A DNA stretch of 64,000 bases from Selaginella moellendorffii (Eukaryota > Plantae > Lycopodiophyta), in the NCBI RefSeq assembly GCF_000143415.4, contig NW_003314367.1, forward strand, positions 248,001 to 312,000, written 5' to 3'. Made by a program: the position numbers and the translations under genes. This document shows, piece after piece, positions 1 to 64,000 of the stretch. Under the pieces are notes generated by a model, which was not told the DNA's origin, did not search any database, and was given only the letters and a program-made list of their open reading frames with translations. The first letter of the stretch is position 1. The number at the start of each line of letters is the position of its first letter.

Positions 1-634
1 GCTTTCTGATCTTCTCGAGCTGCGCTCGTCGCCATCGCTGTTCTCCGCCATCAAACCCCACGATGTGCTGTCTGGACTGATTGGCAAACGCTGCTTCTGC
101 TCGGTGATGAACGATTCCGCTTCCAGTAAGAGAACGCTGCTCCTGGCGGCTTCAAATCTCCCGGGATAGCAGTAGTCGTCCCTGTCCCTTCCGTGGAGGA
201 AAAACGCTAGAGATCCGTCAGGAAGGCCGATGATCTCAAACACCGGACCCCAGAGCAACCCGCAATCCATTCCTCGAGGGGTGGTATGATTCGGCAGCCC
301 ACCACCGAAAGAAATCCCCAAGTAACATAGATTAAGTTCCCCAGCTCCGGATTCTGATGCACCCAAATACCCACCAGATTCCTCACCCGTTGATGAATCT
401 GAACAGCGCCTTCTGCGACTGCATCCCATGCCTCTAAGTGCTCAAGTCGATGTAGTCCTCCGCTTCTTCTTCTCTAACCAGCCTTTGGCACTGCGGGAAC
501 CAGAGCTTATCAGAGCTGCAGACGTCTCGAAGCTTGCAAGAAGTGTGACAGACGCGGCTGGATGTCAACCCGAACATATCGTCCAGAAGATCAGTCAACA
601 AGCCGTCGTGATCTCCCATCGAGGAAAAAAACAA
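1..634 (-). pseudogene. F-box protein pseudogene (At5g39450-like family), copy 1; runs off the window edge
   Basis: F-box motif LLTDLLDDMFGLTSSR, then GIWVHQNPELG and LLWGPVFEII..DGSL.FFLHGRD in shifted frames. Deletions relative to the copies at 21977 and 46363. Confidence 0.8.
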
Positions 635-1954
635 GCTCCTCGATCACGCATCAAAGGTAACATTATCAGAGGTAACAGCAGCGGCAGAAGCAGAATCCAT
701 ATCTACAAAACGCACACAGTAGTCAGCAGCTGAGCTTGAGAATCGGCATAAAGAAAAGAAAAACAAGAACAAAACCATCTGTGTGTCGATTTCCTTCCTC
801 AGTTTTTGCAGGACCTACCTAGGGAGTAGTCGCAGCTCGGCAGGCGAGGATGCAAGAGAAACCCGCCAGGCATTAAACATGATTCGACGAGAAATTCCAA
901 AGTTGACTACACTACAAACATTGAATAGCAGTTGTTTAATCGCCCTATTTGCAACTGCTGCTTCAGAAAACACACCTGGCGGTGGAACGCAAAGGTCTGG
1001 ATTGCATTCCAAAAACTCCGCTCTGAGAGGGGCAGAGAAATGAATCGGATCAGATCAAGGAGAAGAAGAAGAGAAGATCAACTCAATCACCTACGTGCCG
1101 TGAAGCGCTTCGATGCTGCTGGAATAGAGCCCTAGACAAAACCACCAAACACTAGCGACGACGAGCTAGAGAAGAGCTCCTGTTGCTGATGAAAAAGAAA
1201 ATGTTTTCAAGTCTGTCCGCTTGGCCTAAGCACCAAAAAAAACAAAGCAAAAAAAGAAAACAAAACGATCATCAAAACGACCCACCACATCAAACAGGAC
1301 CAAATGCAATTGCTGAGGGAGGCGAAGACGACTCGGGCGGAGGCAGGAGTAAATGGGGGAGCTTAGTGCTCTATACTGCAGCTGTTAAGCTTCAGGCAAT
1401 TAAAATCAAAGATTCCGTGGCTCCCACGAAACGAGAAGCAAAGTCATGAGCAGCACAAAAGAGCACGTAGATACAGACGAAAACAAAGAAAAAAAGAAAC
1501 CATCGTTTTAGATGATACGATCAGCACTTGTCAAGTCTCACTCAGACGAGCAGACAAAAACTTCACGGAATCAGAGGGGAATGATTTCGCATGAGAATCA
1601 GGCAGGCTGCATGCACGAGAGAGAAGTGTATGATCAAGAAACAAGAAAAAGTGGGAAAGGAAAGTACCTCGAGTCGGAAATCTCCCTCACAAGCAGCCGA
1701 ACATTTTGCGAACTCATTTCAGCTTGCTGCAAGCAGAAATGAATTCGAAGGTTTGCCGTGAACGTCTTTGACACTCCAACGAGCTCAGCTCCCTCACAAG
1801 CAGCGCAACGATTTGCGACTACGAGTGCCATGAACGTCTTTGACACACTGCGTTGTTGAATTCGAAGGAGGCAGCACAGCGAATCTGTTTCAGCTATGAG
1901 ACACACTGTTAACATCAAGACGGCTCAACCGTTTCAGGACAAAAATCATTCATA

Positions 1955-3350
1955 CCTCTGTGCATTCAAAGCATCAACGAGTCATGTTGAAAACCATTGC
2001 CCGAATTGACACTCCAACCTCACTCAGTGCCGACATTCCTTGAGCAGAGCGAAAAGCTCATCCGTAGTCTGTTTAAATGCGTGATCTTCAGCCGCGGGAC
2101 CTCGGAAATCTGGAATCTGGTACCAGAAAGGTCAGTAGCAGATCACCAGCAAATGTACAGTTCCTACACTCTGAGCTTGGCGCTTGAGCAACGGTGGTAG
2201 GATATCGAGTTCTGGAATGAATCTGCAAAGCCAAAACCTTCTGAAGCTGAAAACAGACTAAAGGCAGAAACAGAAATATCTCACGATTCGGCCAGACCTG
2301 CAGTGCAAACGTCCCTCTCTTTTCTTCCTCTTACGACCCTTTGTAAGCCATGCAGGAAATCTGAGTTTATCTTCCATCTGCAAAACACATATCGTAGAAT
2401 ATCCGAACAAGGTTATTAAAGCTTACAGCATCGAACGCTCCCTCCTCCCTTGCAGAACAGATGAACTGCAGATCACATACCAGTACATACCAGTACATCA
2501 GTTGAGAAGTTGCATGTCATACCAGGTCAGAGCCAGAACTGCACAAAGTAAGTTTGTGAGCTCCCATGTCCGATACTTGTGCATGCTTTTGCTGGTCATG
2601 TCTCCAACGTAAAGGTAATCCGAAGCTTTTGAAATAGAATCCATGATAAACGCTTCCTTTCAGTTAGCAGGCTTGTAGCTGATGTAGTTTTCCTGACAGA
2701 AACAAGATAGACAAAAAAAAGGTCGAAATTGTTGTCTTACCTGAACAAGGAGTGCAACAAACTCGAAATCTTCAAGTATGAGATTGATGCGAGCTTGAAG
2801 AGGTTGGTTCGTCCGAGTGCCTAATTCAGCGCACAAGCTTAAGAACAACGTGTGGTAGTAGTAGTCGTAATGCTGTGTTCGGATTCTTACCTGTCTACGA
2901 CAGCGAACGAACTCGGCATACTATCTTTCGCATCTAGTTTCCTGTTTACGGGATTTCCAGCACACAGATACTGCAGACTTCAGTGATCAGAAAGAAACAC
3001 AGATTGGAAATACCACCAGGTACGACACCTGCATCTGAAGCAAACTCTGTCGAACATTCCGTTGAGCGCTGTCTACAAGCAATTTCAGAAATTCCTGAAC
3101 CAAAGCTTTTGTCAGCAGCTCGTGAATCGCACCAAGCTACCTTATCCACAAGCACGTTTTCTTGCTCCTGAACGCCGAAAAGCAATTTCAAGATCTGAAG
3201 AATAAACAGCGTTACCAGACGTATCGTTTGTTTTGGGTTTCTGGAACTTGAGCTCGACACAGTAATCCGCAAGATTGCGGATGCGCTTGTGATATCTGTC
3301 ATTACATATGCAAATGACTGGAAGTTTGGCCCGTCTTACTAAATCAGATC
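1955..3350 (-). pseudogene. RFC1: Divergent replication factor C subunit 1-like gene, 3' part (end of AAA+ domain plus RFC1 C-terminal domain), multi-exon
   Basis: Exons read AKLPVICICNDRYHKRIRNLADYCVELKFQKP; EFLKLLVDSAQRNVRQSLLQMQ; ARINLILEDFEFVALLVQ|ENYISYKP; ISKASDYLYVGD..KYRTWEL; RFPAWLTK. These are collinear with RFC1 motifs (PIICICNDRY, GDIRxAxNxLQ, PLLIQENY, FxxWLGK). In-frame TGA at ~2660; the 5' part is replaced by BRWD sequence. Confidence 0.75.
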
Positions 3351-4590
3351 GCCGTGTGGCCACGAAGTATTGCAACCGGAACACCATCTGGTAATCCCCA
3401 CTAAAGGCAGAAGCGAAATAAATCAAAAGAAGAAACAAAAACACAACAAAGGAATACTTACAACACGGATGGAGGAATCGTTAGAAGCTGATGCAACTAG
3501 AGTGTTCGAACTACTTACAGACAAATCGGTTATATCCCCCTAAAAGCCAGGTTTTAAGCACAATATTCGAAACGGATGCAGAAAATAGTACCCCGTGTCC
3601 TCTACAGCTACGAAGGCAAAGTCTATTTTCTACGGACCATATCTTCACAAGCCGGTCGTCCGAGCCAGTGACAAGATACCGTCCAGTACGATAAAAAACG
3701 GCTGCATGTTTATCGCTTCGTTAATAGGTCTTGAAAATCAAAAAGAAAAGAAACACGTACCACAATATACCGCATTACGATGACCCCTTAGCACCTGGAT
3801 GATTCTTATTCTGTTCACCAGTACAGATGGCTTGATGATAACATGTTTCACAGTCCGTGTGGATGGCGGTCTGTGATGCTTTGCAAATCCACCACCAAGT
3901 TCACGGAACGCGAGAGCATGAACTTGGTCAGCTTGCCAATGCGGCCATCGCATTTGTTCTATTCTCTTGGTAGAGATACTAGTAGCATTGCTTTGCTCCG
4001 CTGTATGAAGTTTGCTCGGATCAGCAACGGCAAGATTCGAAAAGTACACGGCTTACATTCCAAAAGCGAGAATGCTCCTGACCCCAAAAGCGTAGGAACG
4101 TCAGCGGCAGTCAATTGCTTGGGAACTTTCGCATCAAGCAAGGACGCGGACTTGTCGTGAACAAGTAGTTGCTGCAAGAGCTTAACCAAGTGGTTGTTGT
4201 CAACGTTCTTATATCTGAAATTCGAAAAAAAAAATATCCATCCTTTTGTCAGCAAGACAAACCAAAAAAACAAAGAACTTAGCGACACACAATACCTCTC
4301 GGCAACTTGCGCGTAGCTGAGTGGGAACGACAAACCATCGTCATTCTCGTCGGCGGGGGGCGTTCCATTCCTGATGGTACCTCCGGGGCAAGAGCTTGTG
4401 CTGTAGGAGCTCGTTCCAGAGCTGGTCAGTGGCTCTCTCATAAGGGCCTCTCCTCAGGAAGTGCATGATAACTTCCCCAACTTGATCTCCTCGTCTTGTT
4501 CATGCAGGTGATGATTAGCTCCAACATCAGACCGTAAAGCCACCTACGTTAGTCAGTCTGCACGAGAGGTTAGCTAAGCTGCATGAAGAT
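3351..4590 (-). pseudogene. BRWD/PHIP-like gene, 5' fragment (type A)
   Basis: HFLRRGP..LWNELLQHKLLPRRY, LSFPLSY..VAERY, HLVKLLQQLL, VPTLLGSGAFSLL, LRGHRNAVYC and the first WD40 repeats. Truncated at 3351. Confidence 0.85.
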
Positions 4591-4916
4591 TGCACCCGAG
4601 TCTACTTGAAGACAGAAAACTTGAAAGCTTCGATTGAATGTTCCGTTACCATACAAAGCATTTGAACCCAGTGACTATATGCAATATCCGCAGCTCCAAA
4701 GGACCTCCTGAATAAATAGTTACACTCATCCACCTACAAGGAAGTACCAATTAGACAATGCCAGGCCACGTTCATGTCTATGTTCTTGCCCGGAAAAGGA
4801 CTTACTATCAGAAGCTCACAACATATGAGCCTTTTTATTTCGAAGAACGAAGATCCGAATCAGAAAAAAAATTCCTGAGAAAAAAAAAGAACAGCTTTGT
4901 CATTTCTATGAATCAA

Positions 4917-5530
4917 CTACTGATCATTGAACCAGCAGGAGCGCCACTTACCCACCACTGTGCTCTTTGCACACGACTTGACCAAGCCATCCAAACCCTG
5001 ATCCAGTATTTTAAAAGCCGCACAACGTATTTTGGAGGCTGGGTTGTGATCTCGATTGCTGATGTTTCTGCGACTTAACAAATGCTTACCTGATAGAGGG
5101 ATGTGGAACAGTCGATCATGACTTGGTTGTGGGCTGCTATAAAATCCTGGAGCAGGAATGGGATCCATTCGTGCAGCAGTGAGGGAGGATTTGCAAGCGA
5201 TCCATGGTGCATTGAAGGAGGATGTGGTTGCCATGGCTAGAGCAGTGAATGTTGCGGTTATGCGTGCTGCAATCAAGGAGGACCTCCAGGCACTTCATGA
5301 CACAGTGAAGGAACCACAGCAACATCTTCCTTTATGGCACTATGGATTATTGGCAAATCCTCCCTCACTGCCGCACGAATGCCAGAGGCCATCACCTGGA
5401 GATTCTCAGTCACAGCTCCCATTCCTGCACGCATGGCAGATGCCAGCACCAGCACACAAGCTGTGGTCACGATGCACAGCACACTGATCACAATGGTGCT
5501 AACAAGCACCATCGCAATCAGAAACTCCAT
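4917..5530 (-). pseudogene. TM-CC orphan gene type A, copy disrupted by an internal 165-bp inversion (5148-5312)
   Basis: N-terminus MEFLIAMVLVSTIVISVLCIVTTACVLVLASA is on the minus strand, while the repeat block MGSIRAAVREDLQAIHGALKED..TVKE is on the plus strand. Compare the intact copy at 46732-47350. Confidence 0.85.
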
Positions 5531-5986
5531 TGGTAGGGTTTGCAGCAAAACCTTAGTAAAATCGAGAACGAAATAAGGTTTGCAACAGCTATGAAAGACG
5601 CAAATGACACTCTTACCAGAAGTTCGAGCCGCCTGCCCTATCTTCGCAAGAACCCTAAGCTAACGGTCGCTTTATCTTACATACAATGGGCCACTGGCCA
5701 CTTTCTTGGTGGGCCGCCATTCGTACAGTGGTCTGGCGGGAACTCGAGTTCCTTGTGCCACGATCAGTGGATTCTCGCGATTTCTATCAGTACACGGGCT
5801 CGATGACAAGAGGAGGAGGAAGAGGAGGAGGAAGAGGAGAAGGATGGCACTCCATCTCCTCGACTTCTTTCATCCTCATGGTTTTCCATCCTCGGACTGA
5901 TCTCGTGTTTGACAATGTAGATGGATGTGTAAGGAAAATGTTTCTTTTCTTCGTTAACTAAGACCTCGAGAAAATTCTTACAAAGC

Positions 5987-8900
5987 TCACATTTGCAGTG
6001 CCTCAGAGAAGCGTTCTCTCAGCCGCTCCACCTTGAGCACCGACGAATGCTGCTTCCCAAAATATGTCCGGAAGTTGTCGATCAGTATCCTAAGATCGTG
6101 TGACACCGCCATCACGCTACGCTACGATAATAGTTGTTCTCCAGCCGCTCGCGAATCACGTCCATGGAGATTGGCAGCGCAATCCTGCATTGTTTGAAAA
6201 CCTTTAGCTTCTTTCTCAATCGCAAGAGATTTTTCCAACTTGCCTGTCAAGAAAATCCGGCTTGCTCACGGCCTGCTGCAACCTCCACAAGCCATACTCG
6301 TCCTGTGAAAAGCAAAAGCTCGTCAAGCCAAGACCAAAACCAAAACATTCCTCGAGTCTATGATCGATCGCACAAAAACAAACCTTGGATTGGTTCGAGT
6401 GGAGCACCTCGTCCACGATGTCGAGCAGCTCACGCACCTTGTCCTGCTCGATCTGTGGCGACTCCCAAGTTAAAGGATTCTCAACGTCGTGAAGCTCCCA
6501 GGGGCAGTGGTTCGTCGTCGATGGCTCGTCCTTGTACAGCACACTGATGCTGTCCCTGGGGCTGTTTGGAAACTCGGGCGACTTTCCCTTCACCTGAGTT
6601 ATCGTCCCTTCCCACCAGCGACCACCTTCTTCCTCGTCCGACCTCCACCACACTTGGCACTTGTCCCGACTGGACCACTTCCTGGCCATGGAGGCCTCGT
6701 AGCGGCTTCTCTCCACTATAAAGTCGGCGAAGTCTGTCAGCTCCGGCAAGTCGACGCTGAAGCTGCTGCCGCGAATCCTGTACCCGTCCATAAACTCAAG
6801 AGTCAGCCGGCAACAAGTGTTCCCCGACACTTCGAGAATGATGTACTCCAGTCCAGTGATCTCGCAGAACTCGACCACTTGCAGTTCCCTTTTCACGCTT
6901 CTCCAGGGACCATCGTCGTCGAGCCGCTTGTTGTCTAAGTAGTCTTGATGTCCCTGCGATCGACAGTTTCAATTCAAACATAATTCAAGACAAGCTCGTT
7001 GGATCTCTTACCTGTCGGAAGTACACCACCTCATCACCATACTGTGGGATGTAGCGCGTCCGCTCCACCTCTGTCAAGAGTAACCAGGACACGTTGCTCG
7101 GACTCCGATGCACCGTGCTCAGGTTTCTCCTCACGTGGAAATCCTTGTACCTCGACCCAACGTTCTTCTGCAGCTTCACTTTAAGTCTGCTCGAAGTTCT
7201 TCTTTCGGGCTTTCGGCGTCCATCGTCGTCGCTGCTTCTATCCCAGTCCGAGTCGTCGTAAGACGAGCTAGCTTCCCAGTGTGAGGGACGGCCGACGTTT
7301 CTCCTGCTTCTTGTGGACCTGCTGTTGGAGAGACTAACCACGCGACCCTGCGCCAGCCGTGTACTTCTCCTGCGGCCACCTGAAGCGTGCTCGTCGGCCT
7401 CATAACACTCGGTCTTAGTCGCAACTTTGCGAGGCCTTCTCCTTGAGTAGACGGCCTTGTTCATATTGCGCTTCATTTGTATATCGTCCACGTCCAGGTC
7501 CTCACTTGCCTGCTCTTCCTCGGGCTTGTAAGCATCCTCCAGCGACTCACTGTTACTGCCTGGTGAAACCTCTTCGTGGTAATCAGGGTCATTGTCACCA
7601 TCTGGAGCTTCTCCATTCTGTAAGGACTCAATGACAGTCATCCAGAAACAGATGGTTTTATCGCGGACGAGAATCCCACTGAAGCTGTTTCGTCTGACGA
7701 CAAACAGGGATACATATGGAAGAAGGGGAAAGCAGCCAAGCGTGCTCGCATGCCTTATCACAGCAGCAGCAGCTCGGAAGAGGATAAACTGGTAGACGTT
7801 CCTTGTGATACCAAGGAAGGTCTTGAAGCGACTCGTGTAGAAAATGGAGACACAAAGGTGGTGGCAAGGGCGATCATTAGCGAGTCCGAGTCGGAGAGGT
7901 CTCTTTCAGCTGACTACCTTGACGAACAGCAGAGACGAGAGCAGAATCACACTCTTATGAGCAATAGCCTCGGCCACGGGGACTTTAGAAGTGCCTTGTT
8001 CTGGTATTTCGAGGCTCTGAAAAGTATCCTCGTTGTTGGACGTTTGTGCACAGTTTCTCAACTTGAGTACTAACTTTCGCTGAGACCTTGGCCGCCTGCA
8101 TTTACCCACGTCCGAAGTCTCTGCGGGACTCTTCTTCAGAGGTTCATCGTCTTCACGTTCCTGAGTTTCTGTAAGAACTTTCCCGTTGCGTAGAAGCCTC
8201 TGGTTCTCGTTCTCTCCAGATGTACCAGGTCTTTTGGCATCCTCAGCGGCCAGGCGGCGTGCTCCGTCGTCTTCGTACTCATGTAAGCTCGAAAACATGG
8301 TCAAGGCATTCCAAGCTGCCATCCTCATAGGCCTCAATGCATGGTCCGTGTTTGACTTTCTTATCAGACCTCAATATCTGTGTTTCCTCTCTCCTTTAGT
8401 TTCCTCATCGGCATCAAAAGTGCATTGTATGACTCCTCCAAGCGCCAGCGCTTTTGCTTCCTGACCAAGGTCGCAAGTATCTGTAATGGATTATCAGAAA
8501 CACAAAAACTTCACGTACATACCTCTCTCCTTCTTTGGGTACGAACCACTTCAGAATCTAATTCGTCATTTTCTTTGTCGGTTGTTTCTGATTCACAGAT
8601 CGTACCACTTTCTTCATTTCCATCCTCGTCACTCAAGAAACTGGGATAAAGAAGTCACCGGCTTGAGTGACGAGTCTGGTTCTGACTACTGCGCGAGCGA
8701 AGAAAGCTCTCCGCCGGTTGTTCTACCCATCTGTTGCCTTGCTTGTTTGTTTGCTCAATCGCTTGCAGAGAAGAAACTGAGGCTTATCCTGAGGAATGAA
8801 AGCTGGATCATCAAACGTTCCCACTGCGAGCTGAACTGATGGTGGTTGCCAGTAGCAACCTAGGAGTCCCAGACGACGTTGCTGGTACGAGCTTTGATAA

Positions 8901-10910
8901 GGTTCTGGATAGGGAATCAAGCCTGAAAATGAAACAGAAAAATAAGTTGGCCGAGGTAAGAAGTCACCAGCTTACTTGCATCGCACAAGAGATCTTGAAG
9001 ATTCCTTTGATGAGGAGGCAACCGAGTTTCCTGTTAAAGAAAGACATTCAGTTCGCACAAGAATAATACCGGACAGGAACAACACTCAGGACTAAAACTA
9101 AATAAAAGCACTTACATCATTTTATTTGACTGATCGAGAACGTTTCCATCCAAGAAAAAACTAGAAAAAACAAAAATAATAAATAATAAATGCAAAAACA
9201 ACAAGCTATTGGATGAAAGATAAAAAGCAAAATCTTCCTGATACCTGATCGTATTACGCACCTTCGTCGTCTTGACTACCAACGAGGTTCCATCCCTGAA
9301 AATTAGCAAACGTGAAATCCAGGATAAATGGATATGAGAGCAAGCATACGGTGAAAATTGTCATCGACAAGATTATAATCTCCAGTCTCATATGTTCTTA
9401 CTGGATGGCCCTGCCAAATCTAAAACAATCAAGTGATATTCGTCATCATTCTTTTGAGCGAACACACTTACATCCCAGACAGTACCTCTGCCATCGTAGC
9501 CCGGACTCATTGCAATATGAGGATTGCATGGATGTACATCTGGCACGTAAGTCTCGGCAATCTGCACATCCGTGTTATTCCATGAGAGCCCCATAAGATG
9601 TCTTTACCTTGTCATCCTTGAAAAAGTCGACGGAAGAAACTTTGATTGGCTCTGCACAACCACTGGAACAAAGGACGATTGATGTCAACAAAGACGCGAA
9701 CCTGAACTGCATGTAGTTAACTTCTTGCGTCCCAAACCTGTTCAAACAATTGCTAGAAATATAAACAGTCCACTTTTAATGCTTACCCTGGCAAGCTTGT
9801 CCGAATTCCCAGTGACGAAATATGATCCATCTGCATTAAACGCACAGAACTGAATCTGATTCGTAGCCTGTGCTCCATTCTCAGCTCCTGCAGCTGGAAA
9901 CAAGCTTTTAGAAGACCAGAAAAACATCGGCAGACTCTTTACATTCGGGCTCGCCATCCGGCTTCGGCATGTAGACACGTGAATTGACAGAGGTTCCGTC
10001 TTCAGGTCGGGGACTAAACTTGATGGCCGTTACGTGGTCACGAAGTGTTGCAACCGGAACACCATCTGGTAATCCACTAAAGGCAGAAGCAAAACGAATC
10101 AAAACAAAAAACAGGAGGAATCGTCAGAAGCTGATGCAACTAAAGTGGAGGTTCCTACTCTTTCGGGATCAGGAGCATTCTCGCTTTTGGAATGTAAGCC
10201 TTGTCTTTTCGAATATTGCGGTTGCTGATCCGAGCAAACTACTGGCAGCGAGCAAAGAAATGCTACAAGTATCTCTACGAAGCGAATAGAACAAATGCAT
10301 TGGCAAGCTGACCACATGCTCTCGAACTTGGTGGTGGATTTGCAATGCATCGCAATAGAAAATAGGCTTCGCCTTTGTAGCTGCGGAGGTTTGGACTATG
10401 CAAGAACTTGGCTGGCTGGCTGGTTTCGATTACTGTGCTTAAAAACCTGGCTTTTTTGTGGGAGGTAGCCGATTTGTCTGTAAGTAGTTCGAACGCGGCG
10501 GTTAATTGCTTGGACACTTTCGCATCACGCGAACACGCAGTTGCTGCAAGAGCTTGTTGCCAACGTTCTTACACCTGCAAATCATCTTCTTGTCAACATG
10601 GAAAACCAATAAAGAGCTTCGCGACACACAGTACCTCGGCAACTTGCGCCTCGCTGAGTGGGAACGACAAACATCGTCATTTTCATCAGCGGTGGGCGTC
10701 CCATTCCTGGAGAAAAATTCAAGGTACCTCCGGGGCAAGAACTTGTGCTGTAGGAACTCGTTCCAGGGCTGGCCAGTGGCTCTCTCGCAAGGGCCGCGAC
10801 TCAGGAAATGCATGATAAAGAAATGGAGATCACCTCGATCTCCTCGTTCAGCTCTCTATGTTTCAGGTCCAGTGAGTCTGCACGAGCCGTCAGCTAAGCT
10901 GCATGAACCC
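5987..10910 (-). pseudogene. BRWD/PHIP-like gene type B, unit 1 (many deletions, three micro-inversions)
   Basis: WD40 fragments; MIPYPEPYQS.YQQRRLG; YIPQYGDEVVYFRQ; Tudor-like WWEGTI..HCPWEL; bromodomain PISMDVIRERLENNYYR (5-bp duplication at ~6120). Confidence 0.9.
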
Positions 10911-11215
10911 GAGTCTACTTGAAGACAGAAAACTTGAAAGCTTTGATTGAATCGTGTTCCGTTATCATACAAAGCAATTGAAGTGTACCCAGTGAAATCC
11001 GGGTCTGCTGAATAAACAGTTACACTGATCCACCTACAAGGAAGTACTATTAGACACTGCCAAGCCACGTCCATGTCTATGTTCTTGCCCGGAAAAGACT
11101 TACTATCAGAAGCTCAAGACATGAGTCATTTTATTTCGAGGAAACGAAGATCCGAATCAGAAGCTTTTTCCCTGTCGAAAAACAAAATAGTTTTGTCGAA
11201 CTTCCTATGAATCAA

Positions 11216-11650
11216 CTACTGATCACTGAACATGGTCAGCAGCAGCAGCGCCACTTCTGTGCGGTTTGCACACCACTGGATGATCAAGCAAATAATTTCA
11301 AGATTCGCACAAGCCAGAACTTCACAAATGCTTACCGGATTAGCTTGGCCCTGGGCTGCCTCAGCTCGCAGAGCATTTCGCAGCATCCTCAGTTCCTCCC
11401 TCAAGGCACCAAAATCCTGTATCACCTGCCTGAGGCTGGGAAGGTCCGCCTTGAGAACTCCACGGAGAGCCTGCAGATCCTCCTTGAGAGCTCCACGGAG
11501 AGCCTGTAGATCCTCCTTCGCTGCTCCCCTGGTTGAAGAAGCCATGGTAATGACGCTCTTGGGGAGGAGGTTGATGATGAGCATGGTTGCAACGCAAGTT
11601 GCCGCAATGACAACACAAGCACCCGCGACCGCCACAATCACAACATCCAT
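11216..11650 (-). CDS. TM-CC orphan protein type B (N-terminal hydrophobic helix plus 11-aa repeats KEDLQALRGAL), unit 1
   Basis: Open 144-codon frame. Probable in-frame 60-nt intron (donor gtaag after ANP at ~11335) would give ~124 aa. The ORF is open in all three units. Confidence 0.6.
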   Translation of the reverse strand: MDVVIVAVAGACVVIAATCVATMLIINLLPKSVITMASSTRGAAKEDLQALRGALKEDLQALRGVLKADLPSLRQVIQDFGALREELRMLRNALRAEAAQGQANPVSICEVLACANLEIICLIIQWCANRTEVALLLLTMFSDQ

Positions 11651-11706
11651 GGAAGCTGCGGAGACGACGAACCCTAGATTTTACATGGAGGGAAAATTTG
11701 CTCACC

Positions 11707-12681
11707 CTAACCTCGGGCAGCCCTTCTCCGAAATTTGCTGCAATCCGGGAGCAAGATCTGCGAGAGAGGTCCTGCCAGGATTTTCTGCGCTGCCTTGGTA
11801 CAAGCTCGTATAGCTTGGACCTTTAAAGCCTCCCGCTCCCCTTCCAAGCGACGTGATCGATCTTCTGGCAGAAAAGCTCGGAGAACAGCGACAGAAGAGA
11901 AGCGCGAGGCCAATCCACGTCGGGAGAAGCGGTCCCCGATGGTTCCACTCGATTTGGAGGCGGCGGCGAGGCTGCCTGGCTGCCCTGATTTCGGCTTGGG
12001 CACCTCTGCAAGATCATCGCGCATGACATCCTCGTCGCCGTCAATCTGTACCTCCTGTGGAGGCCTCGCCCTGGAGAAGAGCTCTTCTTTGTTGTCGGCA
12101 CTGCCGGCTCCAGCACTGGCTCTGGCCGTGGCGGCTTGCTCCTCCATTTCCATGGCTTCCACCGTCTTACCTTTCCTCGCGCGGTGGCGCGGCGCGACGG
12201 CGTCTCCGGAGCTGGATTGGCGGCAGGAATCGATGCTGCTCTTGTGCCACGGGCGTGGATTCTTCCCAACGGCAGTGGGCCGGAGGCGCTGGATATCTTC
12301 CTCCGCGGGCGCATTCTCGGGAATCTTGATCTTGTCCTGGTGATTTCGCGAGGAGCTGTGGATCTTGGCGCCGGCGTGGTGACTCCGCGAGGTTTTGTGG
12401 CCAGAGTAGGAGCAGCGGATCGATCCAGGACCAGGACAGGATTTCGTCCTCTTGTTCCTGGCGGGGGATTGCTGGTGCCAGGGGTGATCGCCGTCGGCTT
12501 CCGGATCGAAGGGGAGCTCACGTGGCCTCGACGACAAGAGAAGGAGGGGGAGGAAGAGGAGAAGGATGGCACTCCATCTCCTCACTCGATCCTTGGCAGA
12601 TCTCCAAGCCCTGTTGGAGCTCCACAGGAAAGCAGCCACATAAAACACGAAGGAGGAACAGCTGTGATACCTTGGATTCAC
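11707..12681 (-). other. Orphan GC-rich ORF ('ORF-X'), 3'-truncated, function unknown
   Basis: 324-codon ORF. Paralogs at 36032-37007 and 59229-60475 are frameshifted. No recognised domain. Confidence 0.35.
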
Positions 12682-13039
12682 AGTGAGTTTCTTTCTTCTC
12701 TATTCCTTTATTTGGCCTCTCCAAGCCCTGCAAAGTGGAGAAAGCGTTGCGTGCGTGGAGCAAAAACTAAAACCCAGCAGTGGTCAACCCTCGACTTGAA
12801 AACGAGAACCTCTGGCTCAGCTTCGAGAGCAAGAGCTCCGATCCGATCACTGTTTTTCTTGGTGTTACGTATAATCGCCATTTTTCCAAAGAGGTCCTTT
12901 AATTCCTTTATTTGTTTGGCTCCAAGGGGAGTATCATGGGAGCTCTAGAAAGAATTACAAGCTTTCATACTTAAACCGACTCAAAGCTTTCCAGGTATAA
13001 AAAGATCCTCCCAACTCGGGACAAAAGGTGTGCTCGTGA

Positions 13040-13460
13040 ATGCTCGTAGTCACTGCGAAGTCTGTCAGCCGGCAAGTCAATGCTGAAGCTGTTGCCGCGA
13101 ATCCTGTACACGTCCATAAACTCGAGAGTGAGCCGGCCCAACACTCCGAGAATGTACTCCAGTTAGGTGATCTCGCAGAACGCTCGGAGTTCTCACCCTT
13201 CCATCGTCGTCAAGCTAGTGTTGATGTCCCTGCGATCAGTTTCAATTCAAACATAATTCAAGGCAAGCTCGTTGGATCTCTTACCCCACTTACCCACCTT
13301 GCGCCTTGATCAAGTATTTTAAAATCCGCACAAAATCAAAATTTAACAAATGCTTACATGATAGAGGGATGTGGAACACCATAATTTGGTTGTGGGTATG
13401 TCCTCTTTCAGTGTGCCATGAAGTGCCTGGAGGTCCTGCTTGATTGCAGCATGAATTGCG
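13040..13460 (-). pseudogene. Chimeric remnant: TM-CC 3' fragment fused to an internal BRWD (Tudor-region) exon fragment
   Basis: 13040-13290 matches 6720-7010 (FCEIT.LEYI..LTLEFMD.YRIRG). 13290-13460 matches the TM-CC intron and 3' end. Paralogs at ~37367-37790 and 60490-61270. Confidence 0.75.
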
Positions 13461-13599
13461 GAAGTCATGACTGCAGTATATGTAAGATTATAAACTTAAA
13501 TTTTAACAACAAACAAACTCAAATCTTTGTGATTGATGGATGAATGAAGAAAACGCTAACATAACCATTAGCATATAGCTATTACTCTCTAGTGTTTGT

Positions 13600-13657
13600 G
13601 TGAATGAATGAATGAATGATAGGATTGAATGAATGGATTGAACGAATGAATGAATGA
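13600..13657. repeat. Imperfect (GAAT)n microsatellite
   Basis: gtgaatgaatgaatgaatgat... Paralogs at ~37935-37990 and ~61410-61472. Confidence 0.9.
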
Positions 13658-13770
13658 TAGCAAAACTTGTTAACAATAATAGGAGGCGCAGGAAGGAATT
13701 CATTTGCGAATTATCCTTACCTGAAACTCTCTCCCTCCTCATCCTCCTGCCGCACCGAGCAAACTAAAAA

Positions 13771-13824
13771 GCGCTCTTAGTTCAGTCCGGTAGAACGCAG
13801 GTCTCCAAAACCTGATGTTGTAGG
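13771..13824 (+). tRNA. trnW-CCA: 3'-truncated plastid-type tRNA-Trp(CCA) pseudogene
   Basis: GCGCTCTTAGTTCAGTCCGGTAGAACG, anticodon arm CAGGT-CT-CCA-AA-ACCTG, then ATGTTGTAGG. Breaks off before the T-loop; no 3' acceptor strand. Confidence 0.85.
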
Positions 13825-14039
13825 ACTTTAAGCATGTTAGCTACGTAAAGATTACAAAATTTTAAATATTTTATTGTGGAAAGTCAATAAGATTCCAAAG
13901 TAGTATATTTAAGATTTTGTAATCCTAGTTTTAATGTCATTTGCCTGAAAATCTGAGAGGACTTAACTCATGTCGTCCGGGAAATAAGTTTGAAAATTTC
14001 CCACTATAGTTCTCACTGAAATGTTCAAACCCTATTTCA

Positions 14040-16024
14040 AATCAAGATTCGTATGTGTTTGAGAGCAGCACGTAACAAGACGAGTTCGTTTCATCCAACT
14101 TCTGCACTTGTTGAGCAATCTTTCGTTTGGTTATTCCCATGAGTGAGTCCAAGCAACGGGACTAGGATGGAAGGGCAAGTTGTGAATCAAATCCTGAGCT
14201 TCAGCCAGCCTTCCTGCTCTTCCCAGATGATCGGCGATGCAGATGTAATGCTCAGCCATGGGATCAACACCATAGTCGTTTCTCAAGCTCACAACATACG
14301 TCCACCCGTCTTTCAGCTCCCCACAGTGACAACAAGACGAAAGCACCGCGATGAAGGTGATTCCATCCGGTTCAACTGCATCCAAACCCATCTCCTTGAA
14401 GAGATCCAGAGCTAGCAGGCCATGACCACTCTGTGCATATGCCGATATCATCGCACTCTAAGACACCGTGCGTCTTTCAGGCATCGCATCGAAGATCCGA
14501 CGAGCCTCCTCCAAACTCCCGCACTTCCCATACATTGTCAGGATCGACGTCGAAACCGGCTCCAACGCGCTGAATCCGGCGGGGACGGCTTCGGGGTGGA
14601 TCAGCTTCCCGACTCTGTGCAACAGTCGACTCTGAGCAACGAGACCGTTGCACAGGCGTCGAAGATCGTAACGAAGGTGATCTCGTTGGGTTGCAAGCCT
14701 TCAAGATCCATCTTTCGAAACAACGCGATGGCCTGCTGATTATGCCCGTTGTGCGAATATGCCGCAATCGTAACGTTCCAGGAAACCACATCTCTGCAAG
14801 GCATCTGATTCAAGACATCCACAGCTTGATCAACCAGTCCGTTCTGAGCATAGGCTGTGACCATTGAGTTCCAGGTCACGACATCCCTCTCAGGCATCTT
14901 TTCAAACAACACCCTTGCCTCACGTAAATGACCGTTTTGCGCATACGCTCTAACGATCGTCGTCCACGATACGACATTCTTCTCCGGCATCGCATCAAAC
15001 ACCATCCTCGCAAGTCCCAAATCGCCCTCCGAAGCGTACGCAGCTACGATCGTGTTCCTTTGCTGAGGCATTCCGTCAAACAAAACCTTTGCTCGAGCGG
15101 TGTCGCCATTTTGAGCATACGCGGAGATCATCAGCGACCACGAAACCAGATCTCTCCTCGGCATCTCTTCGAACAATGTCTCGGCCTCGCGAAAACGCTT
15201 CGTGTGAGCGTAACCAGATATCATCACATTCCAAGAGACGACGTCTTTCTCGGGCATCAACTCGAAAACCTTCTTCGCTTCGTCTTAATGTCCGTACTGA
15301 CAATACGCAGCCAGCATGGCTGTCCAGACCAGAACATTCCTCTCAGGCATTCCTTCAAAAACCTTCCTCGAATCCTCGACTTTGCCGTTGCGAGCGTACG
15401 CCGTGAGCATCGCGCTCCAGGAAACGACGCTTCGATACGGCATCAGATCGAAGAAATCTTATGATGAGTCTAAATCACCCATCTGCCAGTAGGCAGTGAT
15501 CATCGTCGTCCAGGAAGCCACATCTTTATTACCCATGCTCTCGAACAAGCTTCTAGCATGCAGCAGACGACCATTCTGCGCAAACACTTCCATCATCACG
15601 TTCCAGGCGACTATATCACGACCAGGCATCGAATCAAACAGATCCTCAGCCTCTTCAAGACCACCAGTTCTTCCGTAGGCTTCTAGCATTATCGTCCAGG
15701 AAACCACATTCTTGATCGGCATCTTACCGAACAAAATCCTCGCTTGCAGCAACTGACCATTCTCTGTATATGCACGGATCATGATGTTCCAAGTGAACGC
15801 TATTTAACACTATCAAACACGTCGCGAGCATCAGGCAAACTCCCGCATTTCCCGTACATCTGAACGAGCAGATTGCAGAGGACTGTGTTGGACGCATGGA
15901 TCTCTCTGTGAAGTTGTTTCCCTCTGGCTAAGTCTCTGGTAAGAGCGCAGGATTTCAGCAGCGAGACGTACAGAGCTGGGCTGATGGTGGTGCTAGAAAC
16001 GCACATCTCTGTCAACTGAATCAT
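14040..16024 (-). pseudogene. PLS-class (E subgroup) pentatricopeptide repeat pseudogene, unit 1
   Basis: Tandem MPERDVVSW/T..MI.AYAQNG repeats, MYGKCGS, PDGITF..VLSSCCH.G, YVLLSN. Stops at ~15800, 15459, ~15287 and ~14460; 17-bp duplication frameshift at ~14620. Confidence 0.92.
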
Positions 16025-16057
16025 CGATCTTGTACAGCGCTAGCCTACAGCTTCTAT

Positions 16058-16731
16058 CTAAACTGGTTTTGCGACTTCCATATCAACAATCCGGCTTGTT
16101 TCGTCGGTGCTCGTTTTCTTCTTCGGTTTCTTCATGCCGCTCATGTAGACGGACAAGTAGGCAATGCTGAGCAGCAAAGTGACGAGTGTAAAAGCAGCAC
16201 CCACAACACTCATGCCTTGCAGAACAGTGCTGCAACCAGATTCTTCAAACCTTTCCACTTGATAACTACTGAGGCTGGCCGCCGTGTTCAAGAAGAGCTC
16301 AGCGATCACCGGCCGTTACCACAAAAGTTGATCTTTTAAATAAATGATTTTTATTTTTTTTTGCTGAAAATACCAGGAAAGAGTGAGGAGGATAATTGCA
16401 GCAATCTTGCATCCGCGTCGATGAAGCGACGAAGACCAGCAAGTGCATTTTGTGGCGGCTGTGGCGGTGATTTGGCCGAGAAGCAAACACACAGCAGCTC
16501 CGATAGCTAAGCCGCTTGCTACCCCTCCTCTCTTGGGAGTGCATCAGATTCTGGTGTGATCAGATGAAATCTCGTCTTGAATGGTTTCCTACAGCCAGAA
16601 AACGTGAATTCAAGGGCGAAGTGAAGGCGGCTTACATGATAACTTGTGGACGAAGAACCGACTGAAAGGCCGAACGCGAGGAGATCCAACGCAAATGTAA
16701 ATGCAGCAGCGGGATAAAGAGATAGCCTCAT
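16058..16731 (-). pseudogene. DUF1218 (MWL-like) membrane protein pseudogene, unit 1
   Basis: Same gene as 40404-41076 but with TGA in exon 2 (~16546) and a deleted exon-3 acceptor (~16310). Confidence 0.7.
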
Positions 16732-17159
16732 TGAAACTCTTGCAACTGGGAATGAATCAATTGAAGCAAAAGCAGAGTAATGTATATGTATTATTTAACA
16801 TACAATTAACAAAATGTTTGCAAAAAACATTAATTCTATGAAAATAGTCAACTCTATGTTTTGTTACATTCCACTGAGGAATGTTGTCACGAAGAGTGGC
16901 GGTCAAGCTATGTTGCTATCTTCCTCCTTGAGCGCAGTTTGCCGAGCGTATGGGGAATTCTAATCGGTACATAATATTCTTTTCCATACAAAGAATATTT
17001 TTAAGTGTCAAGTTTAAGGATTTTATAAAAATATAATTATTATTTTGTATTTATATATTTATAATTATATTTATATATATATAACTAAATATAAACTATA
17101 ATATAAACATAACTCTTCTTGAAGACTTGTTTCCACCAGTCAGTCCCCATTACACAGTG

Positions 17160-18720
17160 ACGTGAGCGAATTTGTCTCTCGTAAACTTTGAACTCTTCAA
17201 CTATTTTCGCTGCTATCTGCTAACAAACAATAGTATACCATGGGAACTGGAAATGTTCTGGCTCGTCAAGGAGTGTAGCATGTGTTCAGGATGTCCTTGT
17301 TCTTTGCAACCTTGGAGTAGGGGGAACCGAAAATACACATGGCAACGATGCTTTCCTGAAAAAACGAACATTAAAAAGTACCAATTTCGAAAGGATGAGT
17401 TACCTTTCCAGGAGTCCTAGCACATCAGCGATTTGTGTTGGCCGCTACTTAACTCAACACAGAGTTTGTTTTACCTCTTAGAGCCTCTGCTCTCGAGTCC
17501 TGCCGTGTCAGTGAGTCCCGCCACATCAGCGTGTCCTGCCATATCAGCGAGTCCCACCACGTTAGCAAGTCCTGCCACATCAACGATTTGTGCTGGTCGC
17601 CACTTAACTCAGAATAACCTTTCTAAAAATACGGTATCCCCAGGACCTTGCCGTGTGCGCGTAGTTTGTCTGCAGGAACTTCAGCTTGCAAGTTTCTGCA
17701 GTGTTATTCAAAGCCGGCAAATCATCCGATAGCACAAACACCACCATGTAGCCAGCTCTGTCTAGTATCCCGAAAGCAGTGTTCACCAAGTTCTTCAGTA
17801 AAGCATCCGAGAACTCCGTATACTGATCAACCACCCCGGCTCAGCAACGCATCTAGTAGGCGAATCGATGATGAGAAGATGAACAGCTCCCTGGACACAT
17901 TTCGGTAGAGACTTTGCACAAAAAAGTGAACAGTTCAGCTTTACCTGTGACTGACAATCCAATCCTCAAGCTCCTTCAGTCCTGGCGGAAAAGGTCTCCC
18001 AGCTTTGAAGTACTACTGGACTGCAAGGTTTCCTGAATCTGCATGAATGATTTCCCAACTCCCGTTTCCGTTCTCTGGCATCAGCATCCTCAACATATCA
18101 CCTTCTTCCGATCTGGAGACGGGGCTGAAGAAAAAGCCTGGCCCTTGCTGCCCTTGGTGGCCGATCTTGCTGACTTGATATCCATCTTCACCTGGAGCTT
18201 CCTCACAGCACTCTCGTTCTTCCACAATAGCTCTCACCGATAATCCTTGTGTATCTTGTAGCTGGCCATCTCCCATTCCGGACAGCCACCGGGAAGGAAA
18301 TCCAGCCAGAAAGAACAGTACTACACTTCAAAATCGCTAATGTCACACATGAGCCTGCTCCACATGTTGCAACATCCATCTACTCTTCGGAGTGCATCAT
18401 TTTTCCATTTGAAAAACCATAAATAGATAAATATAAATAAAGAAACCAATTAAAGACTTGCCTGTCTTTTCGAACTCAAATAACTGAGAATGTAAAATTG
18501 TCGCACTGAACTCCTTGTTCTCACGCATGCTCTGGTACATATCTAGCTCGTGCATCTTCATATACCAGGCCATAAACTCGTCAACGTAACTGCTTGCCTG
18601 TTCGACCTGCAAGTGCCATTCCCATTAGCTTTTTTCACAACTTTCTAAGGAGGTCTAAGACCTCCCAACCAAGAGTTCCTTTGCATTTGGTACTTCTTCA
18701 CCCACCGAGGTCGCTCCTAT
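17160..18720 (-). pseudogene. Degenerate spliced gene with possible N6/N4 DNA amino-methyltransferase-like fold, unit 1
   Basis: SWEIIHADS...SLPKCVQGAVHLLIIDSPT...DQYTEFSDALLKNLVNTAFGILDRAGYMVVFV resembles 'iihGD..lp..svDliitDPPY....l..a.rvLk.gG.l.vf'. Several stops and frameshifts. Confidence 0.4.
17495..17585. repeat. 18-bp minisatellite (~5 copies, consensus gagtcc(t/c)gccacatcagc)
   Basis: Direct repeats seen; one fewer unit at ~41860-41940. Confidence 0.8.
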
Positions 18721-19652
18721 GAAGATAGATAACAATTAAGTAATATATCAACAAAGCAAAAGAGGACTTCATCCACCTCTATGCTAAGTCCCATTACTCT
18801 TTCAATGGCAACAAATTTCATTTTGTCAATATTTAAACTCTTATTACACAAGTTCTAATAAACCAGATACCAGGCACAATAGACTCAGCTTAATTCGCAT
18901 TGCAAGGTTTCCTTTGTTCCTTTGGCACTAAGTGGTTAGTAGCGTCAGTGCTCTCCATTCTCAATAGGGTACTAAAACAACTGGTACTCCACCCACCACG
19001 TTCGCCCATTATGTCAACCGACATTGCCAAAAGACATACCATCTTGTTTCTCCAAGTGAAATTACACTCTTTGATGAAAACCGCCTAATAGAGTTTCAGC
19101 TGCCTTCAGTGACTTGCATATTCACTAGCGTTCGGTTAGTTATTTCCCCCACAAGCCACTAATCCTAGATAATCAAAAAACTCGGACAACCAGATATCCA
19201 CATCTCTCACAGGGACAAGTTTTATCCAAACATGAGGTGGTTTCACTCCACCAAGCCTTTTGGTTATGCCTGCATTTCAACGCTTCCACAATTTAATAAC
19301 TTCAGTTCCAAATCTGAGCATTGTGGAGCTCATACACTAAAGGTTATCTGGTTCACCCAGAGCCTTTACGAGCCTACCAATAACCAAGAATTTCCAAAAC
19401 CACATTACAGGTTTTCAAGCTCTTCAAACTCTCTCTATCGGTAAACTAGTTCTCCAGAGTTTCAGTTAGGTTCTCTAGTTAGCCAGGAAGAAAAACTCTT
19501 CCTACAGATTAGCATTCGTTTAGCTTACAACAACTTGTAGCCAGCAAGGAATCCCAACATGTTTTGAGTTGACATCCCATTTCGCAGTTCATCTGTTTGA
19601 AAATAAACTAAAGAAAATTAAAACAGTCAACTAGTCTCTCTGATACCAAATG
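18720..19652 (-). mobile_element. LTR retrotransposon remnant: 5'-LTR end (..TGACA), tRNA-iMet PBS and degenerate leader
   Basis: Minus strand reads CGTGACA-TT-TGGTATCAGAG (PBS at 19638-19648). No intact gag/pol and no partner LTR found; the left boundary is a guess. Confidence 0.55.
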
Positions 19653-19796
19653 TCACGTGGACTCATTTCTGGTACCACGTGTTGCGGCTGCCCTCTCAAG
19701 CAGCCTCGACTCGGAGCTTCTATTTTACCAACTTTCGAGCTCAGATTATTAACCGCGCGCGACTTTAGGTTTAACACATTTTAGAGGTTGGCGGCT

Positions 19797-21047
19797 ATGG
19801 CGGCTGAAGCGGTGAGGGAGCTGAAGAAATCGCTCAACGACGACGAGGGTTTCTTTGATAGGCACGAAGAGATGACTGATCTGCTCACACATATTGAGGG
19901 AGACCTCAACCGCATCGCTATAGTGATGGGCCCCAACGATTCAGGCAAGTCCGCTCTACTCAAGCAGCTCAGGAAGATGTGGGATGCCAGCCCTCTACTG
20001 AAAGCCCAGTTGCCGCTCTTCTACGTCGACATGAGGGCTGCGAGTTCCCCGGAGGAGGCTGCTGCACAGATTGCAAGACAGATGCGAACTTGGGCTTCTT
20101 GGCTCAAAGATGTGGCAGCAGCCCTTCTGAAGACGATCGGAGGTGTTAGTGTCGATCTGAAGAAGCTGATGTTCAAGGGCGTAAACCTTGATGCATCAAG
20201 CTTTCTAGAGTTGTTAAAAGCGGAACCAGTGAAGGACTTGGGCTCTGTCATGAGTTGGTTTATGAGCCTGGCGGCTGAAAACCAGCATAGAAGGCCAATT
20301 TTTGTCATCGATGAAGCTCACAGATTGAAGTGGTGGTCCAACCAGGATGTACGCACCCTCCTGGGATGTTTCACACCCATGACCAAAAAAGACCAAACTG
20401 CTATGGTGATTATGTCCACCTCCGACGACTTTTTTCGGCAGTAGTTTCAAAGTCACACAGACATTAAGCAATGGAGGTCAATTGCTGTGGGGCACTTTGG
20501 TGAAAAGAACGCCAAGGCATTCTTGTCAAGCCTCGTCACCAAGCGCATAGCAACAGGTGCTACAGCTCCCGACTCATGGTCGGAGCAAAGGGTGTATGAG
20601 ATCTGTGGTGGCTGCCCTTTAACACTTGAGAACTGTGTGATCGATGTGTTTGAGCAGGGAAGCAGCATGGAGGTAGTTCTCGAAGACATGGTGGTGGCAC
20701 AGCTGCCCAAGATTCTCCTGGGACTGGAGCATGGTCACGGCTGGGAAGAGGCTAAGTTCAGGGAGGTGATGAAGCTCATTGTGGCGCATGGTGCAGTTGG
20801 GCTGTTGAAGATTTGCCGCCGTATCTTCAAGTTGGACATCTCGGAGTGCCAGCGGCAGATCAAAGCGATGCTCTCCTTCAATGTGATACATGTTCGTTAC
20901 ATGCTGCCGGGACTGGTTTATGATGATCTTCGAGACTTTGACAGGGGGCCTGCCATGAACTGTGATTTCATCATGGCAAGGTCGCCTACCCACCATGTGG
21001 CTATGAAAATGTTTTGTGATGGTGCGTTTGACGAACCAGATGAATAG
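19797..21047 (+). pseudogene. STAND-like P-loop ATPase (archaeal ATPase/ATPase_2-like), unit 1, one premature stop
   Basis: FFDRHEEM, Walker A GPNDSGKS, Walker B IFVIDEA, GGCP. TGG>TAG at 20442-20444; same 1251-nt length as the intact copy. Confidence 0.85.
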
Positions 21048-21082
21048 AAACTTAGAAATGTGAATATCATATTAGTCCCTCA

Positions 21083-21977
21083 TCAAAGCAACAAAGACAA
21101 ACTTTTGCAAACGATTTCAACTTTTGCTAAGCTTCGTTTTCCATCCTGCAAGGATCCCCGTGAATGTGCAAACAGCACATGCCTTTCTGTCACAGCCTTG
21201 AGTTCCTTCTTGAAAGAATGCTTCGACTTGAAGAAGACGGAGGCGGGCATTTTGATCCGGACTTGTGTGACCAGCGCTTCCAGCACTCGTCTTCTGTCAC
21301 CAAAGCTGAGCCTACCGAAACAAGTACCAGACCTGCTTTCTGATCTTCTCGAGCTGCACTCGTCGCCATCGCTGTTCTCCGCCATCAAACCCCACGATGT
21401 GCTATCTGGACTGATTGGCAAACGCTGCTTCTGCTCGGTGATGTCCAGTAAGAGAACGTTGCAGTTGTTGCTAAATCTCCCGGGATAGCAGTAGTCGTCC
21501 CTGTCCCTTCCGTGGAGGAAAAACGATAGAGATCCGTCAGGAAGGCCGAAGATCTCAAACACCGGAGCCAGAGCAACCCGCAATCCATTCCTCGAGGGGT
21601 GGTATGATTCGGCAGCCCCCCACCGAAAGAAATCCCCAAGTGACATAGACTAAGTTCCCCAGCTCCGGATTCTGATGCACCCAAATACCCACCAGATTCC
21701 TGACCCCGTTGATGAATCTGAACAGCGCCTTCTGCGACTGCAGCCCATTCCTCCAAGTGCTCAAGTCGATGTATTCCTCCGCTTCTTCTTCTCTAACCAG
21801 CCTTTGGCACTGCGGGAACCAGACCTTATCAGAGCTGCAGACGTCTCGAAGCTTGCAAGAAGTGGCGCTGAGGTTGCAGAGATCTCTGTGACAGACGCGG
21901 CTGGATATCAACCCGAACACATCGTCCGGAAGATCAGTCAACAAGCCGTCGTGATCTTTCATCAAGGAAAAAAACAA
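21083..21977 (-). pseudogene. F-box protein pseudogene (At5g39450-like), copy 2
   Basis: LLTDLPDDVFGLISSRV..DLCNLSATS; LVGIWVHQNPELGNLVYV. Frameshift after GCRIIP; 3' truncated next to the ATPase stop. Confidence 0.85.
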
Positions 21978-22342
21978 GCTCCTCGATCACGCATCAGAGG
22001 TAACATTATCAGAGGTAACAGCAGCGACAGGAACAGCCAGCCACCAAGCCAACTCCATTCGGAAATAAACTGTTAGAGAATCCTCGAAAAGCGCACAAAT
22101 ATCACATGTTCCTCTACCATACAAAGCAATTGAACCCAGTGACTATCGGCAGCTCCAAAGGGTCTCATCCACCTACAAGAAAGTACTAATTAGACACTGC
22201 CAGGCCACGTCCATGTCTATGTTCTTGCCCGGAAAAAGACTTACTATCAGAAGCTCACGACATATAAGCCTTTTTATTTCTGCAGATCCGAATCAGAAAA
22301 AAAATTCCTGAGAAAAAAGAGATCAGTTCGTCGTTTCTATGA

Positions 22343-22845
22343 ATCACTGAACCAGCAGCAGCGCCACTTTGCGCTTTGGACACGACCTGATCAAGCCATC
22401 CAAACCCTGATCCAGTATTTTAAAAGCCGCACAAAATCTAGATCTGACAAATGCTTACCTGATAGAGGGATGTGGAACAGTCGACCATGACTTGGTTGTG
22501 GGCTGCTATAACATCCTCCTTCACTGTGTCGTGAAGTGCCTGGAGGTCCTCCTTGATTGCAGCACGCATAGCCGCAACGTTCAGTGCTCCAACCACAGCA
22601 ACAAAGTCCTCCTTCAAGGCACCATGGATCTCCCTCACTGCTGCACGAATGGATCCCATTCCTGCTCCAACCATGGCAACAACGTCTTCCTTTATGGCAC
22701 CATGGATTGCTGGCACATCCTCCCTCACTGCACCATGGATCGCTTGCACATCCTCCCTCACTGCCGCATGAATGCCGGAGGCCATCACCTGGAGATTCTC
22801 AGTCACGGCTCCCATTCTTGCACGCATGGCAGATGCCAGCACCAT
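22343..22845 (-). pseudogene. TM-CC type A, copy lacking the N-terminal TM helix and start
   Basis: Un-inverted AVREDVQAIHG repeats. A deletion at ~22843 joins VLASA directly to upstream non-coding DNA. Confidence 0.8.
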
Positions 22846-23137
22846 GGGCCATTGGCCACTTAATTGGTGGGCCGCCGTTCGTACAGTGGTCTGACGGGAA
22901 CTCGAGTTCCTTGTCAGTGGATTCTCGCGATTTCCATCAGTACGCGGCCTCGATGACAAGAGGAGGAGGAAGAGGAGAAGAATGGCGCCCCATCTCCTCG
23001 GCTTCCTTCTTCCTCATGGTTTTCCAGGGATGAGAGTGATCCTCGGAATAATCTCGTGTTTGACAATGTAGATGGATGTGTAAGGAAAATGTTTCTATTC
23101 TTCGTTAACTAAGACCTCGAGAATTTTTTTACAAAGC

Positions 23138-26100
23138 TCACATTTGCAGTGCCTCAGAGAAGCGTTCTCTCAGCCGCTCCACCTTGAGCACCGACGAATG
23201 CTGTTTCCCAAAATATGTCCGGAAGTTGTCGATCAGTATCCTAAGATCGTGTGACACCGCCATCACGCTACGATAATAGTTGTTCTCCAGCCGCTCGCGA
23301 ATCACGTCCATGGAGATTGGTAGCGCAATCCTGCATTGATTGAAAACCTTTAGCTTCTTTCTCAATCGCAAGAGATTTTTCCAACTTGCCTGTCAAGAAA
23401 ATCCGGCTTGCTCACGGCCTGCTGCAACCTCCACAAGTCATACTCGTCCTGCGAAAAGCAAAAGTTCGTCAAGCCAAAAGCAAAAGCAAAACCTTCCTCG
23501 AGTCTATGATCGATCGCACAAAAACAAACCTTGGATTGGTTCGAGTGGAGCACCTCGTCCACGATGTCGAGCAGCTCACGCACCTTGTCCTGCTCGATCT
23601 GTGGCGACTCCCAAGTTAAAGGATTCTCAACGTCGTGAAGCTCCCAGGGGCAGTGGTTCGTCGTCGATGGCTCGTCCTTGTACAGCACACTGATGCTGTC
23701 CCAGGGGCTGTTTGGAAACTCGGGCGACTTTGCCTTCACCTGAGTTATCGTCCCTTCCCACCAGCGACCACCTTCTTCCTCGTCCGACCTCCACCACACT
23801 TGGCACTTGTCCCGACTGGACCACTTCCTGGCCATGGAGGCCTCGTAGCGGCTTCTCTCCACTATAAAGTCGGCGAAGTCTGTCAGCTCCGGCAAGTCGA
23901 CGCTGAAGCTGCTGCCGCGAATCCTGTACCCGTCCATGAACTCGAGAGTCAGCCGGCAACAAGTGTTCCCCGACACTTCGAGAATGATGTACTCCAGTCC
24001 GGTGATCTCGCAGAACTCGACCGCTTGCAGTGCCCTTTTCACGCTTCTCCAGGGACCATCGTCGTCGAGCCGCTTGTTGTCTAAGTAGTCTTGATGTCCC
24101 TGCGATCGACAGTTTCAATTCAAACATAATTCAAGACAAGCTCGTTGGATCTCTTACCTGTCGGAAGTACACCACCTCATCACCATACTGTGGGATGTAG
24201 CGCGTCCGCTCCACCTCTCTCAAGAGTAACCAGGACACGTTGCTCGGACTCCGATGCACCGTGCTGAGGTTTCTCCTCACGTGGAAATCCTTGTACCTCG
24301 ACCCCACGTTCTTATGCAGCTTCACTTTAAGTCTGCTCGAAGTTCTTCTTTCGGGCTTTCGGCGTCCATTGTCGTCGCTGCTTCTATCCCAGTCCGAGTC
24401 GTCGTAAGACGAGCTAGCTTCCCAGTGTGAGGGACGGCCGACGTTTCTCCTGCTTCTTGTGGACCTGCTGTTGGAGAGACTAACCACGCGACCCTGCGCC
24501 AGCCGTGTACTTCTCCTGCGGCCACCTGAAGCGTGCTCGTCGGCCTCATAACACTCGGTCTGAGTCGCAACTTTGCGAGGCCTTCTCCTTGAGTAGACAG
24601 CCTTGTTCATATTGCGCTTCATTTGTATATCGTCCACGTCCAGGTCCTCACTTGCCTGCTCTTCCTCGGGCTTGTAAGCATCCTCCAGCGACTCACTGTT
24701 ACTGCCTGGTGAAACCTCTTCGTGGTAATCAGGGTCATTGTCACCATCTGGAGCTTCTCCATTCTGTAAGGACTCATTGCTCAGAAGAGTGTGATTCTGC
24801 TCTCGTCTCTGCTGTTCGTCAAGGTAGTCAGCTGAAAGAGACCTCTCCGACTCGGACTCGCTAATGATCGCCCTTGCCACCACCTTTGTGTCTCCATTTT
24901 CTACACGAGTCGCTTCAAGGCCTTTCTTGGTATCACAAGGAACGTCTACCAGTTTATCCTCTTCGGAGCTGCTGCTGCTGTGATAAGGCATGCGAGCACG
25001 CTTGGCTGCTTTCCCCTTCTTCCATATGTATCCCTGTTTGTCGTCAGACGAAACAGCTTCAGTGGGATTCTCGTCCGCGATAAAACCATCTGTTTCTGGA
25101 TGACTGTCATTAGCCTCGGCCACGGGGACCTTAGAAGTGCCTTGTTCTGGTATTTCGAGGCTCCGAAAAGTATCCTCGTTGTTGGACGTTTGTGCACAGT
25201 TTCTCAACTTGAGTACTAACTTTCGCTGAGACCTTGGCCGCCTGCATTCACCCACGTCCGAAGTCTCTGCGGGACTCTTCTTCGGAGGTTCATCGTCTTC
25301 AGGTTCCTGAGTTTCTGTAAGAACTTTCCCGTTGCGTAGAAGCCTCTGGTTCTCGTTCTCTCCAGATGTACCAGGTCTTTTGGCATCCTCAGCGGCCAGG
25401 CGGCGTGCTTCGTCGTCTTCATACTCATGTAAGCTCGAAAACATGGTCAACGCATTCCGAGCTGCCATCCTCATAGGCCTCAATGCATGGTCCGGGTTTG
25501 ACTTTCTTATCCGCTTTCTAGACCTCAGCCTCTGCGTTTCCTCAGGCATCAAAAGAGCATTGTTTGACTCCTCCAAGCGCCTGCGCTTTTGCTTCCTCAC
25601 CAAGGTTGCGAGTATCTGTAGTGGACAATCACCATTGAAGTTATCAGAGACGCAAAAGCTGGACGTACGTACCTCTCTCTTCTTTTTCCTTGTTCTTCGG
25701 TTACGAACCCCATCAGAATCAATTTCGTCAATTTCTTTGTCGGTTGTTTCCGATTCACAGATCGTACCACTTTCTTCATTTCCATCCTCGTCACTCGAGC
25801 TTTCTTCGCTCGCGCAGTAATCAGAACCAGAATCGTCACTCAATCCAGTGACTTCTTCATCCCAGTCCATTGCCTCACCATCCGCCGGTTGTTCTACCCA
25901 TCTGTTGCCTTGCTCGTTTGTTTGCTCGATTGCTTGTAGAGCGGCAACTACTGCTTGAGGCTGATCTTGAGGAATGAACGCTGGATCATCAAACGTTCCC
26001 ACTGCGAGCTGAACTGATGGTGGTTGCCAGTAGCAACCTAGGAGTCCCAGACGACGTTGCTGGTACGAACTTTGATAAGGTTCTGGATAGGGAATCAAGC

Positions 26101-29100
26101 CTGAAAATGAAACAGAAAAATAAGTTGGACGAGGTGAGAAGTCACCAGCTTACTTGCATCGCACAAGAGATCTTGAAGATTCCTTTGATGAGGAGGCAAC
26201 TGAGTTTCCTGTAAAAGAAAGATACTCAGTTTTTGCAAGAACAATACCGGAAAAGAACAACACTCAGGACTAAAACTAAATAAAAGCACTTACATCATTT
26301 TATTTACCTGATCGAGAACGTTTCCACGAGTATCTCGAACAAGAGGCCGATAATCTCCAAGAAAAAGCTACACAGAACCCGAAAAACAAACAAACGCTGT
26401 TAGGAGAAGGATATGAAGCTAATCTTCCTGATACCTGGTCGTATTTCGCATCTTCGTCGTCTTGACTTGGGTAGAAAAAAGGTAGACCTGGCCGACCTCA
26501 TCGGAAACAACCAATGAGGTTCCATCCCTGAAAATTGGCAAACATGAGAACAGTATATGGACATGAGAACAAGCTTACGGTGAAAAGTTGCCATCGACAA
26601 GATTATAATCTCCCGTCTCAAATGTCCTTACTGGACGGCCCTCCCAGATCTAAAACAAAATTCGTGATCATTTTTTTTGAGAGAATACACTTACATCCCA
26701 CACAATAACTCGGCCATTGTAGCCCGCACTCATTGCAATGCGAGGATTGCATGGATGTACATCTAGCACGTAAGTCTAAATAATAGATGTTAAGAAAGAA
26801 TGGAATCAATAAATTCCATTTCAATACCTGCTTGGTATGGCCGGTTAAACAGTGCACCAGACTGCCATCAACCGCATTCCAGACACATATCCGGCAATCT
26901 GCACATCCATGTTATTCCATAAAATTAGTTCGTGAGGTATCTTACCCATAATCGCGGCGAGTACAAAACGATTGTCCAAACTCCAGACTATCATATTAAC
27001 ACCTCGAGGAGTTGGAAGCAGTTTTTGTTGAGGTCCACCAGTTCGAACGGGAGGCTGTGGCATCGGAGGGGGCGGTACTTTCAAATGATAAGCCTTTACC
27101 CATCGACCTAGCTTCAGCTGGAGGAAAGAGGAGCAGTCATGGCATTAGTTACACAGAAAGAAAGGCCATGCACACCTGTTTTCTAGGACGAGGAGACCAG
27201 ATAATAGCAGTGCCGTCTCTTGAGCAAGTAACTATGCTATCTTGAGGAAACCTGAACAAAACCAACGTTAAAACCAGATAGCAATGAGCGGCACAGTATA
27301 CCAGGTTGTTTTGAACTTCGGTATGTTGTCAGGGACGTTGTCATCCTTCAAAAAGTCGACGGGAGAAACTTTGATTGGCTCTGCACAACCACTGGAACAA
27401 AGGACGATTGATGTCAACGAGGACCAAGCCAAAGAGGCGAACCTGAACTGCACGTAGTTAACTACATTCTCGTGTCCACTAAGAATGTCATGCTCATGAT
27501 TTGGCCTTCCGGTGTACTCGTCCGCCCACTTTCTTGCGTTCCAAACCTGTTCTAACAATTGTTAGAAATATAAAAAGTTCACTTTAAATGCTTACCCTGG
27601 CAAGCTTGTCCGAACTCCCAGTGACAAAGTATGAGCCATCTGCATTAAACGCACAGCACTGAATCTGATTCGTAGCCTGTGCTCGATTCTCAGCTCCTGC
27701 AGCTGGAAACAAGCTTTTAGAAAACCGAAAAAACATCGGCAGACTCTTTACATTCGGGTTTGACATCCGGCTTCGGCATGTAGACACGTGAATTTACAGA
27801 AGAATCCCGAGCATCCCAAATACGGCATGTTCCGTCTTCAGACGAACTTGAAACCACGAGATTTTAATACAACTAAAGTGGAAAGAGCAAATTATTAACA
27901 CTTACGATAGAAGATGGTGCTCACAGCCCGGTCGGGGACTAAATTTGATGGCCGTTACGCCCGCCGTGTGGCCACGAAGTATTGCAACCGGAACACCATC
28001 TGGTAATCCCCACTATAGGCAGAAGCGAAATGAGTCAAAACAAAAAACAAAAGCAGAATACTTACAACACAGATGGAGGAATCGTTAGAAGCTGATGCAA
28101 CTCTAGTGTTCGAACTACTTACAGACAAATCGGTTATATCCCCCTAAAAGCCAGGTTTTAGGCACAATATTCGAAACGGATGCAGAAAATAGTATCTCGT
28201 GTCCTCTACAGCTACGAAGGCAAAGTCTATTTTCTACGGACCATATCTTCACAAGCCGGTCGTCCGAGCCAGTGACAAGATACCGTCCAGTACGATCAAA
28301 AACGGCTGCACGTTTATCGCTTCGTTAATAGGTCTTGAAAACCAAAAAGAAAAGAAACACGTACCACAATATACCGCATTACGATGACCCCTTAGCACCT
28401 GGATGATTCTTATTCTGTTCACCAGTACAGAAGGCTTGATGATAACATGTTTCACAGTCTGTGATGCTTTGCAAATCCACCACCAAGTTCATGGAACGCG
28501 GGAGCATGAACTTGGTCAGCTTGCCAATGCGGCCATCGCATTTGTTCTATTCTCTTGGTAGAGATACTAGTAGCATTGCTTTGCTCCGCTGTATGAAGTT
28601 TGCTCGGATCAGCAACGGCAAGATTCGAAAGGTACACGGCTTACATTCCAAAAGCGAGAATGCTCCTGACCCCAAAAGTGTAGGAACGTCCGCGGCGGTC
28701 AATTGCTTGGGAACTTTCGCATCAAGCAAGGACGCGGACGTGTCGTGAACAAGTAGTTGCTGCAAGAGCTTAACCAAGTGGTTGTTGTCAACGTTCTTAT
28801 ATCTGAAAATCGAAAAATAAAAATAAAAAATCCATCCTTTTGTCAGCAAGACAAATCCTAAGAAAGAAAGAACTTGGCGACACACAATACCTCTCGGCAA
28901 CTTGCGCGTAGCTGAGTGGGAACGACAAACCATCGTCATTCTCGTCGGCGGGTGGCGTTCCATTCCTGATGGTACCTCTGGGGCAAGAGCTTGTGCTGTA
29001 GGAGCTCGTTCCAGAGCTGGTCAGTGGCTCTCTCGTAAGGGCCTCTCCTCAGGAAGTGCATGATAACTTCCGCAACTCGATCTCCTCGTCTTGTTCATGC

Positions 29101-29190
29101 AGGTGATGATCAGCTCCAACATCAGACCGTAAAGCCACCTACGTTAGTCAGTCTGCACGAGAGGTTAGCTAAGCTGCATGAAGATTGCAC
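23138..29190 (-). pseudogene. BRWD/PHIP-like gene type A, near full length
   Basis: All domains in order, including PRGVNMIVWSLDNRFVLAAIM, the 655-aa central exon, Tudor-like region and bromodomain. Exon-1 frameshifts with TGA; 16-bp deletion at ~28460; 10-bp deletion at ~26470. Confidence 0.9.
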
Positions 29191-29527
29191 CCGAGTCTAC
29201 TTGAAGACAGAAAACTTGAAAGCTTCGATTCAATGTTCCGTTACCATACAAAGCATTTGAACCCAGTGACTATATGCGATATCCGCAGCTCCAAAGGACC
29301 TCCTGAATAAATAGTCTCCTGAATAAATAGTTACACTCATCCACCTACAAGGAAGTACCAATTAGACAATGCCAGGCCACGTTCATGTCTATGTTCTTGC
29401 CCGGAAAAAGACTTACTATCAGAAGCTCACGACATATAAGCCTTTTTATTTCGAAGAACGAAGATCCGAATCAGAAAAAAATATCCTGAGAAAAAAAAAG
29501 AACAGCTTTGTCGTTTCTATGAATCAA

Positions 29528-30091
29528 CTACTGATCATTGAACCAGCAGCAGCGCCACTTACCCACCACTATGCTCTTTGCACACGACTTGATCAAGCCA
29601 TCCAAACCCTGATCCAGTATTTTAAAAGCCGCACAAAATCTAGATCTAACAAATGCTTACCTGATAGAGGGATGTGGAATAGTCGATCATGACTTGGTTG
29701 TGGGCTGCTATAACATCCTGGAGCATGAATGGGATCCATTTGTACAGCAGTGAGGGAGGATTTGCAAGCGATCCATGGTGCATTGTTGCCATGGCTAGAG
29801 AAGTGAATGTTGCAGCTATGCATGCTGCAATCAAGGAGGACTTCCAAGCACTTCACGATACAGTGAAGGAACCACGGCAACAACGTCTTATTTTATGGCA
29901 CTATGGATTGTTGGCAAATCCTCCCTCACTGCCGCACGAATGCCAGAGGCCATCACCTGGAGATTCTCAGTCACAGCTCCCATTCTTGCACACATGGCAG
30001 ATGCCAGCACCAGCACACAAGCTGTGGTCACGATGCACAGCACACTAATCGCAATGGTGCTAACAAGCACTATGGCAATCAAAAACTCCAT
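29528..30091 (-). pseudogene. TM-CC type A with internal inversion (29719-29870), unit 2
   Basis: Same breakpoints as 5148-5312, plus a 13-bp deletion. Confidence 0.85.
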
Positions 30092-30538
30092 TGGCAAGGT
30101 TTGCAGCAAAGCCTTTGCAAAATCGAAAATGAAATCAAATTTACAGTAGTTATGAAAGACACAAATGACACTCTTACCAGAAGTTCGAGCCGCCCGCCCT
30201 ATCTTCGCAAGAACCCACAGTCGCTTTATCTTACGTACAATGGGCCACTGGCCACTTTCTTGGTGGGCCGCCATTCGTACAGTGGTCTGGCGGGAACTCG
30301 AGTTCCTAGTGGATTCTCGCGATTTCTATCAGTACACGGGCTCAATGACAAGAGGAGGAGGAAGAGGAGAAGGATGGCGCTCCATCTCCTCGACTTCTTT
30401 CGTCCTCATGGCTTTCCAGGTATAAAAAGATTGAGAGTGATCCTCAGACTGATCTCGTGTTTGACAATGTAGATGGATGTGTAAGGAAAATGTTTCTTTT
30501 CTTCGTTAACTAAGACCTCGAGAAATTTTTTACAAAGC

Positions 30539-33500
30539 TCACATTTGCAGTGCCTCAGAGAAGCGTTCTCTCAGCCACTCCACCTTGAGCACCGACGAAT
30601 GCTGTTTCCCAAAATATGTCCGGAAGTTGTCGATCAGTATCCTAAGATCGTGTGACACCGCCATCACGCTACGATAATAGTTGTTCTCCAGCCGCTCGCG
30701 AATCACGTCCATGGAGATTGGTAGCGCAATCCTGCATTGATTGAAAACCTTTAGCTTCTTTCTCAATCGCAAGAGATTTTTCCAACTTGCCTGTCAAGAA
30801 AATCCGGCTTGCTCACGGCCTGCTGCAACCTCCACAAGTCATACTCGTCCTGTGAAAAGCAAACGCTCGTCAAGCCAAGACCAAAACCGAAACATTCCTC
30901 GAGTCTATGATCGATCGCACAAAAACAAACCTTGGATTGGTTCGAGTGGAGCACCTCGTCCACGATGTCGAGCAGCTCACGCACCTTGTCCTGCTCGATC
31001 TGTGGCGACTCCCAAGTTAAAGGATTCTCAACGTCGTGAAGCTCCCAGGGGCAGTGGTTCGTCGTCGATGGCTCGTCCTTGTACAGCACATTGATGCTGT
31101 CCCTGGGGCTGTTTGGAAACTCGGGCGACTTTCCCTTCACCTGAGTTATCGTCCCTTCCCACCAGCGACCACCTTCTTCCTCGTCCGACCTCCACCACAC
31201 TTGGCACTTGTCCCGACTGGACCACTTCCTGGCCATGGAGGCCTCGTAGCGGCTTCTCTCCACTATAAAGTCGGCGAAGTCTGTCAGCTCCGGCAAGTCG
31301 ACGCTGAAGCTGCTGCCGCGAATCCTGTACCCGTCCATAAACTCAAGAGTCAGCCGGCAACAAGTGTTCCCCGACACTTCGAGAATGATGTACTCCAGTC
31401 CGGTGATCTCGCAGAAGTCGACCACTTGCAGTTCCCTTTTCACGCTTCTCCAGGGACCATCGTCGTCGAGCCGCTTGTTGTCTAAGTAGTCTTGATGTCC
31501 CTGCGATCGACAGTTTCAATTCAAACATAATTCAAGACGAGCTCGTTGGATCTCTTACCTGTCGGAAGTACACCACCTCATCACCATACTGTGGGATGTA
31601 GCGCGTCCGCTCCACCTCTGTCAAGAGTAACCAGGACACGTTGCTCGGACTCCGATGCACCGTGCTCAGGTTTCTCCTCACGTGGAAATCCTTGTACCTC
31701 GACCCAACGTTCTTCTGCAGCTTCACTTTAAGTCTGCTCGAAGTTCTTCTTTCGGGCTTTCGGCGTCCATCGTCGTCGCTGCTTCTATCCCAGTCCGAGT
31801 CGTCGTAAGACGAGCTAGCTTCCCAGTGTGAGGGACGGCCGACGTTTCTCCTGCTTCTTGTGGACCTGCTGTTGGAGAGACTAACCACGCGACCCTGCGC
31901 CAGCCGTGTACTTCTCCTGCGGCCACCTGAAGCGTGCTCGTCGGCCTCATAACACTCGGTCTTAGTCGCAACTTTGCGAGGCCTTCTCCTTGAGTAGACG
32001 GCCTTGTTCATATTGCGCTTCATTTGTATATCGTCCACGTCCAGGTCCTCACTTGCCTGCTCTTCCTCGGGCTTGTAAGCATCCTCCAGCGACTCACTGT
32101 TACTGCCGGGTGAAACCTCTTCGTGGTAATCACTATTCCGAGCTGCTGCTGTTGTGATAAGGCATGCGAGCACGCTTGACTGCTTTCCCCTTCTTCCATA
32201 TGTATCCCTGTTTGTCGTCAGACGAAACAGCTTCAGTGGGATTCTCGTCCGCGATAAAACCATCTGTTTTTGGATGACTGTCATTAGCCTCGGACATGGG
32301 GACTTTAGAAGTGCCTTGTTCTGGTATTTCGAGGCTCTGAAAAGTATCCTCGTTGTTGGACGTTTGTGCACAGTTTCTCAACTTGAGTACTAACTTTCGC
32401 TGAGACCTTGGCCGCCTGCATTCACCCACGTCCGAAGTCTCTGCGGGACTCTTCTTCAGAGGTTCATCGTCTTCACGTTCCTGAGTTTCTGTAAGAACTT
32501 TCCCGTTGCGTAGAAGCCTCTGGTTCTCGTTCTCTCCAGATGTACCAGGTCTTTTGGCATCCTCAGCGGCCAGGCGGCGTGCTCCGTCGTCTTCGTACTC
32601 ATGTAAGCTCGAAAACATGGTCAAGGCATTCCAAGCTGCCATCCTCATAGGCCTCAATGCATGGTCCGTGTTTGACTTTCTTATTAGACCTCAATATCTG
32701 TGTTTCCTCTCTCCTTTAGTTTCCTCATCGGCATCAAAAGTGCATTGTATGACTCCTCCAAGCGCCAGCGCTTTTGCTTCCTGACCAAGGTCGCAAGTAT
32801 CTGTAATGGATTATCAGAAACACAAAAACTTCACGTACATACCTCTCTCCTTCTTTGGGTACGAACCACTTCAGAATCTAATTCGTCATTTTCTTTGTCG
32901 GTTGTTTCTGATTCACAGATCGTACCACTTTCTTCATTTCCATCCTCGTCACTCAAGAAACTGGGATAAAGAAGTCACCGGCTTGAGTGACGAGTCTGGT
33001 TCTGACTACTGCGCGAGCGAAGAAAGCTCTCCGCCAGTTGTTCTACCCATCTGTTGCCTTGCTTGTTTGTTTGCTCAATCGCTTGCAGAGAAGAAACTGA
33101 GGCTTATCCTGAGGAATGAAAGCTGGATCATCAAACGTTCCCACTGCGAGCTGAACTGATGGTGGTTGCCAGTAGCAACCTAGGAGTCCCAGACGACGTT
33201 GCTGGTACGAGCTTTGATAAGGTTCTGGATAGGGAATCAAGCCTGAAAATGAAACAGAAAAATAAGTTGGCCGAGGTAAGAAGTCACCAGCTTACTTGCA
33301 TCGCACAAGAGATCTTGAAGATTCCTTTGATGAGGAGGCAACCGAGTTTCCTGTTAAAGAAAGACATTCAGTTCGCACAAGAATAATAGCGGACAGGAAC
33401 AACACTCAGGACTAAAACTAAATAAAAGCACTTACATCATTTTATTTACCTGATCGAGAACGTTTCCATCCAAGAAAAAACTAGAAAAAACAAAAATAAT

Positions 33501-35235
33501 AAATAATAAATGCAAAAACAACAAGCTATTGGATGAAAGATAAAAAGCAAAATCTTCCTGATACCTGATCGTATTACGCACCTTCGTCGTCTTGACTACC
33601 AACGAGGTTCCATCCCTGAAAATTAGCAAACGTGAAATCCAGGATAAATGGATATGAGAGCAAGCATACGGTGAAAATTGTCATCGACAAGATTATAATC
33701 TCCAGTCTCATATGTTCTTACTGGATGGCCCTGCCAAATCTAAAACAATCAAGTGATATTCGTCATCATTCTTTTGAGCGAACACACTTACATCCCAGAC
33801 AGTACCTCTGCCATCGTAGCCCGGACTCATTGCAATATGAGGATTGCATGGATGTACATCTGGCACGTAAGTCTCGGCAATCTGCACATCCATGTTATTC
33901 CATGAGAGCCCCATAAGATGTCTTTACCTTGTCATCCTTGAAAAAGTCCACGGAAGAAACTTTGATTGGCTCTGCACAACCACTGGAACAAAGGACGATT
34001 GATGTCAACAAAGACGCGAACCTGAACTGCACGTAGTTAACTTCTTGCGTCCCAAACCTGTTCAAACAATTGCTAGAAATATAAACAGTCCACTTTTAAT
34101 GCTTACCCTGGCAAGCTTGTCCGAATTCCCAGTGACGAAATATGATCCATCTGCATTAAACGCACAGAACTGAATCTGATTCGTAGCCTGTGCTCCATTC
34201 TCAGCTCCTGCAGCTGGAAACAAGCTTTTAGAAGACCAGAAAAACATTGGCAGACTCTTTACATTCGGGCTCGCCATCCGGCTTCGGCATGTAGACACGT
34301 GAATTGACAGAGGTTCCGTCTTCAGGTCGGGGACTAAACTTGATGGCCGTTACGTGGTCACGAAGTGTTGCAACCGGAACACCATCTGGTAATCCACTAA
34401 AGGCAGAAGCAAAACGAATCAAAACAAAAAACAGGAGGAATCGTCAGAAGCTGATGCAACTAAAGTGGAGGTTCCTACTCTTTCGGGATCAGGAGCATTC
34501 TCGCTTTTGGAATGTAAGCCTTGTCTTTTCGAATATTGCGGTTGCTGATCCGAGCAAACTACTGGCAGCGGAGCAAAGAAATGCTACAAGTATCTCTACG
34601 AAGCGAATAGAACAAATGCATTGGCAAGCTGACCAAGTTCATGCTCTCGAACTTGGTGGTGGATTTGCAATGCATCGCAATAGAAAATAGGCTTCGCCTT
34701 TGTAGCTGCGGAGGTTTGGACTATGCAAGAACTTGGCTGGCTGGCTGGTTTCGATTACTGTGCTTAAAAACCTGGCTTTTTTGTGGGAGGTAGCCGATTT
34801 GTCTGTAAGTAGTTCGAACGCGGCGGTTAATTGCTTGGACACTTTCGCATCACGCGAACACGCAGTTGCTGCAAGAGCTTGTTGCCAACGTTCTTACACC
34901 TGCAAATCATCTTCTTGTCAACATGGAAAACCAATAAAGAGCTTCGCGACACACAGTACCTCGGCAACTTGCGCCTCGCTGAGTGGGAACGACAAACATC
35001 GTCATTTTCATCAGCGGTGGGCGTCCCATTCCTGGAGAAAAATTCAAGGTACCTCCGGGGCAAGAACTTGTGCTGTAGGAACTCGTTCCAGGGCTGGCCA
35101 GTGGCTCTCTCGCAAGGGCCGCGACTCAGGAAATGCATGATAAAGAAATGGAGATCACCTCGATCTCCTCGTTCAGCTCTCTATGTTTCAGGTCCAGTGA
35201 GTCTGCACGAGCCGTCAGCTAAGCTGCATGACCCC
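30539..35235 (-). pseudogene. BRWD/PHIP-like gene type B, unit 2
   Basis: Near-identical to 5987-10910. Shares two inversions; has a deletion at ~32132 instead of the 7631-7964 inversion. Confidence 0.9.
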
Positions 35236-35540
35236 GAGTCTACTTGAAGACAGAAAACTTGAAAGCTTTGATTGAATCGTGTTCCGTTATCATACAAAGC
35301 AATTGAAGTGTACCCAGTGAAATCCGGGTCTGCTGGATAAACAGTTACACTGATCCACCTACAAGGAAGTACTATTAGACACTGCCAAGCCACGTCCATG
35401 TCTATGTTCTTGCCCGGAAAAGACTTACTATCAGAAGCTCAAGACATGAGTCATTTTATTTCGAGGAAACGAAGATCCGAATCAGAAGCTTTTTCCCTGT
35501 CGAAAAACAAAACAGTTTTGTCGAACTTCCTATGAATCAA

Positions 35541-35975
35541 CTACTGATCACTGAACATGGTCAGCAGCAGCAGCGCCACTTCTGTGCGGTTTGCACACCA
35601 CTGGATGATCAAGAAAATAATTTCAAGATTCGCACAAGCCAGAACTTCACAAATGCTTACCGGATTAGCTTGGCCCTGGGCTGCCTCAGCTCGCAGAGCA
35701 TCTCGCAGCATCCTCAGTTCCTCCCTCAAGGCACCAAAATCCTGTATCACCTGCCTGAGGCTGGGAAGATCCGCCTTGAGAACTCCACGGAGAGCCTGCA
35801 GATCCTCCTTGAGAGCTCCACGGAGAGCCTGTAGATCCTCCTTCGCTGCTCCCCTGGTTGAAGAAGCCATGGTAATGACGCTCTTGGTGAGGAGGTTGAT
35901 GATGAGCATGGTTGCAACGCAAGTTGCCGCAATGACAACACAAGCACCCGCGACCGCCACAATCACAACATCCAT
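35541..35975 (-). CDS. TM-CC orphan protein type B, unit 2
   Basis: Open 144-codon frame, near-identical to 11216-11650. Confidence 0.6.
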   Translation of the reverse strand: MDVVIVAVAGACVVIAATCVATMLIINLLTKSVITMASSTRGAAKEDLQALRGALKEDLQALRGVLKADLPSLRQVIQDFGALREELRMLRDALRAEAAQGQANPVSICEVLACANLEIIFLIIQWCANRTEVALLLLTMFSDQ

Positions 35976-36031
35976 GGAAGCTGCGGAGACGACGAACCCT
36001 AGATTTTACATGGAGGGAAAATTTGCTCACC

Positions 36032-37007
36032 CTAACCTCGGGCAGCCCTTCTCCGAAATTTGCTGCAATCCGGGAGCAAGATCTGCGAGAGAGGTCCTGC
36101 CAGGATTTTCTGCGCTGCCTTGGTACAAGCTCGTATAGCTTGGACCTTTAAAGCCTCCCGCTCCCCTTCCAAGCGACGTGATCGATCTTCTGGCAGAAAA
36201 GCTCGGAGAACAGCGACAGAAGAGAAGCGCGAGGCCAATCCACGTCGGGAGAAGCGGTCCCCGATGGTTCCACTCGATTTGGAGGCGGCGGCGAGGCTGC
36301 CTGGCTGCGCTGATTTCGGCTTGGGCACCTCTGCAAGATCATCGCGCATGACATCCTCGTCGCCGTCAATCTGTACCTCCTGTGGAGGGAGAAGAGCTCT
36401 TCTTTGTTGTCGGCACTGCCGGCTCCAGCACTGGCTCTGGCCGTGGCGGCTTGCTCCTCGATTTCCATGGCTCCGATTCGGCTTCCACCGTCTTACCTTT
36501 CCTCGCGCGGTGGCGCGGCGCGACGGCGTCTCCGGAGCTGGATTGGCGGCAGGAATCGATGCTGCTCTTGTGCCACGGGCGTGGATTCTTCCCAACGGTA
36601 GTGGGCCGGAGGCGCTGGATATCTTCCTCCGCGGGCGCATTCTCGGGAATCTTGATCTTGTCCTGGTGATTTCGCGAGGAGCTGTGGATCTTGGCGCCGG
36701 CGTGGTGACTCCGCGAGGTTTTGTGGCCAGAGTAGGAGCAGCGGATCGATCCAGGACCAGGACAGGATTTCGTCCTCTTGTTCCTGGCGGGGGATTGCTG
36801 GTGCCAGGGGTGATCGCCGTCGGCTTCCGGATCGAAGGGGAGCTCACGTGGCCTCGATGACAAGAGAAGGAGGGGGAGGAAGAGGAGAAGGATGGCACTC
36901 CATCTCCTCACTCGATCCTTGGCAGCTCTCCAAGCCCTGTTGGAGCTCCACAGGAAAGCAGCCACATAAAACACGAAGGAGGAACAGCTGTGATACCTTG
37001 GATTCAC
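36032..37007 (-). pseudogene. ORF-X paralog, frameshifted
   Basis: Collinear with 11707-12681, with indels at ~36388 and ~36475. Confidence 0.35.
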
Positions 37008-47816: not shown

Positions 47817-50800
47817 TCACATTTGCAGTGCCTCAGAGAAGCGTTCTCTCAGCCGCTCCACCTTGAGCACCGACGAATGCTGTTTCCCAAAATATGTCCG
47901 GAAGTTGTCGATCAGTATCCTAAGATCGTGTGACACCGCCATCACGCTACGATAATAGTTGTTCTCCATCACGTCCATGGAGATTGGTAGCGCAATCCTG
48001 CATTGTTTGAAAACCTTTAGCTTCTTTCTCAATCGCAAGAGATTTTTCCAACTTGCCTGTCAAGAAAATCCGGCTTGCTCACGGCCTGCTGCAACCTCCA
48101 CAAGCCATACTCGTCCTGTGAAAAGCAAAAGCTCGTCAAGCCAAGACCAAAACCGAAACATTCCTCGAGTCTATGATCGATCGCACAAAAACAAACCTTG
48201 GATTGGTTCAAGTGGAGCACCTGAGCAGCTCACGCACCTTGTCCTGCTCGATCTGTGGCGACTCCCAAGTTAAAGGATTCTCAACGTCGTGAAGCTCCCA
48301 GGGGCAGTGGTTCGTCGTCGATGGCTCGTCCTTGTACAGCACACTGATGCTGTCCCAGGGGCTGTTTGGAAACTCGGGCGACTTTGCCTTCACCTGAGTT
48401 ATCGTCCCTTCCCACCAGCGACCACCTTCTTCCTCGTCCGACCTCCACCACACTTGGCACTTGTCCCGACTGGACCACTTCCTGGCCATGGAGGCCTCGT
48501 AGCGGCTTCTCTCCACTATAAAGTCGGCGAAGTCTGTCAGCTCCGGCAAGTCGACGCTGAAGCTGCTGCCGCGAATCCTGTGCCCGTCCATGAACTCGAG
48601 AGTCAGCCGGCAACAAGTGTTCCCCAACACTTCGAGAATGATGTACTCCAGTCCGGTGATCTCGCAGAACTCGACCGCTTGCAGTTTCCTTTTCACGCTT
48701 CTCCAGGGACCATCGTCGTCGAGCCGCTTGTTGTCTAAGTAGTCTTGATGTCCCTGCAATCGACAGTTTCAATTAAAACATAATTCAAGACAAGCTCGTT
48801 GGATCTCTTACCTGTCGGAAGTACACCACCTCATCACCATACTGTGGGATGTAGCGCGTCCGCTCCACCTCTGTCAAGAGTAACCAGGACACGTTGCTCG
48901 GACTCCGATGCACCGTGCTGACGTGGAAATCCTTGTACCTCGACCCAACGTTCTTCTGCAGCTTCACTTTCAGTCTGCTCGAAGTTCTTCTTTCGGGCTT
49001 TCGGCGTCCATCGTCGTCGCTGCTTCTATCCCAGTCCGAGTCGTCGTAAGACGAGCTAGCTTCCCAGCGTGAGGGACGGCCGACGTTTCTCCTGCTTCTT
49101 GTGGACCTGCTGTTGGAGAGACTAACCACGCGACCCTGCGCCAGCCGTGTACTTCTCCTGCGGCCACCTGAAGCGTGCTCGTCGGCCTCATAACACTCGG
49201 TCTTAGTCGCAACTTTGCGAGGCCTTCTCCTTGAGTAGACGGCCTTGTTCATATTGCGCTTCATTTGTATATCGTCCACGTCCAGGTCCTCACTTGCCTG
49301 CTCTTCCTCGGGCTTGTAAGCATCCTCCAGCGACTCACTGTTACTGCCTGGTGAAACCTCTTCGTGGTAATCAGGGTCATTGTCACCATCTGGAGCTTCT
49401 CCATTCTGTAAGAACTCATTGCTCATAAGAGTTTGATTCTGCTCTCGTCTCTGCTGTTCGTCAAGGTAGTCAGCTGAAAGAGACCTCTCCGACTCGGACT
49501 CGCTAATGATCGCCCTTGCCACCACCTTTGTGTCTCCATTTTCTACACGAGTCGCTTCAAGGCCTTTCTTGGTATCACAAGGAACGTCTACCAGTTTATC
49601 CTCTTCGGAGCTGCTGCTGTGATAAGGCATGCGAGCACGCTTGGCTGCTTTCCCCTTCTTCCATATGTATCCCTGTTTGTCGTCAGACGAAACAGCTTCA
49701 GTGGGATTCTCGTCCGCGATAAAACCATCTGTTTCTGGATGACTGTCATTAGCCCCGGCCACGGGGACCTTAGAAGTGCCTTGTTCTGGTATTTCGAGGC
49801 TCCGAAAAGTATCCTCGTTGTTGGACGTTTGTGCACAGTTTCTCAACTTGAGTACTAACTTTCGCTGAGACCTTGGCCGCCTGCATTCACCCACGTCCGA
49901 AGTCTCTGCGGGACTCTTCTTCGGAGGTTCATCGTCTTCACGTTCCTGAGTTTCTGTAAGAACTTTCCCGTTGCGTAGAAGCCTCTGGTTCTCGTTCTCT
50001 CCAGATGTACCAGGTCTTTTGGCATCCTCAGCGGCCAGGCGGCGTGCTTCGTCGTCTTCGTACTCATGTAAGCTCGAAAACATGGTCAACGCATTCCGAG
50101 CTGCCATCCTCATAGGCCTCAATGCATGGTCCGGGTTTGACTTTCTTATCCGCTTTCTAGGCCTCAACCTCTGCGTTTCCTCAGGCATCAAAAGAGCATT
50201 GTTTGACTCCTCCAAGCGCCTGCGCTTTTGCTTCCTCACCAAGGTTGCGAGTATCTGTAGTGGACAATCACCATTGAAGTTATCAGAGACGCAAAAGCTG
50301 GACGTACGTACCTCTCTTTTCTTTTTCCTTGTTCTTCGGTTACGAACCCCATCAGAATCGATTTCGTCAATTTCTTTGTCGGTTGTTTCCGATTCACAGA
50401 TCGTACCACTTTCTTCATTTCCATCCTCGTCACTCGAGCTTTCTTCGCTCGCGCAGTAATCAGAACCAGAATCGTCACTCAATCCAGTGACTTCTTCATC
50501 CCAGTCCATTGCCTCACCATCCGCCGGTTGTTCTACCCATCTGTTGCCTTGCTCGTTTGTTTGCTCGATTGCTTGTAGAGCGGCAACTACTGCTTGAGGC
50601 TGATCTTGAGGAATGAACGCTGGATCATCAAACGTTCCCACTGCGAGCTGAACTGACGGTGGTTGCCAGTTGCAACCTAGGAGTCCCAGCCGACGTTGTT
50701 GGTACGAACTTTGATAAGGTTCTGGATAGGGAATCAAGCCTGAAAATGAAACAGAAAAATAAGTTGGACGAGGTAAGAAGTCACCAGCTTACTTGCATCG

Positions 50801-53800
50801 CACAAGAGATCTTGAAGATTCCTTTGATGAGGAGGCAACTGAGTTTCCTGTAAAAGAAAGATACTCAGTTTTTGCAAGAACAATACCGGAAAAGAACAAC
50901 ACTCAGGACTAAAACTAAATAAAAGCACTTACATCATTTTATTTACCTGACCGAGAACGCTTCCATGAGTATCTAGAACAAGAGGCCGATAATCTCCAAG
51001 AAAAAACTAAACAAAACCCAAACAAACAAACAAACAAAAAGCTGTTAGGAGAAGGATCTGAAGCTAATCTTCCTGATACCTGGTCGTATTTCGCATCTTC
51101 GTCGTCTTGACTTGGTGGTGCTCCCGTAGAAAAAAGGTAGACCTGGCCGACCTCATCGGAAACAACCAATGAGGTTCCATCCCTGAAAATTGGCAAACAT
51201 GAGAACAGTATATGGATATGAGGTGAAAAGTTGCCATCGACAAGATTATAATCTCCCATCTCAAATGTCCTTACTGGACGGCCCTCCCAGATCTAAAACA
51301 AAATTCGTGATCTTTTTTTTGAGCGAATACACTTACATCCCACACAATAACTCGGCCATCGTAGCCCGCACTCATTGCAATGCGAGGATTGCATGGATGT
51401 ACATCTAGCACGTAAGTCTAAATAATAGATGTTAAGAAAGAATGGAATCAATAAATTCCATTCAATACCTGTTTGGTATGGCCAGTTAAACAGTGCACCA
51501 GCCTGCCATCAACCGCATTCCAGACACATATCCGGCAATCTGCACATCCATGTTATTCCATAAAATTAGTTCGTGAGGTATCTTACCCATAATCGCGGCG
51601 AGTACAAAACGATTGTCCAAACTCCAGATTATCATATTGACACCTCGAGGAGTCGGAAGTAGTTTTTGTCGAGGTCCACCAGTTCGAACGGGAGGCTGTG
51701 GCATCGGAGGGGGCGGTACTTTCAAATGATAAGCTTTCACCCATCGACCTAGCTTCAGCTGGAGGAAAGAGGAGAAGTCATGGCATTAGTTACACAGAAA
51801 GAAAGGCCATGCACACCTGTTTTCTAGGACGAGGAGACCAGATAATAGCAGTGCCGTCTCTTGAGCAAGTAACTATGCTATCTTGAGGAAACCTGAACAA
51901 AACCAACGTTAAAACCAGATAGCAATGAGCGGCACAGTATACCAGGTTGTTTTGAACTTCGGTATGTTGTCAGGGACGTTGTCATCCTTCAAAAAGTCGA
52001 CGGGAGAAACTTTGATTGGCTCTGCACAACCACTGGAACAAAGGACGATTGATGTCAACGAGGACCAAGCCAAAGAGGCGAACCTGAACCACACGTAGTT
52101 AACTACATTCTCGTGTCCACTAAGAATGTCATGCTCATGATTTGGCCTGCCGGTGTACTCGTCCGCCCACTTTCTTGCGTCCCAAACCTGTTCCACAATT
52201 GTTAGAAATATAAAAAGTCCACTTTAAATGCTTACCCTGGCAAGCTTGTCCGAACTCCCAGTAACAAAGTATGAGCCATCTGCATTAAACGCACAGCACT
52301 GAATCTGATTCGTAGCCTGTGCTCGATTCTCAGCTCTTCTCAGCTCCTGCAGCTGGAAACAAGCTTTTAGAAGACCAAAAAAACATCGGCAGACTCTTTA
52401 CATTCGGGTTCGACATCCGGCTTCGGCATGTAGACACGTGGATTGACAGAAGAATCCCGAGCATCCATGTTCCGTCTTCAGACGAACTTGAAACCACGAG
52501 ATTTTAATACAAGTGGAAAAACCAAATTATTAACACTTACGATAGAAGATGGTGCTCACAGCCCGGTCGAGGACTAAATTTGATGGCCGTTACGCCCGCG
52601 GTGTGGCCACGAAGTATTGCAACGGGAACACCATCTGGTAATCCCCACTAAAGGCAGAAGCGAAATAAATCAAAAGAAGAAACAAAAATACAACAAAGGA
52701 ATACTTACAACACGGATGGAGGAATCGTTAGAAGCTGATGCAACTAGAGTGTTCGAACTACTTACAGACAAATCGGTTATATCCCCCAAAAGCCAGGTTT
52801 TAAGCACAATATTCGAAACGGATGCAGAAAATAGTACCTCGTGTCCTCTACAGCTACGAAGGCAAAGTCGATTTTCTACGGACCATATCTTCACAAGCCG
52901 ATCGTCCGAGCCAGTGACAAGATACCGTCCAGTACGATAAAAAACGGCTGCACGTTTATCGCTTCGTTAATAGGTCTTGAAAATCAAAAAGAAAAGAAAC
53001 ACGTACCACAATATACCGCATTACGATGACCCCTTCGCACCTGGATGATTCTTATTCGGTTCACCAGTACAGAAGGCTTGATGATAACATGTTTCACAGT
53101 CCGTGTGGATGGCGGTCTGTGATGCTTTGCAAATCCACCACCAAGTTCACGGAACGCGAGAGCATGAACTTGGTCAGCTTGCCAATGCGGCCATCGCATT
53201 TGTTCTATTCTCTTGGTAGAGATACTAGTAGCATTGCTTTACTCCGCTGTATGAAGTTTGCTCGGATCAGCAACGGCAAGATTCGAAAAGTACACGGCTT
53301 ACATTCCAAAAGCGAGAATGCTCCTGACCCCAAAAGCGTAGGAACGTCCGCGGCGGTCAATTGCTTGGGAACTTTCGCATCAAGCAAGGACGCGGACTTG
53401 TCGTGAACAAGTAGTTGCTGCAAGAGCTTAACCAAGTGGTTGTTGTCAACGTTCTTATATCTGAAAATCGAAAAAAAAAAATCCATCCTTTTGTCAGCAA
53501 GACAAACCAAAAAAACAAAGAACTTAGCGACACACAATACCTCTCGGCAACTTGCGCGTAGCTGAGTGGGAACGACAAGCCATCGTCATTCTCGTCGGCG
53601 GGGGGCGTTCCATTCCTGATGGTACCTCCGGGGCAAGAGCTTGTGCTGTAGGAGCTCGTTCCAGAGCTGGTCAGTGGCTCTCTCGTAAGGGCCTCTCCTC
53701 AGGAAGTGCATGATAACTTCCGCAACTCGATCTCCTCGTCTTGTTCATGCAGGTGATGATCAGCTCCAACATCAGACCGTAAAGCCACGAACGTTAGTCA

Positions 53801-53835
53801 GTCTGCACGAGAGGTTAGCTAAGCTGCATGAAGAT
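47817..53835 (-). pseudogene. BRWD/PHIP-like gene type A, near full length, second copy
   Basis: As 23138-29190. Own lesions: 13-bp deletion at ~48222, 12-bp deletions at ~47967 and ~48921. Shares the exon-1 frameshifts. Confidence 0.9.
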
Positions 53836-54161
53836 TGCACCCGAGTCTACTTGAAGACAGAAAACTTGAAAGCTTCGATTCAATGTTCCGTTACCATACA
53901 AAGCATTTGAACCGAGTGACTATATGCGATATCCGCAGCTCCAAAGGACCTCCTGAATAAATAGTTACACTCATCCACCTACAAGGAAGTACCAATTAGA
54001 CAATGCCAGACCACGTTCATGTGTATGTTCTTGGCCGGAAAAAGACTTACTATCAGAAGCTCACGACATATGAGCCTTTTTATTTCGAAGAACGAAGATC
54101 CGAATCAGAAAAAATTTTCCTGAGAAAAAAAAAGAACAGCTTTGTCGTTTCTATGAATCAA

Positions 54162-54719
54162 CTACTGATCATTGAACCAGCAGCAGCGCCACTTACCCAC
54201 CACTGTGCTCTTTGCACACGACTGGATCAAGCCATCCAAACCCTGATCCAGTATTTTAAAAGCCGCACAAAATCTAGATCTAACAAATGCTTACCTGATA
54301 GAGGGATGCGGAATAGTCGATCATGACTTGGTTGTGGGCTGCTATAACATCCTGGAGCATGAATGGGATCCATTTGTGCAGCAGTGAAGGAGGATTTGCA
54401 AGCAATCCATGGTGCATTGTTGCCATGGCTAGAGCAGTGAATGTTGCAGCTATGCGTGCTGCAATCAAGGAGGACCTCCAAGCACTTCACGATACAGTGA
54501 AGGAACCACAGCAACAACGTCTTCTTTTATGGCACTATGGATTGTTGGCAAATCCTCCCTCACTGCCGCACGAATGGCCATCACCTTGAGATTCTCAGTC
54601 ACAGCTCCCATTCCTGCACGCATGGCAGATGCCAGCACCAGCACACAAGCTGTGGTCACGATGCACAGCACATTAATCGCAATGGTGCTAACAAGCACTA
54701 TAGCAATCAAAAACTCCAT
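54162..54719 (-). pseudogene. TM-CC type A with internal inversion (54353-54504), unit 3
   Basis: Same inversion breakpoints as in units 1-2. Confidence 0.85.
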
Positions 54720-55192
54720 TGGCAAGGTTTGCAGCAAAGCCTTTGCAAAATCGAAAATGAAATCAAGTTTACAGTAGTTATGAAAGACACAAATGACACT
54801 CTTACCAGAAGTTCGAGCCGCCCGCCCTATCTTCGCAAGAACCCTAAGCTAACAGTCGCTTTATCTTACGTACAATGGGCCACTGGCCACTTTCTTGGTG
54901 GACCGCCATTCGTACAGTGGTCTGGCGGGAACTCGAGTTCCTTGTGCCACGATCAGTGGATTCTCGCGATTTCTATCAGTACACGGGCTCAATGACAAGA
55001 GGAGGAGGAAGAGGAGAAGGATGGCGCTCCATCTCCTCGACTTCTTTCGTCCTCATGGTTTTCCAGGTATAAAAAGATTGAGAGTGATCCTCGGACTGAT
55101 CTCGTGTTTGACAATGTAGATGGATCATGGATGTGTAAGGAAAATGTTTCTTTTCTTCATTAACTAAGACCTCGAGAAAATTTTTACAAAGC

Positions 55193-58100
55193 TCACATTT
55201 GCAGTGCCTCAGAGAAGCGTTCTCTCAGCCGCTCCACCTTGAGCACCGACGAATGCTGTTTCCCAAAATATGTCCGGAAGTTGTCGATCAGTATCCTAAG
55301 ATCGTGTGACACCGCCATCATGCTACGATAATAGTTGTTCTCCAGCCGCTCGCGAATCACGTCCATGGAGATTGGCAGCGCAATCCTGCATTGTTTGAAA
55401 ACCTTTAGCTTCTTTCTCAATCGCAAGAGATTTTTCCAACTTGCCTGTCAAGAAAATCCGCCTTGCTCACGGCCTGCTGCAACCTCCACAAGCCATACTC
55501 GTCCTGTGAAAAGCAAAAGCTCGTCAAGCCAAGACCAAAACCGAAACATTCCTCGTGGTTCGAGTGGAGCACCTCGTCCACGATGTCGAGCAGCTCACGC
55601 ACCTTGTCCTGCTCGATCTGTGGCGACTCCCAAGTTAAAGGATTCTCAACGTCGTGAAGCTCCCAGGGGCAGTGATTCGTCGTCGATGGCTCGTCCTTGT
55701 ACAGCACACTGATGCTGTCCCAGGGGCTGTTTGGAAACTCGGGCGACTTTGCCTTCACCTGAGTTATCGTCCCTTCCCACCAGCGACCACCTTCTTCCTC
55801 GTCCGACCTCCACCACACTTGGCACTTGTCCCGACTGGACCAGTTCCTGGCCATGAAGGCCTCGTAGCGGCTTCTCTCCACTATAAAGTCGGCGAAGTCT
55901 GTCAGCTCCGGCAAGTCGACGCTGAAGCTGCTGCCGCGAATCCTGTGCCCGTCCATGAACTCGAGAGTCAGCCGGCAACAAGTGTTCCTCAACACTTCGA
56001 GAATGATGTACTCCAGTCCGGTGATCTCGCAGAACTCGACCGCTTGCAGTTCCCTTTTCACGCTTCTCCAGGGACCATTGTCGTCGAGCCGCTTGTTGTC
56101 TAAGTAGTCTTGATGTCCCTTCTTGATGTCCCGGAAGTACACCACCTCATCACCATACTGTGGGATGTAGCGTGTCCGCTCCACCTCTGTCAAGAGTAAC
56201 CAGGACACGTTGCTCGGACTCCGATGCACCGTGCTGAGGTTTCTCCTCACGTGGAAATCCTTGTACCTCGACCCAACGTTCTTCTGCAGCTTCACTTTCA
56301 GTCTGCTCGAAGTTCTTCTTTCGGGCTTTCGGCGTCCATCGTCGTCGCTGCTTCTATCCCAGTCCGAGTCGTCGTAAGACGAGCTAGCTTCCCAGTGTGA
56401 GGGACGGCCGACGTTTCTCCTCCTTCTTGTGGACCTGCTGTTGGAGAGACTAACCACGCGACCCTGCGCCAGCCGTGTACTTCTCCTGCGGCCACCTGAA
56501 GCGTGCTCGTCGGCCTCATAACACTCGGTCTTAGTCGCAACTTTGCGAGGCCTTCTCCTTGAGTAGACGGCCTTGTTCATATTGCGCTTCATTTGTATAT
56601 CGTCCACGTCCTGCCTGCTCTTCCTCGGGCTTGTAAGCATCCTCCAGCGACTCACTGTTACTGCCTGGTGAAACCTCTTCGTGGTAATCAGGGTCATTGT
56701 CAGCATCTGGAGCTTCTCCATTCTGTAAGGACTCATTGCTCATAGAGTGTGATTCTGCTCTCGTCTCTGCTGTTCGTCAAGGTAGTCAGCTGAAAGAGAC
56801 CTCTCCGACTCGGACTCGCTAATGATCGCCCTTGCCACCACCTTTGTGTCTCCATTTTCTACACGAGTCGCTTCAAGGCCTTTCTTGGTATCACAAGGAA
56901 CGTCTACCAGTTTATCCTCTTCGGAGCTGCTGCTGCTGTGATAAGGCATGCGAGCACGCTTGGCTGCTTTCCCCTTCTTCCATATGTATCCCTGTTTGTC
57001 GTCAGACGAAACAGCTTCAGTGGGATTCTCGTCCGCGATAAAACCATCTGTTTCTGGATGCTCATGATTTGGCCTTCCGGTGTACTCGTCCGCCCACTTT
57101 CTTGCGTCCCAAACCTGTTCCAACAATTGTTAGAAATATAAAAAGTCCACTTTAAATGCTTACTCTGGCAAGCTTGTCCGAACTCCCAGTGACAAAGTAT
57201 GAGCCATCTGCATTAAACGCACAGCACTGAATCTGATTTGTAGCCTGTGCTCGATTCTCAGCTCCTGCAGCTGGAAACAAGCTTTTAGAAGACCAAAAAA
57301 ACATCGGCAGACTCTTTACATTCGGGCTCGACATCCGGCTTCGGCATGTAGACAACTTGACAGAGGTTCCGTCTTCAGGTCGGGGACTAAACTTGATGGC
57401 CGTTACGTGGTCACGAAGTGTTGCAACCGGAACACCATCTGGTAATCCCCACTAAAGGCAGAAGCAAAACGAATCAAAACAAAAAACAGGAGGACTCGTT
57501 AGAAGCTGATGCAACTAAAGTGTTCGAACTACTTACAGACAAATCGGCTATCTCCCACAAAAAAGCCAGGTTTTTAAGCACAGTAATCGAAACCAAGGTT
57601 CTTGCATAGTCCAAACCTCCGCAGCTACGAAGGCGAAGCCTATTTCTACTGCGATGCATTGCAAATTCACCACCAAGTTCGAGAGCATGAACGTGGTCAG
57701 CTTGCCAATGCATTTGTTCTATTCGCTTCATAGAGATACTTGTAGCATTTCTTTGCTCCGCTGCCAGTAGTTTGCTCGGATCAGCAACGGCAAGATTCGA
57801 AAAGACAAGGCTTACATTCCAAAAGCGAGAATGCTCCTGATCCCGAAAGAGTAGGAACGTCCGCGGCAGTTAACTGCTTGGACACTTTCGCATCACGCGA
57901 ACACGCAGTTGCTGCAAGAGCTTGTTGTCAACGTTCTTACACCTGCAAATCATCTTCTTGTCAACATGGAAAACCAATAAAGGACTTGGCGACACACAGT
58001 ACCTCCGCAACTTGCACGTCGCGGAGTGGGAACGACAAACATCGTCATTTTCATCAGCGGTGGGCATCCCATTCCTGGAGAAAAATTCATGGTACCTCCG

Positions 58101-58235
58101 GGGCAAGAGCTTGTGCTGTAGGAGCTCGTTCCAGAGCTGGCCAGTGGCTCTCTCGCAAGGGCCGCGACTCAGGAAATGCATGATAAAGAAATGGAGATCA
58201 CCTCAATCTCCTCGTTCAGCTCTCCAGGTTTCAGG
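55193..58235 (-). pseudogene. BRWD/PHIP-like gene, unit 3, internally deleted
   Basis: ~2.4-kb deletion at ~57060, intron loss at ~56120, type-B-like 5' end in the ancestral orientation. Confidence 0.9.
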
Positions 58236-58516
58236 TCCAAGCTTTGATTGAATCGTGTTCCGTTATCATACAAAGCGATTGAAGTGTACCCAGTGAAATC
58301 CGGGTCTGCTGAATAAATAGTTACACTGATCCACTTACAAGAAAGTACTATTAGACACTGCCAGGCCACGTCCATGTCTATGTTCTTGCCCGGAAATGAC
58401 TTACTATCAGAAGCTCAAGACATGAGTCATTTTATTTCGAGGAAACGAAGATCCGAATCAGAAGATTTTTCCCTGTCGAAAAACAAAACAGTTTTGTCGA
58501 GCTTTCTATGAATCAA

Positions 58517-58951
58517 CTACCGATCACTGAACATGGTCAGCAGCAGCAGCGCCACTTCTGTGCGGTTTGCACACCACTGGATGATCAAGCAAATAATTTC
58601 AAGATTCGCACAAGCCAGAACTTCACAAATGCTTACCGGATTAGCTTGGCCCTGGGCTGCCTCAGCTCGCAGAGCATCTCGCAGCATCCTCAGTTCCTCC
58701 CTCAAGGCACCAAAATCCTGTATCACCTGCCTGAGGCTGGGAAGGTCCTCCTTGAGAACTCCACGGAGAGCCTGTAGATCCTCCTTGAGAGCTCCACGGA
58801 GAGCCTGTAGATCCTCCTTCGCTGCTCCCCTGGTTGAAGAAGCCATGGTGATGACGCTCTTGGTGAGGAGGTTGATGATGAGCATGGTTGCAATGCAAGT
58901 TGCCGCAATGACAACACAAGCACCCGCGACCGCCACAATCACAACATCCAT
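58517..58951 (-). CDS. TM-CC orphan protein type B, unit 3
   Basis: Open 144-codon frame; about 5 aa differences and no indels versus unit 1. Confidence 0.6.
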   Translation of the reverse strand: MDVVIVAVAGACVVIAATCIATMLIINLLTKSVITMASSTRGAAKEDLQALRGALKEDLQALRGVLKEDLPSLRQVIQDFGALREELRMLRDALRAEAAQGQANPVSICEVLACANLEIICLIIQWCANRTEVALLLLTMFSDR

Positions 58952-59228
58952 GGAAGCTGCGGAGACGACGAACCCTAGATTTTACATGGAGGGAAAACTT
59001 GCTCACACTAACCCTGGCTATGGCGGACAATTTTCTTAAAAATTGTTTAAAGAATCGCGTTTTTTTGTTTATTTGAGTTTTTAAAGACGAGCAGCAAAGA
59101 GTCTGAGCTCCACGAGATTGGGACAAGGAATCCAAACCCGTCCTCGGTCGCTCTGCGGCAAAAGGGCCTGACAAAGAACGAACGCTTTCACGCTTGCGAG
59201 CTTCCAGCGGCCGTGACGAAGTCCGCCA

Positions 59229-60475
59229 CTACCTCGTCACTGAGAAGAAAACAAAGCTTGTGTAAGTAGCAGATGAGAAGAAAGGCAGTAAAGATTCACC
59301 TGAGGTCCTAGTGCTGTAAGGTGACGTCTGTAAGCTCCAAGCCTTCGAAGTGCAAAGCTTTTCAGAGTAGAACAAACCGCAAGCTGCAACAGCCGCCACC
59401 GTAACGCTGCACAAAAAACGTCCAGCGGATCTCAGTAAGAAGCCAAAGCACCACAGACGGTTGGTTACCTGCAATTCGAGATACTGAGCTCCTCTAGTTT
59501 CGGCCCCATGGCCACCATGAGCTCGCTCGGTAATTCGTCGGTTCACGCTCGCGAGAGAAAGGGACGTCAGCTCGGGCAGCCCTGCTCCGAAATTTGCTGC
59601 AATCCGGGAGCAAGATCTGCGAGAGAGGTCCTGCCAGGATTTTCTGCGCTGCCTTGGTACAAGCTCGTATAGCTTGGACCTTTAAAGCCTCCCGCTCCCC
59701 TTCCAAGCGACGTGATCCATCTTCTGGCGGAGAACAGCGACAGAGGAGAAGCGCGAGGCCAATCCACGTCGGGAGAAGCGGTCCCCGATGGTTCCACTCG
59801 ATTTGGAGGCGGCGGCGAGGCTGCCTGGCTGGGGACCCCCTGGCTGCGCTGACTTGTGTCATCCACGGGCTTGGGCACCTCTGCAAGATCATCGCGCATG
59901 ACATCCTCGTCGCCGTCAATCTGTGCCTCCTGTGGAGGCCTCGCCCTGGAGAAGAGCTCTTCTTTGTTGTCGGCACTGCCGGCTCCAGCACTGGCTCTGG
60001 CCGCGGCGGCTTGCTCCTCGATTTCCATGGCTCCGATTCGGCTTCCACCGTCTTACCTTTCCTCGCGCGGTGGCGCGGCGCGACGGCGTCTCCGGAGCTC
60101 CAACAGAGATGGCAGCCAGGGAGCCGGATTGGCGGCAGGAATCGATGCTGCTCTTGTACGGGCGTGGATTCTTCCCAGCGGCAGTGGGCCGGAGGCGCTG
60201 GATATCTTCCTCCGCGGGCGCATTCTCGGGAATCTTGATCTTGTCGTGGTGATTTCGCGAGGAGCTGTGGATCTTGGCGCCGGCGTAGTGGCTTCGCGAG
60301 GTTTTGTGGCCAGAGTAGGAGCAGCGGATCGATCCAGGACCAGGACAGGATTTCGTCCTCTTGTTCTTGGCGGGGGATTTCTGGTGCTAGGGTGATCGCC
60401 GTCGGCTTCCGGATCGAAGAGGAGCTCACGCGCATAAAACACGAAGGAGGAACAGCTGTGATATCTTGGATTCAC
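59229..60475 (-). pseudogene. ORF-X paralog with the longer 3' end, frameshifted
   Basis: Retains ~560 bp (59014-59571) that is missing in units 1-2. Confidence 0.35.
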
Positions 60476-61714
60476 AGTGAGTTTCTTTCGGATTTTAAAA
60501 TACTTGATCAGGGTCTGGATGGCTTATGTGCAAGGTGGGTAAGTGGCGCTGCTGCTGGGGTAAGAGATCCAACGAGCTTGCCTTGAATTACGTTTGAATT
60601 GAAACTGATCGCAGGGACATCAAAACTACTTGGACAGCAATCAGCTTGACGACGATGGAAGGGTGAGAACTCCGAGCGTTCTGCGAGATCACCGAACTGG
60701 AGTACATTCTCGAAGTGTCGGGCCGGCTCACTCTCGAGTTTATGGACGTGTACAGGATTCGCGGCAGCAGCTTCAGCATTGACTTGCTGGAGCTGACAGA
60801 CTTCGCAGACTATATAGTGACTACGAGATCATTCACGAGCACACCTTTTGTCCCGAGTTGGGAGGATCTTTTTATACCATTCTTTCTAGAGCTCCCATGA
60901 TACTCCCTCGGAGCCAAACAAATAAAGGAATTAAAGGTACCTCTTTGGAAAAGTGGCGATTCTACGTAACACCAAGAAAAAATCACGGGTGCAGCGGATC
61001 GGAGCTCTTGCTCTCGAAGCTGAGCCAGAGGTTCTCGTTTTCAAGTCGAGGGTTGACCACTGCTGGGTTTTAGTTTTTGCTCCGCTTTCTCCACTTTGCA
61101 GGGCTTGGAGAGGCCAAATAAAGGAATAGAGAAGCACAAAATCAAAATTTAACAAATGCTTACATGATAGAGGGATGTCCATAATTTGGTTGTGGGTATG
61201 TCCTCTTTCAGTGTGCCATGAAGTGCCTGGAGGTCCTGCTTGATTGCAGCATGAATTGTGGAAGTCATGACTGCAGTATATGTAAGATTATAAATTTAAA
61301 TTTTAACAACAAACAAAACTCAAATCTTTGTGATTGATGGATGAATGACACCTGAAGAAAACGCTAACATAACCATTAGCATATAGCTATTACGCTCTAG
61401 TGTTTGTGTGATGAATGAATGAATGAATGATAGGAAATGAATGAATGAATGGATTGAACAAATGAATGAATGATAGGAAAACTTGTTAACTTTAAGAATG
61501 TTAGCTATAAACAGATGTAAGATTACAAAATTTTAAATATGGAAAGTGAATAAGATTCCAAAATAATATATTTAAGATTTTGTAATCCTAGTTTTAATGT
61601 CATTTGTCCTGAAAATCTGAGAGGACTTATCTTGATCAACTCATGTCGTCCGGGAAATAAGTTTGAAAATTTCCCACTATAGTTCTCACTGAAATGTTGA
61701 AACCCTATTTCAAG

Positions 61715-62331
61715 TAAAGATTCGTATGTGTTTGAGAGCAGCACGTAACAGGACGAGTTCGTTTCATCCAACTTCTGCACTTGTTGAGCAAGCTCATCTG
61801 CATTCAGCTTCGTTTGGTTATTCCCACGAGTCTTGTATGCGCTAAGAAGCTGAGTCCAAGCAACGGGACTAGGATGGAAGGGCATGCTGTGAATCAAATC
61901 CTGAGCTTCAGCCAGCCTTCCTGCTCTTCCCAGATGATCAGCGATGCAGATGTAACGCTCAGCCATGGGATCAACACCATAGTCGTTTCTCAAGCTCACA
62001 AAATACGTCCACCCGTCTTTCAGCTCCCAGTGACAACAAGACGAAAGCACCGCGATGGAGGTGATTCCATCCGGTTCAACTCCATCCAAACCCATCTCCT
62101 TGAAGAGATCCAGAGCTAGCAGGCCATGACCACTCTGTGCATATGCAGATATCATCGCACTCCAAGACACCATGCGTCTTTCAGGCATCGCATCGAAGAT
62201 CCAATGAGCCTCCTCCAGACTGCCGCACTTCCCATACATTGTCAGGATCGACGTCAAAACCGGCTCCAACGCGTTGAATCTGGCGGGGGCAGCTTCGACG
62301 TGGATCAGCTTCCCGACTTTGAGCAACGAGA
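61715..62331 (-). pseudogene. PLS-class PPR gene 3' fragment (last repeats plus E domain)
   Basis: MYGKCGSLEEA..FDAMPER, HLGRAGRLAEAQDLI..MPF, NSSCYVLLSNTY. 5' part replaced by Copia. Confidence 0.9.
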
Positions 62332-64000
62332 GAAAGAAAAGCGGAGCAAGAACAACGGATTTCACTTCAACACATGCCTTGATTCATATATGGCTGTATA
62401 TATATACAACTTCAATCAAATCGGAAATCACCAGAGATTTGATCACGATTCAGACTGCTTGTCGTGTTCATCATTATTCCTACACTCCCCCTTCAAGCTG
62501 AGGGTGCTTGACACTCCAAGTTGATTCCTCAGCTTGATGAATGTGAGCTCCGAAAGTGGCTTGGTTAGAAGGTCTGCCAATTGATACTGTGAAGGAACGT
62601 ATTCCAGGTGAAGATCTCTGGCTGCTACATGTTCGCGAATGAAGTGATGCTGCACGTCTATATGTTTCGTACGAGCATGAAACACAGGATTCTTTGACAT
62701 GGCAATTGCACTTCTGTTGTCGCAACGCAGAATGGTCGCATCTGATTGCTGTTGATTGAGTTCTCCAAGTAATCAACGAAGCCAGATGATCTCCCTTGCT
62801 GCTGTACTGGCAGCTACGTATTCTGCTTCTGCACTGGAAAGAGCAACCGTTGTTTGCTTCTTGCTTCCCCATGAAACCGGAGCACCAGCAATTATGCAGC
62901 AAATTCCGGAGGTTGAATGTTGTGTATCCAAGTTGCCAGCCCAATCTGCATCGCAGTAAGCTTGAAGAACAAGTTTGGACTGACCTGAGCATTTGTAAAC
63001 CAGTCCATGAGCAGCTGTTCCTTTCAAATACCTCAAAACTCTCTTTGCCATCTGCCAATGATAACAATTTGGAGACTGCATGTATCGGCTGAGGAGACCA
63101 ACGGCAAAGGAGATGTTGGGGCGAGTTATGTTGGCGAGGTAGAGTAGTCCTGCAACAAGCGATCGGTAGACTGAGGGCTGATCAAATAAATCATCCATTT
63201 TGCTTGTAAACTTGATGCCAGTGACAACTGGTGTAGCCATGGATTTGCAACTTGTCATGTTGAACTGGTTGAGAAGCTTCTTCACATATTGGCGCTGTGT
63301 GAGGGTGATTGTCCTGTCAACTTCCATCCCTAACAGCTGCCACACAGCTCCTAAGTCCTTCATCACAAACCTGTCCATAAGCTTGATCTTCACATCCTTC
63401 AAAACAGTGTCATTGTTGCTAACAATCAAACAGTCGTCCACATAAACTGCTATCACAACAAAGTGATCACCCTGCTGAAGAAGATATAGATTTCCATCGC
63501 TGTTCAACCTCTGCATACCAAGATCCATAAGAAAAGAATCCAAACATTCATACCACTGACGGGAAGTCTGCTTAAGGCCATAAAGAGCCTTGCAAAGCTT
63601 GCAGACGAGTTCGGAGCACCATGATCCAAAAAGCTCAAAGCCTGGGGGTTGCCGCATAAATATCTCCTCCTTCAAGTTCCCATTAAGGAAGGCTGTTTTT
63701 ACGTCCATGTGATGTGCGCACAAACCAAACTCCGCTGAAAAAGCCAGAAGCGTTCTGATACTTATCTACTTCACAATTGGTGAGAACGTCTCATCAAAAT
63801 CCACTCCAGGAACTTGTGAATATCCTTGAGCAACAAGTCTTGCTTTGTAACGCTGTACTGATCCATTAGGATTTCTGTGAAGCTTGAACACCCAGCGTGA
63901 TCCAACAACTTCACGTCCTTCAGGAGCTTGCACCCAGTCATAAGTCTGGTTCTCATCAAAAGAATTCAACTCATCTTGCATTGCTAAAATCCACTTATCT
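62332..64000 (-). mobile_element. Ty1/copia LTR retrotransposon 3' part (RT, RNase H, PPT, truncated 3' LTR), degenerate
   Basis: RYKARLVAQG, MDVKTAFLNG, YGLKQ, YVDD, DADWAG, SSAEAEY, RTKHIDVQHHFIRE, ADLLTK. PPT TTGAAGGGGGAG at 62485-62496; LTR starts TGTAGG at 62484. Stops at 63766 and 62773. Confidence 0.95.

Follow-up and report, generated by a model that had tools for sequence, protein, structure and literature searches.

The TM-CC sequences described here probably (at roughly 60%) constitute a genuine gene family, young and in part decaying, that is so far restricted to Selaginella moellendorffii. The window, i.e., the whole 64,000-nt stretch of DNA that was analyzed, contains five type A copies, three type B copies, and three remnants of approximately 150 nt each, all on the minus strand (Table 1). 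These 11 elements lie where the original prediction had placed its eight copies and three remnants; however, the copies are not independent, since four loci occur in each tandem unit of ~24.4 kb, and four of the eight are disrupted. A4 and B1 to B3 are intact, and the other four copies are pseudogenes.

Table 1. Positions of the TM-CC elements and of the neighboring gene starts in the window
Feature	Position	Strand	Remarks
A1 exon-1-like stretch	5530->5090	-	
A1 with 3' module	4725..5530	-	Type A; 165-nt coding segment 5148-5312 inverted
A2 exon-1-like stretch	22459..22845 (22845->22459)	-	
A2	22157..22845	-	Direct-orientation type A
A3 exon-1-like stretch	30091->29661	-	
A3	29336..30091	-	A1-type inversion at 29719-29870
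A4 exon 1	46847..47350	-	ORF; 27-nt and 33-nt tandem repeats; hydrophobicity, lag-11 periodicity
A4 3' module	46552..46846	-	Intron, tail exon, AATAAA
A5 exon-1-like stretch	54719->54295	-	
A5	53970..54719	-	A1-type inversion at 54353-54504
B1	11216..11650 (11650->11216)	-	Intact type B
B2	35541..35975 (35975->35541)	-	Intact type B
B3	58517..58951 (58951->58517)	-	Intact type B; RefSeq LOC112347826
B3 exons	Exon 1, 58951->58637; intron, 58636->58577 (60 nt); exon 2, 58576->58517	-	
Remnant R1	13304..13451 (13451->13304)	-	Joined to BRWD internal piece 12980-13180
Remnant R2	37631..37778 (37778->37631)	-	R1 counterpart in unit 2
Remnant R3	61134..61251 (61251->61134)	-	R1 counterpart in unit 3
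F-box gene start	45911..46363	-	PF00646, 31.4 bits (cutoff 20.5); directly downstream of A4 module
BRWD-A first coding exon	10502..10813	-	PF25437 BRWD1_N, 33.5 bits (cutoff 27); directly downstream of B1 module
Paralogous BRWD starts after A-inverted copies	4466, 29061, 53711		

State of the copies

B1, B2, and B3 all have canonical GT-AG introns. A database look-up of the 124-residue product named in the original prediction, which is that of B3, returned the identical S. moellendorffii protein RefSeq LOC112347826 with its 60-nt intron. A 558-nt insertion is located 62 nt upstream of B3. Exon 1 of A4, the sole intact type A copy, encodes 168 residues with approximately nine hendecads after the hydrophobic N terminus, which holds an in-frame 27-nt duplication, and the intron of A4 has its donor at 46846 and alternative acceptors at 46795 and 46775. 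A 165-nt inversion is common to A1, A3, and A5, of which the last two also carry stop codons and a frameshift. The A1 ORF stops 85 residues after the ATG, A3 has two in-frame stop codons and a 13-nt deletion, and A5 has one stop codon and deletions of 13 and 6 nt. A loss of 276 nt has removed the ATG and membrane segment of A2, which also carries a 12-nt in-frame deletion. The remnant R1 comprises the final two repeats of type A exon 1, the splice donor, and ~60 nt of the intron, and its junction with internal BRWD sequence is as had been noted for the remnants. For annotation, this means that the capacity to encode a TM-CC protein is limited to four of the eight copies and that the RefSeq type A models rest on damaged copies, both of them (P0001 and P0002) being truncated or frame-shifted relative to A4.

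Architecture of the predicted protein

The intact genes encode a hydrophobic N-terminal anchor of 29 to 42 residues, which is followed, within ~10 to 15 residues, by five to nine hendecads of the form [A/G]-[A/L/V]-[K/R]-E-D-[L/V]-x-A-[L/I]-x-G; the 4-3-4 spacing of the hydrophobic positions is that of an 11/3 coiled coil. The best 19-residue Kyte-Doolittle window begins at residue 3 (mean, 2.8 to 2.9), the autocorrelation of hydrophobicity peaks at lag 11 (0.42 to 0.44), and Tandem Repeats Finder (TRF) detects 33-nt tandem units in both types. AVREDLQAIHG and ALKEDLQALRG are both found in the translations. The membrane anchor, amphipathic hendecads, single intron, and short tail are thus as originally described, and so is the divergence of types A and B with retention of this architecture, as they share the same frame and differ most at third codon positions.

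On our reading of the sequence, the product would be a small single-pass membrane protein with an N-terminally anchored hendecad coiled coil and without a head domain. The anchor is followed by basic residues, so that the helical rod is probably located on the cytosolic side. The rod may self-associate as a parallel hendecad bundle, like a DUF1640/CCDC90B-type stalk minus the head domain, or it may instead form an amphipathic 11-mer helix that lies along the membrane; the oligomeric state is purely conjectural, and the proposed membrane-tethered oligomer or lipid-surface binder is a sensible functional guess. The AlphaFold2 monomer model, based on a six-sequence family alignment, is of low confidence, with a pLDDT of 47. 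The repeats expanded through tandem duplication of a 33-nt unit. In types A and B, other frames and the opposite strand likewise contain long ORFs, as expected of GC-rich repeats.

Arrangement of the array

The window is made up of ~2.6 copies of the ~24.4-kb tandem unit, in which the minus-strand order is B, BRWD-A, A-inverted, BRWD-B, A-direct, and F-box and in which the four TM-CC loci alternate with BRWD genes. TM-CC and BRWD form a tandem two-gene unit nested inside this higher-order repeat. Since the alternation is one-to-one in each unit, TM-CC co-amplifies with BRWD, and calling it the most amplified gene of the array was an overstatement. Each of the five A copies has a BRWD C-terminal copy directly upstream, and six of the eight 3' modules are directly followed by BRWD N-terminal exons. 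The downstream gene does differ between copies, as predicted: the B and A-inverted copies precede BRWD1_N exons, and the A-direct copies precede an F-box gene. The A-inverted and B loci remain homologous without a break across the intergenic DNA and into BRWD exon 1; this continuity, together with the BRWD C termini preceding every A copy, indicates that the duplicated unit is TM-CC plus BRWD and not the cassette alone. The [TM-CC -> BRWD] unit was duplicated in tandem, and the ~24.4-kb block carrying B, BRWD-A, A-inverted, BRWD-B, A-direct, and F-box was then copied ~2.6 times. This two-step copying accounts for the eight copies, the 3' module that they share, and the variety of genes downstream of it. 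Ordinary tandem duplication explains the copy counts and makes a core duplicon superfluous; for annotation, the array amounts to a plain tandem [TM-CC + BRWD] unit nested in a 24.4-kb higher-order repeat.

Splice donor and 3' module

The splice-donor 12-mer GTAAGCATTTGT has 11 exact matches in the window, solely at the 11 TM-CC elements. The intron position is accordingly shared, as had been claimed, but the short tail is not uniform, because its frame and stop differ among the A1-type, A4-type, and B copies. The "linker" of the original prediction was recovered as a 3' module of ~350 nt common to all eight copies; its best-conserved block in A4 spans 99 nt (46552-46650). No occurrence of the block was detected in the window beyond the eight copies, and a transposon origin of the module was rejected within the window on this ground. 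A microRNA or structured RNA was rejected for now, as the conserved block folds into no convincing structure (z = -1.8) and Rfam scans of the whole window, and of the module at permissive settings, gave no match. An anomalously conserved module, arising from conversion or as a mobile linker, was likewise rejected because the homology runs on into BRWD exon 1.

Among the A copies, divergence of the module is close to that of exon 1 and of the BRWD DNA upstream (A1 versus A4: Jukes-Cantor [JC] distance of 0.09 for the module, pS of 0.08 for exon 1, and ~91% identity for the BRWD DNA). Between types A and B, exon 1 has at most ~70% identity, whereas the adjoining intron, 3' untranslated region, intergenic DNA, and BRWD exon 1 have 84 to 92%. 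The outlier in divergence is TM-CC exon 1 and not the 3' module.

Coding constraint and taxonomic distribution

When types A and B are aligned at the DNA level without protein guidance, the frame is kept in 259 of 304 aligned bases, and identities at the three codon positions are 0.75, 0.76, and 0.61. The protein-guided alignment gives a dN/dS of 0.22 with saturated dS and a third-position identity of 37%. The pN/pS among the A copies ranges from 0.35 to 0.94, and most pairs are indistinguishable from neutrality; the B copies have too few mutual differences for this ratio.

A profile search of 1.84 billion proteins confined full-length relatives to S. moellendorffii; in the searches, type A was represented by exon 1 and type B by the database protein P0003. 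Only three database proteins, all S. moellendorffii RefSeq models, match both the anchor and the repeats, and the matches of a word-based protein search were solely from the same species. "Orphan" is hence an apt description at the family level. Pfam and NCBIfam scans yielded no family at threshold, including no transposase or similar mobile-element protein in Pfam. The statement that no family could be recognized is nevertheless too strong for the repeat itself, which is near-identical to the DUF1640/CCDC90-like stalk and to PDB entry 6H9L. The ESM Atlas gave no match of at least 0.9, the structural neighbors being generic long helices, and a literature search for the three LOC identifiers gave none. 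The best matches outside S. moellendorffii are repeat proteins of salamander (paralemmin-3, E = 1e-25), scallop, fish, snail, nematode, and chytrid. As these unrelated animal proteins outscore the DUF1640-like ones, the likeness lies at the level of the repeat, with scores driven by repeat composition, and high HMMER scores to repeats such as those of salamander paralemmin-3 are no sign of homology.

Alternative explanations

The ORFs could be non-functional open frames of a 33-nt minisatellite beside a hydrophobic-coding stretch, carried along as passengers of BRWD duplications and caught by ab initio annotation. The disruption of four of the eight copies, the variable tail frame, the several overlapping open frames, the recent pN/pS values mostly indistinguishable from 1, and the absence of relatives outside S. 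moellendorffii would all fit, yet we consider this unlikely because types A and B retain the same frame and architecture despite their third-position divergence (0.61 versus 0.75; 37% when protein guided), B1 to B3 are all intact and have canonical introns, and the consensus donor is identical in 11 of 11 copies. Quite improbable, in our estimation, is a newborn species-restricted TM-CC whose exon 1 arose from the 33-nt minisatellite and converged on a DUF1640-type hendecad; the faster divergence of exon 1 than of all neighboring DNA after duplication of the [TM-CC + BRWD] unit would then reflect diversifying selection on a membrane-tethered rod working with its co-duplicated BRWD neighbor or the swapping of exon 1 through recombination at the intron.

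The core duplicon of the original prediction, a cassette that actively seeds segmental duplications or is under selection in them and whose 3' module serves any gene arriving downstream as promoter or first exon, is not supported and has very little likelihood. The BRWD flanks (five upstream C termini and six of eight modules) fit ordinary tandem duplication, the A-inverted/B homology continues through intergenic DNA to BRWD exon 1, the block is limited to the eight copies in the window, and the divergence of the module among the A copies is similar to that of exon 1 and of the BRWD DNA upstream. These observations outweigh the facts that the module precedes the start codons of three different genes by roughly 60 to 200 nt and that several rearrangement edges lie in or near the cassette (those of the inversions, A2 deletion, remnants, and 558-nt insertion near B3). 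True but highly diverged homology of TM-CC to DUF1640/CCDC90-like or bacterial anchored-hendecad proteins, through domain loss and a topology change or through old horizontal transfer, is highly improbable in our view. The spliceosomal intron, the plant neighbors, the missing head domain, ATK neck motif, and C-terminal anchor, the PF07798 E value of 0.22 on type A with none on type B, and the better outside matches to animal and chytrid repeat proteins all argue against it, although KEDxQALR recurs almost letter for letter in bacterial DUF1640 repeats, 6H9L matches at an E value of 5e-9, hhalign gives 97.5%, and metagenomic proteins of like layout exist (P0021, P0032, P0035, and P0049).

Comparison with known systems

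TM-CC resembles the DUF1640/CCDC90-like proteins (PF07798; MCUR1, CCDC90B, and prokaryotic relatives) in being small and membrane anchored and in having nearly the same stalk hendecad, x-K-E-D-[IL]-x-A-L-R-x, with 4-3-4 spacing. CCDC90-like proteins are said to have been given a head-neck-stalk-anchor layout by Adlakha et al. in 2019, the work from which PDB entry 6H9L presumably stems. The TM-CC repeats align with 6H9L over 70 to 75 residues (E = 5e-9 and 9e-6) and with DUF1640 in hhalign at 97.5% over the repeat region, and these matches, together with the lag-11 periodicity and the 33-nt repeats, are those of a DUF1640-type hendecad stalk. PF07798 itself gives 11.8 bits on type A and no match on type B, below the gathering cutoff of 33.5 bits, which was passed by two bacterial proteins among the ten matches scanned. 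The hydrophobic segment of TM-CC is N terminal, whereas the anchor of the bacterial DUF1640 members found is C terminal. Also absent from TM-CC are a DUF1640-type head domain, the C-terminal anchor, and the ATK motif, [aliphatic]-A-T-K-x-[DE], which is the beta-layer neck motif of the family at the start of the stalk (PMC4786415); the threonine position of the family is occupied by L, V, I, or A.

The uncharacterized metagenomic prokaryotic proteins P0021, P0032, P0035, and P0049 have the same order of parts, an N-terminal membrane segment followed by hendecads ([LV]-R-[TG]-E-[LV]-[KR]-E-[DS]-I-[SE]-x), and a similar size. They differ from TM-CC in being prokaryotic and intronless, they belong to no named family, and the likeness is limited to composition and repeat. 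The 11-residue amphipathic-helix periodicity of apolipoproteins A1, A4, and E (PF01442) is also present in TM-CC, with scores of 17.4 and 19.6 bits (E = 8e-4 to 4e-3) against a cutoff of 90 bits. Group 3 LEA proteins, perilipin, and alpha-synuclein are further amphipathic 11-mer repeat lipid-surface binders. Unlike TM-CC, binders of this kind have no membrane-spanning anchor, and their interfacial faces are rich in lysine. If expressed, TM-CC would be a tractable lineage-restricted gene made from a short tandem repeat and a plant case of the headless, N-terminally anchored hendecad coiled coil, which has so far been described mainly from prokaryotes and organelles.

Organization of the array

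Self-comparison resolved a higher-order tandem repeat of ~24.4 kb per unit, of which ~2.6 copies lie within the window; two pairs of segments match at 96.2% (across 15.1 kb) and 95.9%. The predicted positions of the eight TM-CC copies (five of type A and three of type B) and of the three remnants were confirmed, all on the minus strand, and the exact donor 12-mer GTAAGCATTTGT, which occurs 11 times in 64 kb, is found solely at these elements (11/11). As located with Pfam and tBLASTN, the C-terminal region of a BRWD gene lies directly upstream of all five A copies. The 3' module of ~350 nt, comprising the intron, the tail exon, AATAAA, and a 99-nt block, is directly followed by the BRWD1_N first exon in every B and A-inverted copy (A1, A3, and A5) and by an F-box gene in every A-direct copy (A2 and A4). 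These neighbors give the minus-strand order per unit as B, BRWD-A, A-inverted, BRWD-B, A-direct, and F-box, and a remnant with its BRWD fragment is located farther upstream in each unit.

The homology between the A-inverted and B copies runs past the module, across intergenic DNA, and into BRWD exon 1, which indicates that the ancestral duplicated unit is the gene pair of TM-CC and BRWD. This pair was tandemly duplicated, and one rearrangement brought in the F-box gene. The original prediction had treated the module as a linker fused to different genes, and the cassette as a core duplicon; the shared module was indeed seen, but the pair duplication and the F-box rearrangement account for it. 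The core-duplicon mechanism, which is not supported, is unnecessary for the copy number, as tandem duplication suffices. TM-CC had also been called the most amplified gene of the array; its amplification is not above that of BRWD.

Other features of the unit are listed in the table. The ATPase ORF is the sole clear plus-strand gene, and the PPR-repeat and DUF1218-like ORFs, located on the stretch that separates the remnant from the ATPase ORF, are present in each 24.4-kb unit. A 288-aa ORF without a Pfam match lies upstream of B, with just 57 nt between its end and the B start codon; its unit-3 copy has an identity of only 66 to 74%.

Coordinates of TM-CC elements and other features in the window
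Feature	Position	Strand	Remark
A4 exon 1	47350->46847	-	Open, 168 codons
A4 tandem duplication	47243-47304		Perfect, in frame, 27 nt; membrane-segment coding region
A4 candidate acceptor	46795		20-aa tail, i.e., 188 aa
A4 candidate acceptor	46775		Homologous to B acceptor; 43-aa tail
B3	58951->58517	-	LOC112347826 after removal of a 60-nt GT-AG intron
A1 inverted coding segment	5148-5312		165 nt, relative to A4
A3 inverted segment	29719-29870		Same inversion, relative to A4
A5 inverted segment	54353-54504		Same inversion, relative to A4
A1 inverted arms	5166-5230 / 5317-5381		65 nt, 82% complementary
Segment unique to B3 in the window	59013-59571		558 nt; equivalent B1/B2-type site at 11712
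Self-match, 96.2%	7962-22844 vs 32282-47244
Self-match, 95.9%	22841-30901 vs 47520-55555
BRWD 5' region, unit 3	57522-57862		~340 nt inverted vs 10147-10494 and 34467-34819 (units 1 and 2), 93-94% identity
Archaeal-type ATPase / STAND NTPase ORF	44155-45414	+	Intronless, 419 aa; PF01637, 57 bits
PPR-repeat ORF	38935-39594	-	PF13041, E 7e-51
ORF with weak DUF1218 match	40404-40898	-
288-aa ORF	36032-36898	-	Copies at 11710-12572 and 59569-60391

Architecture and state of the copies

The predicted hydrophobic N-terminus, 11-residue repeats, and common intron donor were borne out by Kyte-Doolittle, lag-11, TRF, and 12-mer analyses. In both types, the best 19-residue Kyte-Doolittle mean is 2.8 to 2.9, starting from residue 3, the autocorrelation of hydrophobicity over the amphipathic repeats has its maximum at lag 11 (0.42 to 0.44), and TRF detects 33-nt tandem units with 94 to 97% identity. 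The tandem duplication in A4 extends the hydrophobic stretch to ~42 residues. Each of the three remnants (~150 nt) consists of the final two type-A exon-1 repeats, the splice donor, and ~60 nt of the intron, and is then joined to a fragment with similarity to an internal exon of BRWD.

Of the eight copies, only four (A4, B1, B2, and B3) are intact, and the three B copies differ from each other by 3 to 7 nt per 375-nt coding sequence. The inversion in A1, A3, and A5 is a single event that was inherited via the higher-order repeat; when the inverted segment was computationally re-oriented, purely for alignment, A3 and A5 additionally proved to carry a 13-nt deletion as well as stops in frame. 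In A2, 276 nt are missing, the start codon and the membrane segment among them, and a second deletion removes 12 nt. The inversion also creates inverted arms, and A1/A3/A5 transcripts could fold back and would match intact A4. Compared with B1 and B2, B3 carries the 558-nt segment as an insertion 62 nt before its start codon, and therefore the promoter-proximal region of the RefSeq-modeled copy differs.

The only near database matches of the TM-CC ORFs are LOC112342338, LOC112347829, and LOC112347826, S. moellendorffii RefSeq entries named "uncharacterized protein". The two type-A models, P0001 and P0002, are truncated at the N-terminus and have the exon-1 end in the +1 frame relative to A4, and part of the repeat region of P0001 is out of frame. 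P0002 has no exact counterpart among the copies in the window; judging from the unit spacing, it is probably the A-direct copy that would follow past the window end.

Coding evidence and divergence between types

The A and B proteins share 34 to 40% identity. When their DNA was aligned without protein guidance, the frame was kept at 259 of 304 aligned bases, with identities of 0.75, 0.76, and 0.61 at the three codon positions; the protein-guided alignment gave 0.57, 0.65, and 0.37, and a dN/dS of ~0.22 with saturated dS, figures that are inflated by aligning repeats. Third positions are the least conserved by either method, which argues for past purifying selection in the exon-1 frame. Among the A copies and among the B copies, pN/pS is 0.35 to 0.94 and 0.3 to 0.9, respectively, both weak comparisons with very few changes. 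The tail exon is not conserved at the protein level: A1-type copies, A4-type copies, and B copies differ in the frame in which its homologous DNA is read and in the place where it stops.

Exon 1 has diverged more between A and B (53% identity when protein guided, ~70% in the gapped DNA alignment) than the DNA downstream of it, i.e., the 3' module (84% identity, JC distance 0.20 to 0.235) and its 99-nt block (92%), whereas the divergences of exon 1 and the module are roughly equal among the A copies. The excess may reflect rapid evolution of the repeat exon, or exon 1 may have been exchanged through recombination near the intron; conversion of the downstream part may also have produced the difference.

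Relatives and comparison with known coiled coils

With exon 1 as the type-A query, Pfam gave nothing at threshold (Apolipoprotein, 17 to 20 bits against a cutoff of 90; CCDC90-like, E 0.22), and TM-CC matched no NCBIfam family. The AlphaFold2 model built from a shallow family alignment is helical throughout, with low confidence (pLDDT 47), and the B protein is present in the ESM Atlas (pLDDT 0.79) with only generic helical neighbors. When a profile of both types was run against 1.84 billion representative proteins, 133 matches were obtained at E <= 1e-3, and among them only the three S. moellendorffii RefSeq proteins matched both the anchor and the repeats. The top outside match was salamander paralemmin-3 (E 1e-25), and the other top ones were repeat proteins of a nematode, chytrid, scallop, fish, and snail; below the animal and chytrid proteins ranked many small prokaryotic proteins, one of which is named DUF1640 by its source. 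The PF07798 cutoff was passed by 2 of the 10 matches scanned against Pfam.

The predicted orphan status thus holds at the family level, but the repeat type is a known one. PDB 6H9L, which is named "uncharacterized protein" and has three chains in its single entry, contains ATKEDIEALRK repeats and aligns over 70 to 75 residues, with E values of 5e-9 for B and 9e-6 for A, and hhalign against nine DUF1640-like matches gave 97.5%, confined to the repeat region. Since unrelated animal proteins outscore DUF1640 members, these resemblances are read as repeat likeness, with common descent unproven. The family-defining DUF1640 head, the ATK neck, which is a feature of that family (PMC4786415), and the C-terminal anchor are all missing from TM-CC. 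A few metagenomic proteins have the same layout as TM-CC, an N-terminal membrane segment followed by hendecads. TM-CC appears to be a lineage-restricted, partly pseudogenized variant of the membrane-anchored hendecad coiled-coil theme.

Follow-up and report, generated by a model that had tools for sequence, protein, structure and literature searches.

Can one small rearrangement turn a copy of a gene into a source of RNA against its own relatives? The question is raised by a 64,000-nucleotide stretch of Selaginella moellendorffii DNA (contig NW_003314367.1, positions 248,001 to 312,000; hereafter the window), which holds five copies of a small repeat-built gene. Three of them, called A1, A2 and A3, contain an internal inversion and are predicted to fold back on themselves, and the other two, B1 and B2, are un-inverted. 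An initial annotation of the window had traced the fold-backs to an internal inversion, had pointed to inverted duplication of a target gene as a recognised origin of plant hairpin-siRNA and proto-MIRNA loci, and had suggested that the array may carry its own RNA silencer of the gene. The features on which the analysis rests are collected in Table 1.

Table 1. Positions of the gene copies, inverted blocks and hairpin elements in the window
Feature	Position	Strand	Basis
Copy A1, exon 1, disrupted	5075..5548	-	ORF list, gene-strand reading, collinear BLAST segments to B2
Inverted block of A1, 163 bp, sense strand now plus	5149..5311	+	92.7% reverse BLAST match to 46905-47069; junctions read
Arm within the inverted block of A1	5166..5230	.	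Repeat search, folding, pairing
Loop region of A1, 86 nt, holds the proximal inversion junction 5311/5312	5231..5316	.	Repeat search, folding, junction reading
Arm in the un-inverted 5' part of A1 exon 1, codes SGIRAAVREDLPIIHSAIKEDVAVV on the minus strand	5317..5381	.	Repeat search, ORF list, pairing
Upstream region of A1, homologous to B2 upstream, presumed promoter and 5' UTR	5531..5830	-	Five-copy alignment
Inverted block of A2, 150 bp, same junctions, 13-bp deletion, TGA stop	29720..29869	+	Repeat search, BLAST, folding
Inverted block of A3, 150 bp, same junctions, same 13-bp deletion, TGA stop	54354..54503	+	Repeat search, BLAST, folding
Copy B1, un-inverted, second potential target or another dead copy	22438..22845	-	BLAST, ORF list, upstream alignment
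Copy B2, alone in the window in having an unbroken exon-1 frame, potential target	46832..47350	-	172 codons to first stop; no inverted repeat; fold control z +0.12

The gene lies on the minus strand and encodes an N-terminal membrane anchor followed by about seven amphipathic 11-residue motifs. In the B2 protein, the anchor consists of about 30 hydrophobic residues and the roughly seven diverged motifs are of the type AAVREDxQAIHG. The initial description of the gene as built of 33-bp repeats holds for these 11-codon motifs, but Tandem Repeats Finder detected no 33-bp array in A1 and one of just 2.1 copies in B2, the other motifs being too diverged to score. Exon 1 ends at the consensus donor CAG/GTAAGC, with inferred positions of 46846 in B2 and 5089 in A1, and the public models splice it to a short second exon (the exons were read by reference only). 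Those S. moellendorffii models of the gene, at LOC112347829 and LOC112342338, are frame-shifted. The closest proteins in a word-based search were two "uncharacterized" proteins of S. moellendorffii, with 93% and 82% identity, and that search found no others. Pfam returned only a sub-threshold apolipoprotein-like match (E 0.0039, 17 bits versus a cut-off of 90), and the ESM Atlas gave no usable match for the protein. As far as word-based, Pfam and ESM Atlas searches see, the small gene appears to be a lineage-restricted orphan. The pN/pS ratio between copies was 0.4 to 0.6, calculated from only 4 to 11 changes, a number too small to distinguish selection from drift.

The two un-inverted copies differ in their state of preservation. 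Compared with B2, B1 has a deletion of about 275 bp (22841-22845 versus 47245-47519) that took the start codon along with most of the anchor-coding sequence and the upstream DNA nearest the gene. B2 itself has a perfect 27-bp × 2.3 tandem duplication within the membrane-anchor codons (47243-47304, giving CIVTTACVL twice) that the A copies do not have. Older, short remnants of the 3' end of exon 1 are found at 13343-13468 and 37671-37778 (83% over 120 bp), one per full array unit in the window, with a 41-codon frame, MTSAIHAAIKQDLQALHGTLKEDIP....

The A copies are more severely disrupted. The A1 frame opens with an ATG at 5530 and runs for 85 codons: it departs from the gene at the inversion junction and, 12 codons further on, meets a stop at 5275-5273. 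The TGA within the block is common to A2 and A3, and A2 has another in-frame stop before the junction. No annotated protein resembled the truncated A reading frame in a word-based protein search. As read from the DNA, A1, A2 and A3 are dead copies, or pseudogenes, of the small repeat-built membrane-anchor gene.

The inversion was delimited by comparing A1 with B2. Using BLAST, the A1 segments 5076-5148 and 5318-5484 were collinear with B2 at 46833-46905 and 47112-47277, respectively, and the segment between them, 5148-5312, matched B2 at 46905-47069 in reverse orientation with 92.7% identity over 165 bp. On the gene strand, the A1 junctions read GTGGTT/CCTTCAC and CTGCTCC/AGGAT (slash at the breakpoint), and their B2 counterparts read GTGGTT/GGAGCAGG and GTGAAGG/AGGAT. 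Reading these junctions against each other gave the exact block of 163 bp. The inversion at 5148-5312 in the initial annotation is real, therefore, but was drawn one base too long at each end. An origin by inverted duplication was not borne out: the block was flipped in place between collinear flanks, with zero bases gained or lost.

The flipped block of A1 has a stop-free translation on the plus strand, GAGMGSIRAAVREDLQAIHGALKEDVVAM..., and its first units are paralogous to the SGIRAAVREDLPIIHSAIKEDVAVV units lying just upstream in the same exon. Since the flipped units and their upstream neighbors are paralogous, an inverted repeat arises by inversion alone, without duplication. Moreover, since the sense strand of the block is now the plus strand, a minus-strand transcript of A1 would be antisense to the paralog mRNAs within the block. 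A reading of the block as an invertible switch was rejected, as the block ends lack inverted repeats and the three diverged copies have one junction pair.

A repeat search gave the A1 hairpin two arms of 65 nt that are 82% complementary, and the inverted repeats of A1, A2 and A3 were the top three short-range inverted repeats of the window. The A1 arms form 53 Watson-Crick pairs, to which a plus-strand RNA would add six G:U pairs and a minus-strand RNA two; this strand bias is not significant (one-sided p ~0.15 by our own binomial estimate). These figures agree with the manual count in the initial annotation of 49 matches in 60 (5167-5226 versus 5321-5380), and with its approximately five G:U pairs in a plus-strand transcript, and its loop of ~94 nt is correct for the shorter arms used there, the longer arms leaving 86 nt between them. 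Over arm positions 0 to 28, the sole unpaired position on the plus strand is 9, where a gene-strand RNA would form a wobble pair; the predicted gene-strand fold has a lower helix of 29 uninterrupted pairs. The A1 arms match B2 at 89 to 93% by BLAST, and the similarity that had been reported between the arms and several units in both B2 and B1 was likewise recovered.

Folding energies were compared with those of 200 dinucleotide shuffles. A1 5150-5400 gave a minimum free energy (MFE) of -133.5 kcal/mol on the plus strand (z -11.0) and -117.0 kcal/mol on the minus, or gene, strand (z -8.8). The gene strands of A2 and A3 gave -110.2 kcal/mol (z -8.7) and -113.7 kcal/mol (z -9.5), respectively. 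The equivalent un-inverted stretch of B2, also on the gene strand, gave -98.4 kcal/mol with a z of +0.12. Folding against the un-inverted paralog had been named at the outset as a check on the hairpin, and the inverted copies, at -8.7 to -11, came out clearly apart from B2. As a further energy control, the A1 block was flipped back in silico, which changed the energy from -117.0 to -82.5 kcal/mol on the gene strand and from -134.8 to -60.3 kcal/mol on the plus strand, a loss of stability of 35 to 75 kcal/mol. Because the flipped-back block and the un-inverted B2 both fold far less well, the hairpin can be ascribed to the inversion. The structure has the long, near-perfect intramolecular fold-back of an endogenous inverted-repeat siRNA locus (65-nt arms, 82% complementary, z -8.8 and -11). 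In structural terms, many 21-nt registers of the A1 arms also fall within the limits for a MIRNA duplex, namely, ≤5 mismatched positions of which ≤3 are asymmetric (Axtell & Meyers, bioRxiv 10.1101/213314).

The two further hairpins indicated by the initial annotation (~29738-29941 and ~54372-54575) were confirmed by the repeat search. The A2 arms (29737-29781 and 29898-29942) are 45 nt long and 84% complementary, and the A3 arms (54370-54415 and 54532-54577) are 46 nt long and 87% complementary. Both copies have the same derived 13-bp deletion in one arm; A1, B1 and B2 are undeleted. The stem had been described as shorter in these copies, and indeed the deletion cuts short the ungapped alignment of the arms; past an asymmetric loop at the deletion, however, the predicted helix continues, and both copies fold as well as A1.

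The window self-comparison places the copies in a higher-order tandem repeat of about 24.6 kb. Five sub-unit copies, each consisting of an upstream gene and the small repeat gene, lie at ~5.1, 22.6, 29.7, 47.1 and 54.4 kb, and one array unit comprises one A copy and one B copy. The array copies are 2 to 4% diverged and have mosaic relationships. The junctions of A1, A2 and A3 are identical to the base, and the block positions differ by 4 to 7% between copies. Since three diverged copies have identical junctions, a single inversion took place before the ~24.6-kb unit was amplified. In the 400 alignment columns adjoining the gene, the A copies differ from each other by 1.6 to 2.6%, B1 differs from B2 by 3.3%, and A differs from B by about 6%. 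These distances give the order of events as the A/B split, the inversion in the A type and then amplification of the A-plus-B unit. A protein encoded on another contig, P0002 (LOC112347829), has A-type block residues, RAVNVAVMRAAIKEDL, but its block runs straight on into the 3' part of the exon, so it is not inverted. This un-inverted A-type protein suggests that the A type predates the flip. Further upstream of the gene the five copies are mosaic, which suggests exchange or gene conversion among array copies.

We then compared the hairpins with their surroundings. Among A1, A2 and A3, the arms differ by 3 to 6% and the loop by 3.5 to 9%, and the flanks differ by 2 to 5% overall (2 to 3% in the non-genic stretch 3350-4950 and 1.5 to 4.6% in the upstream stretch 5531-6200). 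Six substitutions distinguish the stems of the A copies. All of them are single transitions and none is compensated; with the exception of one gain, in which a G:U pair became A:U, they all weaken or disrupt pairing on one or the other strand. The lower 45 to 48 bp of the stem are intact in all three copies. In these alignments, the rate of change in the arms, the 13-bp deletion and the stop codons resemble neutral pseudogene decay, although the constraint test is low in power with three young copies that are 2 to 7% diverged, and a newborn functional hairpin would look alike. The presumed target family itself looks decayed, with B1 missing its start and anchor, an anchor duplication in B2, frame-shifted public models and the old remnants.

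Complementarity between the inverted blocks and the un-inverted paralogs was scored in 21-mers. Of 143 21-mers in the A1 block, 51 match B2 perfectly and 45 with one mismatch, so that 96 match with 0 or 1 mismatch. The A2 block has 130 21-mers, none perfect and 33 with one mismatch, and the A3 block has 130, with 15 perfect and 36 with one mismatch. Counts against B1 were similar to those against B2. Upstream, about 300 bp before the start codon are homologous between the A copies and B2 in the five-copy alignment, and hence there is no sequence sign of promoter loss in the A copies. The A copies may still use the inherited promoter for minus-strand transcription.

The hairpin matches no MIRNA family catalogued in Rfam 15, which gave zero matches at the gathering score over the whole window and, when the threshold was relaxed to E≤10 at the hairpin, no family matching across the fold-back. 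A match of one arm to the snoRNA GlsR13 (13.9 bits versus a gathering score of 100) and a weak match to mir-29 outside the arms (21.6 versus 46.7) were discarded as chance. The miRNA lists supplementing PMC5569507, which are restricted to conserved miRNAs, do not include the arm cores in either orientation; the only matches to the cores in those supplements were chance 9-mers in a gene-sequence file. S. moellendorffii is reported to have orthologues of DCL1, DCL3 and DCL4, no DCL2 and a weak 24-nt class (PMC5569507). Given this enzyme set, if the hairpin were diced, the products would most likely be 21-nt post-transcriptional RNAs.

The course of events begins with A- and B-type copies diverging by about 6%. 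One clean two-break inversion then flipped 163 bp within exon 1 of an A-type copy, with no DNA duplicated, such that in an exon-1 transcript a sense unit would pair with an antisense unit to form a fold-back of ~216 nt with a stem of 65 to 75 bp. Amplification of the whole ~24.6-kb unit, A and B together, produced the three hairpin copies and two un-inverted copies of the window. The structure, its origin in a single event, the stability of its fold and its match to the paralogs are shown by the sequence; the later steps, transcription, dicing and any silencing, we infer. Since they retain the upstream region of the intact gene, the A copies may still produce minus-strand transcripts. Fold-back RNAs of this type are processed into siRNAs by plant Dicer-like enzymes, and any guide strands derived from the antisense arm would pair with the mRNAs of B2 and B1 with 0 to 2 mismatches.

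How far along this path the locus has gone is best judged by weighing the possible readings together. We consider it probable that the hairpin is a young, neutrally drifting by-product, a proto-hairpin-RNA fold-back in pseudogenes that may give rise to some small RNAs if it is transcribed. A working silencer, in which the inherited promoter drives siRNAs made by DCL4, DCL3 or DCL1 that repress B2 and other un-inverted members, and which is kept to limit dosage, is a less likely candidate. In its favour are a stable gene-strand fold-back with 29 uninterrupted pairs in its lower helix, an antisense arm that over most of its length has 0 to 2 mismatches to B2 and B1, a retained upstream region and the ability of all three A copies to fold; Dicer-like enzymes are present in S. 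moellendorffii (PMC5569507), and rearranged paralog repeats in soybean (10.1101/2025.01.21.634198) and inverted pseudogene pairs in rice (PMC2708354) provide precedents. However, the arms have changed no more slowly than the flanks and show zero compensatory changes, A2 and A3 are missing 13 bp of one arm, Rfam gave no match and the core is absent from the PMC5569507 lists of conserved miRNAs, and the supposed target family looks decayed, B1 having no start and the public models being frame-shifted. It is doubtful that the locus has become a one-step hairpin-RNA gene in the full sense, using the promoter of its target and co-amplified with it in the 24.6-kb repeat so that three silencers face two targets as a dosage brake on a growing gene family.

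The remaining readings are less probable still. The 163-nt segment of an A transcript might act in trans on B2 mRNA without dicing, blocking its translation or stability in the way of the snail antiNOS RNAs, and here the origin is the same, a duplicated copy with an internal inversion, a truncated frame and an antisense region (PMC3537157), and intermolecular complementarity (92.7%) exceeds intramolecular complementarity (82%). We think this very unlikely, as the intramolecular stem would form first, at -117 kcal/mol, and compete with pairing in trans, and as long duplex RNA is normally diced in plants (PMC10827316). It is hard to argue that the truncated protein is what matters and that the hairpin is irrelevant. 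Starting at the ATG at 5530, the A1 frame is indeed open as far as the junction and would yield an 85-residue membrane-anchored fragment with the anchor and three repeat motifs, and snail antiNOS-2 RNA likewise encodes a truncated protein (PMC3537157), but the A2 frame already stops ahead of the junction, stop codons and frameshifts occur in two of the three copies, and no similar annotated protein was found. Finally, a tandem array of such high identity is hard to assemble, and the inversion could in principle be a mis-join in a repetitive region; we give this almost no credence in the face of base-identical junctions in three copies that differ at 4 to 7% of block positions and carry independent substitutions.

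In origin, the hairpin has its closest precedent in the antiNOS pseudogenes of Lymnaea stagnalis, in which an internal inversion occurred in a duplicated gene copy (Korneev et al. 1999; Korneev & O'Shea 2002; as summarised in PMC3537157). The A copies share the defining features of that type, being duplicated copies with an internal inverted segment, a disrupted frame and a region antisense to the parent mRNA. In both cases the transcript segment is antisense to the mRNA of an intact paralog, and a truncated frame lies upstream of the inversion. However, antiNOS is an animal system derived from a non-repetitive gene, it forms no intramolecular hairpin, and its RNA-RNA duplex in trans has been proven experimentally. 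In the A copies the exon is internally repetitive, and the inversion therefore yields a predicted self-folding hairpin as well.

In its predicted mode of action, the locus is nearer to the model of Allen et al. (2004), in which young MIRNA genes, such as Arabidopsis MIR161 and MIR163, arise from inverted duplication of their targets (as presented in PMC10827316 and PMC3237417). As in those genes, both arms of the A1 hairpin consist of target-gene sequence, homologous to the protein-coding B2, with complementarity that extends beyond one 21-mer and a fold-back of ~200 nt. Young MIRNA genes, though, involve new DNA made by inverted duplication and have proven, fairly precise small-RNA products. 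No DNA was added in the A copies, where a pre-existing neighboring tandem unit served as the second arm. The A-copy locus would work like the classical plant model of MIRNA birth but was made like antiNOS, with the internal repeats adding the hairpin.

Transcribed endogenous inverted repeats are a primary source of siRNAs that does not depend on RNA-dependent RNA polymerase, and they are suspected to be a starting point for MIRNA genes (PMC10827316). Loci of this class, such as Arabidopsis IR71 and maize Mu killer (PMC10827316), resemble the A copies in having a long, near-perfect intramolecular duplex for which no RNA-dependent RNA polymerase is needed. The IR71 duplex is ~3 kb and Mu killer is transposon-derived, whereas the A-copy stem is only 65 to 75 bp and lies inside the first exon of a pseudogene. 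Within gene families, rearranged CHS repeats at the I locus silence their own family in soybean (10.1101/2025.01.21.634198), and inverted pseudogene pairs yield siRNAs in rice (PMC2708354). There, as here, rearrangement of a tandem family makes a candidate source of double-stranded RNA against intact members; in those plants, however, whole genes or pseudogene pairs are inverted and the siRNAs were measured, while the A copies have a 163-bp intragenic flip read in the DNA. By comparison with these systems, the A-copy hairpin appears to belong to the known endogenous inverted-repeat, or proto-MIRNA, kind, and its mode of origin is uncommon.

If the hairpin is transcribed and diced, it would represent a natural one-step route to a gene-specific silencing RNA, in which inversion within a tandem-repeat exon is enough and no inverted duplication is required. 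A silencer of this type would inherit the promoter of its target and be expressed where and when the target is. The host is a lycophyte, whereas most work on how microRNA genes are born has been done in flowering plants. For now, the locus is a well-documented structural curiosity in pseudogenes.

The array contains other features as well. A minus-strand gene lies upstream of every copy of the small gene (6216-7761, 23362-26098, 30763-32371, 48208-50737 and 55417-56736), with frames of up to 655 codons and a stop ~0.7 to 0.9 kb upstream of the start of the small gene. Its 650- to 655-codon frames had zero Pfam matches at E≤0.001, and the frames at 6216-6896 and 55417-56736 had only sub-threshold Pfam matches to ARF and BRWD ancillary (Tudor-like) domains. 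Frames at 44155-45414 (+), 14601-15260 (-), 38935-39594 (-) and 62773-63723 (-) comprise an intronless archaeal-type STAND ATPase (ATPase_2, E 2.5e-15), PPR-repeat frames and a Copia-type reverse transcriptase fragment. Each array unit also has an AT-rich hairpin (13850-13924 and 38184-38258), whose 32-nt arms are 84% complementary and enclose an 11-nt loop, and an AT-rich palindromic low-complexity stretch (17038-17091 and 41384-41465).
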